From contig JBLDXI010000031.1 in the NCBI GenBank assembly GCA_047495785.1, positions 1,488,001 to 1,552,000 of the forward strand: a stretch of 64,000 bases of DNA, read 5' to 3'. The notes beneath the pieces are model-generated. The model was not told the origin of the DNA. It was given only the letters and a program-made list of their open reading frames with translations, and made no database searches. Source of the DNA: Lepidodermella squamata. Taxonomy: Eukaryota; Animalia; Gastrotricha. This document shows, one piece after another, positions 1 through 64,000 of the stretch; position 1 is the first letter of the stretch, and each line of letters opens with the position of its first letter. Made by a program: the position numbers and the translations under genes.

Positions 1-1462
1 GTACATGGGACCAGGTGGATCTCGGCTTGTGCTTTCTATGCCAGTTTGCTGAAAGGCTTGTTTTGAAACTACCAGCTCTTCCTGCTCAATTAGTCACGAA
101 AACTCGAGGCAGTTTTGAATGTCTACTCGCAGCGGCTTGCGAGTTCAACTGTGAGAACTTGGTTGGTCTCCTCTTAGAACGAGGCACTGATCCTAATTGT
201 TCCTTCACGAGTTCAGGCGAGAACGTGTTGATAGCTGCTTCGAGGCGAGGTCAAAGGTCTTTGATTAAAATGTTGATGAAACGCGGCGCTTCGCCGAATT
301 TCGCAACGAGTGGCGCCATGCAAACTGCGCTGCACTTGGCGTCTCGGTATGGGCATGAGGAAGTGGTCAGGACGCTGTATCAGAATGGAGCGACGGTCGA
401 TGTGAAGAACAAGTGGCTCGAGACGCCGTTGATGCTGGCATGTGAGAACGGACATCGCAATGTTGTCAGCCTACTGCTAAAGAAAGGTAAAGCCTAATTC
501 CGAACGAATTGTACCTCTTTAGCAAGAGACCCCGTTTCCCTGAAAATTAGAGATCTTGAAGGAATCTTCCTGTAAGGAGGCTTATCCATTTCCAAGAAGT
601 TTCCAAGGAAAAATTTTAGAATTCTGCTTTAACAGGTGCTTCAGCAGCTAATTCAAACGTCAACCTATGGAACGATTGCGCTCTCACTTTAGCGATCAAA
701 AACGACCACGACCAAGTTGTCAAGCTCCTGTTAGAAAAGGTTGGCGTCGAAATCGGAAAATCAATCTTACCTTCTTCTAACAAAACCCCTCTCATTGTCG
801 CAATCGAACGCCGGAATGAGCCTATGGCTAGGTTGTTAGTTGAAACCACCTCTCCACCCTTCTCCGGCGAAAGGTATTGCATGAACACGCTCGTCCTTAC
901 CTCCAAGAACGATATTGACCAACTATCGAAGCTGCTAACTTTCAACGGCGATAAAATTGAATCTGATGATATTCACGTCGATTATGCTGTTCGTCTCGCG
1001 GCAACTGACGGCAATTTCTCAGCTTTCAAGCTATTTCTAGAGGCTGAAAAGGTTATGGCCTCCAAAATCTCGCCGTTAGTACCTATCATTGCTCAGCAAA
1101 TTTCGTTTTCGAGGAAATTAACCGCGGGGCATCGAGCTGTTTTAAGACTTTTATTCCGCAGAGGGGCCGATGCGGATAATGTATCCGAGGAGGACGAGGC
1201 AGGAAGCTCGGCTCTGATGGTGGCAGCAGGATATGGCGATGAAGAGGCTGTTCGGTTGCTTCTCCAAAATGGTGCGAGTGTCAATTTCCGGAATCGAAGG
1301 GGCGAAACAGCGTTGATGGCTGTTGTTCGTAGGCATAACCAGTTGCCTAATGTTGAAATTGTTGTTGATCTGTTGTTGGAACATGGCGCTGATGCGAGGA
1401 TCACGAATGACAACGGGGAATCTGCACTTGCCATCGCTAACAGAACTGTTGTTGGGCAATGA
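1..1462 (+). CDS. Ankyrin-repeat protein, 5'-partial. Exons <1..486 and 636..1462
   Basis: Several ankyrin motifs (TALHLASRYGHEEVVRTL, TPLMLACENGHRNVVSLLL, SALMVAAGYGDEEAVRLLL). GT-AG intron 487-635 joins the two ORFs in frame and restores another repeat (CALTLAIKNDHDQVVKLLL). AATAAA at ~1487. Confidence 0.9.
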
Positions 1463-2769
1463 ATCCATAATTGTCTAATTTGCGTGAATAAATTTGATAA
1501 TGGCGAGACTTTTCATTGAAGATTACAGGTATTCGAGTGTGTGAATCAATGAAGCCAGGAGTCGAAATAGTTGAATGCTGATGGGAGAGATTTTCAATAT
1601 ATATCTTGCAATATTTTCAGCAGCAGTTTTGAGCATCTTTTTATAACATGTTGTAGCTGAAGAACAGTTCTGCGTAATTATTCAAGACAACACTTTTTGC
1701 CTCAATTTTAAAATGCGTAACGCTTGGTGGCGATGACTCAGTGTCGTCTGCTTGAACAGCAGCATGCAAAAAATGGGAAAAAAGCAAATCTATTTAAAAA
1801 ATAAATAGATTTTGAAAATCGTGATCGCCTCAAAATGTTGAATTATTTGGTTCTTAAAATCCTCCAATTTCAAGTTCACGTGCCGAACCAGTCGAACATC
1901 AAACAATCTTACACAATACAGTTGCAAGCTTATTGATGGAGTAATAATCTTGTTTCTTGAAGCTTCGAGAGGTTCCCAGTTTCGGTGTGGCTGTGGTCCC
2001 TGTGATTTGGCTTGACGCATTGATTTAGAAATATTTTAGATTGCTGAAAAACCGCTGAAATAACAATCGGTTATTTGTTTTATAGTTACACAGTGTTATG
2101 TGATATGAATAAATGCACAATTGTTTTCTATTGCGCTGCATCCATCTCGCGTAATCATCCAATGTTCATTATCATTTTCAAAAAACCTTTCTCACTTAGC
2201 TTCAAAAAGCAATCCAATGTTAGGAGTTAATCATCCATCCAGAGTGACGGCGGATTTTTGTGCATTAGCGCTTTCAACTCTGCCATTTGCGATTTTGCTT
2301 CTTCTCCTTTTATACGCTTGATATGTTTCGTGCCAAAATATTCCCTTTCTATCTATTATTATGAATTTTAAAAGCTTCTTTTTAATTCTATCCACTCAAT
2401 CGAGATGTACACCTCGTCAAGTACGTCGTGGCTGAGGAAAAAACGTAATTTTCTCGAAACTTGGCTTCGTGCCACGTGTAACGGCGCTAATATGCCACAC
2501 CGCAACGGCGTGGCTCTCGGGGGCCCGAAAGTTCATGCGTGTTGACTATACTGAGCCAACTATCACTTAATATCGCGAAAACAAGCCGTCTGACGTAATT
2601 TGGCACGCGAAGCGGGCGCTGGGGGCATTTTAAGGGCGCTCGACCCTCGACTGAGTACACACCGCCTGTTTTATTCTCTCGAATTTTCATCGGATCATAT
2701 AAAACCTCAACAATTCTCCTTCTTTGATTTTAGAATCTATTTTGAAAAATCTTTAACTATTAACGGAAA

Positions 2770-2955
2770 ATGTTTGCAAGTTTCTTGCTTCTATCTACAA
2801 ACCTGATGTGGCTTACATTGCTGGCCCTTCCGCTCTCGCTTTTCGAGCGAAAGTTCCGCGGCTTCGACATTGACCTGGACCTTGAGTTTGAAGAATATCC
2901 CGAAGAAGACGAAGAGCAGCAGAATCAGTTCGAGGCGACAGTTGGTGGCAATTGA
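2770..2955 (+). CDS. Small (61 aa) protein with hydrophobic N-terminus and acidic tail; paralog of 4483..4623
   Basis: TATA-like ATATAAAA at ~2697 and AATAAA at ~3197. The N-terminal ~23 aa match the 4483 ORF. Confidence 0.55.
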   Translation: MFASFLLLSTNLMWLTLLALPLSLFERKFRGFDIDLDLEFEEYPEEDEEQQNQFEATVGGN

Positions 2956-3259
2956 GTGGTCGTACTAATGCTTTTCGTTTTGGAAACTCGACTGGCTTTC
3001 TATTGTCGTCTCAAATCCTTTGCAAACTTCGTCATTTTGTATGGAATAACCGTTGCCTGGGAGGTGCTCACGTTTGGTCAACCACCAATTATGTATCAAT
3101 ACTTTCCTGTATTATCAAATGCAAAAGCTGCGGATGCACGGATTCACCATGACTTTTTCGCTTTTTATCAATAATTGTGATTACTACAAATTTCTCAATA
3201 AAGATTCATAATGTATTTTCGAAGTATTTATTCGATGCTGAACGAATCTTCCAAGCGAT

Positions 3260-3425
3260 CAGTGTGCGAAGTAGGAACGGGGAGCTGAGGCGTTTTCTAC
3301 TTGGTTTGTAAGACCCAGCCGAAGAAACCAAAGGGTCCCCGCTGTGGCTTTTTCAGCCATCCTCTAGTTGTAGTCCCGGAGCTGGGGTGTCGCGACACCC
3401 CAGCCGCCCTGTACTTCGCACCCTG
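3260..3425. mobile_element. hAT-like MITE
   Basis: TIRs CAGTGTGCGAAGTA / TACTTCGCACCCTG. Flanking 8-mers CAAGCGAT and CATGCGAT match 7/8 as a TSD. Confidence 0.7.
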
Positions 3426-4482
3426 CATGCGATTCACTCAAAGATGTTGCTCATAGCATAATGGATAAGCCTTTCCTAACTGCTAAAGCTTCAAAACTAT
3501 AATTGTTCGAAGCTTGAATGGCTTTGAGTAAATTATGAACGATTTATAAATTTCATTGGGACTTTCCTATTCCAAAGGAAATTTATTGAGCTAATCCCAT
3601 TGTTGTAAATCGAGAGGCATTGAGCATGACAGATCAAAGTGTTTGCTCACGGTGAAAATCTAACCGCCTAGCTGACGTGAAACGTGAATAGTTTAACAGG
3701 AAGCAATGTGGCCCTGTTCATTGTTCTGCGATCCATACGATTGCAAATTCAAGCAAGCAAGAAGATTTAATCAAACTTTATCAGGTTGTTGTTAATTTGA
3801 TTTTGGCATTTGGAAAAAGATTTTATTTTAACAACCTTTGCCTCTTCGGCACTCGCGGTTCGTTAACTTTCTTGTTTTTCAATTTTCTTCTTCTTCAGTT
3901 TTTATTTCCAGATTTGTTTCTTACAGCTGATAGAGAGCTGAATCAAGAACTCTTTGACCTTCCTTGGTAACTCCATTGATACTGCAGTTTATACAAAACA
4001 TTACCATGTCGAATGGTGTGAAATCTTTATGTATGTCAACTGACAGCTTTTTTAAAGCGGAAACCATTCTTTAGTCTCCCGTGAAAGCACTCGTGAGAAA
4101 GCTGGCTTGCCTGGAACGTTAGCCAGAAAATTCTATTATTTTGAACACGAGCCAGGGAAATAATTGAAGCGCCCAGGCCAGCTGCCTACAAGGTATGCAT
4201 TACTACGCTTCGTCGTAGTAGCTATAAACACATTAACCATCCAGGCACCTGTGCTCCTTTGCCGTGTTGTAGCTAGCCGGCGAGGTGCCTCGAGCAAAAA
4301 CACTCAGCTTTTGTTATGATGATTCGTTCGTGTGATGGCGATGACGATTCGTGATGCAAGGCCACGCATGCCAAGCCTATTTAAGCGAGCCATCCTCAGG
4401 AAATTCTCACTCACAAGTTTTACCGGGCGTTTACTTTCTCGAAATCTATCAAGTTACGAAATCTACATCTCAGCTATCAACA

Positions 4483-4623
4483 ATGGCAGTCTTCGCGAGT
4501 TTGTTCCTCCTCTCAGCTAATCTGACAATGCTGACCCTGTTGACGCTGCCTCTCTCCGTTGTCAGCAAAAGCTACTTCCTCAACCACCGGTACGACGGCG
4601 AACTCGATGACGGCACGAATTGA
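4483..4623 (+). CDS. Small (46 aa) protein with hydrophobic N-terminus and acidic tail; paralog of 2770..2955
   Basis: MAVFASLFLLSANLTMLTLLTLPLS vs MFASFLLLSTNLMWLTLLALPLS. TATTTAAG at ~4378 and AATAAA at ~4818. Confidence 0.55.
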   Translation: MAVFASLFLLSANLTMLTLLTLPLSVVSKSYFLNHRYDGELDDGTN

Positions 4624-6365
4624 AGTGTTTCCCAGCAAGCCAAGATTGATTTGCAGTCAAAATACCTCTTTCCATCGTCTTCATAAGCTCGCCTGGTGAT
4701 ATGTACTACTTGGAACCGATGAAAGACCTAATTGAATATATACGCATGTTCTATGCTTTTCAACCGCGTTTCTACTCAATTCATCTCAAGTTGTCAAAAG
4801 TTTTATATTATGCAAGAAATAAATACATTTGTCTGTGAAAATTAACGCTTCTTATGTGAAAATCTAATAAGGACTGTGACAGAAGATTTTTTACCGGAAC
4901 CAAATCTACAGCGGAAGCTAATTTGTTTTGGCGGAATCAAATTTACAAATTGCGGAACAAAACTCGATAATTCCGTTAACAAATTATTTTAGAAATTTGA
5001 GGCAAAGCATGATTTCACAATTTGACACTTCTTTTTTGAAGAGTTTGCACTCAATTCGATTAATATTTATTTAGAATTCTTTTGCTCAGCCATGGCACCC
5101 TCGACTATTGAATATCCCAAATTTGGTTCCGCTCTCCGTGAAAGGCGGAATACTCTAACTCAAATTTCGAAGATGTGCGAGATTCATAAAAATTGCTCGG
5201 CAGCAAAAGCTTTTTAATCCTTTTATAATCCTTTATAATTTCTTTCAATAGAAATTCAGGATGAATTATCGATTCACTGCGTCGTTTCTCGTCGAAGAAA
5301 TTTTGAAATAAGTCATGGATATGAGTCTACATTTCGTTGTAGGCGGCCTTGATAGCAACCGTCTGTACCTTGATGGAATCGAGCAGATTAAAGCATGGGA
5401 AAGCAAAAGGTCTGGAAACCCCAGAAAGACATTGCAGGTAATGTTTATTTGCATCGATGATGAATCACAGCCACGTAATTTCTTCGTTTGCTACACTTGA
5501 TGGTGATGGTGGTGCGGTAGTGGGATCGGCATTTTTTCGCTGAATCATCAGATGGTGATGAGTGAGAAACGTTTGCAAAAACTACTGCCACAGCTAATAT
5601 GGGATTTACCAGGTAAGAATAAGGCCTATTCAACGGGGTGTAATTTGGCTAAATTCTTACGTGAAAAACAGTCCTGGGTGCGAGGTTTTACCATGAACCA
5701 TGACTGAATGATGGAAATTCAGGAGGCGATTGATAGCGATATTGGCTGTTGAGTAGTCTCAAGAACTGTTCTGCATAATAGGTTTGAATTGAAAATTTCT
5801 CATCGAAATGTTGGCTGAAAGAAACGTTTAAAAGGGACTGCATCGGCCGATGACATCCACCAATATTCAGCCAGTGCGGCCGGTTTTGGAGATTCAGAGA
5901 GCACTGCGGTTTCCGACATTTCTCTAATGAAGGCCTCTTGAGCCTTCTTGGATCGCACGGAACGCAGAAACACTTCTTGTACGATTGACGGTATGAATCA
6001 AAACCGGCCATGTACTAGAAACTTCAAGAGCGCCCTGCCACGCGCCCGAAATCCACCGCTAAAACGTTTTGATGCGCGATCAGAAATGATCCGTTTAACC
6101 GTGACCCAATATAGCTGTAACAGGTATCTGTAATGAAAAATCGTCATTCTAAAGGTTTTGTGAGTCTAACTAGCTAATTAGCTCAGGAAAATTTCAGTAA
6201 AATTTCCTATACACTCTTTCTTCTCACACCACTCGCCACTGACTCCTTATGTTGTCCTCCGGAAAATGTGCATCTGAACTTATCGTTTCCATCGCCTGTC
6301 ACCTATTTATTCTTAAATATTGATTCGGTGGACTTTCTTCCAACTTTACAACATTGCGAGAGAGC

Positions 6366-6962
6366 TCAAAGTTGACACAGTTCAAAGCAGTCATGAGGCG
6401 ATTTAAATGAATGTATCCTAGCCCCAACCTCGTCGCAGCCTCGGTCGACTGTCAAACATTGCTTTGTTCTCTTATCGTGTATGATGTAGGCTCGATTATA
6501 CTCATGAAGGCAATGCTTTCTAGGCTTCCTCTGCCGATAGTTGCATTTCTCCGAATCAGGCAGTATTTTTAGACGGCTGAAATGAACATAGGTAGGAACT
6601 GATGGAAAAACTAGCGGATAACCGTACCTCTTTACAAGTGCTATCGGAAGGCAACTAAATGCGCAATCGGTGTAGCTGGCGAAGGAATATTCTTTGATAT
6701 CGGGCGAGTCGCAGTCCATGTCAACTTCGAGGCAATAGCCATTATCCGCTCTGAAAATCATCAAACCCGCCCGGTAAGGTCTTACGCAGGCTGATTGCTG
6801 TTCAGACGGGCGGTAGCTGCATTTTTCGTCGATCGTCGCTTTGCCGTCATAATAATCCGACCTAATTTCGGATGAATACCGTGATGCTTCGCCGGGCAGT
6901 AAAATCTCCAAACCTCCAATGGAAAATATCCAGACGAGCCTTAGCAACTGCAAGGTTTCCAT
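6366..6962 (-). CDS. Secreted protein with two divergent Kunitz-like domains (L1)
   Basis: Hydrophobic N-terminus from ATG 6962. Two six-Cys modules KCxY..C..C..[GD]CD..SFxSxxDCxxxC. Clear paralog of the 12842 gene. Confidence 0.85.
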   Translation of the reverse strand: METLQLLRLVWIFSIGGLEILLPGEASRYSSEIRSDYYDGKATIDEKCSYRPSEQQSACVRPYRAGLMIFRADNGYCLEVDMDCDSPDIKEYSFASYTDCAFSCLPIALVKRYGYPLVFPSVPTYVHFSRLKILPDSEKCNYRQRKPRKHCLHEYNRAYIIHDKRTKQCLTVDRGCDEVGARIHSFKSPHDCFELCQL

Positions 6963-7574
6963 TTTCACTTTTTAAATTCCGCCTCGACTGTGTGCTGATC
7001 AGCCGTGGGTTCGTACGCGATCGGATTTAATTTACATCTGAAATGAAGTAATTTAGCTAGGCCTCAGATCAAACTTCCAAATGAGCCTTCCAAGCTGTTA
7101 CCGAACGAACGAAACTAGCACATTTGTCTATCAATAATTTAGACGCGACCAACATCAATATAACAATTAAGGTAAAATAAAAAATCAACAATACCCAATA
7201 GGAAAAGATAAAGGCTCGAGCAGAGGGTGAACAGGCGCTTGTCGTAGTCAGGGCACAGGCGACGAAATTGAGCAGGCACTTCGAAGAATTTATTACGGAA
7301 CCCGAGATTCATCTGACAAAGTAAGTAAGGGGACGACACAGAGGGGCTTGGCAAACACAGAGACGTAGGAGACAGCGGCAAGTTGAGAATATCAGGATTA
7401 GAGAGCCAGGAGAGGAATGACGGAAAGCAGAAAGCATAAAAGACACAGACGACAAGAATCTAGCATGAACGCCGAATAAAAATCCACTTCCAAGATTTAA
7501 ACCCCTCAGTTTCATAATTTTGTGCTAAATTTAACGAAAGAGATCAAACTCACGACAAGGATCTGTTTTGATAT

Positions 7575-7775
7575 CGTTAGCGACGCGCCAAAACAACCAC
7601 TTTGATGACTCATTCCATCGTACTTTAAGGAGCCAAACTTAATTATGAAGTACGTTCAGCTTTTTTGAGCACTGATCTTACTGATCGTAATTTGAATTTA
7701 CGTTTAATGGTCGAACGTACTTTCCGTAGAAAATCTATTAAATAGCAAAGTGGTTGTTTCAGCGCGTCGCTAACG
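7575..7775. mobile_element. MITE family A, copy 1
   Basis: ~29-bp TIR CGTTAGCGACGCGCCAAAACAACCACTTT, flanked by ATAT on both sides. Second copy at 39047-39223. Confidence 0.9.
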
Positions 7776-7795
7776 ATATTTTTTCTAAGTTGCCG

Positions 7796-7895
7796 TAGAG
7801 AGTGAAGTACCGCTAGGGATCATCCCTACCAGTTCCATCGGTCCGTACGCTGAGTTCAGTCAAAGACCAAAGAACCCTTATGCTGATTTTTGTTA
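7796..7895. mobile_element. Fragment of MITE family B; right boundary uncertain
   Basis: Reverse-complement similarity to 37295-37397 (TACCGCTxGGGATCAxCCCTACCA...ACCCTTATG). Confidence 0.65.
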
Positions 7896-9064
7896 CCCGA
7901 TAAGCGCTATCGATTGGTGTCATCGATTTGACCATATCTATTGCGAAACTCATGGATCTGATTTGCTTTAGACCCATGATTATTTTTGACCGCCGTTGAC
8001 ATTTATAATATTTGAAAATAAATGTAACTTTTAAATATTATAGAAATAAATAAATTGCATCCAATTGATTATCAGGTAACTTGCGGCTGAGAAAGAAGTT
8101 GTCGGAACTATGTAGAATTAGGATCTATTACTATTTGTTACCATAACAGCCCGGGCTACTAAAATTTCAACCTCGAACTTTTGGAAAATTCAAGAAATAA
8201 TGTTTGGTGGATCGTTCGTTTGTGATGATTTCGAACCGACTTGACCCCTCAACCCTGGGCCTTTCCATCAGGGATGGGCGATTATTTGTGAATGGGCTAC
8301 TATTGGAATAATTACGGTATTTCATCTCAACTCTCAACACATTGCTGTTTTGTTTTCAAATCACTTCACTTCAAACCAACAATCCTCAGCCAAGACTCAG
8401 CTTGGCTCAGCCAAATCTCTTAACATTGTTAGCGATAAATGGCGGCAAGATTGCAAATCGTTCAATGATTCATCGCGCTAATATCTGAACTAAAAAAGCA
8501 AAGCAGTATGTTCTTATACGATTGATCAATCAATGAGCTTCGAAGCTCAGCCGATTTCAGCCCAGAAAAATTGGCTTCAATGCCACCCGAGTTTTGACGT
8601 GTCCAAAAGCGCATATTTGCCCCATAAGCTCACTGTCAACCTCAGAAAAGATCTGTCTCAGTCACGGCGTTTCAAGTCAGAAACAACACCCATCAACGCT
8701 CTCAGCCTCAGCTCAACAATAGCCGACGAAGTGCTCAACGGAGAAAGATAATGACTATTAGCGAGGCGAGCGTGGTATCAGTGTCCGAACTCGAGGAGCA
8801 ACGCGGGGTATTAGCATGGAGCCGCTGACTGGTTATGACGAAATTTTGAAATTTTGAAACCTGCTCGTGCGCACCGGTCGGCACATGAACGCACTCAACA
8901 TAAACAAAGCCAGCGTAGGTGCCGTCGTTGTGAAAAATTATTAAAGAAAAAGACTGAAAGACTAGCAAAAATCCTACGCTAAGTGGCAAAACACTACGCC
9001 TACGTTAATTCTTCAAACTTTCTTTCCAGCAATTTTGAACCCCAAGTGTTATGACAACCTTAAG

Positions 9065-10728
9065 ATGATTACTCTAAGCAAGCAAATGTCTGTTCAGAGC
9101 GAGAATTATCAATCGCTCATATCGGCAGCGTACCGATTCGATGCGAGAGATAAAGGCGAACTGTCATTCTCGGCCGGTGACATGTTGGATATTTCGTTGA
9201 AGAAGGAACAAAACGGTTTCATTCTGGCGACGAATACGAAAACAGGCGAGCGAGGCTGGGCTCCGTTGAGTTACGTCTACAGCGAAAAGTCGCCCTTGTC
9301 ACCAACTTCACCGAAGCCGCCGCAACTAGGCGATTCAATAACTAGTCACAAGTACGTTTCCATTTTCTGAAACCGGCTTAAATTTTCTTGATTCTTATGC
9401 TCAGAGCATAAATGACTTAAAAACGAATTCAACCCAGTTTACATTACCCAATAGTTCTAATTAATATTTTTCATATTTTTAGATCCTTCTTCAACATCAA
9501 TCGAAGAAAATCCGAAATTTGGCTGATTCGCCCTGATGTTCCCCCTGGGACTTACTTAATCCGCCCCAGTTTTGGAAGTGGGGGTAAAAGCTTCGCGCTG
9601 TCAGTTCGAGGCCGCGATGAACGTGGTCTTCCAGCTGTGAAGCACTATAAAATCAACCTTTCCGACAACAATACTTGCTACATCTACAAGAAACGCGTTT
9701 TCAACGGCATCCGCCAACTTATTGATTTCTACTCTGCTTCAGAGGTTTTCCTTACCCAAAGCTACCCGTTTGAGACAGATTCCGTAGTTTTGGTCCCGCT
9801 GCACGAGCTACACATTCCTAGATATGAGATCAAATTGATGGATCGATTGGGCCAGGGACATTTTGGAGAAGTTTGGAAGGGCCAATTCAGGTCACTTCAT
9901 GTTGCTGTGAAGAAAACTATGGAACAAGCTACAGATAGCGATTTAGAGGTCGCAACGAAGATGCTGTTCAATGAAGCTACGATTTTATCTTCATTACGCC
10001 ACGAAAATTTGGTGAGATTAATCGCAGTCTCGAGCGAGAAGCAGATTTATTGGGTCGTGACCGAGTTAATGAACCGTGGCTCGTTACGCGACTTCCTTCA
10101 GAGCAGCGAGGGCCGTTCGAATATTCGAATTTTCCCGGATGTTATGACATTCCTGAGCCAGGTCGCGAATGGCATGCATTACCTGGTTGAGATTCAGAAA
10201 ATCTGCCATCGCGATTTAAGAGCGGCTAACATTTTGGTGCATCTTGACGACGACGAAGATTCGCTCAATTACGACATCAAAATCGCCGATTTCGGCCTGG
10301 CGAAACTTCTGGACGAAGCTGATGAGAATTTGTCGAATTCAAGCCGCGATTCTGTCCACGATCGCAACACGCGACTTCCGATTAAGTGGACATCACCCGA
10401 GGCCATATTACACGGCTGTTTTTCGGCCAAATCCGACGTTTGGTCGTTTGGAATTTTGGTTTACGAAGCGATTACTTATTGTTCAAAGGTCCCTTATGTC
10501 GGCAGAAGTGCTCAGGAGGTGATTGATTTCGTCCGAAATGGCGGCCGCATAATGCGAACTGAATGCCAGGCTGATTTTGCGGAAAAGGATGGCAATTTCA
10601 TGTCTAAATGCCCGGAGGAGTTGTACCAGACTCTTCTGAAGTGCTGGCATCGTGTGCCGGAGAAACGTCCAAGTTTTTCCGGGTTGAAAGCTACTTTCGA
10701 GCAATATGCTCGTGTTAAACCGACGTGA
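9065..10728 (+). CDS. Divergent Src-family-like tyrosine kinase (SH3-SH2-TK). Exons 9065..9351 and 9483..10728; an upstream exon is possible
   Basis: SH3 (ELSF..GD..TGERGWAPLSYV). Intron 9352-9482 restores SH2 (GTYLIRPS..FALSV..VKHYKI). Kinase motifs LGQGHFGEV, VAVK, HRDLRAAN (Src-family signature), DFG, PIKWTSPE, SDVWSFG. Confidence 0.92.
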
Positions 10729-11188
10729 TTGTAATTTTCTTGTTGTTTTTTTTCTCTTTCATCATGACTACTACCGAGTGCCATTGTTAAACGCCTTTGT
10801 TGCATGTAGCTGGGCTCTGTTGGAGTAACTTATTTTGTAGCTCAAATAGCTCTTTGCCAACCATGAAAAGCGTACAGTTTCCTTCATCACGGAGAAATAT
10901 ATAAATGAAAATAAACCTATAATATGTATTATTATGAACAAGAGTTTTTTATTCGAGTGAGCCAGCAGTAATCGCTTAATTGAAGCGAATTTAAACAATT
11001 GAAATGGGAATTTCAAGTGAAAAATTGTGAAAAACACCAGGTGATAGATTATTCCTGTTGGATGCAGACTAAGTTGAATTCAATGGATTCCAATAAGGGC
11101 TGGGCTTATTCACGTCACGCTCTTCTACCAACCCCAATGCTCCCGTGAAATCCTAACAAATAATTATCCATTTTTCGCTCAATTCAAG

Positions 11189-11915
11189 ATGCAGCCTGGT
11201 TCTATTTTACTAATTCACCTGTCATTTTTTGGTAAATCGGATGATTTTTTAAATTTTAGCCCAGCTTTACTTCTTCAAATATTTCCTCAGGTATTGTCCA
11301 AGGATTCACGTTTCAAGCTAACGTGGCCCTCCAAGCTAAGCATGACGATAACAACCCTGCCATTACGCCCGCCAATGGAATGTTTTTGCCCATCAACAAA
11401 TGCCAGTATCGGCCGCTTAGACCGTTTCTGGCCGGCGAGCGTCTGCAATGCGTTCGCGACTATGCCGCTCACTACATTTTGTTCAACCCAGAGACGAGAC
11501 GCTGCGAAGTAGTAGATTACGGCTGTGATCCCCACGGCGCTCGGATCAACTCATTTCGAACAATGCAGGCGTGCCGAAAGTGGTGCACATTATTAACAAC
11601 AAAGCCTTTACTTGAAAAACCAATTCGTCGTAAGTTTTCTGTTTTTTTCCTCTTCAGAGACTGGCGAGATACTGATTTTCAGGCGGAAATCTGGCTCCAA
11701 AGCAGAAATGTAACTACGTTGTGCCGCCGAAGAAGGGCCATTGTGTGTACATACGGTACAATAAGCCGTACATAATTCATATGTCTGGAACGCAAAAGTG
11801 TGGCGTTGTGAAGGCAGGCTGTGACGAAGCAGGTGTTAAGTTGCATTCCTTCCCATCGATATACACGTGTGAGAGGTCATGCCCTGTTCGATCCCCCACG
11901 TACACCAGTCAATAA
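11189..11915 (+). CDS. Secreted two-domain Kunitz-like protein (L2). Exons 11189..11231, 11291..11629, 11683..11915
   Basis: Two phase-1 GT-AG introns join three ORFs in frame. Signal peptide MQPGSILLIHLSFFGIVQG. Two six-Cys modules with GCD and SF motifs. Confidence 0.88.
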
Positions 11916-12089
11916 AATGATTGCATAACGAGACTTTTTTGGCTATTTTTGCTTTCATAGTTTGCCATTTTTCGAAAATGGTTCGAAAAGGTCTGCAGAC
12001 ATAATTTTCACACTTCATTCTGGATATATCATAAATACAGGTAGTCGATCTTATCCCTTTTGAGCATTTTCAGTTCGAGATTTGGTGCG

Positions 12090-12623
12090 GGGTCCCAAAC
12101 AAAGCAGAAGGCTTCAAAGCGGGGTCCTCCCAGAGGGCGCTCAGGCTTAGCCTCAATCAATAGACTAACATGATGTTCAGCTATTCTAGCTTTTCACACA
12201 AAAATTGAGCGACAAAAGTCATGAAACCCTTAATGAAACCATAGTGAAAAAGCGGGTTTTGTATCGTAAAATCTTATTCCACGTGAAAGAACAGCTCGCG
12301 TTCTATATGCATGCAAAATTTGGTAAAAACGGAGATATCTGTTTTGAGAAGTTCAACTTTGAATACACATTAAGACTTTGAAATTTTGGCTTGAGTGCAT
12401 ACTCGGGTCATTTTTTTCTCTATGCCTCAATTCGGTCAAAAAAGTCAGTCGTTTTTTGGAAATTTACCGAAATTCATAAGCCGGGCTCTTTGAGTTATGA
12501 TGAGCCCATATTCAGAAAACTACGCGGGATTTTATAGTAATTAAATCGATTTATTGCTGCATGGCGTTTGCACCGCTTTTGGGGTTTATCCTGCTTTGAA
12601 GTCTTCCGCTTTGTGGGGGACCC
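12090..12623. mobile_element. Non-autonomous TIR element (MITE)
   Basis: ~31-bp imperfect TIRs GGGTCCCAAACAAAGCAGAAGGCTTCAAAGC / GCTTTGAAGTCTTCCGCTTTGTGGGGGACCC. GTTCGAGATTT is repeated near both flanks. Confidence 0.7.
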
Positions 12624-12841
12624 TTGGTTCGAGATTTCAGCTCGAAAAACTTGTTTAGCAAACTTTAAACCCTTTCACTGCCGCTTGCAGTTCCTTCCAT
12701 GCTCGGAATTCGGAATACGTTTTTCCTAGTCTGATACCGCTATCCCATTTTGCTTTAATTGAATTCAAGTCATGCTGCTGGTCGACGTGAATACTTCCAT
12801 ACAAACTTCCATAAAACTTTGCTCACAGTTTACTCCAGAAA

Positions 12842-13522
12842 ATGAAAAATGAATTAGTGCTGTTTTTCATAGCGGTGCTCGTCGAATCCATCGGTTCTAA
12901 ACCCACACTTTCGAACCACATAAATTGAAAATAATCTCTTTCAGATTGTCAAGAAAGTGGCCGGTACCACGATGGTATGGCGACGACAGGAGAAAAGTGC
13001 AACTACGTACATAGATCGGCTGAAATCTCATCAGGCCTCTATTTTCACTGCCGCGGAATGTACGAAGATGTCTACATGATCTTCAACTCTGAAGAAGGTC
13101 TATGCATGGAAATTCGGTTTGGCTGCGACCCAGCTGAGGATAGACGGCATTCGTTCGCCAGCTATGAGGAGTGTGCTTATCACTGCCTCCCTTTTGAGCC
13201 CACGGACCGTGTGCCGTACTCGAAATACAACGGCAATCAATTCGCTTTCCCATCTTATGCAATCCCTGGCAAGATACGCCGGGAGGATACGCTGCCCGAT
13301 ACGCAGAAATGTAACTATCGTGAACCTGAGCGTGCACCTATGACAGTATGCGCTCATATATATCCACGCGATTATATTGTTCACGATGAGCAAACGAAAC
13401 GATGTAAGCGGGTAGGTCATGGTTGCGATGCGACTGGCGCAAGAATGCATTCGTTTAAATCACTCCAGAAGTGCAATGAACACTGCGTTTTCTTCCAGCG
13501 GAATATGTACACTGATATTTAG
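12842..13522 (+). CDS. Secreted two-domain Kunitz-like protein (L3). Exons 12842..12893 and 12945..13522
   Basis: Signal peptide MKNELVLFFIAVLVESIDC across a 51-nt phase-1 intron. Two six-Cys modules. AATAAA at ~13536. Confidence 0.9.
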
Positions 13523-13567
13523 ACCCGAGATCCAATAATAAAGCGGACATAAAATTTACTGGATACT

Positions 13568-14223
13568 TTGAATAACAGAATATCTTCTAGCGGAACCGAG
13601 TTTACGGTGAGTGAAACCAAATGTTCTTTTTGCGGAACAGTGCGCGAAGTAGGATCCTCGAACCAGGAAGTATTTTCAGGCCAAAACTTGACCGAAGGCC
13701 AAAGGGTCCCCCTCTCCGGTCGTTTAGGTGATTTTGAACTTTGGCCTTGTGAACTGTGGGATACGATTCCCCAGTACTTTGCGCACTGCTGCGGAACCAG
13801 AGTCGAGATTCGAGATACACCAAGAGTCATTATTTCAATAATTCTATGAATTGTAGGCGAATCACGACTTCAGAATTGAACACTCTCTCAGAATGTTGCG
13901 CTGGATTTACTGGTGATTTTTCTAGAATTGTTGTGGACCTGCAAGAAATATCCGAAAGTGATTCTATTTGGTTCTGCTATAAGGAGGACCTTTCAAATAA
14001 TATTGAACACGAATTTTCAACGACTATTGAAAATAACGATGCGGATCATTGTGGAAAGTTGAATATGGACAAAAAATATTATGGATCGCACGACCATAAT
14101 GATTCATCCGGGAGTCATAGCAACGATGGATTGACCAATCAGTGCGCGCATTTGATTGGACTTTCAAGTGCTCACACAATGATCTATCTTATTTTTGTTT
14201 TAGTTCTACGGGTTGGTTTGTAA
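13568..14223 (+). CDS. Possible Cys-containing protein with C-terminal hydrophobic (GPI/TM-like) tail; exon structure unresolved
   Basis: Two overlapping ORFs each contain a CC motif. The second ends MIYLIFVLVLRVGL. No start or splice model closes cleanly. Confidence 0.3.
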
Positions 14224-14429
14224 TTGGTTAATCGATGTTCGATGTGTAGGTCAAATATTCCCTCTTTTGCCTCTTTGTTCTTCGTTTTAGTGACTCATGA
14301 TCGTAGCCGCATTGACCCATCAAGCTTGTTAATCATTCAGACCACGAATTCCGAGGAAACGTTGAGCCTGTTGTCTGCTGTCTCGCGTTTTGCATTTATT
14401 CCACATTTGAAATTTGAACCGCATTCCTA

Positions 14430-14847
14430 ATGGAATTCCAAGTTTTATTGGCACATATTTTATTGCTTTTAATTTCTTATTTTACGTACATTGGTAAGCC
14501 CTTGAAAAGTCCACTGTTGGATGGTACTGAGATTAATTGCCATAGATTGCTGCTGCACTACCTACCCTCCGCCGAGTCCGCCCCACAACCGAAAATGTGG
14601 TTATTGGCCAGGAGGAAGTGCTTGCATCCCTCATACTTGTGGCTACAATGATAACAAAGGATTTTACGTGCATTCGGCTGGCGCTCAGGGCTGCCGTCTT
14701 GTCAAGAACGGCTGCGATGAGGATGGCGCTTACAAAGCATCGTTCAGCTCGATTGAAGAATGCCGAGCGACCTGTGACGACAACGATGAGGATTATCGAC
14801 GTTACTCACGCTTCAACAATCGACCCTGGTTTGTGAAGAGCAAATAA
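14430..14847 (+). CDS. Secreted single-domain Kunitz-like protein with extra cysteines (L4). Exons 14430..14493 and 14546..14847
   Basis: Signal peptide, 52-nt phase-1 intron, then CCC, a Pro-rich spacer and KCGY..C..C..GC..GCD..SFSSIEECRATC. Confidence 0.88.
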
Positions 14848-15082
14848 TCTCATCTGCTGACTTCGTTCTTGTCGACAATTTTGCGAATCCGAACCCTTTC
14901 TTGTTCATTTAAAAATGGCCAGGTTTTAAACTGAATTGAACATTTTAATGTGAAAAATGGGGAAATCTAGGTTGCTGTTGAAGACATTAACTGGTTTGTA
15001 GGTTTGTAAACACACACGGGCTCGTAAAGTTAACAAAGCATTATATTAATTTCCTCATTCATAATGGTGGATAAGTATAAAC

Positions 15083-16599
15083 ATGCGTAGCTTCTTACAA
15101 TTCATCGTAACAGCTTGTTTATCAAGCCTAACACTAGGCTTATCCACCAAGGGTGGAACTTCGGAGCAAGAGCTGTTCTCAAAGGGGATGCAATTTAGGA
15201 ATGCAGGTCAATGGATTTTATCATACGACTACTTCGCTAAAGCCTGGCAACGATGGCACAAAAACAAAGAGCGGAATCTGCCTCATCAACTGACTGAGAT
15301 GGCAATCCTAGACGAGCTGCAGTTCTTAGCCTCAGAGCAGTTGGGCGATATTGAGAAAACGTTCAAATGGTGCACAATTATCAGTCAGCTGGAAGACAGC
15401 CTAAGTAGCCAGGAGACAGCTCTGCATAAGGAGGTGATAGATGCATGCAAGAGATATATAGGCATGGCGAAGATCACAAAATTTAAGAAAATTACCAAAA
15501 TGAACGCGACAGAACGAGAAGAAGCTGCTAGGAAAATGACCGAGCTCGAGGATTACAAGCTTTGCACTAAGAAACGGGGTCCATCAAGCCGGAAACTATT
15601 CTGCCGCGTTAGCGATCGCGATCGCCACCCTTTGCTGATTCTTAGTCCTCTTAGGGAAGAAATTCTGAGCCTTGACCCCGTTGTCGTTTTGTTTCACGAC
15701 ATCGCAACAGCTGCAGAAGTTGAAACACTGAAGAAAGAGGCTAAATCTAAGTTCAAAGAAGCTTCAGCAAGCAGCGATATGAACAGCGGGCTATTACGGG
15801 CTCAAGACGTTGCTTGGATTAAAAGCGAACGGATGCCGGCTCTGTCGTCTCGAATCGAAGCCTACACAGGTCTTAACACGCAGACACACGGTAGGTCGAA
15901 CGACTATAGTATGAGGGCTCGATTTTTTACTTCGTCAATTTTGTACTGGAAGGTTGTGAGATGTTCCAAATCGGGCATTATGGAATCGGCGGTCGTAAGT
16001 TTTTTCTTGTTAATAATTCCGAGGATCAAATATCAAGGCTAAGAAGTCTCTTTAAAGCCAACGCGAACGACCGTTCTTAAAATATTGCTCTCAAATGAAG
16101 CATTTCTCTTTTCAAGACTACGTCGGTCATTGGGATAATTTCAATTCATTCCGCGAGCTGGACCCAATCGGAGACCGCATAGCGACGGTGCTCATCTACC
16201 TGAATGACGTCGAGGAAGGCGGTGAAACAATTTTTCCTCTTCTTGGCTTACGCGTCGAGCCTGTCAATGGCGCAGCTCTAATGTGGTACAACTGTAATCG
16301 GAATGAAACTTCGGATGAACGCATGAGACACGCGGCTTGCCCGGTTATTCGAGGCGAAAAATGGGTATTTTATTAAGATTGGCTTTCATCTATTATAATA
16401 TCAAATGTTATTGAACCTATGCACTTTTTAGGTTGTGAATAAATGGTTCAGTTGGCGTGGCCAATTGCTACACAAGCTACATGGATTGGATCAAAATCAA
16501 CCATTCACAATTGATGACTTTAATCTCACTCCGGCAGCGAGAATGACGAAGTATACCAAAGACTTGTTTTTCGCTCCTGAAACTAAAAGAGACATGTAG
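15083..16599 (+). CDS. Prolyl 4-hydroxylase alpha subunit-like, copy 1. Exons 15083..15890, 15953..15994, 16117..16364, 16432..16599
   Basis: Signal peptide, PLREEILSLDPVVVLFHD, YGIGGHYVGHWD (HxD), DRIATVLIYLNDVEEGGETIFP, HAACPVIRGEKWVVNKW. All introns are GT-AG and in frame. Confidence 0.93.
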
Positions 16600-16885
16600 A
16601 TCAGTTATTTCTTAATAAAAATGGCGAAAGAGATTTAGATGTTTTGGAGTATAAGAGTAGAACTTTGAGTGGAAAAATCAAAACTATATGAAGCTATATG
16701 CTATCAAGACTATATGAAGCTGGTCTAAAATTCGGGTAATTTCAGTAATGGCATTTGCTCATTTTGCTCATTTAGAGCCTATTTACAATTTTACGGCATG
16801 CATTTTGCTGTCAACAAACCCAGTATTAAGCAGCACTTCGACGGAGACCCTCATTGATACATGCTATAGACCGCATACAACAAGT

Positions 16886-18261
16886 ATGCTAAGCCACACT
16901 CTTCTCATCTTAACAACCGGCTTGTTGAGCTCGGCTTTGGGCTCATCTGCCAAGGATGGCATTTCGGAACATGAGCTGTTTTCAAAGGGAATTCAGATGA
17001 CAAAACAGCGTCGATGGCTAGAGTCTTATGATTACTTTACGAGAGCTTGGCAGAAATGGCAGAAAAATGAAGACCTAGATGTGGCTCATCAATTGCCTGA
17101 AATCGAAATCCTCGACAAATTGCAATACGTGGCCTCGGAGCAATTGGATGACCGTGGGAAAACTATGAAGTGGTGTAAAATCATTGTTGATATCGAGGAT
17201 GGCCTGAGTGAGGAAGACGCTGATAAACACGGAGAGGTCCTCGAAGCATGTCGGAGGTATGTTGGCATCGAGAAGATTACAAAATCCGGGACTATCACCA
17301 AAATGGCCGAGAAGGAGCGGGAAAAAGCTGCGAGGGAGATGATGGACCTCGAGGATTATCACCTATGCAAGACGAAACCATACCCGAAATCGAGGGACCT
17401 ATTTTGTCGAATAAGCCATCGAAATCGGCTGATACTCAGCCCTGTGAAGGAGGAAATTCTGAGTCGTGACCCTGTTGTTGTGTTATTTCATGATCTCATT
17501 ACTTCACGCGAAATCGGGGTGTTAAAGGATTCGGCCAAATCGAAATTGACCGAGGCCAGTGTGGATATTGAAATGGATAAAGGGCTTCTACGAATTCAGA
17601 ATGTTGCCTGGGTGAAAAGTGATCTCATGCCGGCTCTCTCGGCTCGAATTCGATCCTACACAGGTCTCAACACTGATAACGACGGTGAAGCAATATATTT
17701 TAATTTCGAAGCTATCGTTGTTGATGCTTTCGTATGAACAGGTAGCGAGATGTATCAGGTTGGGCACTATAACGTTGGAGGGCGTAAGCTTTGAGAAACC
17801 ATCGAGGGCACCATCGATTTCTCCTTTTTCAGACTATGTCGGCCATTGGGATTACTTCAATTCATTCCACGAGCTGGACCTGTTTGGAGACCGCATGGCG
17901 ACCGTCCTAATCTACATGAACGATGTCGAAGAGGGTGGTGGAACAATTTTTCCGCTTTTAGATTTACATGTCCGTCCTCAAAAAGGCGCGGCTTTGGTGT
18001 GGTACAACTACCATCGCAATGAAACTGCCGATGAGCGAACGAAACACGCAGCTTGTCCAGTGATTCGCGGCGAGAAATGGGTATTGAAAGACATTTTCAA
18101 TTACGAATTAGACAATGATTTTGTGCTTCAAGGTCGTTAATAAGTGGTTCAGATGGCGTGGCCAGCTATTGCATAAGCAACACGGGCTGAAGCAAAAGCA
18201 TAAATTCACTATCAATGACTTCGAACTTATCTCAGCAGCGAAAAAAGCGAAACGTCAATAA
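16886..18261 (+). CDS. Prolyl 4-hydroxylase alpha subunit-like, copy 2. Exons 16886..17684, 17742..17783, 17833..18080, 18133..18261
   Basis: Tandem paralog with the same intron positions and intact HxD...H...K motifs. Confidence 0.93.
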
Positions 18262-18427
18262 GAGATAAATCTGAATTTTAGAAATCGTCGAAAATGCCGA
18301 TATTCGGCATGAAAAATCGCATCATCTACTATTTTTTGAATATCCATGATATTTAAATAAATAAAAATAAAAACATTTCTAACGATAAATATTTATTCAC
18401 GTCCGTATAAATCGCGTTTCATTTTGG

Positions 18428-19806
18428 TTAGCCTAACAATGGATACAAACAAGATTGTTGGCAATCTTCTCTTGAACGGAAAGCGAAAGGCGCCAAATTT
18501 TCACTTCGACATCCAGTACTCCGGACGATGCATCGCATGAGTCGAGCCTCAAAGACAATGTAGGGGCCAATGTTGTCGCGACATGTCTGACGCGGCATCC
18601 GGTAACGGCATCGATTATCGGTTGACATATCGACTGGCATCGGAGAAGCCTGGGTTACCGGCAAGTTTGAACCACCACACCTGCCCTGGCACTCCTGCAT
18701 TGACGAAAACGCGTATTTTCGAATTTCAGTTGCGCTACAGCCGCTCGATTCAGTTTTGCACTGCCTGGTTTTCGAGTCGAAAACAATGTGATCGCCAATG
18801 TACATCGCGCAGGTGATCTCAGGCGAACTATACGAGCACTTATCAACATCTGGAGCCTGAGTGACCGCGCCACACCTAGCCTGGCACTCTTGCATCGATG
18901 GAAACGCGTATTTTCTAATTTCATTCGCGTTACAGCCGCTTGATTGAGTCGAACATTGCCGGGTAGCTGAGTCGAAAACGATGTTCTCGCCAATATACAT
19001 CATACAAGTCATTTGCGGCTTGGTGTACGAGCATTTGTCGACGAAACCTGGATTAGATGGAGCTTGAGTTGTGAAGCTCACATCAGAGCGTTGAGTAACA
19101 GGTGCAGATCGACATGTTTGCTCGCACTCTTGTTGGCTCGAGAAGGCATACTGGCGAATGTATTCTGCGCTGCAACCACTAGATTGGGTCGTGCATTGCC
19201 GCGTCTTTGAGTTGTAGACAACATTTTCGCCGATATACATTGCGCAAGTGACCTCAGGCATTTCATAACTGCATTTGTTCACTGAAAATATATAACTTCA
19301 TCAGTCTTTTCAATTTTGATTAATAATGGTTTATAGAGTTGCCGTGGAATAAGGCTGGAAAACAGTTTTAGACGACAGCTGATATGCTGATATGCCGTAT
19401 TAATTCCCACAGAGATGAAATGATTCCGACGGTAAAATTATGGACGTTTTGTATGTGATATAATTCATTCGGATTCGTCAAATCGCCGGCGAATTTAGAT
19501 GATTATTTCAAATCTACAAAAAGGCGAACCTTGATTATTTTGCCGCTGTCCATTTGATTCACATGCAGCTTGACACTCAGGCATGGAATTGAACGAAACC
19601 GCTCGAACGGAATCGGCATTGCAGCCGCCGCTTTGAATCGTACATTTTCCTTGATTCGCATCGTACACGATATTCTCGCCAATGTACATCATGCATAGAA
19701 CGCTCGGGATTCGATAGTTGCATTTCGGATTTTGGCATTGAGCCAAATTAGCAAAAACCGCAAGTGTTACTACCAGAAAAGTCGCGGGATAGTTTTCGGA
19801 GTACAT
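18428..19806 (-). CDS. Secreted multi-Kunitz-like protein K1 (5 domains). Exons 19806..19530 and 19281..18428
   Basis: Exon 1 is signal peptide plus one domain. Phase-1 intron, then four C-x8-C-x16-C-x6-C-x15-C-x3-C modules. Ends YPLLG*. Confidence 0.93.
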
Positions 19807-19859
19807 TTCACTATGCTCGAAAGATTGAAGCTGAATGAAGTAATAAAGAGCTCTGCAGG

Positions 19860-20185
19860 CTGCGCTTTATATTTACTCCGAACCCGGCGATTAATCATCA
19901 GAACGTCAGACATCACATTTGAGGCGTGTTGTTCCCGGCCGCAATAACAGCATGTTTGATGCATTTCAGTTTTTTCATAGATTACGTGAACAGATAAGCT
20001 AGATAATCTGATTTGTTCATCTTCCGCACGTATGCTCGAAGCGTTTTTTCTGGTCAAAAGTAATTGCTCACGTGCACTTCGCAGTCACGCCATTTGACAC
20101 ACCGAAAGTAAACAAGCACGAACAATTCGTCTTTTATTGTATCAAAATTTTCATGATGAGGCTGTGAAATTTGACAATCCCAGAC
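19860..20185 (-). promoter_or_regulatory. Conserved upstream cassette of the K genes (TATA plus forkhead-like sites); representative copy
   Basis: TATA box ~60 nt upstream of the ATG. Blocks GAGGCGTG.TGTT, GTCACGCCA and GTAAACAAGCACGAACAA recur, with variants, upstream of K1-K8. Confidence 0.65.
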
Positions 20186-20474
20186 TGAAAAGCTTTTCAA
20201 CATCACGGTTCAAGATCAAGCTAGGTTAGCTCAGCCTTCCTCCAATTTCTTTGTCGAATTTCTAGTTTTCATCGGCCAACTTATTGGTGAAGTCATTTGA
20301 GGATCGAACTTGGGCTGCCTCTCAGGGAAGGCTTCTTAAGCCTTAAGACAAGACTTTTTTTAACCATGTATAGTTGCATTGAATAGATAACAAAACTATA
20401 ACAAATGGGTTATTTCATTAAATCATTAATGTGAAAGAGGAAATTCAGAGTCGTGACTCGGTTGAAAATTACTA

Positions 20475-20596
20475 CTTTTCGCTGTTGAATTCACAAGTCC
20501 GTACTCAGAAACGCGCACCTTTGATGTTGTACAATTACCATCGCAATGAAACTGCCGATGAGCGAACGAAGCATGCCGCGTGTCCAGTTATTGGTT
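20475..20596 (+). pseudogene. P4H exon-3 fragment
   Basis: TACAATTACCATCGCAATGAAACTGCCGATGAGCGAACGAAGCATGCCGCGTGTCCAGT is near-identical to 18003-18061. Confidence 0.9.
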
Positions 20597-20999
20597 AACG
20601 GTTAATGGCTACAAAGCAGTTCAGCGGCCGCTCGCATGATTGTCCTCTCGACGATGTGGAAAGCGAACTGAAAAACCAAAAGGTCTCAAAGTAACACTTA
20701 CATTTATTCGGTAAAAATGCATTGGCTCTAGCAATAGTAAAAGAATAATTTTTGCCGATAATAAAGGAATGCTTAGTCAAAACAATTTTCAATCTTTAGT
20801 AATAAATATTGGTGCAAATAGGAAAATGATGACATGAAAAATGAATTCATACACGAGAAAGAATTCACCCTTATTAGGATGCAAAATACTAACTGAATTA
20901 AGGTGATAATGCCCCTTAATTAGGGTGAATTTTTTTCTGGCGTAGCGGGGAAATACAGATCGTTTGTAGGCATGATTTAGCAATGTAGTCCGTTTTAGT

Positions 21000-22775
21000 C
21001 TAGCCCATGAGTGGATAGACGCAAGCTTGCTGACAGGCCTCTTGTGAACGGAAAGCATAAGGTGTCAAATTCTCATTCTGGCATCCGACACTTCGAAGAA
21101 TACATTGCCGGAGCCGCGCCTCAAAAACAATGTACGGTCCGATGTTGTCGCTACACGTCTGAGGCGGCATTCTATAGGTGCAAGGATTAACCGGAACGAC
21201 CGCTAGAACTGGAGCTTGACTGACTCGCCAACTGGCACCACCACATCTAGCCTGGCACTCTTGCATCGATGAAAACGCGTACTTTCTAACTTCATTCGCG
21301 TTGCAGCCGTATGATTGAGTCAAACATTGCCGGAGTGCAGAGTTGTAAACGATGTTCTCGCCGATGTACAGCTTACAAATGTATTCCGACTTGGTGTACG
21401 AGCATTTATCGATGTAAACCGGATTTGACTGGACAGGGATTGTGAATGCATCATCAAAGCGTTGCATGGGAGGTGCAAAATTTCCACGGCATGTTTGCTC
21501 GCACTCTTGTTGGGACGAGAAGGCATACTGGCGAACATATTCCGCGCTACAACCGCTAGATTGGGTCGTACACTGCCTTGTCTTCGAGTCGTAGACAATA
21601 TTTCCGTCGATGAACATTGCGCACGTTACCTCGGGAACTTCATAGCTGCATTTGCTCACTGAAAATAGATAGCTTTATCAGTCTTCTCGAATTAAGGCGA
21701 AAGAAATAGCGTAGCATTCATTCTTTTCATAATTCATAGCCGCGGAGTGAGGTAAATGGGCCGTAATACAGCTTTTTGACGATAGCTACGGACGATAGTT
21801 ACGACGAAAGATTAAAGGAATTCAAATTCTAAAACTACGTCATCATCATCATCATCATCGCCTTCTCCTGGGGTTAAAAAACCGAGCATTTGCCAATCTA
21901 TTTAGAATAGACTAAATCTATTCATAGGGAAACGTTGGTAGCGACATGTGACATGTGTGTGAGTTGAGAAGGGTTCGAAATAATAGAGGTCGGGCCTCAA
22001 ATAAAGGGCGGTCTCTCAGATATAAGACAGTTTCGACTTGATCGAAGAAAATAAAGGACGGGCCGAACATTAAAGATTAAATGCCATTTAACGTCCAAAC
22101 TTCCCAATTTTCAATATTTCGAAAGATAAATTAGGGTGATATTTTCTCTGGTGTTCCATTGAAACCGCGCGTTTTCCATCGGTTTCCACGGCCAGCCACT
22201 GATGTCCATGGCTTTTCATTAATGATATTTTCTATGAACAATACGTCCAACATCTAATTCTAATCGAAGTCGGAAAAGTGTAGGCTTTCTTGTGTCATAT
22301 GAAGCTGACAAGGAGAGCAAAGAATAGGAGAGGTTACTAATTCCACCAAGTTACCAGATTTAGCTCAAATTTTCAATGCATGTTATTACATGTTGCTGTC
22401 AATAAAAATCTATTTTTGATGTAACATGGTGAGGAAGTGACATTTCTGCCCAAGGCTGACAATATCATGGAACTATGAAAATTTGGAAAAAGTTGCACCT
22501 TGATTAATTTGATGCCGTCCAGTTGATCCACATGCAGCTTGACACTCAGCCATGGAATTGAATGAAAGAACTCGAACGGAATCGGAAATACAGCCGCCGC
22601 TTTGAATCGTACATTTGCCTCGATTCGCATCGTAGAGGATACACTCGCCGATGTACATAGCACTTAGATCATTCGGGATGCGATAGTTGCATTTCGGATT
22701 ATGGCAATGTGTTAAATTTGCGAATATCGCAGAAGTAACAACGAAAACTACGGCAAAAATTGTATCGGGATGCAT
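21000..22775 (-). CDS. Secreted multi-Kunitz-like protein K2 (4 domains). Exons 22775..22499 and 21658..21000
   Basis: Same architecture as K1. Domain 1 has Cys2->Ser and a new Cys (LSAMYIGECILY). Ends YPLMG*. Confidence 0.88.
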
Positions 22776-24554
22776 TTCACTGTGCCCGTGACTGGAAGGT
22801 GGAGCTTTATTTATGTACGCTTATAACATATAATTAAATTTTAGGCGTGCTGTTTACTTCGGCAATAAAAAACTGTTTCAAACACTTTAATGTATTTTAA
22901 ATAAGCAGATGTGCCTAACGTTCTGGTTTATCTTCTTAAAGGCGTATGAGGTTTGCTCGGCTATTGTCTGTGAGCGGGTTTTTGTAGCATTTTTTCTGGT
23001 TAATACCAACTGCTTATGTTCATTGTCGCCGTCACGCCACTCGAGACGTCGGAGGCAGGCAAGCACGAAAAAGGCATTGTATCAATATTTTGATGATGAG
23101 GCTGTGAATTTTGAAAATTAGTAGCTGAGCTTTCAATCGAGGGAAACAGTGCTTTTGATCCCGCGATAAAGAATTACATTGAAGCTTTTTCTCATCGGAT
23201 GTTTGTTTAGTTTGGATTGGCACCAAATGAAGAAAAGGCAGCAAGAAGGCATGAGACATGAACGAGGTAGGAGAAAAGTCTCTAAAGCGCAGCTATCACT
23301 TACTTATTGAGCTACGGGCTCCCCTTCGCTCGCTTTGGGGATTCTACATTCTACTGATCTACCGAGTTGATGCTACTGTGCTTCTTTCTTGTTCTTCCCA
23401 CGGAGAAGCTGTCAGTAGTGAAAACACCAAACCCTCGATCAGTAGCGATTAACTATCAGTTATTCATTCGGTATTTAGTTGATGAGCATTGATTCTATTG
23501 TTGAGAATTCGACTCGGGAACTGACATGCTACTTGCTGCCGGCTGCCCGCGTGAGATCAGTTTCTCAGCCACTCCAAGCCATGAGACGTAGCTAGGACTC
23601 CGCAGCTGGGTTGTTTACGACAAAAAGTGTTGTCAGAAATAATTAGGGTGAAAGGTCACTTTTTGAAAATAATGAGATGAATCATCTCATTAAATTTCGC
23701 GCGGATCGTCATAGCAACGTCATAGCTACGTCTCATGCTCCAAGCGAGATGACAGGTCCGAAAAACCTGACCCGACCCAGCCCATATACCCAACCGGCGA
23801 CCTGAGCGAAACCCAAGGGTAACTCACCTATGCCGGTAGAAAGCCGGTTGATCGACGTCGGTTGATCGGGTTTTACAATAATATGTGGATTATTTGGATT
23901 GTGTTCAATTGAAACCATAACAGCAGATTCTAACACATTTTTCCTTGCAACAATCCTCCATCTTCTAAAAATATAGAATTGTCCCCAGAAATATAGCTTT
24001 GATTGTTGAAGTTTTGATAATATCTTTGTTGATAGTTCTGGTTCTGTTGATAGTCGAGTAGCTTTGACAATTCGATATTTTACGGTATAACATTCGTAAA
24101 TCGTTCATATCTGAACTCGCCGCACTCGATTTACTCATCGCAACTCGCCTCCGACTCGTAAATCTCGGCTCCGTACAGATATAAACGTTTTACTCATGTT
24201 ATATCATAAAAACATACCTAATCAAGTTTTATCCATATGTGAACTTCAACTGAAGGCATCTTAAATTTGGTCTGAAATGCCGCTCGCTTGATCTTCCGCG
24301 GTCGAGGCCTTCGCATAGGATAAGAAACACTAAAGGGTAGTTGAAGGATTTGTTTATTCAGGAAAAATGTCTTGAACTAAAAGCTAGCTCCAGCAGTAAA
24401 AAATAGATTCATGTTCTTCAAAAATCAAATAATAATCAGTCGGAAGCATTCTCCTTTGGTAATTAAAAGTGGCATTAGTAAAAAGAATGGCATGAAACTC
24501 AAAGCGCGGAAAAACAGATCGTTCGCATGATTTAGCCACCTACGAAGTTTTAGC

Positions 24555-26011
24555 CTAGCCCATCAGTGGATAGACGCAAGCTTGCTGACAGGCCTCTTGT
24601 GAACGGAAAGCGTAAGGCGTCAAATTCTCATTGCGACATCCAATACTTCGGACAATGCACCGTCTGAGCCGCTCCTCGAAAACAATGTATGGTCCTATGT
24701 TGTCGCGACACGTCTGAGGCGGCATCCTGTAGGTGCAAGGGTTAACAGGAGCAACTGCTGCAGTCGGAGCTTGAGTTACTAGCCCGTTTGAACAACGGCA
24801 AGTCGATTGGCACTCAGATAGGCTTCGGAAGGCGTATTTGGCGACTTCGTCACGGCTGCAACCGCTTACTTGAAGGATACACTGTCTTGTGTTTGCGTCG
24901 AAAACTATGAAATCACCAATCCAAATCATGCAGGTATCTACCGGCTTTCGAAACGAGCATCTGTCGACGGAACTTGGACCCACTGGATTTGACGGGGAAT
25001 CGAGTGTGAATGTATCCTCAGCGATTTGAATGGGAGGTGCGGAATTTCCACGGCACCTTTGCTCGCACTCTTGTTGGCTCGAGAATGCGTACTGGCGAAC
25101 GTATTCCGCGCTGCAACCGCTTGATTGGATCGTACACCTCATTGTCTTCGAGTTGTAGACAATATTATCGCCGATAACCATAGCACAGGTGATCTCTGGC
25201 ACTTCATAGCTGCATTTGTCGACTGAAAAGGAATAAGAAAAGGTTAATAATTAAGCTTTCATCTCATTAATCTTTAGCGCTGCAGGCCTTTTTGATACAA
25301 TTTCAGTTTTCAGGAAGTTCAAACTTGATAGCGGATATCATAGCTTAATATCGCAAGGATTTGAAAGTTCTCAGAGTTCAATTGGCATATTTTTTGAAAA
25401 CTTAGGCGCGGCGTACGAGCATTATTCACGAAACCTGGATTTGACGGCGCAAGTGATGCAATCGGAGCTCGAGTTACTAGCCCGTTTGAACCACGGCAAG
25501 TCGATTGGCACTCAGATAGGCTTCGGAAGGCGTATTTGGCGACTTCGTCACGGCTGCAACCGCTTACTTGAAGGATACACTGTCTTGTGTTTGCGTCGAA
25601 AACTATGAAATCACCAATCCAAATCATGCAGGTATCTACCGGCTTTCGAAACGAGCATCTGTCGACGGAACTTGGACCCACTGGATTTGACGGGGAATCG
25701 ATTGTGAATGTATCATCAACGCGTTGAACAGAACCTTGATTAGTTTGACGTCGTCCAGCTGATTCGCATGCAGCTTGACACTCGGCCATTGAATTGAACG
25801 AAACAGATCGAACGGAATCAGCATTGCACCCACCGCTTTGAATCGTACATCGGCCTCGGTTCGCATCGTAGACGATGTTTTCGCCAATGTACATCATACA
25901 TAGAACATTCGGAATGCGATAGTTGCATTTCGGATTTTGGCACTCAGCAGATTTTGCGAGAATCGCAAGAGTAACTACGAAAAGCTTGGCAAGAATTGTT
26001 TCGAGATGCAT
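24555..26011 (-). CDS. Secreted multi-Kunitz-like protein K3 (5 domains). Exons 26011..25435 and 25222..24555
   Basis: ATG 26011 (MHLETILAKLFVV..). Exon 1 reads through two domains. Phase-1 CCAG|GT donor to TTTCAG acceptor. Ends YPLMG*. Confidence 0.85.
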
Positions 26012-27270
26012 TTCGCTTATTGCCCGTGAATGGAAGCGTGGAGAAGGCAGCGGCCGCGCTATATATACGCTCAGAACCTGAGGATTATTCATGACAATGC
26101 CAATAATTACATTTGAGGCGCGTGTTGTTTACTTCGGCAATAAAAAACTGTTTCGAATATTTTTATATAATTTCACGTAGGCAGATGAACTTGGCGTTCT
26201 GGTTTTTCTTCTTAGAGGCGTGTGTGGTATGCTCGGCTAGCATCAGTGAGCCGCTTTTGTAGCATTTTTTCTGGTCAATACCAACTGCTTACGTGCACTG
26301 TCGCGGTCACGCCACTCGAGATGCCGAAGGTAAACAAGCACGAACAATCCGGATTGTCTTGTATCAATATTTTGAACTACGAGGCCGTGAAATCGGACAA
26401 TCCGGTCTATTAGTCATGTGCTGATTGCTGATATGTAAAACTAGAACGCGCCTTACTTTTGAATCCGTATTCGTGCGAGAACTATAAGATAGGAAATGGA
26501 AGAAAAATGCGCGGCCGATTCCGAAACGGAACACTAAAATCCGAAGGATAGTACGTTTGAGTGGTATGGAGTTTGATAGTCACTACTTTCAAATGATGAG
26601 AGCCTCCAGAGCAAACGAGAAAAGACAATTTCGTTATGGGGTAAGCATGCAGCTTGAGTACGCAGTCTGAGACAGTCTAGTAGGACATGACCTGGAACGG
26701 CCTTGAAGAATTCGAATTTGAACCTCAAGCGATTTCACAAATTATTTCGGGCTGACTTTTATTAAATAAAATTAAGAAGAGCTATAGAACTAGAAATTAA
26801 TTAACAAATTAAAATTAAAGACAGAATTAAATGCCTAACAGATGCAGTTTCAAGTATGTTCCTTCCCGACCGAATGAAGATTTCCAAGATTGCCCTGTTC
26901 GTCGAAATAATCGAACTCGTCGATGAGTGATGAGTCCGAGGCAAAGGTTCTCGACTGAAAATTCTTAAAATGTTGCAGATTCATGAATAAAAATGACAAA
27001 ATTGCAGTCAGTTTAGTCAATTAAAATTAGATTAGATGAAAATATCAGACAAAGCGTCAAACTAATCGATTGAATTCCTTCTTAAAATTAGTTTATCGAC
27101 GTAGCATGACACTGAAACAAACAACTCTACCTTAAAACAAATTACAAAATAATGAGGGAAAATTGCAAGTGTGAATTAGGTTTTAAAATAGCGAAATGAG
27201 CGATCAATTTTACTAAGAGACGCGTATACCTTTCGCTCGCCTTGGGGGATTCCTAGAGGATTCTTTTAAC

Positions 27271-27529
27271 TTCGGCCATTGGGATTAATTCAATTCATTC
27301 CAAGAGCGTGGCGATCGTATGGCGACTGTCCTACATGAACGATGTAGAAGCAATTTTCCCGCTGTTGGATTACAATGTCCGTCCTCGGAAAAAGCGCAGC
27401 TTTCATGTTGTACAACTACCGTCGCAGTTATACTGCCGATGAATGAACGAAACACGCGGCGTGTCCAGGAGTGATCGATTCATTCACTGTAATGACTTCA
27501 AAAACAGTACAGCGGCGGAAAATGCGAAA
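27271..27529 (+). pseudogene. P4H exon-3/exon-4 decayed fragment
   Basis: Similar to 17838-18062, then to 18205-18252, with indels and stops. Confidence 0.88.
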
Positions 27530-27860
27530 TCTTGTATCATTATTCTAACAATATGGAGAATTCAACCGAATTCATCTCAATTCCTTCTGAAATGCCGCTC
27601 GTTTCATCGTCCGCACTTGATGCCTTCGAATGAGAAAAGAAACACTCAAAGGGCCATTTATTGATTCGGGAAAAATCTAAAAGCTAACTCCATCAGTAGT
27701 AAATAGATCCAAGTTTCGCTAATAATCAAAAAAGAATCAGTCGAGAGCAATCTCTTTTAGGATTAAAAATTGGCATAAGTAGAAAAGTAACGGCATGAAG
27801 TTCGGAAATACAGATAATTTACAGTTTACAGTCATGATTCAGCCACGTATTCAGTTATAG

Positions 27861-29541
27861 TTAGCCACGTATACAAGTCGATTGGCATTCAGTTACGTTT
27901 CGGAAGGCGTACTTGGCGACTTCATCACGGCTGCATCCGCTTACTTGATAAATACACTGTCTTGAGTTTGCGTCAAAAACGATAAAATCGCCGATATAAC
28001 TCATGCACGTAACTTTCGGCTTTCGAAACGAGCATTTATCGACGGAGCCTGACATTGACTGGCCCGGGATAATGAATGAATCATCAGGGCGTTGCGTGGC
28101 AGGTGCAGAATCAACACGGCACGTTTTCTCGCATTCTTGTTGGCTCGAGAAAGCGTACTGACGAACGTATTCGGCACTGCAGCCGCTCGTTTGCGTCGTA
28201 CACCGCTTTGTCTTAGAGTCGTAGACAATATTTCCGCCGATGATCATTGAACACGTATTTTCAGGCAATTCATAGCTGCATTTGTCGACTGAAAAGGAAT
28301 TTTGAAAGGTTAACAATTCGGCTTTTACCTCGCTGATCTTAAGCGCTCAATGACTATTTCATACAATTTCAGGTCTCAATATGTTTACGATTATGATAGA
28401 TTTGAATGGAGCGACCTTTTCAGAGTGGGTGTCCTCTAATTTAATCGAAGCCAATATCAATTCAAAATCTCTCAATGATTTATAGGCATATTTATCTAAA
28501 ATTTAGATTTAGAGAACAAGTATTTATTGATCTAACCTGGATTTGACTGGCCCGGGATTGTAGATGGATCATCAGAGCGTTGAATGAGACGTGCAGAATC
28601 TACACGGCACGTTTTCTCGCATTCCTGTTGGCTCGAGAAGGCGTACTGGCGAACGTATTCGGCGCTGCAGCCGCTCGTTTGGGTCTTGCACTGCTTTGTC
28701 TTTGAGTCGTAGACGATATTTCCGCCGATAACCATTGAACAGGTGATCTCAGGCACTTCATAGCTGCATTTGTCGACTGAAAAAGAGTTTGAAAAACTAT
28801 AAATTAATCGTTCATCGCATCGACCTTCAGAGTTTCCAGGCTAATTCGTTGTTGGTTGTTTTCACGAAAACATGAAATCGAATGAGATTGCGATTAAAAA
28901 CTTCACATCCCAAGAAAAATACGTCGGAAATCTAATTACAAGGTTTTATGTGTTTTGTGTTATTTGAAGCCACCAAGGAGGAACAAGAGGAGATGTTGTA
29001 GGAAGAAGGAAAATCGCTGCCAAAATGTCCGAATTTCAAGACTGATCAGCCCGAATTTCCGAGGCCTAGAACTGATCAGTTGATAAATGACAAATTTCGA
29101 AATCAAGGGGAATATATAAAAATGAGGTTAGAGCCTGGTGGAAATCTTGCTTCAGTAAGTGAAATGATTATCCATTTTTGAAGTAATATTTTGGGGTAAG
29201 TGACTTATCAGCCCAAGTTACACAAATCCATACTGCGTTTTAGCTTATTCGAAAAAGGTTGAACCTCGAGTAGTTTGACGCCGTCCTGTTGGTACACATG
29301 CAGCTTGGCACTCAGCCATGGAAGTGAAAGAAACCGATCGAACGTAATCAGCATTGCAGCCACTCGTTTGAGTCGTGCATTTGCCTTGATTCGCATCGTA
29401 GACGATGTTCCCGCCAATGTTCATCATGCATAAAGCATTCGGGATGCGGTAGTTGCATTTCCGATTTCGGCATTGCGCCGAATTAGCGAAAATCGCTAGA
29501 GTAACTACGAAAAACTGAGCGATAATTTCTTCGAGATGCAT
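27861..29541 (-). CDS. Secreted multi-Kunitz-like protein K4 (4 domains). Exons 29541..29265, 28776..28537, 28288..27861
   Basis: Three ORF blocks joined by phase-1 GT-AG introns. Ends CIRG*. Confidence 0.87.
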
Positions 29542-30378
29542 TTTGATGTGCCCGTGACGGGAAGTGTCGAGAGCCCGCTTTATATACGCTCAGAAAATGA
29601 AGATTACTCATTACAATGCCAATAATTACTTTTGAGGCGTGCTGTTTACTTCAGCAAGAAAAAAACTGCTTTAAATATTTTTATATATTTTACGTAGGCA
29701 GATGAGCTTAGCGTTCCCATTTTTTTGTCTCAGCATTTTTTCTGGTCGATACCAACTCCTTACGTGCAGCGTGACCGTCGCTCCACTCGAGACGCCGAAA
29801 ATAAACAAACACGAACTTGGCCGTGAAATCAGACAAACGGATCTTCCTACGCTGTCTAGCCTTGATAAACAAATAGCATTATGAGATAGGAGATGGAGAA
29901 AAATGCGTGGTTGATTTTGAAAATTATTACTTGGTTTCATTAGTCAGATGAACTTAGCGTCCTGTTATCAACTGCTTACATTAGTGTCGCGGTCACGCCA
30001 CTCGAGACGCCGAAGGCAAACAAGCAGGAACAATCCGGATTGTCTTATATCAACATTTCGAACTAGGAGGCCCTGGAATCAGACAATACGGCTTTTAGTT
30101 ATGTGCGGATAGCTGACACGTAAAACTAGGTCGCGTCATACTTTTATATCCTTATTCTTTATATCCGAGAACTAGAAGATAGGAAATGAAAGAAAAATGC
30201 GTGGTTTATTGGTTTATTCGGAAACACCAAAATCCGATGGAACTAACTAACTAAACTAAATAACTAACATCAATAGTAAATACATTCCTGATCTTGTAAG
30301 AAATTCAAGAAAGGCCCAATCAGAATCTCTTTTAGGCATTGACGTCGATAGGCAAACAATGGTGTGACGCGCGTTAAA

Positions 30379-33300
30379 TACCGTAAATTGGGGCAAAATG
30401 GCCGCGGGAAAAAAATTACCCCCTGATTTTTTCGCATTTTTACACCCCTGTTGAAAAATCTTGGTCTAAATGTGGTGTACTTTGGACCAGACCCTTGAAA
30501 AAATCACTCGTCCCAACTGGCCCTAATTACGGCACCCCTAATTCGGCTTGATCAAGGCCAAACTAGAGAGAGTGACTTTGGTCCAACTTGCTCCACTTGA
30601 CAGCAGAGCCTGGCGCGACTTGGTCCGAACTCGCCCCAATGCGGGCTAAAAATTAGGGTGGATTTGGTGAGCAATGCGGTTCCTTCTCATCCATTGCGCG
30701 TGCTTGATTTCAACGAATTGATGCGATTTGAGACGCAAAAGCACATAGTTTAACTATTTCATTTACTTTATTTTCAAAAGCCTCGAATCACCGGTGATTG
30801 TCACTCTTCTCAAAATAGATGACTTGGACAAATCAGTATTTTCACGTAAATTCATGAAAATAACATAGAAATAATCACAGAAATAAGAATCAAAGAATTG
30901 CGACGTATTAGAGATTATTTAAGATTTTCATCAGCCATTCCAGAGATTCTCGCACGGGCATAGCTCGCCGCCTCGGCGCTTCAGTCACCAATCGACGTCA
31001 TTCCAGCATAGTCTGCCAATCCAAATACCACTGCCTGAAAAACAACGTCAATATACATAAACGCTCAATTTATGGATAAATTATTGCTAAATTAAATTTG
31101 GAAAAATAAGCAAATTTGGCAAGGAAAGGATTCGTAAAATTTCCCTAAAACATTGCGACTCGCAAAAAATTAGCAAAAATTAGCAAAAATTATCAAATAA
31201 TTTAGTTAGCAATTTATATATTTTTCTTACCTTTCGTGCAATCTTGCTTGCCAAAAGACGCGACAAAGACGCGTTAACCACTCCCTGAACGACTAACGCC
31301 TGTTGAATTTCATACGGTAAAAAATAAAAAGTGTATAAAACGATAAAAAAAATTTGACCTCGTCATCAGTTTCAGTAAATTCAAGACGTCGCGCGAAATT
31401 GAGGGTCATCGCGGGTAAATGGGTTTATTGTCATCAGCGTTTTAAGCCATTGTCAGACAGATCTAGACGTGACACGGGTCTAGCTTATTGCCACCTTAAC
31501 GATCAATTCACCAAACCGCAGCCATTGCTGCGAATCCTAATGCCATTTCCCATTTCCTGAAAAACAAGGAGATAAGGAACAAATTTACTAAACGCAAAAT
31601 AATTCAGAAAAATTCCGCGAACCCAATATCAAAAATCGTTATTAGATAATCATATACCATTTTATAACTGATTTTTTCTAAAATAGTAACCATAATTTTC
31701 TGCGAAAATAAATGCACGACAAATTAGCAATACGTGCGAATATTAGCCAATATTCTACTATAATTTTGATAACATGTCAATGATTTCCTATAATGTGTCT
31801 CCGAAAATTTCAATTTCTAATAATGCCTGAGAATCACTTGAGAAAAATGCATGATCGAAGGTTGAAGTTCGCTGATAAGTCGGTCAATTAGTGGGAAACG
31901 AATCATCAAAATTTTTCAAAACTATTGCTACGTCCGGATTTGTTTTAAAATCAAACCTGAATCATGTGAAATTATTCTGGCAGGCGGTCTTCACGGGTGC
32001 CAAATGAGATTTAGCGTATAGATTCGTTTGAAGACTCGATGATTGCCGCTAAAATTGAACAATTTCTTGTTTTCTTTAACTGTAATGCTTGTAGGTACTA
32101 TACGCCGGCCGTTAACCATGAATAAAGGTCATGACAACATAAACTATTGAAAGATTATTTACTAAAGAAATAATTAAGCTGACAATAAAATCAAGGTGAT
32201 GGGTGATGGGCAGAAAATAGCTGCCGGCTGAGAAGTTGATGAGTTGATGTTCTTAACTTAGCGAAATTCGGTTCTTTCAAATAGAATAAAAAACAAATGA
32301 ATGCGCGTTTTATGAAAGTAGGTCAAGCACGACACATTGTTACGCAACAGGAAAGCTAATGACGGAACAATGCAGTGCCGCTTTGAGCGAGTGACATTTG
32401 TTTTTCTCTCCGATTATTTTTTATTTAAAATTAAATTACAATGCTGCCACCATTTTTCAATAAATCCTTCGAATCTCTCGCGAATTTCATGCCCAGGGGC
32501 CAAACGAATCCCGTTCAAAGTGTTCCAGTTTTTTCCCCTATATAATTATAACCTGAACCTGAAGCTGAACCGTTAAGACTAAGTATTTTTGTATTATATC
32601 GTCAGATTCGTTGCGTCAATAAAACTGAGGGAACGTCGTACATTTTATCTGATGACTACCCATATCTTCAAGTTTAAAAGTCAGTTGGCGAAACAAATAC
32701 CAGAAGCCTCGACTAGCCCCATCAGGTTTCATCAATTCAGTTCTAATTAATCATCTATCCGTCTAAAATACGTCATCCAATATCATGGCGATTGAGCTTT
32801 AAATTTATTCTTTCCAGCTTTAAATGTGGCAGGTTATTCCTGTGACCTTGCAAAGAGTGAACTGCTCTAATTTCGGACACAAAGCAGGCAAAGAATTGTC
32901 AAAAAATCATTTTAATTAGATTTTATTATATTAATTAATTATTGTAATCGGGTAAATTAAATTGACTTCTGATTGCTGAATTTTTGGGTCGGGATAGTAT
33001 ACCTGAAATTTGGGTAGAATATTACAATAATCGCCGTCAGTCACACAGAAAATCAAATGACCAGGCCTCATACTGAAAATCACGGATAATTTCAACTTTC
33101 AACGTTCAATTTATTTCGAATTGTTTAATTAATTGGAAAATACCGGAAAATTCTCTGGAAGGGATTATTGGGCGAATTCATCAAGATCTTTAGACGGGTT
33201 GAACAGGAATAAACAGGAAGAAGAATGAAGTCAATGCGCGATTGTCGTTATTTTTTCATACTTGTTACTTGTGACCAGTTCAGCACGTGACATTTATCGC

Positions 33301-33930
33301 ATCATTTTCCAAAAAAAATAGCAGAAAAATGAATCTGACCGCTTATCGCCGACCGTTTCCCATCAATCAGCCGATCCTGTCGATTTTTCTCATCGATTCG
33401 TTTTCCCACAGATCTTCGTAAACTCCCGAAACATTTTCATCGACAGAGATCAATCAATTATCCATAACCTTAAAATCAAAACTCCGCGTATTTCAATCGC
33501 ATATTATATGTTACTACGACAAGATTTCACGAGTTGCGGTACAAAATGACAGTTTTATAGCTTTCGGTGAGATTGGAGCGATCAAAACATGAGCTAGATT
33601 CAAAGTTGAACGCGTGAATTCACGAATAACAAAATTCGAGGCATGATTTTTAAAATATTTATTTTCGATCAAGCCACCTTAAAATCAGCCAGATCGGGGC
33701 AATTCGTGCTGCGCCATTTCAACGATGTCAAACCGCCCCACTGCGGGCCAGCCATTAACTTGCATTTTTTCGAAATTTCAGAACAAATAACCGTTGCCCG
33801 CATTCAACCAAACTGGTGTCAACCGCAAATATTCATTTTTGGGAAGAAAACACGAAGGCCGAAGTACACCAAATTAGTGTCACAAATTCTGAAAACTCCT
33901 CCGCGGTCTAGGATTTTCCGACAGGGGGTT
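30379..33930. mobile_element. Large AT-rich insertion, probably a decayed TIR transposon
   Basis: Starts TACCGTAAATTGGGGCAAAATGG (pogo/Tc1-like end). Patchy inverted similarity between ends (ACCCCTGTTGAAAAATC vs GATTTTCCGACAGGGGGT; TGGTGTACTT vs AAGTACACCA). Interrupts the K array. No transposase ORF. Confidence 0.5.
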
Positions 33931-33958
33931 GTGATGCGTCCATCAGAACTTGAGTGAT

Positions 33959-34247
33959 CTGATGAGCGACGGTCGAATCCTCATAAAGTAGCATTTTTTT
34001 GCTCCGCATTTAATTTTTTTAATTTTTTTGTTTTAATTGTCCATTTTGATAATTTTTAATTAGTTTCTCCGTTTTTTCTGAGAGTTTTATTGCTGAGCAA
34101 CTTTTAAACGTCTTCCGAACAAAAAAATGTCCGGCATACGTGGTGTTAGTGGAATAATTAAAATGGATAATTAATTACAAAATTAAAAAAATTAAATGCG
34201 GAGCAAAAAAATGCCACTTTATGAGGATTCGAACCGTCGCTCATCAG
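33959..34247. repeat. Fold-back inverted repeat (~65-bp arms) containing a Pol III B-box-like motif
   Basis: CTGATGAGCGACGGTCGAATCCTCATAAAGTAGCATTTTTTTGCTCCGCATTTAATTTTTT and its reverse complement ending at 34247. Confidence 0.8.
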
Positions 34248-34626
34248 TTTGTGTATAGCGTATAGCTATACTGCCTTCCACCTGTGACTACACGCGTGAA
34301 GTGTTTGCTCAAGTGGATTAAGGTAGATAAAGGACGATTAGTGCGCTTACTGACGAAAAACCGCAACCTATCCAACTTTAACCACTCACCCAGCAGGCGC
34401 TTATGTAAGCCACTTCATACAAGGCTCTGCCTATTATTCCGGTTCTGCCCTATATTTAGGTCCTGCCTAATAATTCGTAAAATACGGCATTTAACCGTTG
34501 AGGACCTTCGCCGTTAATTATCATATTAGGGGACAGGAGGGAGGGGGGGGGGGGTGGGATTTTTCTGGCAAAGAGTCCCATAATCATGGAACGATGAATA
34601 TATTTGAAAAGGGTGAACCTGGATTT

Positions 34627-34883
34627 ATTTAGCGTCGTCCAGTTGATCCACATGCAGCTTGACACTCAGCCATGGAATAAAATGACAGAGCTCGAACAGA
34701 ATCAGCAATGCAGCCGCCGCTTTGAATCGTACATTTGCCATGGTTCGCATCGTAGAGGATACACTCGCCGATGTACATCGCGCTTAGGACATTCGGAATG
34801 CGATAATTGCATTTCGGATTTTGGCAATGTCCTAAATTTGCGAAACTCGCAAATGCAACGGCAAGAAGTTTCTCGAGATGGAT
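34627..34883 (-). pseudogene. K5 pseudogene: orphan exon 1 of K2 type
   Basis: ATG changed to ATC, TAA after TGRR, no downstream exons. Shares the K2 change (LSAMYIGECILY). Confidence 0.88.
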
Positions 34884-35731
34884 TTCGCTGAGCCCGTGAC
34901 TGGAAGTTGGAAAGTATGTACGCTTATGAACTGAAATTTATTCACAACAATGTCAACAATGATTCCTGAGGCGTGCTGTTTATCGCGGCCATAAAAATGT
35001 TTTTCAAAAATTTTCATAAATTCTACACACGTTCTGGTTTATCTACTTAAAGGTTTGTGTGCGTGTGGTTTGCTCGGCTATGTGTCTGTTAGCCGCTGTA
35101 GCATTTTTTCTGGTTAATCCCAATCGCTTTCGTGCATTTTCGCCGTCACGCCATTCGAGAAGCCAAGGGTAAACAATAATTCAGGATTTAGTTAGTGAGC
35201 ATATTGATCCTATTCTTGTGGATTCGACGCGGAAAATTTATTGCAAGTAGCTGAAGTGTATGTCAACGTGTCATGCTACTGGCTGCCGACTGCCAGCATG
35301 AAAACAGTTTCTCAGCCAATCCTGCCAAGGTGACAAGTGCAAATAGGCCGGAAAAGGTCCAGAGCGAAACCCCCTAAGGCGGTAGAAAGCCGAGTTTTTA
35401 CAATGATGCGTGAAATAAAGGGGTTGTGTGGATTGGGCGGAATATGAGAATTGCGTGCCATTGAAACCATAACAGCAGAGTCTAATAAATTTTCCCTATA
35501 GGTAACAATCTTCCTGTCGAAACGCTTCAAAAAAACAATCGTCAGCCTTCGAATGGAAAAAGGAACACTCAACTTATAGTTTGTTTATTCGGTGAAATTT
35601 ATTGTAACAAATAAGCGATTTCATTTAGGATGGCAAAAAAAGAAAGTAATGGAATGAAACTCAAAGCGCGTAAAAACTTATCGTTTGCAGGTACCTATGC
35701 CTTCGCAACGTAGTCAGTTTTAGGCTGCAGC

Positions 35732-37738
35732 CTAGCCCCTCATGATGAGGGGATAGACGCAAGCTTGCTGGCAACCCTCAGTTGTACTGAAAGCATACGG
35801 TGCCAAATTCTCATTGCGACAACCGACACTTCGGACAATGCATCGCCGGAGCCGTGACTCGAAAACAATGTACGGTCCGATGTTGTCGCGGCAGGTCTGA
35901 GGCGGCATTCTGTAGGTGCAAGGGTTAACTGCTGGAGCGGGAGCTTGCGTGACCAGCCCGTTGGAACTACCACATCTAGCCTGGCACTCCTGCATCGATG
36001 AAAACGCGTACTTTCTGACTTCATTCGCGTTGCAGCCGCTTGACTGAGTCGAACATTGCCGGGTTGCAGCGTCGAAAACGATGTTCTCGCCGATGTACAT
36101 CATACAGGTATTTTCCGGCTTGATGTACGAGCATTTATCGACATTTGATGGATCCAGAGTTACGAGGGTGAAAGATGGGCGGCCACAAGTTGATTGGCAC
36201 TCAGAAAGGTTTCGAAAGGCGTACTTCGCGACTTCATCACGGCTGCAACCGCTTACTTGCATGATACACTGTTGAGAGTTGGCGTCAAAAACCATGAAAT
36301 CGCCAATATAATTCATGCAGGTATTTTGCGGCTTTCGAAACGAGCATCTATCGACGGAACCTGGACCCGCTGGAATTGACGGGTAGCCGATAGGGAATGT
36401 ATCCTCAGGAAGTTGAATAGGAGGCCCAGAATTTCCACGGCACCTTTGCTCGCACTCTTGACGGCTCGAGAAGGCGTACTGGCGAACGTATTCGGCGCTG
36501 CAGCCACTAGATTGGGTCGTACACTGCCTTGTCTTCGAGTTGTAGACAATATTTCCGCCGATTAACATTGCACAGGTATTCTCTGGCACTTCATAGCTGC
36601 ATTTGTCGACTGAAATGACTGAAAATGGAATTTTCAAATGTTAACAATTCAGCTTTCATCTTGAATGAAGTTTGAATGAAGCTCAAAATCTTTAATTGAC
36701 TTATTTTTCTAAAATTTGTATAACGACTTTGTGTACGGGCATTTAACGATCAAACCTGGCTTTGGCGCGGGCGTGATGAATGTATCATCAGCGCGTTGAA
36801 TGACACGTGCAGAATTTCCACGGCATGTTTGCTCGCATTCTTGTTGGCTGGAGAAGGCGTACTGTCGAACGTATTCAGCGCTGCAACCGCTCGTTTGGGT
36901 CATGCACTGCCGGGTCTTTGAGTCGTAGACGATATTTCCGCCGATAACCATTGCACAGGTGATCTCAGGTACCTCATAGCTGCATTTGTCTACTGAAAAA
37001 GAGACGATAGGAAATGACAGAAATGTTATACGTCCGGCGCCACTCAATTTAAACAAAATTAATTATAGCTTACATATAAAAAGTAGATATCCCAAGAGAA
37101 ATACGCCGGGAGACTAATTTCAGGGTTTATCGTGTTTCATGCTACTTGAGGCCACCAAGGAGAAAGGCATGTTGTAGGACTTGGGAATACTGCCTCCCAA
37201 ATCTCTGAATACCAAGACTAATTAACCCAACATTCCGAGGCCTGCTAGGCCCAAAGCTACACAACACATAGAGCGAATTAGGAACTGGTTAGGATCGCAA
37301 AAATCGACATAAGGGTCCCCCTTTGGTCTTCGAATGAGCTCACCGTAGGGACCAATGGGATTGGTAGGGCTGATCCCCAGCGGTAATTCGTTCTCTGACA
37401 CAACAGCATTGCATACTTTGAATCCTTACTCCACGTTTAGCTTATTTGAAAAAAGTTGAACCTTGATTAGTTTGACGTCGTCCAGCTGATTCGCATGCAG
37501 CTTGACACTCGGCCATGGAATTGAACGAAACCGCTCGAACGGAATCAGCATTGCAGCCACCGCTTTGAATCGTGCATTTGCCTTGATTCGCATCATAGAC
37601 GATGTTTTCGCCGATGTACATCATGCATAGAAAATTCGGAATGCGGTAGTTGCATTTCAAATTTTGGCAATTCGCCGAATCAGCGAAAATCGCAAGAGTA
37701 ACTACGAAAAACTTGGCAAGAATCGCTTCGAGATGCAT
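35732..37738 (-). CDS. Secreted multi-Kunitz-like protein K6 (6 domains). Exons 37738..37462, 36992..36756, 36609..35732
   Basis: Phase-1 introns and six modules. Ends YPLIMRG*. Confidence 0.9.
37267..37397. mobile_element. MITE family B in K6 intron 1 (P- or hAT-type)
   Basis: TIRs CATAGAGCGAATT / AATTCGTTCTCTG with perfect 8-bp TSD ACACAACA. The empty site is visible in the K7 intron at 44154-44161. Confidence 0.9.
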
Positions 37739-38399
37739 TTTGCTATTCCAGTGGTTGAAATTATGGAGAGCCCGTCGGGCTGCGCTTTATATACGCTCAG
37801 AACTTGAAGATTATTCATAACAATGCCAATAATTACATTTTAGGCGTGCTGTTTACTTCGGCGATAAAAAAACTGTTTCGAATATTTTTATATATTTTAC
37901 GTAGGCAGATGAGCTTAGCGATCTGGTTTTTCTTCTTAAAGCGTGTCAGGTATGCTCGGCTAGCGCCGCAGTGAGCCGCTTTTGTAGCATTTTTTCTGGT
38001 CAATTCCAACTGCTTACGTGCATTGTCGCCGTCACGCCACTTGAGACGCCGAAGGTAAACAAGCACGAACAAGGCATATTGTCTATTTTGACCTAAGAGG
38101 CCGGGAAATCTGGCAATCAGATCTTCCTCCGCTGTCTAGCCATGATGAACAAATAGATAATTATAAGATGGGAGGCGGAGGAAAATGCGTGGGCGAATCT
38201 GGAACAGAACACTTATATCTGAAGGATGGCATGCTTGAGCGGATTGGAGGTTGATGGTAAATAATTCCAAATGATGAGAGCCTCTGGATCTGACTAGAAA
38301 TTGACAATTTTTCATTGGGTTAGGACAGTCAAAGGATTGTGAGTGCTAAATATAAACCTAATACTGTTAAATTCTGTCAATTCTTATTCACTAAACTCC

Positions 38400-40110
38400 G
38401 TAAGGTTCTGCCTGAACGAATTATCTCAGACGAAACCGACGACGGCGAGCGACGGTATCCCAGAATGTGCGCTGAAAGCAGCAGCAAATCTCACATGCAC
38501 AAGCCATCTTCAACAAAGTCGTCACCGAAAACGAAATCCCTGAAATATGGAAAATTGTAAGAGATGCCTAGCCCTCCAGATCAAACAGTTTATGCACGAA
38601 TCTAAATTTATGTTGCCTGCTCAATTTGGTTTCCGCCGCATCACTCAATAGATACATGTCTCACCAAAATGACAAATGACTGGCGAGTTGCTATCCACCG
38701 CGCTTTAACAGTTGCTGTTATAAGTATAGACATGAGCAAGGCATTCGATAACCTGAACCCTGCTGGTATAATTTCGTCGCTGAAAAGAATTCACTGGAGC
38801 TAATGACTAGCTACATTAGCGGATGTCAACAGATTACCAAGATAAACAATCAACCATCCTCGCCAGCTTTCATAAATTATGGAGTACCTCAAGGGTCAGT
38901 CTTAGGACCTCCGCTATTTCGATATATGTAAACGAAATCTCAACTGTTTCTATCAAATCCACCATCGTTCAATATGCGGACGATACAACCGTCTATTTTG
39001 CGGCCAAGTCTGATCTCGAAACTCAACAAGTTTTACAAACCGATATCGTTAACGACGCGCCAAAACAACCACTTAGATGACTCATTCGATCGTACTTTTA
39101 GTCGCCTAACGTAATGGTGAAGTACGTTAGGCCTTTTGAGCACCGATTTTTTCCTAATTTCGAACGTACTTTCCTCATAAAATCTATAAATAGTAAAGTG
39201 GTTGTTTTGGCGCGTCGCTAACGATATCAACCTAGTCACCAGCTGGCTAAGTACAAACAACCTTAAAGTAAGCGGAAAAAAGTCCCAACTAATGATAATT
39301 TCATTAAGCAAATCCGATCGAAAAATTGATATGTCTATTGACAGCGACAAGGTAGACGAAACCGAATCGATGCGACTACTGGGATTCACATTCGACTGCA
39401 AACTTCTTCACCGAGACCGCATCGACAGCGCGTGTTGCAAGGCGCGCAAAGGCCTGTTTGCTCGCCGCGAAAAATGACTTGAACCGAATATGTCTGAAAG
39501 CGATGGCGAATGGCCTGGTATTTCTTTTATTATTTGCATTACTGCGACGCTTGCGAAGCCTGCAAGACTTCAAGAGATCGAATGCAAGGCCTACAGGACA
39601 GAGCCGTTCGTATCATCATGAACGCGCCGTACAATGCCGACGCAGCTCCTTTACGGAAAGAGCTTGGTTGGCTGGACTTGTCTGGGAAACGCAACGTCCA
39701 TTTGGCGTCTTTTATGTTTCGATGCGTCATCGGCGAAGGCCCTGACGCCATTATTAACTTATTTACTGTCAGCAAGCCAAGTCGCTTTCGCAGCTCGGGC
39801 TTAACCTTCCAGGTACCGAAGATGCGGCTCGATTTCGGAATGGCCAGCCTGAGCTATCGCGGCCCGACATTTTTCAACACCCTGCCAGCTGCCAGTCAAT
39901 TTCTATTGCTCACAACATCGAACAATCGATATTGGCGATTACGACGGCACTCTACCAATGTGCGACTGCGGTCTCAAAGCTTGCGCAAGCGCAAAAGACT
40001 GCCGACAAATAGTCTACGAAAACTTCTTAAATTGTTGATCATTTTACTACATTTGTTGTATTGTTGGGTACTGATTGTTGCGACTTATGAAACGGGCTGA
40101 ATAGACATCA
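38400..40110 (+). mobile_element. 5'-truncated, decayed non-LTR retrotransposon (reverse transcriptase, CR1/L2-like)
   Basis: RT motifs across frameshifts: DGIP, QFGFR, IDMSKAFD, YGVPQGSVLGPPLF, YADD, and C-terminal LQDRAVRII..LRKELGWL..YRGPTFFNTLP. Confidence 0.9.
39047..39223. mobile_element. MITE family A, copy 2, nested in the LINE RT
   Basis: Same TIRs and interior as 7575-7775, ATAT-flanked. Removing it restores LQTDINLVTSWL. Confidence 0.92.
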
Positions 40111-40523
40111 TATCAGACAATTCGTTTTTTTCTTTCGCTAATTGCCGGTTACGGTTAGCTAATTGAGAGAACACACCGTAACTAGTGTGCAGAGCGTCAT
40201 TGATTTTACCTACTGGGTTTTGTTTTTATTGCGAAATCGCAATTTTCAAAAGGGGCTACCATTGTGTCGAAAATTTCTCAGTTTTTCGAATTTGTGAACG
40301 GCGGCGGCCGTATGTAATGAAGAAATACAGTACTACGACGAGGAGCAATAAAATAAGGCTGCTTTCATTACCGAGTGCAGGCGCCAGAAAGGCTCAGCGT
40401 GACGAGAGCGACTAGGACAACAGTAAAATCGTTTTTCACGATGAAAATTAAAAGCTTTTTTGATGAAAATTTTGAAATGTGACGAATTCATGAGTAGTGT
40501 CATTGGAAATATTGGAAGCTCTA

Positions 40524-40731
40524 CAGGGTAGCCAAAAAGAGCTGCAGAGGGCGAAGTTCATTGATTGGAGTGCGCATCACTTTAATGAGGAGTTTTAGGA
40601 AATTGAAGAATTTCATGGGCAAAAGAATGCTTGAAATTGTTGCATGAAATTTTTCGAAACACCTCATTAAAAATTGATGCGCACTCCAATCAATGAACTT
40701 CGCCTCCCTGCGGTTCTATTTGGCCACCCTG
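40524..40731. mobile_element. Tc1/mariner-type MITE
   Basis: TA|CAGGGT...ACCCTG|TA with ~70-bp imperfect TIRs. Confidence 0.88.
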
Positions 40732-41820
40732 TAGTTGTATAACCCCACCCTCAAATAGAAGCCCACTCTCGAATATAAGCCCAGTTTTGGGTGATTTTTG
40801 GCCTTCCAACTTTGCATAAGCCCGGGTTAGTATTTGCAGCATTACGGTATACTGAAGCCTATCGCGGTATCGCGTTTAGTTTCGAGGGTCCCCCTTTCGA
40901 GGGTCCTAAACACACAAAAAACTGTGTCATTTTCCCCCCTTTATTCGAGGGTCCTAAAACATCATAACTACTGATAATTACCAATAAATCAAACTGCTCT
41001 TCTGGGTATTTGCCTAAATACCCCAAAGCCATCGCTTTTCGATTCCTGAAAATGATTTAAAAAATGGACGACCCATCAAATTAAACCGAATAATTGATAG
41101 CACAAGCATCGACCGCACCCATGTTATAAGCCAGCCGGCGGCCAAAAAACCCGAGTTTGTGTGCACCCCTTGAATACTATTCACAAACTCGTGTTCCTCA
41201 TTTCGCCGGCGAATAATAGCTCCCGTCTCTACCTGCCTTTATGGTAGATTTATAACGGTTGATTATTAACGGTTTATAACGGTAGATTCAACGGTTGATT
41301 TATATTACAAGAATCCAGATCTACAAGGAGCATTTAATTAATTCTGAGTTAAGTAAAAAGATCTCTATTGAAGATTGAAATAAACAGCTTTTCGACAGCC
41401 ATTTCACGCATCTATTCCGTCGCCGCTCCCACGACATCCTACGACGGCGTCCCAAGTCCCAAACTACCTACAGTGTGTCCCAGAAGTTACGCAACTAATT
41501 TTTTATTTGGCAACGTTTGTAGGAAATTCAACAAATTTTATCGAATATTCCATCGTTTACCCGCGATTTGACTCCGAGATTTGAAGCTAAATTGCGAATA
41601 AAGAAAAAAGCTTTTGCTCTTCGGATGTTTGATCAGAATGGATATGAATCAAAGGAAAATCTGATTCACACGTAAGAGGCAAGAAGACATGAGACATGAA
41701 CGAGGTAAGAGACGAGGTAAGGTCGCAGCGATCGCTTACTTGTTATGCTTCCGGCTCCCCTTCGCTCGCATTGAGAAGATTCAAGTTGATGGCAACGCTA
41801 CTGTGATTTCGTCTTTTTAC

Positions 41821-42085
41821 TTCGGCTTTCGGGATATTTCAATGCATTCCAAGAGCTCGATGTGCTTGGCGATGTCTACGTTTTCTACTTGAACGACGTC
41901 CGAGAGGGTGGTGGAACTCCGCTGTTGGATTTTTTATATCCGTCCTCAGAAAAAAGCGCAGCTTTAATGTTGCACAACAAGCGTCGCAATGAAGCCGCCA
42001 ATGAGCCAACGAAACACGCGGTGTGACCGGTGATTGATTCACGGTAAATGACTTCGAAAACAGTACTATGGCGGAAAATGCGAAA
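41821..42085 (+). pseudogene. P4H exon-3/exon-4 decayed fragment
   Basis: Similar to 27271-27529 and to P4H copy 2 (GAACGACGTCCGAGAGGGTGGTGGAAC; AACGAAACACGCGG). Confidence 0.85.
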
Positions 42086-42094
42086 TCATCTATC

Positions 42095-42850
42095 ATAAAG
42101 TACGGATGATAATTTTTTTGCCTCGCAGTTTATTAATAGCTCCGCAACCATGAAGAATTTTTTGGAGCGAGTTTCACAAGCCGATAGATCTAGTCTGGTG
42201 TAAACTTTCCTTAAATCCTCGTTAAATTTGGATAAAATGTGAGAAATTGATGACGAAAATGCTTCGTGTGATTTTTGGTGAAAAAGTTCATTTTTGAAAA
42301 ATGCTATTTTCCATTTGTAGCGTTTTTTTGTCATTTTCCTGCAGTAAAGCTAAATTGGACCATATTCTTAGCAGGGATCGATGTCAATACCACTCCGTTA
42401 ACCGAGATTTTCACTTTGGACCGAACAGAAACGTTTCTCAATGACGAAATGAGATCCAAATGGGTTTTGAAATTTTTGGGAAACCGCACCAAATTTGCAA
42501 AAAGCTGCAAGTTTCGGGTTGTGCAATTGTTGATTTTTGTGGAAATCGGCGACATGGATGAATAGTGGACCACCTCTCGACTAAATCTGAACCCTCTGAC
42601 AAGAAGAAAGATTGCCACAAGTCACATCGGATGTAAAATAGCATTTTTCAAAAATGAACTTTTTCACCGAAAATCACAAGAAGCATTTTCGTCACCAATT
42701 TCTCAAATGTTATCCCAATCTAACGAGGATTTCAGGAAAGTTTACAACAGACTAGGTCTATCGAACGGTGAAACCCGCTCCAAAAAATTCCTCATGGTTA
42801 CGGAGTTATTAAAAAAATTCGAGGCAAAAAAATCATCATCCGTACTTTAT
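42095..42850. mobile_element. Long-TIR non-autonomous element (~215-bp arms)
   Basis: ATAAAGTACGGATGAT...AAAAATGCTATTTT (42095-42310) is the imperfect reverse complement of 42635-42850. Confidence 0.9.
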
Positions 42851-42860
42851 TTGTCTGATA

Positions 42861-42931
42861 CAGCACGAGTAGAGAGTCTAATGAGTAAATCGAGTACGGC
42901 GAGTTCAGATATAAACGATTTACGAGTGCTG
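42861..42931. mobile_element. Small TA-flanked MITE; related sequence inverted at ~24088-24180
   Basis: TA|CAGCAC...GTGCTG|TA. Interior GAGTAAATCGAGT.CGGCGAGTTCAGATAT matches the reverse complement near 24105-24137. Confidence 0.65.
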
Positions 42932-43308
42932 TATCAAAAAATATTGCAGGAGCACATCTACTAACACTATATTTTTGAAACGAATGGTATATTATGTATA
43001 ACCATTTGAGAACCTCAACTGAATGCATCTAACATTTCGTACGCTTGATGGTCTGCAGTTGATGCCTTCGAATGGGAAGAGAAACACTCAAAGGGTCGTT
43101 TTTATTAGGGAAAAGTGTATTGAACTAAAAGCTAGTTCCTTCAATAGTAAATGGATTGATATTTTGTGCTGATAATCAAGAAAAGTTCAGTCCGAAGCAG
43201 TAATCTCTTTAGGAATCAAAATTGGCATAAATAGAAAAGTAATGGCATGACGCTCAAAGTGCGGAAATACAAATCGTTTACAGGCATGGTTTAGCCACGT
43301 TCATAGTT

Positions 43309-44494
43309 TTAGTCAGACCGTATACAAGTCGTTTGGCACTCAGATACGCTTCGGAAAGCGTACTTGGCGACTTCATCACGGCTGCAACCGCTTACTTGAT
43401 AAATACACTGGCGTGAGTTTGCGTCAAAAACGATAAAATCGCCGATATACATCATGCATGTAACTTCCGGCTTTCGAAACGAGCATCTATCAACGGAACC
43501 TGGACCCACTGAAAACGGGTAGCCGATCGGAAATGTATCCTCGGGGAGTTGAAAAGGAGGTGCAGAATTTCCAAGGCACCTTCGCTCGCACTCTTGTTGG
43601 CTCGAGAAGGCGTACTGGCGAACGTATTCGGCGCTGCAACCGCTGTATTGGGTCGTACACCGCCTTGTCTTCGAGTCGTAGACAATATTTCCACCGATTA
43701 ACATTGCACAAGTATTCTCTGGCACTTCATAGCTGCATTTGTCGACTGAAATGACTGAAAATAGAATGTTCAAATGTTAACAATTCAGCTTTCATCTTAT
43801 CGGCGAAACCTGGCTTTGGCGCGGGCGTGATGAATGTATCATCAGCGCGTTGAATAACACGTGCAGAATTAACACGGCATGTTTGCTCGCATTCTTGTTG
43901 GCTGGAGAAGGCGTACTGCCGAACGTATTCCGCGCTACAACCACTCGTTTGGGTCACGCATTGCCGAGTCCTTGAGTCGTAGACAATATTTCCGCCGATA
44001 ACCATTGCACACGTGACCTCCGGCACTTCATAGCTGCACTTGTCCACTGTAAAAGAGTTTGCAAAACTATAAATTAATCCTTCATCTCATTGTTCTTCTA
44101 CGTTTAACGCTTGTATTATAACTAATTAACCCACATTTTCGAGGCCCCAAGCTACACAACACCATTGCATACTTTGATTCCTTACTCTACGTTTAGCTTA
44201 TTAAATACAAGTTGAACCTGGATTTATTTGGCGTCGTCCAGTTGATTCACATGCAGCTTGACACTCGGCCATTGAATTGAACGAAACAGCTCGAACGGAA
44301 TCAGCATTGCAGCCGCCGCTTTGAATCGTGCATTTGCCTTGATTCGCATCATAGACGATGTTTTCGCCAATGTACATCATGCATAGAAAATTCGGAATGC
44401 GGTAGTTGCATTTCAAATTTTGGCAATTCGCCGAATTAGCGAAAATCGCTAGAGTAACTACGAAAAACTTCGCAAGAATTTCTTCGAGATGCAT
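43309..44494 (-). CDS. Secreted multi-Kunitz-like protein K7 (4 domains). Exons 44494..44218, 44046..43810, 43745..43309
   Basis: Phase-1 introns. 5' half resembles K6 and the 3' end resembles K4 (CIRSD*). Confidence 0.88.
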
Positions 44495-45154
44495 TTTGCT
44501 ATTCCAGTGGTTGAAATTATGGAGAGCCCGTCGGGCTGCGCTTTATATACGCTGAGAGCCTCAAGATTATTCATAACAATGCCAATAATTTGAGGCGTGC
44601 TGTTTACTTCGGCGATAAAAAAACTGTTTCAAATATTTTTATATATTTTACGTAGGCGCAGATGAGCTTAGCGATCTGGTTTTTCTTCTTAAAGCGTGTA
44701 AGGTATGCTCGGCTAGCGCCGCAGTGAGCCGCTTTTGTAGCATTTTTTCTGGTCAATTCCAACTGCTTACGTGCATTGTCGCCGTCACGCCACTTGAGAC
44801 GCCGAAGGTAAACAAGCACGAACAAGGCATATTGTCTATTTTGACCTAAGAGGCCGGGAAATCTGGCAATCAGATCTTCCTCCGCTGTCTAGCCATGATG
44901 AACAAATAGATAATTATAAGATGGGAGGCGGAGGAAAATGCGTGGGCGAATCTGGAACAGAACACTTATATCTGAAGGATGGCATGCTTGAGCGGATTGG
45001 AGGTTGATGGTAAATAATTCCAAATGATGAGAGCCTCTGGATCTGACTAGAAATTGACAATTTTTCATTGGGTTAGGACAGTCAAAGGATTGTGAGTGCT
45101 AAATATAAACCTAATACTGTTAAATTCTGTCTTATGTCTTATTCACTCAACTCT

Positions 45155-46010
45155 CAGCAAGCTGCTTTTCCTCAGCAACCTGATTTGTTGGCTGGCTGAT
45201 AACCTATGGGAACGAAAACTCAAAGCCTTAGTGGCTTCTTAGTCGACAGTTCCAGTTGCCGTGCGGCATGCCGCAGGGTTCCCGGTTCCATCTTTTTATC
45301 CACTCTTTATCATCTACACTAGCCACCTCCTTGAACCACCCAGCGCTGATGGCAGTGAACAGAGAATCATTAAATTTTCGCTGAGCGACGAAATTTTTTG
45401 TCCCGAATTTTGTCATCTGATGAATGCATTTTCAGCCTCAGCGGTATGATGAACAAACAGAATCTTCGCTATTGGGCTCCGAGAGTTTCAAGAATTGGGT
45501 TTGTTCGTCATCAACGGCAGCAAGGTGCTCCAAAAGTTATGGTTTGGGCAGGCATTCTTGGCGATAAGTGATAAGTTATCGGACCAATTTTTTTGAAGGA
45601 AATGTGACAGCAGCCGAATAATTAAAAAATTGAAAGAAGAAATTATTTTCCTTTAATTCCTGCTTGGCAACGTCGTTACGTTATTTTTAAGCCAGGCGGA
45701 AAATTTCAAAAAATCGCTGGATTGGTCGTGCTACCGCGAATTACAGGAAACTCTTCCGCTGGCCAGCTGGAGCACCCGGCCTAACACCCCGCATTTTTTT
45801 CTTTGGGGCTACTTGAAGTCTCGAGTTTACAAAACCCAGCCACACGATAGCGAAGATGAACTCAAAGAACGGATCAAAGCTGCGAGCGCTACGATCACTC
45901 CGCAAATTTTTCAAAATGCACGAACGGCTTGAGTGATGCGCCTTCGATGCTGCCTGGAAAATAAAGGCGGGACTTTCGAACATTTGATCTCAAGCAAAAA
46001 AACGACGCTA
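45155..46010 (+). mobile_element. Decayed Tc1/mariner-superfamily transposase pseudogene
   Basis: Frameshifted motifs SDECIF..NKQNLRYW, KVMVWAGI, IGPIF, WPAGAPGLTP (degenerate WPPRSPDLTP), FLWGYLKSRVYKT, ELKERI, CLENKGGTFEHL. Confidence 0.88.
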
Positions 46011-47049
46011 ACCTGTGAAATTTATTTAATAAGTTATAAATTTAAAATAGCCAACCTACTCAAAGACGCTAACTAATCAATCAATCAAGCAATTAATTCA
46101 TCAATTAATCTCATCAAATTATAAACTTAATAATTTATAATCCTGTGTCTCAAAGGCAATGTTATAGTTTGTATATAACACAGTATACCAATAAAAGGTT
46201 TTCTCTCTCTAAACTTAATTTAATTGAATAACTTAATTTAACAAAGATTCGCCGAACATAGTTAAAATGAGTAAAAATCACAAGCAAAATCGATAAAATT
46301 GCTGCAATTAAGTTCAATGATGGTTTTGAAAAAAATTAGGATTTTTAAATGATCGAGCCTTGCGATAGCAGTTTCGTTGCGGCCAACTTGACGAATGAAA
46401 TTAAAGGGATTTATTTCAAGGACCTCCTTGAGAGCTCGAATCGTGCATTTGAGGCCAGTGACTTTCAAAAAGTCCGTAATTTAGATGAATTCTTCAGATC
46501 TTGGTCGCCCCAGCTAAGACCATTTTTATCTGACATGAAAAGAACGAAAACATTTTTGTATATTGAGGGAAAATTAAATAATTATTTTCGATCTATTGAT
46601 GTACTTGCGCATTTTGGGTCATACTTGATTTAGTTTTTCGTGACTCAAAGAATCGGGCAATGTTCGCATTTCCGTTTTCAAGACGTTGCAGCTTGGACTT
46701 ATTAATCCACGACCGTGTTTCAATTGGACTTCTTACAAGCTGAAAAAATATATGCTCATTGAAAGTTGAGAATATATCATGAGAAATGGCCGTCTGCTTG
46801 CTTGCCATTGTGCTCTAGCGTGAATAGGTTGTTCTTCTAATGTCCTGGTCTGCTATTTTTCACTCCAGTGCGTGACAGACCCTCAATATTATTGTCTCTT
46901 TTCTTTCGGTGTGCGAGATTGCCCGAGTTTTTTACAATTATTCGTGATGTTCAAGGAAGAGCTCAACATTTGTTCGTTGTCGTTTTCGAAAAAGCATTTC
47001 AAGTAAAGCAATACTTCTATCAATATTTATTCACACGTTTTCATTTTAG

Positions 47050-49113
47050 TTAGCCGAGCAACGGATACAAACAAGCTTGCTGGCATTCCTGTGACGTGCG
47101 GAAAGCAAAAGGCGCCAAATTCTCACTCCGGCATCCGATGCTTCTGACAATACAACGCATAAGTCGAGCTTCGAAAACAATGTACGGCCCAATGTTAACA
47201 CGACACGTCTGAAGTGGCATCCTGTAACTGCATCGATTATCGGCTGAAATATCAACTGGCATCGGAGGAGCCTGAGTGACTGGCCAGCCGGAACCACCAC
47301 ACCTGCCCTGGCACTCTTGCATCGATGAAAATGCGTACTTCCTAACTTCAGTTGCGCTACAACCGCTCGATTGAGTTATACACTGCCTTGTTTTTGAGTC
47401 GAAAACGATGTTCTCGCCAATGTACATCATACAGGTGACTTCAGGCGAACTATAAGAGCATTTATCAACATCTGAGCCGCCCGGAGCTGGGGAAACTGGC
47501 CAGTTAGAACCACCACATCTAGCCTGGCACTCCTGCATCGATGAAAACGCGTACTTTCTGACTTCATTCGCGTTGCAGCCGCTTGATTGAGTCGAACACT
47601 GCCGGGTGGCTGAGTCGTAAACGATGTTCTCACCAATGTACATCATACAAGAGATTTGTGGCTTTGTGTACGAGCATTTATCGACATCAGAGCCTTGTGA
47701 TGGTCCTTGAGTCACGAAAATCGGCGGGACCCGAGTTACTGGGGCTAGAGAGCCTCGGCCACAAGCGGATTGGCACTCAGGCAGACTTCGGAAGGCGTAT
47801 CTTGCGATTTCCTCCCGGCTACAACCGCTTGTCTGAACATAGCACTGTTGCGAGGTTGCGTCGAACACGATATTATCGCCGATATACATCATGCAGGTAA
47901 CCTCCGGCTTGCGAAACGAGCATTTATCGATGAAGCCTTGATTCGAAGGAGGTTGGGTTATGAAAATTGGTGGCTGGCGGGTTGGATTAATTGGATTTAC
48001 GTTTGATCCCGAGTTGCCTCGGCATGAATACTCGCATTCTTGCAGGCTGGAGAACGAATAACCGATAGAGTGTCTACAACTGCTGTGGCTCTGCGTGCAA
48101 ATCTGGCGAATTGGGTCGTAAACCACGGTATTAGGGTTGTACATCGGGCAGGATTGGTCCCAATCACGATAAGTGCATCGCTGATCTCTTGAGCCAGCAT
48201 TTGGCTGGGTTATGAAGATCGGACCGGGGCGTTGAGTGACAGCTCCAGAGTTTCCGCGGCAAATTTGCTCGCATTCTTGCCGGCTCGAGAAAGCGTACTG
48301 GCGAACCTGTTCCAAGCTGCATCCGCTATACTGAGCCGTGCATTGCCGCGTCTTTGAGTCGTAGACAAAATTTTCGCCGATATACATTTCGCAGGTAACC
48401 TCAGGCACTTGATAACTGCATTTGTTGACTGAAAAGACACAATTAAAATCAATTCAGTTTTCATCTCCTTCATGTTTAAAGATTTGCTGTACGCATTTTC
48501 ATCTTGAATCTGTTTTTAAAAACAGGAAAGTCGAATAATGTCTTAAAAGTGAGCAGATACAGTTTCTAGCTTCAATGTGATTGAAGTGAAATTCTCAAAT
48601 TTCAATGACTTTGAGAAACTGTCCCATTCTAGATCAGGATTTTCAAAAATCGATATACCTTACTGTTATTTAAGCTAATTAGATGAACTCCAAAGCTAGC
48701 AACCCGATATCTCTTCGAATATCAGATTCATAACTTCAGTACATATCCTTAAGTCCTATTGAGTACAAGGCGTAACCGCTTATATTTCTTTAACTGAGGG
48801 TAAACTTATTTCAAAATTATTTCGAAAAGAGCAAACCTTGATTATTTTGTTGCTGGCCTGCTGATCCGCAGGCAGTTTGACATTCAGCCATAGAATTGAA
48901 TGAAGCCGCTCGAACGGAATCGGCACTGCAGCCGCCGCTTTGAATCGTACATTTTCCTTGATTCGCATCGTAGACTATAAACTCGCCAATGTACATCGCA
49001 CATAGAACATTCGGAATACGATAGTTGCATTTCGGATTTTGGCATTGTGCCAAATTCGCGAAAATCGCAAGGATTACTACCAGAAACGTCGCGAGATTTT
49101 TGTCGCAGTTCAT
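47050..49113 (-). CDS. Secreted multi-Kunitz-like protein K8 (7 domains). Exons 49113..48837 and 48428..47050
   Basis: Signal peptide plus domain, phase-1 intron, then six further modules including one unique divergent module. Ends YPLLG*. Confidence 0.93.
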
Positions 49114-50708
49114 TTTACTATTCCCGGGATTGAAGCAATAAAGAGCCGTGCGGGTTGCGCTTTATATTTACTCAGAAACCGGCGATTAATCATCAGAATG
49201 TCAAACATTACACTTGACACAGAGGCGTGTTGTTTTCTGCGGCAATAAAAACTACGAGTTGTAAGTCCTTTTGCTTTTTTATACATTTAACGTAGGCAGA
49301 TGAGCCTGGCGTTGTAGTTTTTTCTTTCATACTTATGCGTCAGGCTTGGCTTGTGTCAGTGAGCTGCTATCACTGCGCATTTTTTTGCTGCTCAATACTA
49401 ACGTTCGTTGTCGCAGTCACGCGAGTCGAGAGGCCGAGAGTAAACAAGCACGAACAATGCGCATTGTCTTGTATCAATATTCGCCTTATATGATGAGACT
49501 GTGAAATTTGACAATCGTTTCCTTGCCCCGTGTCCTGACTAGTGCCAGTCAAGACTTCGGAATCCTTTTCGGGGAGCTTACTAAGAGAAAAATAAGCAAA
49601 AGGGCCATTGAATCCCGCACATCTAAACGACCATTGTCTTATCAAAGAGAAAAGTACCATCAATAACAATCAAGAATCATCTTATGATTGTATATTTTTT
49701 GTTCATTTTGAGAGTTATTGAAGAAAAAGGTTGTGTCGAAACATGAAACCGCACTACGAACCCGCAACATTGAATCAGAAGGCAAAAAGGATGGCAAGGA
49801 TAGGTTAATGCGGATAACCAGGGATACCTACTTAGTTATTGAGCATTTTATTGTTTTAAAAATTTACGCTTTTATGGTCTCAGCTGAATTCACATCTGAA
49901 GCCCGCACGGCTGTTTCATGATCATTCAACGTGCCAGTTTCTGATTGATAGGTTACGTGTCAGTAGAATTCCGCCCCGCGGATAGCTTATCCACCATTTT
50001 ACAAAACTTATTGTGAAACGGCTACCTTTGGGGCCAGATGCTACATCTTCCGAGTAATGATTCTGAAATTAATTTGAGAATACTTACACTGGTTTTATTG
50101 CTTATTGTCCGAACGCTTAAAACGAACAAACCAATTAAATATATTTTTAGCGGTGTCAAGCTCCACAGACATTATCAAGGAATGCCCCGCTCAATTTCGA
50201 TCCAATTTAAAGCATCACGTAGCTCATACGTTTTACCTCAACTTCTGATAGGTGGAATGACAATCTGTTTAATAAAACTTATATATTTAGGCTAGGGGTC
50301 GTGCCGATGATGATCCAAGGTAAGCTGCTCCCCTCGAGGATTCAATTTCCGTGATTCTGATGTGTAAAGCTACTCACTGGGGTGGAGAACGTCGAAAACA
50401 GTTGTAAACTCCCATCTCCCGTGTAACTGACGCACTCTGACGCTATAATTGAAACCCCCAACCAAATCAACGTGTACCTTGCGTGGATCAAATAGCGTAC
50501 GGCGTAGCGAGTTTAACTCGAAACTCAAATTCCGATGACAAATGATACGCGCATGGAATGAACGCAACGTAGGCGTTCGATATCGGCTGACCATAGCGAC
50601 TGTATATAAGCGGCATTAATATTTCAAAACGATAATTTCTACCCACTCGTGCAGCCACAAACGACAACTACGCCAAATTTAACGGCCAGTAGCTACGTTT
50701 TTTACGAC

Positions 50709-51158
50709 ATGAAATCGATGCCGGTAGCTGTTCTAGTCCCGTTTGCCATTCTAGCCGCTTTTGCTGGGGTCAATTGCGACAATGCCTGCCCGGCACCGGC
50801 GAAGCGTTACATTTGCCAAAATGAAAGATGCCTAGCGAAACCACCCAGCTGTTCGCCCCTGTCACGGGAAGAATACGCGAGTATGCCAGAATGTCGGTGG
50901 TCTTGCGGTTATTTCAAGTGCTTCTATTCGGAAAAATGGCTCGCCCTACTTCGAATCAGCGGCCCGTTGAGCCGTAACGGGTCTTGCACGCCGGAGAATC
51001 CACCCAAGCCAAGCATTATCTACGACTTCGACCAAGGCCGGTGTGTTGGGCGGAATTTTACAAGTTCTTGCATGTTGAAACAAGCCAAGCCATATATTTT
51101 CGACTCTGACGATGACTGCCGGAAAATGTGCGTAGAAGATGCGGAAGTGCAAAAATGA
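50709..51158 (+). CDS. Secreted Cys-rich protein with a partial and a full divergent Kunitz-like module (K9)
   Basis: TATATAA at ~50603, signal peptide, motifs YASMPECRWSC and KCFY..C..IIYDFDQGRC..SSC..YIFDSDDDCRKMC. AATAAA at ~51218. Confidence 0.85.
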   Translation: MKSMPVAVLVPFAILAAFAGVNCDNACPAPAKRYICQNERCLAKPPSCSPLSREEYASMPECRWSCGYFKCFYSEKWLALLRISGPLSRNGSCTPENPPKPSIIYDFDQGRCVGRNFTSSCMLKQAKPYIFDSDDDCRKMCVEDAEVQK

Positions 51159-52248
51159 ATCGTTTCGTTGTATGTAGCGTTTCTTAGCCATTGTATCAAC
51201 CGGTTTTCAGATTCTGCAATAAAAATTGACAAGAATAACAACAAAAATTGACTGTCTTTTCAGCGGTCTCATCCAACCAAACGTGTGACATTCAAATCAA
51301 AAACTTCCGTCGCAATAACTTCATCACACAAAACTTCCGTGATCAAAAACTGTTCATCAAGTCAAAAATTCCGTAAATTTGTCTCTTAGTCTTGAATACT
51401 TAATAGAACGGAAATGGATCCCACGCTGCTCCGACCGTGGATTGTAGCAGCTCTCAATACTCCAATAGACAACCGTGAGAGGTATAGCGATTTTGCCATT
51501 CCAAACTCTCGCGAATACAGTTTTGACAGCAACTAAGTAATCAATAATGCTTTTTATACGGAATTTGCTCCCTGAGAGGAGGATTGAAAATTCCAATGGA
51601 ATACACCGCACATTGATTCGGAAATTTTCATAATCATGATTCGGATATACCTCATTTCACTCCGTGAGAAATTATGTTTAGAATAGCTTTTCCAGCTTAT
51701 CTTATGTTTTAATGTACCATTTTAACTTCTCTCATTATTTTCTTCTGATATTAAAGTAGTCTCTCAATGGTTAAACCGATTAACTTGAAAATTAAGGATT
51801 GAACTTATCTCCAAGGGATATGGGCGAGGTTCCGACAGTTCGTGTTTCTCAAGATGAAGACGGTGTCGACGTTATCTAGTATGGCTAATTCCTCACGAGC
51901 GTTCATGTCATCTTTGTGTTCAAAGCGCTATTCAATTTTGCGACGAAGCTATTGAATTACTGTTGAATTTCCCATCATTTATTAATATACTGGATGTTAG
52001 AGCTCTCCTGGAGGCACGTAATCTGGAAAAGCATAAGACGGCTTCTCAATGCAAAAGGAAAAGCTTCAACATTTTATTTTGATGAAACAAAAATTGGACG
52101 GAAATGATGACAGAATTGCAGCAACAAAACACTTGGCTCAGTGCCAGTAGGTCTTTCAATACATAAACAATCAGGCGAAAGAAGGACGAAATAAAAAAAT
52201 TGAAACGTCAACGGGCATGCAAACAAACCCGGGACATCGCTTCAGTTA

Positions 52249-52675
52249 CTAAGCCTGATAGTACCGATTGCCGATCAGTGGTATCAAAGTCAATAATGAC
52301 GTGACCATAGAGCAGTCGAATCTTGCGGTTTCACCTGTGATAATTAAAGAAAATAGGTTATTCTATGCCTTCAAAATATTGTTCTGGGATCTGGGATTTG
52401 ATGAACCAACCTTGGTTTATTAATTGTTGGCCTGAACCCGAAGATTCACACGCCGATTGGCACTCGGCGATAGAATTGAAAGAAGCTGCCCTGGTGTTAT
52501 CAGCGCTACAGCCGGAAGACTGAGTCGTGCATTTTCCCTTATTTGCGTCGTAGACAATAAAATCGCCGATATACATCGCACAAGAGATTTCGGGGATGCG
52601 ATAGCTGCATTTCGAACTTTGGCAAACCACTGATCCAGTAAAAAACAGGCAAATTACTAATATGAATTTCAGCAT
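52249..52675 (-). CDS. Secreted single-domain Kunitz-like protein K10. Exon 52675..52411 and probable exon 52334..52249
   Basis: Signal peptide plus N-type module and the same NQG|GT donor as K1-K8. A candidate phase-1 exon gives GETARFDCSMVTSLLTLIPLIGNRYYQA*. Confidence 0.8.
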
Positions 52676-53300
52676 TTTAGCTAAATTCCCCGAGAGCTAG
52701 TCGCGTTAAACGTAGCCATTTTTCATCATATTATTTCACGGACAGCGGATTGCTACTTATTTGTTCAAAGCCAGGTGAAATCCTGCGTGGGATAGAGCAC
52801 TACGGCAGTATTTTTTGTAGTATTACTGCGTTTTGCTCTACACGCTGCCAGGAATTGAGATTGAGGTGTTTGTTACCTGTCCGCCTGGATTTCAACGAAC
52901 AATTTTTTGTTTGCCTTTGAGCAGCGAGTAAACAGCACATAAATTATAAGAAAAATTCGGGGCTCGGGCAGGCTGGTTAGTGTGGCACTAGTTCCGAGTC
53001 ATTAAAATATTTTGATGAAAAAATTGTGTAGAATAAAATTCGGCCACATGGCAGGTCAGAAAATATAGAAGATAATATTCCATGAGTCTGCAGAACTAAC
53101 AAACCCTGATTAAGGCTTTCCTACATCAATCTCTCGAAGGTTCACCGCTCTTGATCAGCCAACTTTTATTTCTGACTAGTGCTGTCTGCGGCGAGCGGCA
53201 AGCTTCCAAATAAATCAAACCGATAATCTCATGAGCTCGAATCATCGAACTTGAATGTTTGCATTTGCAAGGTCCGTAACTTGAGCCGATCATAAGTCGT

Positions 53301-56065
53301 TCATAATGATAGAAAATTGTTAGTGGTTTTTAGGACAGCAAATAAGGCAAGTGAAAGCATCACCATCACCGGAATGTCAATGAAATGGCCGCCATTCTTC
53401 GGCCTCGGGGTTGTTGTTACAGGCGGCAAACAGTCGCCCGAACCTATTGTAAGCACATTTAGCATTTAGAAAATGACATTCAATTTAGATACTCACCGCC
53501 TCGAGTCAAAAGCTTGTCTGTAACGCCATCGTACGCCTCAACGATCAAATTCTTGCCAACCAAAACAGTAGCATTGTCTATGCGCCAGCTTGTCTCCTTT
53601 GAACAGACCATTTTCTTGAACTTTGGCCACTCTAGCGGAACGTCTTCGCAGGCTCTGAAGCACTCAGCGGGATAAATTGAACTTTCAGCAACGTACATGC
53701 CAAAACCCTCGTGAGAGATTGATGGGAAGATTGTTGAAGTGTCATCCAAGTTGGCGCATGATGGATTCAATTTCAGCGATGAGTTATTTTTTTCGATGTA
53801 CAACAGTATCACATCATCGAAGGATCCATTGTCAAGTTCCTTGCGAATACGGAGATCGCCACGCATCACATAGCATATAGGCGAAATCGGGGACTCAGAT
53901 TTTGCGACTTTTGAAGAATCGTTAGGAGGTGTCGGTATGGCGGTCGAAGTTTTAGAGTACGAATACCAAGTCTCATTTTTACTTAGATATTCAAATTCCT
54001 CCGATCCAACTAGGTAGCGCCCCTTGGCATCGTGCGATATTTGAGATGGGTATCCCAGTAAATATGTTTCCGCATGGATACAATTCTTTGAACAAAGTTC
54101 ATTGATGTTGTGGTTGAACTGTTTATCATCACTAGTTGGAACAAATCTCGGGCACGTGCAGTGCTCGTTTACTACCCTTTCATTGAGACTCACGTCAAAA
54201 TACTGAACAGCCGCTCGGTGACTGCACATCGCATTGTGCAATTCCGCTCGTGTTTTAACACCCAATCGAACCATGTTAACGGTGAATACCATAGGATTGG
54301 ATGATCCAAGAAGCCACACTAGTTCCCCGGGGTTCACGTCAAAGTTTGAGTGGCCAGTAACAGCTTTGTGAATATAAGCTCCTAAGATCCAAGCAGCCCC
54401 TGCTGTTATTGTCGCTCCCACCAATCTATCGTGAGGTCGTCCGTTTGAATCAAAGAAGATATCAGTGCCTTTACTATTATTCGAGTTAACAATGCTATTG
54501 TTCTGTATCAGCTCGTGCATTTTGCTTCCAAGCCGCAGTTTCCGACGAACGTCCAGCCAAGACTCCCGACATTGAGGTTGATGTTCAAGCAGGTTGTTGA
54601 CGTAAAAATCAGCATGCCCTATTGGCTTTAGAATGCCGAGTTGAGATGTATGAATGACGTCAACAAAGTTGGCATCTCCGCTGTCCAGACGCTGGCCATA
54701 ACCTAGGTTCTCAAACTCTGGCCCGGCTGGGTCGAGGCCTGCCGTTAATAAAATAATTTCCGTTCGAGAATTCGGAATGCTTTCGAGCTAACCTGTTATT
54801 CTGTCAAGCTTGACATGATATTCTTTGAGATATTTCCCGAGAAATCCGCAAACGTGCGATCCGAGACTAAAACCAATGCAATGGACTGAGGCGTCGCTAA
54901 AGCCTGGCAGTTCCAGAAGAAAAACTGCTGCAGACCACGCCACCACATTTGTATTCGCCGCTGGAATTTTGTAAGAGTTGCTCGGCTTGAAATACCGACC
55001 CGGGCGCTCCCAGAAGCCAGGATCCATCCCACCCCAAGCAGCGGCTCCTCGTTGCCAGTTCAAAAGCAGAATATCAGCTTTGGGCTGAAAGACAGGATTA
55101 CTACAATTTAGTCGTTGCATTAGGAAAAGAAAGTACTGTTTTTTGGGACAATTGAGTAATTAGACTGTGGTGTTCGTTCCACCACGTTGCGGCTTCATTA
55201 GTAAAACCATGGATCAAAATATACGCGTTTTTCGATACGTTGAAACTCCTATAGTTAGCAATTTTCGTACAGAGGAAAAGTAAAAACAAGCAGCGTAAAT
55301 GTATACCCCACTGATATGTATTGCGGGGAACCTTTCTTCGCGTTCCACACATACAGTCCAATACCCATTTGATACGGGCTGGCAGTTTTCTGCTGGGCGA
55401 AGCACCTGCTATAAATAATGCTGGAGCCTGGTGGCTGAAATGTATGCTCGATTCTACAAGGAGGCTTTGTAGAGCCAGGAAGTGGCGCTGGCGTTGTTAC
55501 CGGATTTCCTGTTAGCGTCAAAGCGGAATAAACTTTGTGTTTCGGGAACAGTTTGAGGCCTACCGAATTTAATCAAAATTTCAAATCCCCAATATTGGAA
55601 CGTTTTGTCTGTAACAAATTGGATAATGGCCAATTCCCCGTGCGATATCCAGCTAGTATAGGCGAGCTGCGCATAATTGTTATCGCAGGCCTTAACCAAC
55701 TGCTTGTAACGTCCGTCAGAGCCATATCCAAATATTGTCAGTGTATCGCAATCGCATACTCCCCAGGTTCTACAGTTCGGTTCGATAGTGAGACGTCGGA
55801 TATACAATCTGCGAAAGAAAAAATATACAGCGAAACAGTAGATTTAAATGCCATTAAAATTTGATCGGGTGTACTCGATTGTTTTACCACTAGGAGCTCG
55901 AATATCCCAACAACGGTCTTCACTGGAATAGTACTCCCCAGAGCTTCGGGGCGGCTCAATAGATGTTTCTCTAGTTACATAGATTGTTTGTTTGCATGCG
56001 CCTATAAGGGGCGCGTTCACTCCAATCAGGATGATAACGAACACTGCTTTCGTTTCGAAAACCAT
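53301..56065 (-). CDS. CUB-domain plus pancreatic-lipase-family hydrolase with GPI-like tail. Exons 56065..55875, 55808..55564, 55508..55307, 55248..55137, 55084..54793, 54738..53497, 53443..53301
   Basis: Signal peptide and CUB motifs (CWDIRAPSG, CDCDTLTI, FVTD..GF). Lipase motifs LIHGF, GFSLGSH (Ser), RITGLDPAGP (Asp), DANFVDVIHT, GHADFY, CSHRAA (His). Hydrophobic C-terminus. All introns keep frame. Confidence 0.88.
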
Positions 56066-57889
56066 TAGTAAAAACAGCTTTCGTTCCAAGATAGTCCAAA
56101 TAACCAAAAGCTCCAAGAATGCTTCAGTTTAAAATGTTATCTGCTGTTCATTTTTTCCACACTTTTATTGCTCTTTTTCTAAATTGAGCATGCGATAGCG
56201 AATTATAAATAATGGCTACCGAAATACAAATAATAACATTACGAGACTGTGCGCAACAAAAAGGCCGATAACTTAGGTTGCGTATGCGATAAGTCACAAT
56301 GACAATTACACAGTGCCATGGTTTAAGAAAAAAATTTCCATCGAGTTATCACAGCTTTCAACTTGCCTTGCAGTCTCATGCCAATTTATCATGCCTTATC
56401 TAATATGTAACTAAGAATCGAATGTACCCAAGCTTAACTCATATACAATACTATTCAATTACTAGTCCAGGCGGCACTACAAAGAACATCAAAGTACCGA
56501 CAAAAAGGTGCCGCCTGGGCGTTTATTTCGGAATTTACGGTAGCTTTATAACCAAACGTCGCCGATGCGGCAAAAATCTTCAGGAATGTTAATTTTAAAA
56601 TAGATGAAAAAATTGCTTTATATTTCAATTTTTTAGTAAAATATATGTCACTGAGGCCATTATTGAGGGTTGTCAAACCCGCCCGTCCGGCTTCATTTCT
56701 AATTTCATCCGAGTCTAAATACGAGATACGCAAGTTCGCCGTAACAAAGCACCGGAAAAGCATCTGCATTCATATGCAACGCATTCGCGAACGGAAGGCT
56801 CGAATTCGTAATTCGTATCGATCGGTCAGTCTGGCTCCATCCTCCAGGTCGATATACGCTTATAGGAAAGAATCAAAAGCATTTCCGAAGGATCATTCTT
56901 TGTTGTCAAAATTTGATCGTCATTGTCATACAAAATTGCATCGGTCGCATAGGCTATACTTGTCTCCAATGAATTTGTTGGACCCGAGCATATCGAGATG
57001 GCAGTTTTCATTTTATTTATTTATTTATTTAGCGAGTCTGAATCCAATGAGGAAGCTCGAGCAAAGTTAAAGGAAAAAATGGGCATATCACAGCTGTCCG
57101 TTCAGAGTCTCGTCATATTAGTTCAGTTCCATTCGATGTCCTGTGGTCTACTTGTTGCTGAATTCGAAGGGCCCGCTCGTCAGCAAGAACTGGTAGGTGG
57201 CTTGCCGGCAAGCATGAGCGGTTTGCGCGTTTTGAGCCTCTTGTGGCAGAAGGTTAAATAGAATTGCACCTCTGTAGGCGAGTGACTTTTGACCTTGGAA
57301 TGAGGATAACGCCGGAACCTCAAGCACATTTCAATGTATCGTTCGATCAATAACCACCAAATGAGTCGTTCTGCGTCGTTATTCATATAAACACAAGTTA
57401 AGCATCACCTTTTGTAATGTATCCCCATTTCCCATCTCTTTTCCTCCTCTTTTCCTCGATCTAAAACCCCAAGCCACTGATGCTCATACCCATTCCATCG
57501 ATATTATCCGCGAAACAGCAAAACATCCAGAAAGCTGAGAAACTTAATGCTGCCGCGCAACGCTGGGTTACCTGAAAAAGGCTTCTCAAATCTCAAATAT
57601 TGTCCGTAAGTGTCAGCAATTGTCCGCTAGTCATTTCAATAATCAACGAACTAATTTATTAGGCGGATCCTTTGACTTAACGACCTCAGCAATAAATGCG
57701 TTGGTACTTTTTTGTATTATCGCTAGTCGTGACCTTTAGAGCATGGCAATTAAGAGGTTTCTTATCACGAGAAAACAACAGGCACCGAATTTCTCAGCCT
57801 AGTTACCTGTCCAAATTCTTATCGCTGGAATAATTATGGTGAAAAAAATCCACTACTACTAGTTCCTCAGTTCACAATTTTCGGGTGAA

Positions 57890-59344
57890 ATGACTTTTAT
57901 TAAAGTAGTTGCTTTAATTTCGGCGGCGTTTGTGCTCGCCTCAGCTCAGGACAAGAAGCTGTACCATGGCAATAAGGTTCTTCGCGTGCTCCCAACCACA
58001 TCAGACCATCACAACTTCCTGAATGAACTCTACATGAATGCTGAACCATCCGAGTTCGATTTCTGGTCTAAGCCAAACGGTCGTGGCCGTCTTGTCGATA
58101 TTCACGTCCACAAGAATGCCTTGGAAAAGTTCGAGCAAATGATGACAGCTCAGAAGCTCAACTTCTCAGTTGGCATCCCGGATTTGCAACAGCACATCGA
58201 TGAAATCGAAGGTCCGATGCACGAGCGCAGGAAGCGCGAGGCCTCGACCCGCATCATTGGCACCTATGCTCGTTACGACGATATTGTCAACTGGCTCAAG
58301 GTGCAATGTGGAACCTATTCAAACCTCGCTGAATGCGGATCGCTCGGCACTACTACTGAGAACCGTGAACTACGTTACATTCGCATCGGAGCTCCGGCGG
58401 TTAATGGCAAGAAAAAATGGCAGATTTTCATCGAATCCGGAATTCATGCTCGGTACGTTTTCAGTAACCTGCAAATTTAAGCAAATCAAATTGCTTTTTT
58501 TCTCTCCACAGTGAATGGATTGCTCCGGCCACTACCTTGTATATCATCAATCAGGTAGACTGCTGTAGCATTTTCATGTATGAAATGACTTAATCACCTA
58601 TTTTCAGCTGTTGACCACTTATGACTCCGATCCGAAAGCCAAGAACATCTTGGACACTTTCGACCTGATGATCGTGCCTTCAGCCAACCCTGATGGCTAT
58701 GAGTATTCGGCTAAAAGCGACCGCATGTGGCGTAAGACGCGGTCAAAGCAGGGGACTGCTTGCTACGGCGTTGACCCCAACCGAAACTACGACATCAGCT
58801 GGGCAACGTCCGGCAGCTCCTCGTCCCCGTGTTCCGATATCTATCACGGCCCGAAAGCGTTCTCTGAGCCTGAGACCATTGCTGTTTCGAACTATTTGAA
58901 AACCAACAAGGATAAGATCCTTGCGTTCCTTGCTATTCATTGCTACCAGCAGCAGTGGCTCATTCCGTATGCTGATAAGAAAAATCACAGGGCCGAAAAT
59001 TTCGATGAGCTGCTTCGTGTCGCTAAAATTGGTGTCAGCGCTTTAACTGGTGTTAACAAAAGCAAATGGCAAGCTGGTAACACTGCTGAAATCCTCTCCG
59101 TCGCTGCTGGAGGAAGTGATGACTGTAAGTTGAACTCTCAATTTCACAGAATCTTTTTACAATTAATTAACAAAATTAATGCTCAGGGTCGAAAGCGATT
59201 GGCATCAAGTACTCGTACACTCTTGAACTTCGCCCGAACGGGTCTTCCCTGAAGGGGTTCGTCCTGCCTGAAAGCGATATCGAGCCAAGCGGTCGCGAGA
59301 TCTATGCTGGTATTGTTGCAGCCTTGGAAGCTATGCAATTGTAA
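57890..59344 (+). CDS. M14A zinc metallocarboxypeptidase preproenzyme, CPB-like. Exons 57890..58452, 58512..58554, 58608..59124, 59187..59344
   Basis: Signal peptide, prodomain ending RRKR, GIHAREW, NPDGY, RMWRKTR, GVDPNRNY, AIHCY, GGSDDW, YTLELRP, GFVLP. Confidence 0.95.
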
Positions 59345-59543
59345 ACATTCGAAATTTTATTTCAATCAAACGGACACTTCTACAATAAACAAGTCTTAAG
59401 AACCATTCCAAAAGTTTCTGTTTGAAAGCCCAACAAATTTTACTGCCGACCGCTATGATAAAGAAAGCTCCAGTCATCAGGATTTTTATTCTATATCATG
59501 AGTTCATAGTTCAACTAGGTAGGTTGACAGATGATGATTAAGC

Positions 59544-60649
59544 TCAATAATTCTTTTTGGTGGAACTATTCGCTCTTTTGAACCATTTCCCCCATCCATG
59601 AGATCGGCTTGGGCTTACAGCACTTCTTTCCTGCATTATTGACTCATATGAAGGCGGCGCTTCCAACAGAGGCGCGGACGGCCGTATTTGTTGAGTCACA
59701 GTCCTGCTCATCTGGCTTGTCATAGTGACAGGCAAACTCACTGTGACGCTGCCAGACCAAGACGCTGATAGGCTTACCAGAAGTTCGTATTTCACTTCGA
59801 AAATCTCAGCAGTGTTGATTGTAGGTCCAATAGAGGAAGGAAGCTGAAGCTCAAAGTTCTCAAAATACCTAATTTGGCTCGGTGCCAAATTTTTCAGAGT
59901 AACCACTCGCGACACTGGAGTTCCCACGTTTGAGAGCTTGATTTTGTCTTGCCTTGAGCGTAGAAATTCATGCTTTGCCGCAATTTGATGTTTATCATGG
60001 CTTCACGTCTTGAATCTTGATTTTCGAGACGACCTGATAGTTTGAGTGTACCTCCAGCTGTAAAACCAGTCCTCTCGATTCTAGCTTGTATCAGAAAAGG
60101 ACCAGCCGTACAGCACAAGCAGCCAACCATTTTCTTTTCTGATTTCTCAATCGCCTGGCAGAAAACTGGAGCGTCGAGATCTAAAGCACGAATAACCTCG
60201 AGATTCGCATAGTCTTTCGGTGGCATCATGTGGCCGGGTAAATCGACGATTGTCGCCTCTATCCAGTATCTCACTGTGGCGGCTGATTGATTAAATGATG
60301 GCAAGAGGTTTTGAGGCAGCGAAAACGAGAATGGTACGTAACTTTCATCCCGCAGTGGAATCTTGATTTTACGCTCGAACGCCAGGTAACGGCGATTCGA
60401 CTCGAGGGTAACTTCCTGTTGAATATTTTGGTCACTCTGTCGGGCGCATTGAGTTACTTTCCATTGAACGTTCCCAGAACCGATGAGGTTCAGCTTTAGC
60501 TGGTAAAACCGAGAACTGTTGAACCCAAGGCAAGACCGATTGACTGGAGAATCGATAGCTTCTTGGGGCAACTGAACCTGGCAAACGCCGCGAATCTCTT
60601 CGCCTGAGACGTAGACCCTCTTGTCTGAGTCGAAACTAATTTTTAACAT
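59544..60649 (-). CDS. Arrestin-domain-containing protein (alpha-arrestin) with a frame break near 59930-59870
   Basis: VYVSGEEIRG, PFSFSLPQNLLPSF, VRYWIEA, CLCCTAGP, IERTGF, EVKYEL, and C-terminal PPSY (PY motif). Confidence 0.88.
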
Positions 60650-61225
60650 GGATAAACTACTAGTAAAGCGCAGAGCGTAATTTAACTTCAAATGATGGTC
60701 ATTTAATTATTTGCGTAGGTTTCATGGTTCACCTCAGCTGAGTCATTCACGCAGAGACTAAACTATTGATGAATGGTATGGAATTGAAAACCTTGAAATA
60801 GATGGATGAAGGAGCTACATTTTTTTTGCTATAACGTCATAGATAACTTTTAAAGATAAGTTAAAGATAATCTTTATCTATGGCTAACGTGTCTATAATT
60901 GTATAGGCATCATCGATTCTACACCCTGTGATTCAGCGTTGAATGTGATGAATCGGCAAAAACGCAATGCATGAATTATTAAATTCACTCGGTTACGTGT
61001 CGCACATGACGGTTATTTTCATCGATTGATAAATATTGAGTCGGAGACGTTTCAAATTTCAACACTTCGAATTTACCGCGAAATTTCGTGAAACATTCTC
61101 TTGATTGAAGGGCTTCAATCACTTTCAATCACCTAACGATTCCTCCGTTACCTGACAACACCAACCATGGCATAACAGGATAGAAAATGGAAACTATCGC
61201 ATATTACGAAAGGGCGACCTGCTAT

Positions 61226-63349
61226 CCCAGACGAACGCCGGTCATATTACTGTCATATTAAAATACGCTAAAATTCATATTAATAATGCCTTGAAATTCA
61301 TATGACATTCATATGGTAAAATGTCCTGAATGTAATATGAATTGTCATATGAATTTTTTCGCGATATTCATATGACATTCATATCACTACTGTGCTAAAT
61401 TTCGCATGATCGTTCATATGAAATTCAGGACATTTTACCATATGAATTTCATATTATCACCGGTTTGTAACAAGTCGTATTTCAGTAATATCACCAATTT
61501 ATTATCTGCATTCAAGTACATATATATCGAGTGACAGAGTTGCCGACAGAGAATTCACCGAGAATGAGCTAGCAAGAACAAATGATGAACAGTTCCGAGT
61601 ACAAAATTTCCGAGTCGCTGCCGTGTTCGTCTTCTTCCACGACGTCATCGCCGCAGCTATTTTCCTTGCCCCGTCATCGCCATCGACGCTGCCGTCACTC
61701 TCGCCGTCGTACTGCGGCCTGCTGCCTTGTAAGAACCCGCCTTCAGCAGTCACAAGCGTAACGTTTTCGCCGACGGGCACTGGCGATAAGCGCTCTTCGG
61801 TCTTCGTTTTGTTGGGATGGGTCCTCGCCGGGTTGAACAGGCAATCCATTGCATTGCACCCAGGGTCTTTCTTAAGGCGGCGGGTTAGTCGACGTACGGC
61901 CTCGATCACACCGTCGAATTTCTTCCTGTTCTCTCCAAGCTCCAAGCCTGGCCAGTCCTATTAAAAGCAGGCTGAAATACTGTTCATAAACAATAAGTTT
62001 TGCTTTTACCTTCCAAATCGGAGCACTCATTCTGAGGTAGTTGTGTCCTAGTGACCCCAGATGAGCCATTGACAATTTGCCGAGTTTCTAGCTGAAATAC
62101 AATTAGTTTTGATAACTTGAGCATCGGCATAATTACCTCGAATCATTGTTGCGCTTCGCCAGGTACATCCTCCATTCGGCCGTTTAAGCTAACAAAAAAT
62201 TAAAAATAGAATTTCGCAACTAGACATAGCAAATCTCACGATATTTAAGAAATCTCTGGTGAGTGTTAAGGAAAATTCACGGCTTCTGCTTTCTAGCTAG
62301 CGAACTTGATGTTTTGAATGGCGACGACAAGTAATAATTAACGATGTGGCTTGCTAGTGTGCGCGCGTGCCCTATTTTATTACCCCTAATAATGCGAACC
62401 GCCGACGCAAAAATGCGACCCAAAAGTGCAGCCGTTGCGCATTTCAAATCTCACCAGACGTGTTCAGTTACCAAGGCTCGCCAAACCCATAGTGGCCCTC
62501 GAACCCTTGAATGCGTGCCAATCGTTTGAGTTTGAGCACCACTGGCCAAAACAAATGGAGTAAACTTCCCTCAAAGAATTGTGGAAAAAGAATTGATGTA
62601 CTCTGCATTTGGCTAAAAAACCTGATCAAAAAATTGCCCGTGGCCTGTTCTACCTATAATAGGTCAGCGCTAATGCAACGACGGCGAATAAATAGGCGAG
62701 CACATTCTTATTTGAAAATGAGTAAAATATTTAGTTGAAGAAATGAGGTGAATTTTTCTGAGGGTACAATTGTGTCAGGATAGAAACTTCAGCTATCTCC
62801 AGCAAGAAAATGCCGATATGGGACAACATTCTAGATATTTTTATTTAGACCTTAGGATAGACATAGCTTTTAAATTCAGGCCTACGGTGGGGCTAAAAAA
62901 CCTGGCGTAGGCCCAGCGGCTTTCATATGGGTTGGGAACGCCAATATTAGCCCAGTTAGCCATTTTTGTTGAAGCTGTGAAAGTTGGGGCTATATTTCAC
63001 ATTTCAGTCATATTACCCGAAATCTGTTATTATACACGCAAGTCTGAGAACGCCGGTCGTATGAATTGCATATCACCTGAGTAGTAAAATTTCACACTGC
63101 TATCAATCATATTGTGTTCATATTGCGATTTCTAGCTGTATTCGTACTGAATTTCAGGCCATAGCATTCATATTAATTTCATATAAATTTGCATTGCAAT
63201 TTTCATACAAATTATTGGCAGTTTTTCCGTTCATATGACAGTAATATGACGCTTACCCTCATTTTTAATATAAATCATGAATCAATATCACAGCCATATG
63301 AATGTCATATGAATTAACCAAAAAAACATATGAACGGCGTTCGTCTGGG
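61226..63349. mobile_element. CACTA/EnSpm (CMC)-like non-autonomous element, ~2.1 kb
   Basis: Perfect 15-bp TIRs CCCAGACGAACGCCG / CGGCGTTCGTCTGGG with AT on both flanks. Dense subterminal CATAT/ATATG repeats at both ends. Confidence 0.8.
61502..62069 (-). CDS. Possible spliced gene or gene fragment inside the element. Exons ~62069..62010 and 61957..61502
   Basis: A 52-nt GT-AG intron (AAG|GTAAAA...TTTTAATAG) joins two ORFs in phase 0. No recognisable domain. Confidence 0.35.
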
Positions 63350-64000
63350 ATGAATTCTGAGTAGTATTCGAGAACCGGCTGATGAACTATCTTTTGAATG
63401 AAATAAAATGAGTTAGGCAAATAAAATGACACGCGACATGCCGTACCAGAGGGGGCCTCGTTTTCCCAGATGCGTCAAAAAGGATGACTACGGACTAACA
63501 AATATACTACAACAATCGACTTTTTATTGTTTCTGTCTGTTCTGGATAAGGGACGAGGAACCTTTTCATACGATACATGATTTCATTTGAGCACAAACAA
63601 GCAAGAAAATCGCATCAACTGCAATTGATTTTCCCTCTATCAGCTCCCCAGGTTTCCGCTCGCCAAACTTCAATGGGACGTGTTACGTTGGCTCATAAAT
63701 TCAAAAGCAGGAAGTGCTGACCCAAACTGAGAGATACGCCGTAAGCCGTAAGTGCTGATATTTACTTACTCGAACAAAAAATGGGATCCATTCATATGCT
63801 ATGCTGTATGAAATTGCAGAATACTGATCATCTAAAAGAATGAGCTGTTCAAGCGCAAATAAAAGTCCTCCGTATGATTTTTGTGAAAGCATTATCAATA
63901 CTACATAGCCTGATATAATATTCAGATTTACCCAAATTAGGCCGAGAGGTGAAAAGTTATATGTCGCGGTAATTAAATGACGCAGAGTATGAATTCTTAT

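Follow-up and report, generated by a model that had tools for sequence, protein, structure and literature searches.

On balance, the locus at positions 6366-52675 of the 64,000-nucleotide window (the whole stretch of DNA that was analyzed) appears to be a tandemly duplicated gene cluster encoding secreted, multi-domain proteins in which a divergent Kunitz/BPTI domain is repeated. The Kunitz fold and homology of the modules themselves can be stated with high confidence. They represent a familiar domain in a conserved, lineage-restricted form and not a new kind of system; the earlier note, which had singled out the locus as the best candidate for an undescribed system, overstated the case. The modules form a divergent branch of a very well-known domain, one that is commonly expanded in tandem.

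A six-frame regular-expression scan of the window detected 34 modules with the exact spacing C-x8-C-x16-C-x6-C-x15-C-x3-C, all of type A, and 38 modules with loosened spacing, and 100 dinucleotide-preserving shuffles of the window yielded neither exact nor loosened matches. An HMM that was trained on these exact matches and run against the six-frame translation of the window raised the total to 45 significant six-Cys modules and found no significant module outside 6366-52675. Type A comprised 37 of the 45 modules, every one of them within 18449-52612 of the minus strand; the remaining eight (type B) were more divergent, with looser spacing (first loop x10 to x16, second loop x17). The earlier estimate of about 13 genes and 45 domains agreed with these data, which gave eight array genes and five type-B genes, plus one remnant first exon. 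The array spacing that it proposed described type A (34 of 37 modules exact) but neither type B nor the type-A module at 48022, in which x13 replaces x15. All of the quoted motifs were present, namely the K-C-x-Y start, the hairpin aromatic residue (VY/VF-D), and F-x-S-x-x-E-C, as was the SSGCSAEYVRQYAF block, which was located in the 'E' subtype.

The AlphaFold2 model of a type-A module (pLDDT 92.6) consisted of an N-terminal turn, a β-hairpin, and a C-terminal helix, with an additional short helix at residues 38-42. In a Foldseek search against the PDB, its best 50 matches were all Kunitz/BPTI structures (probability up to 0.98), including BPTI, TFPI K1, boophilin, textilinin, ShPI-1, and conkunitzin. 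The type-B model, based on the second module of B3, was also confident (pLDDT 88.2), and its best 50 fold matches were exclusively Kunitz, albeit weaker than those of type A; the BPTI fold anticipated by the earlier note is therefore predicted for both types. The modules share with Kunitz/BPTI domains (PF00014, MEROPS I2; BPTI, TFPI domains, and collagen VI α3 C5) the order of the six Cys residues and the predicted fold, together with the Gly before Cys4, the Phe that aligns with BPTI Phe45, an acidic or polar residue and Cys ahead of the last helix, and the C-x3-C within that helix. Alignments to BPTI and the collagen VI domain bore out the spacing differences described previously: relative to these proteins, the modules (x8, x16, x6, x15, x3) are longer by one residue between Cys2 and Cys3 and by three between Cys4 and Cys5, and shorter by one between Cys3 and Cys4. 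The canonical Cys4 signature is replaced, and the three extra residues are modeled as the short helix.

It is very unlikely that the modules represent an unrelated six-Cys fold that came to resemble BPTI by convergence or through an artifact of structure prediction. Such a reading could draw on the absence of canonical spacing, on Foldseek E-values of 0.05 or worse with TM scores of 0.54-0.60, and on the weak E-values (0.04-1) obtained throughout single-sequence and profile searches of the PDB. However, these weak matches were nearly all Kunitz, both in the PDB searches (3/3, 42/42, and 38/40, the exceptions being two Muscleblind zinc-finger chains in the last search) and in the two fold searches (50/50 each). 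At E ≤ 1, PF00014 matched 21/41 modules. In line with the earlier note, which held that standard profiles might score the family weakly, it placed 40 of the 41 below the gathering score, which no exon reached either; the sole module above it, the E module of G7 at 48259-48426, scored 25.0 bits against the curated cut-off of 21 when scanned alone and covered profile positions 2-52 of 53. Moreover, the profile of the modules reached P0007, a Pfam-positive Kunitz protein (30.4 bits on PF00014), with an E-value of 2.4e-7 among 1.84 billion proteins, and hhalign linked the two at 94.6%.

Relatives were very rare. The profile search of 1.84 billion representative proteins returned nine matches at E ≤ 0.001, none of them in an annotated genome, in agreement with the proposed lineage-restricted family; the true relatives were all encoded on unannotated metagenome or read-archive contigs. 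The spacing signature was common to relatives in other organisms (8 of the 10 modules of P0001-P0005), and in P0004 and P0005 a lipocalin was joined to one module.

The eight array genes are arranged head-to-tail (Table 1). In their common architecture, an exon encoding a signal peptide and an 'N' module is followed, via phase-1 introns, by one or two exons encoding two to six further modules of fixed subtypes in the order E, (E), F, T, S, R, and this order was kept across paralogues. The open frames of the seven multi-exon genes spanned 311-551 codons; the GT/AG introns were conserved and of phase 1, and each of the six complete models added up to whole codons. A TATA block was conserved approximately 50 nt 5' of the ATG. 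The first exons began with signal peptides and no membrane anchor followed, which upholds the notion of a secreted repertoire.

Table 1. Genes, modules, and other features of the Kunitz-like locus (window coordinates)
Feature	Position	Strand	Content
B1	6366-6962	-	Single ORF; N-terminal hydrophobic signal-like segment; two divergent Kunitz-like modules (6651-6827, 6375-6551)
SH3-SH2 tyrosine kinase gene	9035-10728		Inside Kunitz span
B2	11323-11915	+	Modules ~11398-11586 and 11703-11882 (ORF list, regex, HMM)
B3	12977-13522	+	Modules ~12995-13186 and 13304-13486 (ORFs, regex, HMM)
B4	14430-14847	+	One seven-Cys module, core 14659-14775; 20.7 bits (HMM)
Two prolyl-4-hydroxylase-like genes	15083-18140		Inside Kunitz span
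G1	18428-19806	-	Exon 1 19806-19530 (signal peptide, N); exon 2 19281-18428 (E, T, S, R, stop); 1131 nt in total, in frame; phase-1 intron; TATA block upstream
G2	21000-22775	-	Exon 1 22775-22499 (signal peptide, N*); exon 2 21658-21000 (E, T, R); 936 nt in total, in frame
G3	24555-26011	-	Exon 1 from 26011 (signal peptide, N, F); exon 2 25222-24555 (E, F, R)
G4	27861-29541	-	Exons 29541-29265 (signal peptide, N), 28776-28537 (E), 28288-27861 (E, F, stop); 945 nt in total, in frame; both introns phase 1
Remnant first exon, N*-type	34629-34883	-	HMM match
G5	35732-37738	-	Exons 37738-37462 (signal peptide, N), 36992-36756 (E), 36609-35732 (E, F, T, R, stop); 1392 nt in total, in frame; introns phase 1
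Retrotransposon fragment	38.8-40.1 kb		Inside Kunitz span
G6	43309-44494	-	Exons 44494-44218 (signal peptide, N), 44046-43810 (E), 43745-43309 (E, F, stop); 951 nt in total, in frame
G7	47050-49113	-	Exon 1 49113-48837 (signal peptide, N); exon 2 48428-47050 (E, x13 module, F, T, S, R, stop); 1656 nt in total, in frame
B5	50649-51158	+	Signal-like N-terminus; one truncated and one divergent module (51012-51131); 17.2 bits
G8	52358-52675	-	Signal peptide; single N-type module
Type-B modules (HMM scan)	6375, 6651	-	
Type-B modules (HMM scan)	11449, 11703, 13049, 13304, 14659, 51012	+	

Several genes departed from the common plan. The N* module of G2 has Ser in place of Cys2 and a new Cys seven residues further on. 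The model of G3, whose N and F modules share exon 1 with no intervening intron, is uncertain because the exon 1 donor is absent from the place conserved among paralogues and in-phase GT alternatives lie just downstream. G6 and G5 were 96% identical in the first exon and promoter. G8 retains the conserved donor site at 52411 and scored 14.8 bits on PF00014; no module exon was found downstream, and G8 represents a one-module gene or else a truncated copy. The remnant at 34629-34883, with flanks resembling those of G4, lacks both a start codon at the position used by its paralogues and any module exons downstream; its promoter block is degraded and its frame is stopped early, and it is probably a pseudogene fragment.

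The array genes are very probably real, secreted, and selectively constrained. An array of decaying, unexpressed duplicates is extremely unlikely, although such decay would be in keeping with this remnant, the single-exon G8, the relocated donor of G3, and the retrotransposon fragment and repeats between genes. Against it stand the intact frames, splice sites, TATA blocks, and signal peptides of the seven multi-exon genes, as well as dN/dS ratios between paralogues within subtypes of 0.08-0.24 at dS 0.35-1.2, far under 1 even at the highest dS.

Among the type-B genes, both B1 modules had the spacing x10/x17/x6/x15/x3, matched the regular expression, and scored 18.4 and 30.3 bits on the type-A HMM. 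The two modules of B2 lie in different frames, implying an intervening intron, and B2 scored 18.3 bits on PF00014, under the cut-off. The models of B2 and B3 comprise the module-bearing parts without the 5' exon, which in B2 would encode the signal peptide. A possible signal-peptide ORF of B4 starts at 14430 in another frame. B5, which had no match in Pfam, sits within the array on the strand opposite to the array genes. The large locus described in the earlier note is not uniform: unrelated genes, the retrotransposon fragment, and other repeats are interspersed within the Kunitz span.

Regarding function, we lean towards secreted, multi-headed serine-protease inhibitors; protease inhibition as the function, taken by itself, is an even call. 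The proteins would act extracellularly as tight-binding inhibitors, each module offering the residue after Cys2 (P1) and its neighbors to the protease active site, with the loop preceding Cys4 as a second contact. Among 36 modules, P1 was Met (15), Ala (12), Arg (4), Ser (3), Glu (1), or Lys (1). Met or Ala, found in most modules, would suit chymotrypsin- or elastase-like enzymes, and Arg, which occupies P1 in all but one of the five R modules at the C-termini, would suit trypsin-like enzymes; because P1 types differ between its modules, a single protein could cover several proteases. The three extra residues after Cys4, modeled as a short helix beside the second contact loop, may alter binding. 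Amino-acid variation within subtypes was greatest in the two loops that form the protease contacts of classical Kunitz inhibitors. It peaked at P4 (0.71), P2' (0.47), and P1 (0.45), and reached 0.40-0.42 at two positions between Cys3 and Cys4. The core, all Cys residues, the Gly that precedes Cys4, and the Phe equivalent to BPTI Phe45 were invariant within subtypes. A conserved subtype order is also known from multi-headed inhibitors such as TFPI.

Several observations count against inhibition. The concentration of variation was modest by region (a mean of 0.27 differences per pair from P1 to P3' versus 0.16-0.23 elsewhere), P4 is not Gly, unlike in classical inhibitors, and the counterpart of the BPTI Asn43-Asn44 region shows no conservation. 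The insertion adjoins the secondary binding loop and could block canonical docking. Many Kunitz domains are non-inhibitory, such as the collagen VI C5 domain, channel-blocking toxins, and possibly MLT-11 and its kind in the apical matrix (PMC13181417). A structural protein would account just as well for Pro/Ser/Thr-rich linkers and strong purifying selection.

It is conceivable, though rather unlikely, that the proteins are non-inhibitory components of extracellular matrix, mucus, eggshell, or an adhesive, for which Kunitz folds strung on linkers rich in Pro, Ser, and Thr would provide stable building blocks locked by disulfides. The three to seven modules per gene with proline-rich linkers, the purifying selection and conserved domain order, the X-Pro-Gly triplets in the linkers alongside two prolyl-4-hydroxylase-like genes in the locus, and the collagen VI α3 Kunitz domain among the best PDB sequence matches are all consistent with this role. 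A precedent, besides the Kunitz domain of collagen VI, is the multi-Kunitz matrix component MLT-11 of C. elegans, which, like the present proteins, is secreted with many Kunitz domains in series and has a possible non-inhibitory role in the apical matrix (PMC13181417). Past the shared domain family, no sequence relationship between MLT-11 and the modules came to light. MLT-11 is encoded by one large gene, and its domains are canonical and Pfam-positive. A matrix role is opposed by the clustering of within-subtype variation at the canonical contact loops instead of an even spread, by P1 residues compatible with inhibition, by the small size of the proteins (about 310-550 residues), and by their lack of low-complexity, collagen-like, or other matrix domains. 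Components of venom or another offensive secretion that block ion channels or the proteases of prey or host, modeled on dendrotoxins, conkunitzins, sea-anemone Kunitz peptides, and tick salivary Kunitz proteins, are distinctly unlikely. Channel-blocking Kunitz toxins are single-domain peptides usually under diversifying selection, unlike the present proteins with three to seven domains and dN/dS of 0.08-0.24; moreover, the neighboring genes are ordinary, and there was no sign of a venomous or parasitic source animal. What speaks for such a role is that conkunitzin-S2, textilinin, α-dendrotoxin, β-bungarotoxin B chain, ixolaris, and boophilin appeared among the fold matches, and that the tandem expansion is specific to a lineage, as it is in ticks (10.1101/2024.02.29.581698; PMC5438962).

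The Kunitz expansions of tick saliva, sea anemones, and snakes likewise arose by tandem duplication of the domain in one lineage. The present modules differ from them in strong purifying selection, a rigid module order, and a spacing common to relatives elsewhere. As here, such expansions feature altered Cys patterns and non-canonical loop lengths, to which standard profiles are only partly sensitive. Multi-Kunitz inhibitors, several of which appeared among the fold or sequence matches, include TFPI and SmCI of the worm Sabellastarte (three domains each), bikunin/AMBP (a lipocalin and two domains), and the two-domain tick proteins boophilin, ixolaris, and ornithodorin. Like these, the array proteins begin with a signal peptide and then string several Kunitz folds along flexible linkers, and each position has a conserved P1 type of its own. 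They differ in reaching seven domains per protein, in forming a local array of eight paralogues, and in a domain identity of just ~25-29%. The lipocalin-then-Kunitz order of AMBP is common to the relatives P0004 and P0005.

A six-frame scan of the window found 34 modules with the exact spacing C-x8-C-x16-C-x6-C-x15-C-x3-C and 38 when the spacing was loosened, and no module occurred in 100 dinucleotide-preserving shuffles of the window. A hidden Markov model (HMM) built from the exact-spacing modules and run against the whole window recovered 45 significant modules, with none beyond 6366-52675. Thirty-seven were Kunitz-like type-A modules, which lie between 18449 and 52612 and without exception on the minus strand, and eight were more divergent (type B), with a first loop of 10-16 residues and a second loop of 17. 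The earlier note had described about 13 genes with about 45 non-canonical Kunitz-like domains, and the scan, the HMM, and the module alignment showed these counts and the motifs quoted with them to be correct. The locus span 6366-52675 was heterogeneous, and a kinase, hydroxylase-like genes, a reverse-transcriptase fragment, and an inverted repeat also lie inside it.

The order of six cysteines (C1-C6) within about 50-60 residues was present in type A, and five of the six were invariant. Cys2 was present in 34 of 36 type-A modules. In the other two, both N-type modules, Cys2 was replaced by Ser and a new Cys was found seven residues downstream, so that six cysteines were retained; one of these modules belongs to G2, a gene that appears intact, and the other to a remnant first exon. 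This pair looks like a shifted disulfide partner common to two paralogues. In one G7 module (48022-48183, minus strand), the Cys4-Cys5 loop was 13 rather than 15 residues long, a length between those of the family and of canonical Kunitz domains; the family HMM gave this module just 26 bits, and it had no Pfam match.

Type-A modules fell into six sequence subtypes (N, E, F, T, S, and R), whose order in the eight array genes (G1-G8) is listed in the table. The first exon of every array gene encoded an N module preceded by a hydrophobic signal peptide, and its conserved donor was placed after Asn-Gln, while the acceptor of the next exon was a conserved TTTCAG immediately ahead of the Asp/Asn-Lys-Cys of the following module. 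All introns were phase 1, and the single-E exons of G4, G5, and G6 were symmetric (1-1), a phase that permits exon duplication. All six resolved models (G1, G2, and G4-G7) comprised whole codons, with lengths of 1131, 936, 945, 1392, 951, and 1656 nt, respectively. A TATA-containing block was conserved in G1 and G3-G7 about 50 nt before the ATG, and paralogues remained similar for 600-900 bp ahead of their first exons. The array proteins stop soon after the final module, with no hydrophobic C-terminal tail.

Features of the window and of the contigs bearing lipocalin relatives (a slash separates exons; N* is an N module with Cys2 replaced by Ser)
Feature	Position	Strand	Detail
Ankyrin-repeat gene	15-1462	+	
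Type-B modules	6375, 6651	-	HMM
SH3-SH2 tyrosine-kinase gene	9035-10728		
Type-B modules	11449, 11703, 13049, 13304, 14659, 51012	+	HMM
Prolyl-4-hydroxylase-alpha-like paralogues	15083-16376 and 16748-18140	+	Tandem; C-terminal exons match 2OG-FeII_Oxy_3
G1	19806-18428	-	N / E-T-S-R
G2	22775-21000	-	N* / E-T-R
Cys2-to-Ser N-type module of G2	22530-22694	-	
G3	26011-24555	-	N-F / E-F-R
G4	29541-27861	-	N / E / E-F
Ninth N-type first exon, remnant	about 34883-34629	-	Without start codon or downstream exons
Cys2-to-Ser N-type module of remnant	34650-34814	-	
G5	37738-35732	-	N / E / E-F-T-R
Non-LTR retrotransposon reverse transcriptase fragments	about 38800-40100	+	Weak RVT_1 match, more than one reading frame
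Inverted repeat	42095-42314 and 42631-42850		220-nt arms, 90% complementary, 316 nt apart
G6	44494-43309	-	N / E / E-F
G7	49113-47050	-	N / E-odd-F-T-S-R
G8	52675-52358	-	N only
346-residue ORF	53480-54520	-	No Pfam match
Pancreatic-type lipase fragment	54788-55120	-	
Carboxypeptidase A-type gene	57890-59252	+	With propeptide
Arrestin-domain gene	59544-60691	-	
Lipocalin with C-terminal Kunitz-like module	L002:524-4905		
Same, P0004	L003:54-872		
Same, P0005	L006:4037-4810		

Searches and structural predictions were run on single exons or single modules. The AlphaFold2 model of an E module, computed with a 41-module alignment (pLDDT 92.6, pTM 0.73), contained an N-terminal turn, a hairpin (residues 14-23 and 28-35), a short helix (38-42), and a C-terminal helix (49-55). 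A type-B module (pLDDT 88.2) was modelled with the BPTI order of elements, as in type A. Foldseek comparison showed that the best 50 PDB matches of the type-A model were Kunitz/BPTI chains (probability up to 0.98, TM 0.54-0.60), and that the best 50 of the type-B model were likewise Kunitz chains, with weaker probabilities of up to 0.72. This fold match implies a predicted disulfide topology of 1-6, 2-4, and 3-5. Sequence searches of the PDB returned Kunitz chains almost exclusively (E 0.04-1), together with two Muscleblind chains in one search. Instead of the canonical loop lengths of 8, 15, 7, 12, and 3 residues, type A had 8, 16, 6, 15, and 3; in HMMER alignments to BPTI and collagen VI, its Cys2-Cys3 loop was one residue longer, its Cys3-Cys4 loop one shorter, and its Cys4-Cys5 loop three longer. 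The three inserted Cys4-Cys5 residues were those modelled as the short helix.

The Kunitz profile PF00014 matched 21 of 41 modules at E<=1, and the sole module above its gathering score of 21 bits was that at 48259-48426, which reached 25.0 bits over profile positions 2-52 of 53 when scanned alone. The exons and remaining tested modules scored 12.9-20.1 bits or had no match, and no exon passed (best 19.9 and 20.1). The BPTI fold that the earlier note had expected was thus borne out by the models and Foldseek matches of both types, as were its spacing contrast with canonical Kunitz domains, including the three extra residues, by the HMMER alignments, and its prediction that standard profiles may score the modules weakly. 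A profile bridge was provided by P0007, a protein found by exhaustive search with the module profile (E 2.4e-7); hhalign aligned it to all 56 columns of that profile (probability 94.6%, E 7.2e-8), and the same stretch is a Pfam-positive Kunitz domain (PF00014, 30.4 bits). Judged from the structure models, the sequence matches, and this bridge, the window modules are true but divergent Kunitz domains. They belong to the Kunitz/BPTI superfamily by predicted fold and profile bridging and are best described as a new sub-variant, because they lack the canonical spacing and mostly fall below the curated profile threshold.

The exhaustive module-profile search identified nine proteins at E<=0.001 among 1.84 billion representatives. 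Five were true relatives: P0001 with four modules, P0002 with two, P0003 with one, and P0004 and P0005 with a lipocalin followed by one module each. The family spacing was found in eight of the 10 modules of these proteins. In a Pfam scan, P0001, P0002, and P0003 had no match at all, and P0004 and P0005 matched lipocalin models only, with no Kunitz match. P0006 and P0007 were Kunitz-like and more distant, and P0009 was rejected as a false positive, being a WD40 protein matched via a repeated short motif. A word-indexed protein search with a 284-residue four-module exon found no match, because it requires shared 5-mers; the exhaustive profile search did find relatives. A scan of metagenome contigs with the 14 closest modules returned 252 pattern matches and no true relatives.

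The relatives came from unannotated contigs of metagenome assemblies or of one read-archive assembly, where the adjoining genes were ordinary animal genes (Abi, ankyrin, polycystin, and PTR2 transporter). No array like that of the window was present on these contigs. As the relatives share the spacing and lack the array, the spacing is a family character and the eight-gene array a local expansion. The order of domains in P0004 and P0005, a lipocalin and then a Kunitz-like module, is that of vertebrate AMBP (alpha-1-microglobulin/bikunin). On contig L002, two stretches matched the module (1284-1508 and 3312-3506) and one matched a lipocalin Pfam model (3805-4530), and this contig appears to carry two or three lipocalin-module units head to tail.

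Comparison of paralogous modules within subtypes gave dN/dS values of 0.08-0.24 at a mean dS of 0.35-1.2, indicating that the duplications are old and that strong purifying selection acts on the coding sequence. Over 1 kb (37398-38398 and 44154-45153), G5 and G6 were 96% identical in the first exon and about 700 bp of promoter, whereas their other exons were 89% identical or lower. The far closer similarity of the 5' parts points to either gene conversion or a partial duplication of recent date. The array illustrates how a secreted multi-domain repertoire can grow by gene duplication and symmetric phase-1 exon duplication while domain-position identity is retained.

Within subtypes, amino-acid differences per pair were highest at P4 (0.71), P2' (0.47), and P1, the residue after Cys2 (0.45), and two positions of the loop before Cys4 were also variable (0.40-0.42); no variation was seen at the cysteines, at the core Phe, or at the Gly that precedes Cys4. 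The loop around Cys2 varied more within subtypes than any other part. In classical Kunitz inhibitors (family I2), P4, P2', P1, and the loop before Cys4 make up the two edges in contact with the protease. Over 36 modules, P1 was Met in 15, Ala in 12, Arg in four, Ser in three, Glu in one, and Lys in one, so that Met or Ala occupied 27, and Arg was found in four of the five C-terminal R modules. We give an about even chance to the array proteins being multi-headed serine-protease inhibitors, in which separate heads of one protein would be directed to chymotrypsin- or elastase-like enzymes and to trypsin-like enzymes. Cys2 and Cys4 are kept and P4 is not Gly; the three-residue helix modelled beside the secondary loop might alter or prevent canonical docking.

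What the analysis established for the array proteins is secretory signal peptides, Kunitz-fold strings, a conserved subtype order, and purifying selection. A role in matrix or adhesion is possible, if doubtful, and a role in offensive secretion is improbable. In a further reading, which we regard as rather unlikely, the modules would form a distinct, old Kunitz subclass of a poorly sampled invertebrate group, with the inserted helix beside the secondary loop providing a new recognition surface. If it were true, the ligand would lie beyond the classical serine proteases, for example another protease class or a non-protease, and the relatives would have arrived at their lipocalin-module fusions independently of vertebrate AMBP, in parallel. 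The array is not the start of a new class of system, and its functional importance would hinge on expression and targets.

Ticks and venomous animals are well known to have lineage-specific Kunitz expansions of odd spacing, and the expansion found here is unsurprising. A literature search on Kunitz expansions with atypical spacing and on invertebrate lipocalin-Kunitz fusions yielded context only, and no description of this family was found. What is new, as far as the sequences indicate, is the spacing signature and its conservation across the several animals behind the relatives' contigs, the rigid multi-domain architecture of the array proteins, and the predicted lipocalin fusions of the relatives, which echo vertebrate AMBP. 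Standard Pfam would leave nearly all 13 genes and P0001-P0005 without a Kunitz call, and structure prediction with profile bridging places these otherwise missed modules firmly in the Kunitz fold. The fixed spacing and the three-residue helical insertion constitute a searchable signature common to several organisms, which could seed a sub-profile for neglected invertebrate genomes and eukaryotic metagenome contigs.

Regarding the remaining sequence, the window contained no Rfam families or tRNAs; a DUF6217 match of one type-B module was under the cut-off (17.8 bits versus 25), and matches to PlyCA, AKAP, and further Pfam families were noise. The best named matches of the neighbouring Src-family kinase domain were 37-42% identical and derived mostly from lophotrochozoans, namely molluscs, a brachiopod, a bryozoan, an annelid, and a nemertean; the best match overall (52%) was a metagenome contig. 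The source is a metazoan, possibly a spiralian, and judging by such matches public protein sets cover it very poorly. The prolyl-4-hydroxylase-like pair, situated between the type-B genes and the array, was 67-73% identical in DNA over the aligned parts, and its search returned a single weak match (28%) on a metagenome contig. X-Pro-Gly triplets occur in the array-protein linkers, where exons end, and a functional link between these and the hydroxylase-like genes would be speculative. Within the long G5-G6 spacer, the retrotransposon fragments represent a decayed insertion, and the inverted repeat, with short ORFs mirrored on its arms, may be a foldback-type element.

Follow-up and report, generated by a model that had tools for sequence, protein, structure and literature searches.

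Few recent intron gains have source sequences that can be named at both ends (PMC4974935, PMC3443670). In potato RdRp, an intron was gained by duplication of the 3′ side of an existing intron together with the downstream exon, with a cryptic donor contributed by the upstream exon (PMC4974935). As far as the summaries cited here go, related routes include partial within-gene duplications that make introns via latent splice sites, often with a change to the coding sequence ("imprecise" gain), Rogers' AGGT tandem-duplication model, in which a rearrangement supplies the splice sites (Hellsten 2011, summarised in PMC3443670), and intronization, by which exon sequence turns into intron (Irimia and co-workers, cited in PMC3443670 and PMC4974935).

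Here, we analysed a tandem array of secreted Kunitz-like genes on the minus strand of a 64-kb window, i.e., the whole stretch of DNA under study. An old rearrangement probably (at a rough probability of 0.7) brought the end of an older intron to lie after a truncated domain and thereby created a second intron, which would now be present in four gene copies (K3, K4, K6, and K7). As in potato RdRp, the acceptor, pyrimidine tract, and branch site would be inherited from an older intron, while a donor was activated in a former exon and the stranded coding sequence became intron, with the difference that splicing is here predicted. The array departs from potato RdRp in having a donor that is paralogous to a donor of the same family, in adding a complete domain to the protein, and in the later multiplication of the intron by gene duplication; the two copies involved also differ as much as separate genes do, which makes a fusion of paralogues likelier than a fresh tandem duplication. 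With the within-gene partial duplications, the array would share an origin from a latent site together with an altered coding sequence.

Rogers' model, in the form summarised, is likewise one in which the splice sites come from a rearrangement, with a proto-splice site, AG^GT, as the donor (the caret marks a splice junction throughout), but precise gain of that kind is ruled out for the array by an acceptor, CAG^TC, that was copied from intron 1 and by the domain gained by the protein. As in intronization, ~45 nt of a linker and the start of a C domain are now predicted to be intronic; unlike in intronization as cited there, the remainder of the interval is either copied from an older intron or untraceable, and the trigger would be a rearrangement rather than point mutations. 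The mechanism is thus already described (potato RdRp, PMC4974935; Gao and Lynch), and the array, which leaves the known mechanisms of intron gain unchanged, would be a clean example of it: its paralogues are intronless at this point, the 3′ part of the interval comes from an older boundary and the 5′ part is exonic, and GT-AG ends, reading frame, and selection agree. Both ends of the gained intron are traceable, and the four paralogues let the gain be followed while its coding remnant decays and its length falls from ~250 nt to 64 nt. In this way, a domain repeat within one long exon would be turned into a module exon that is symmetric (phase 1-1), as exon shuffling requires.

Array architecture and predicted junctions

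The genes of the array start with a signal-peptide exon that also encodes an N-type six-cysteine domain, followed by domains of the A, X, B, C, D, and Z types. A single intron (intron 1) suffices for the gene models of K1, K2, and K8, and the linkers of K1 (19051-19031) and K2 are coding and run on into intact C domains; for the number of introns and the K1 linker this is as the earlier note had described. The array also contains a real pseudo-exon, K5. The features on which the comparison rests are as follows.

36756-36992, minus strand: K6 exon 2 (A1 domain and linker), 237 nt, phase 1-1, open in frame
36610-36755, minus strand: K6 putative gained intron, 146 nt, GT-AG, GC 0.29, with TTAAC at 36644-36640
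35732-36609, minus strand: K6 exon 3 (A2-B-C-Z), open frame, A2-to-B dN/dS 0.24-0.28
43810-44046, minus strand: K7 exon 2 (A1 and linker), 237 nt, supported by open frame, dN/dS, and indels
43746-43809, minus strand: K7 putative gained intron, 64 nt, GT-AG, interior mostly deleted relative to K3 and K4
43309-43745, minus strand: K7 exon 3 (A2-B, then stop), supported by open frame and dN/dS
28537-28776, minus strand: K4 exon 2 (A1 and linker), 240 nt, one 3-nt indel relative to K6 and K7
28289-28536, minus strand: K4 putative gained intron, 248 nt, the longest copy, GT-AG
27861-28288, minus strand: K4 exon 3 (A2-B, then stop), supported by open frame and dN/dS
25435-26011, minus strand: K3 exon 1 in the earlier note's model (N domain in frame with linker, B1, linker, and donor), open, without intron 1
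25223-25434, minus strand: K3 copy of the putative gained intron, 212 nt, GT-AG, with TTAAC at 25247-25243
24555-25222, minus strand: K3 exon 2 (A2-B2-Z), supported by open frame and dN/dS
19031-19051, minus strand: K1 linker P-G-F-V-D-K-C, coding and unspliced, which corresponds to the new donor and is followed by the intact C domain
21402-21422, minus strand: K2 coding linker P-V-Y-I-D-K-C, the nearest coding match to the 5′ ends of the K4 and K6 introns
36993-37461, minus strand: K6 intron 1, an example of the older intron that provided the copied 3′ end, from the alignment of intron-1 ends
19529-19282, minus strand: K1 intron 1
22498-21659, minus strand: K2 intron 1
29264-28777, minus strand: K4 intron 1
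44217-44047, minus strand: K7 intron 1
48836-48429, minus strand: K8 intron 1

The four junctions proposed earlier (25435^25222 in K3, 28537^28288 in K4, 36756^36609 in K6, and 43810^43745 in K7) are exact to the base, all of them GT-AG and phase 1, and the intron sizes of 212, 248, 146, and 64 nt agree with the range of 64-248 nt given there. The donor reads CCAG^GT, with the last exon base at 25435 (K3), 28537 (K4), 36756 (K6), and 43810 (K7), and the acceptor reads CAG^TCGACAAATGC, with the first exon base at 25222, 28288, 36609, and 43745, respectively. When each exon was translated separately, every model totalled a multiple of 3, with all junctions in phase 1 and no internal stops, as expected from the in-frame splicing that had been claimed. 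The frame had also been said to die soon after the donor; it ends at different points in K4 (TAG right after Gly), K6 (14 codons past Gly), and K3 (37 codons past Gly), and in K7 no stop precedes the acceptor and read-through of the donor enters exon 3 out of frame. A second in-frame AG lies 9 nt upstream of the acceptor in both K6 and K7, and its use would give a 137-nt intron with an exon start at 36618 and a 55-nt intron with an exon start at 43754, respectively. Since a neighbouring gene has introns of 54-58 nt, a K7 intron of either 64 or 55 nt is feasible.

The K3 gene has the domain order N-B^A-B-Z, lacking A1, and two of its features complicate the model. Its old intron-1 donor is intact at 25735 (context AATCAAG^GTTC, 25741-25729), in phase 1 and in frame with the acceptor at 25222, and the B1 tract ahead of the new donor was copied recently and is almost identical to B2, so that the open frame of B1 is uninformative on selection. 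For this gene only, it is therefore quite possible, at somewhat below even odds, that the donor at 25735 is the one used, which would yield N^A-B-Z and place both B1 and the "new intron" inside a 512-nt intron 1; against this, the frame of exon 1 has no stop between the ATG and the new donor, with two rearrangement joints in between, and the new donor is also intact. Given the recent B1 copy and the surviving old donor, K3 is ambiguous and adds no independent support for the gain.

Predicted donor use and selection on the flanking exons

The new donor had been described as cryptic, but the site is not an arbitrary one, being paralogous to the intron-1 donor context of this family. The A-C linker carries the string AAT-CCA-G^GTT where the intron-1 donor has AAT-CAA-G^GTT, and 12-17 of 26 positions are identical between the contexts of the new and intron-1 donors, compared with a background of 6.6 ± 2.2 in which at least 15 identities occur in 0.09% of 26-mers. 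The end of the linker, P-G-F/S-V-D-K/R-C, recurs ahead of other domains. The new donors (CAG^GTTAGA, CAG^GTTTGA, and CAG^GTTTCG) have no fewer matches to MAG^GTRAGT than the intron-1 donors (AAG^GTTCAA and similar), which must work, and CAG^GT is the sole AG-preceded phase-1 GT common to all copies. Alternative donors just past Cys6 amount to a few phase-1 GTs, none preceded by AG, and only CCAG^GTT is invariant in the alignment of the four copies. A T at donor position +3 is atypical for this genome, in which neighbouring genes have GTAAGT, GTACGT, and GTAGAC. The new donor is predicted to be spliced.

The exons on both sides of the interval in K4, K6, and K7 are under purifying selection. 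For the A1 exon, dN/dS in the comparisons of these three genes is 0.07-0.27 at dS 0.34-0.60 (Fisher p for dN < dS, 8e-4 to 2e-7), with K6 exon 2 at 0.07 against K7 and 0.27 against K4, and for A2-B it is 0.24-0.32; with values this far below 1 in A1 and A2-B, both flanks are translated. The A2 side has neither a start codon nor a signal peptide of its own. Exon indels are multiples of 3 nt only, with none between K6 and K7 in exon 2, and each intron comparison has 2-7 indel events. The new intron and intron 1 decay alike, with many indels and ~57-62% identity, and the GC content of the new introns is 0.29-0.35 versus 0.51-0.52 for the A1 exon.

Selection of this kind fits two isoforms equally well as one, and the donors are weak by the genome's standard. 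The A1 donor could then be unused or rarely used, with A1 as an optional or terminal exon and with isoforms that consist either of N-A1 plus a short unconserved tail or of the N exon joined to A2; because A1 is a symmetric 1-1 exon, skipping it also keeps the frame. We consider this unlikely, at perhaps one chance in five, since the donor has the same context as the intron-1 donors ~240 nt upstream, which must be used, CCAGGTT is invariant in 4/4 copies where the next bases have diverged, the read-through tails are alike in neither length nor sequence, and the sole indel in the A1 exon is of 3 nt. Alongside predicted splicing at the new donor, A1 skipping or intron retention may occur in part of the transcripts.

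Source and descent of the interval

Alignments to K1 and K2 trace the first ~45 nt of the new introns to the A-C linker and the beginning of the C domain. The 5′ end aligns to K1 over 41 nt in K3, to the K2 linker and C-domain start over 57 nt in K4, linker included, and to K2 over 74 nt in K6, which bears out the suggestion that a decayed domain start follows the donor; in K3 the remnant of the C start is frameshifted by a 1-nt deletion. At the other end, the final ~55-60 nt can be aligned with the 3′ ends of the intron-1 copies, and a copy of the intron-1 acceptor had indeed been proposed. The last 60 nt are ~72-87% identical to the intron-1 ends, and a conserved TTAAC lies 21-31 nt before the intron ends. 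The A exon that follows also aligns to the A exons past intron 1, and the boundary is a homologue of the older intron-exon boundary. No single paralogue stands out as donor of the intron 3′ end, as all intron-1 ends are about equally similar. An origin from coding sequence is demonstrable for the ~45 nt but not for the middle 40-140 nt, which fit neither the C domain nor intron 1; when the middles of the K3, K4, and K6 introns were compared with the rest of the C domain and with the upstream intron 1, scores did not exceed those of shuffled controls (best z 2.7). Of the intron gain read by the earlier note, what stands is an extra GT-AG phase-1 interval, missing from K1, K2, and K8, with both ends traced, and what needs changing is the staging and the cryptic donor, with the exon duplication in doubt.

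As to the kind of rearrangement, we infer a single event in the ancestor of K3, K4, K6, and K7, in which a gene of the N^A-C type, broken ~45 nt into the C domain, would have been joined to a paralogue's A-B-C-Z exon with the end of intron 1 ahead of it, either by unequal non-homologous exchange or deletion between neighbouring paralogues or by an old internal tandem duplication. The A-C linker would already have borne AAT-CCA-G^GTT when the branch site (TTAAC), pyrimidine tract, and phase-1 CAG landed downstream, and the spliceosome would remove the interval between the linker donor and the landed CAG. The A domain ahead would become a symmetric 1-1 exon and the protein would gain a domain (N-A-A-B...), while the stranded C-domain start would turn into intron and decay, by the frameshift in K3, a deletion in K7, and, in K4, a stop and the loss of the Cys codon. 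The intron would then have been multiplied by duplication of whole genes and shortened by deletions from ~250 nt to 64 nt. An exon duplication, as first suggested, is doubtful: A1 and A2 of K6 and K7 differ at dS ~0.9-1.0, as do A domains of separate genes, and with such divergence a paralogue fusion fits better than a recent duplication. The domain after A1 is a C-type start (C′), and the one after A2 is B. Gene conversion is ongoing in the array (K4 A1 clusters with K4 A2, and K3 B1 equals B2), which blurs the history.

The four new introns are homologous end to end and have a single origin: both ends align in all of them, and K3 and K4 also align through the middle. What had looked like several stages of decay side by side are instead paralogous copies that have lost different internal pieces, and the sequences point to one gain that was multiplied by gene duplication and then trimmed by deletions. 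The differing lengths (64-248 nt) and the clustering of K4 A1 with A2 would be accommodated if K3, K4, K6, and K7 had each gained an intron independently or showed separate events at several stages, but this is highly improbable given introns that align mutually at both ends, and in K3 and K4 also across the untraceable middle, and a junction region that the copies share; the K4 clustering fits gene conversion.

About equally remote is an ancestral intron, of the one-domain-per-exon layout of classical Kunitz genes, that was lost in K1, K2, and K8. The K1 linker can be read as donor plus 6 nt plus exon start, and a distant relative has a phase-1 intron ahead of its first domain, but that relative carries its four domains in one exon, and the 5′ end of the new intron holds coding sequence for the start of a C domain (Cys-Ser-Tyr-Thr-Lys) whose counterpart in K1 and K2 runs on as an intact domain. 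The least credible reading is that of dead gene fragments or of an assembly artefact: the pseudo-exon K5 does sit in the array, but three diverged copies have dN/dS well under 1 on either side of the interval, and a collapsed or duplicated assembly could not yield four copies that have diverged.

A more speculative and on balance improbable reading is that the linkers carry a heritable dormant donor copy, AAT-CMA-G^GTT (Asn-Pro/Gln-Gly), which would be the source of both intron 1, in the ancestor of the array, and the gained intron. If true, the P-G-F/S-V-D-K-C linkers would be either the template of intron 1 or collapsed introns with 6 nt kept (GTTYSN), and one locus would record a cycle in which an intron is deleted (K3), a coding donor relic is left, and the relic is re-activated by a landing acceptor, with the conversion of a domain repeat into a 1-1 module exon as the outcome.

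Domain identity and relatives

The array proteins are predicted to be Kunitz-like. Their six cysteines occur in Kunitz order and all six align to Kunitz domains, and the profile matches to solved structures are, all but one, Kunitz domains; the best score against PF00014 (Pfam) is 19.9 bits, below the gathering threshold of 21, and the Cys4-Cys5 loop is 3 residues longer than in Kunitz domains. An AlphaFold model (pLDDT 93.6) has top Foldseek matches that are all Kunitz, at TM 0.5-0.6 and E of at least 0.15.

A word search with K6 exon 3 in 5.8 billion proteins gave 0 matches, and phmmer with K8 exon 2 against 1.84 billion representative proteins found only 6 weak or distant relatives, with no protein from the source species in either collection. 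The best of these relatives, 39% identical and encoded on a metagenome contig (ENA) from another eukaryote with small introns, has four domains in one exon behind a signal-peptide exon, a layout that is uninformative on the gained intron. Compared with lipocalin-Kunitz fusions of the AMBP type, two of the distant relatives seem by eye to have a lipocalin-like N-terminal part. The source of the DNA is a metazoan other than human: elsewhere in the window, a Src-type kinase is coded at 9637-10728, with a best match that is 52% identical and next matches at ~40% to molluscs and other animals.

Layout of the Kunitz-like array

The window carries animal DNA (GC ~42%, with introns of 54–58 nt among those present) that encodes an SH2/SH3 tyrosine kinase and ankyrin, arrestin-domain, M14 carboxypeptidase and lipase genes. 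For the kinase, the top match among 5.8 billion proteins was 52% identical, and named matches (~40%) were mostly from molluscs. Eight related genes (K1 to K8) lie in tandem on the minus strand at ~18.4–49.1 kb. In each array gene the opening 277-nt exon encodes a signal peptide together with an N-type six-cysteine domain; domains of types A, X, B, C, D and Z follow.

Domain layouts in the array (minus strand; a slash marks an intron)
K1: N / A-C-D-Z
K2: N / A-C-Z
K3: N-B / A-B-Z
K4: N / A / A-B
K5, 34608–34883, minus: lone broken N-type exon without ATG, in-frame stop inside
K6: N / A / A-B-C-Z
K7: N / A / A-B
K8: N / A-X-B-C-D-Z
K9, 52358–52675 (52.7 kb), minus: ninth N-type exon, downstream domains not detected

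A search for downstream domains of K5 found none, so we regard it as a gene fragment; its N domain resembles that of K2, in that Ser occupies the second cysteine position and a new Cys stands seven residues further on. The array is flanked by more distant relatives from this cysteine-rich family, with one or two domains each, at 6366–6968 (minus), 11323–11882 (plus), 12977–13522 (plus) and 14521–14847 (plus). The AT-richer gap between K4 and K5 (30000–34000, GC 0.38) and ORFs between K6 and K7 (39033–40100), for which a Pfam search gave no match, may be mobile-element remains.

The domain is a divergent Kunitz-like one. Its PF00014 score of 19.9 bits is below the Pfam threshold of 21; a profile built from 35 copies matched 47 solved chains, 46 of which are Kunitz domains, with six of six cysteines aligned, and an AlphaFold model (pLDDT 93.6) had only Kunitz folds as its top structural matches (TM 0.5–0.6), at weak E-values. 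Six relatives in all were found among 1.84 billion representative proteins. Two of these (P0124 and P0125), as judged by eye, appear to combine a lipocalin-like N-terminal part with one domain of the array type, which is the layout of the vertebrate AMBP precursor (lipocalin plus Kunitz). Of the distant relatives, the best (39% identity; ENA metagenome contig L001, 1846–1990) has a short signal-peptide exon, all four domains together in one exon and, nine codons ahead of the first V-D-K-C, a phase-1 intron whose donor is a consensus GTATGT.

Sources of the proposed gained intron and its donor

The observation in the earlier note, an apparent additional intron in K3, K4, K6 and K7, was confirmed, and its interpretation is partly supported. 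All four proposed junctions were exact on checking, giving GT-AG, phase-1 introns of 212 (K3), 248 (K4), 146 (K6) and 64 nt (K7). Splicing would be in frame as claimed, with model lengths divisible by three in every gene and 0 internal stops in any exon (exons translated singly). Read-through past the donor does end the frame, at endpoints unrelated between the copies.

The 5′ end is former coding sequence, as had been proposed: post-donor bases align to the linker (the inter-domain stretch) and the start of the C domain, which K1 and K2 keep as coding sequence. The match to K1 spans 41 nt in K3, and the match to K2 spans 57 nt in K4 and 74 nt in K6. This remnant has a 1-nt deletion in K3, has a TAG and a lost Cys codon in K4, and is down to 12 nt in K7. 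The 3′ end is the expected copy of the acceptor of intron 1 (the older intron after the N exon), the last 55–60 nt aligning to intron-1 3′ ends at ~72–87% identity, and behind them lies an A-type exon with the same CAG/TCGACAAATGC boundary. For the middle 40–140 nt, no source was traced in the C domain or upstream intron 1.

The four introns are mutually alignable at both ends, and those of K3 and K4 also through the middle, which matches nothing else, is mostly gone in K6 and is nearly all gone in K7. Rather than several decay stages side by side, this end-to-end homology indicates a single gain, copied along with the genes and shortened by deletions.

The donor does lie in the Pro-Gly linker codon. 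It is no arbitrary cryptic site but a paralogue of the intron-1 donor, a point new relative to the earlier note. Intron-1 donors read AATCAAG/GTTC (AATCCAG/GTTC in K7); in the new donors, as in the K1 linker, the string is AATCCAG/GTTT or AAGCCAG/GTTT. The K1 linker is identical to intron-1 sites at 12–17 of 26 positions (background 6.6 ± 2.2; 15 is reached by 0.09% of 26-mers). Ahead of B in K6, K7 and K8, and likewise ahead of C in K1, the linker closes with CCA-GGT-TYC-GTC-GAY-AAA-TGC (P-G-F/S-V-D-K/R-C). The N–A junction, once spliced, equals this linker less six bases; the site is thus no accident, and every such linker would hold a dormant copy of a donor already used by the family. New and intron-1 donors alike have T at +3, where neighbouring genes have GTAAGT, GTACGT and GTAGAC, and by consensus matches the new donors are at least as strong as the intron-1 donors, which must work.

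Intron-1 donors (first bases 19529, 22498, 29264, 37461, 44217 and 48836, minus) begin GTTC, GTTT or GTG and follow no consensus from +3 through +6; conservation over the ~25 nt that open intron 1 is partial, with AATAA-like strings right after the in-frame stop. A donor-like CCAG/GTTCCG, apparently silent, also lies within exon 3 in the A2–B linkers of K6 (36344–36364, minus) and K7 (43483–43503, minus), A1 and A2 being the A domains before and after the gained intron.

Predicted splicing in K4, K6 and K7 and the alternative in K3

Support for splicing in K4, K6 and K7 is good but indirect. The A1 exon has a dN/dS of 0.07–0.27 at dS 0.34–0.60 (Fisher p 8e-4 to 2e-7) and A2-to-B one of 0.24–0.32. 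Exon indels are multiples of three without exception; intron 1 and the gained intron have 2–7 indel events per comparison and ~57–62% identity outside their 3′ ends. GC is 0.29–0.35 in the gained interval versus 0.51–0.52 in the A1 exon, and TTAAC is kept 21–31 nt from the interval's end. CAG/GT is the sole AG-preceded phase-1 GT common to all copies, and CCAGGTT is unchanged in all of them while the following bases diverge. Because A2 begins at the acceptor without a start codon or signal peptide, it requires an upstream splice partner; A1, being translated, is either joined to A2 or ends in an unconserved tail.

In K6 (36610–36627, minus) and K7 (43746–43763, minus) the acceptor is doubled as a 9-nt tandem repeat (TTTTCAG TCATTTCAG). 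This yields a second AG 9 nt upstream, in frame and the first after TTAAC (a putative branch site), which adds Val-Ile-Ser and moves the exon start to 36618 (K6) or 43754 (K7); either AG may be the true junction.

K3 lends the new donor no independent support. Its N exon (within 25435–26011, minus) continues in frame into the post-A linker, since a genomic deletion that kept the frame has removed intron 1 and the A1 domain. The former donor G/GT (25741–25729, minus), now a Gly codon, is intact as a possible splice site and, at phase 1, in frame with the A2 acceptor, so that K3 may splice 25735^25222 instead of 25435^25222. A ~265-nt linker-B-linker tract of K3 is doubled (~25450–25715 versus ~24750–25015, minus) with a handful of differences, and its two B copies are identical over 162 nt; such near-identity marks the first as a recent copy, by gene conversion or duplication within the single gene.

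Probable route of the rearrangement

Within K6 and K7, dS between A1 and A2 is ~0.9–1.0 (rough values from only 54 codons), the level between A domains of different genes and ~2x what separates one A1 copy, or one A2 copy, from another. A1 of K6 and K7 forms a clade apart from A2 of K3, K6 and K7. A K1/K2-type linker and C start follow A1; B follows A2. Taken together, the dS and the differing following domains favour a fusion of two diverged neighbouring paralogues, which could have arisen by unequal non-homologous exchange or deletion between them. The pair may also go back to an old duplication inside one gene, with domains lost afterwards; a fresh single-exon copy is disfavoured by the same two features.

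We read the gained intron as one more case, quite well preserved, of a known intron-gain route, its splicing being predicted from sequence. The mechanism agrees with that of the potato RdRp intron gain, and also with the 'imprecise' gains by internal duplication that PMC3443670 ascribes to Gao and Lynch. It fits intronization in part only and differs from the precise AGGT model of Rogers.

The array itself is a mosaic from exchange between copies. A1 and A2 of K4 cluster with each other, which fits gene conversion. K4 (27861–27873, minus) and K7 (43309–43324, minus) have a stop a few codons past B and are without C or Z, and their 3′ flanks (200 nt downstream) are 67% identical with few gaps. 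The 5′ part of K7, unlike its 3′ flank, groups with K6 (upstream 97% identity).
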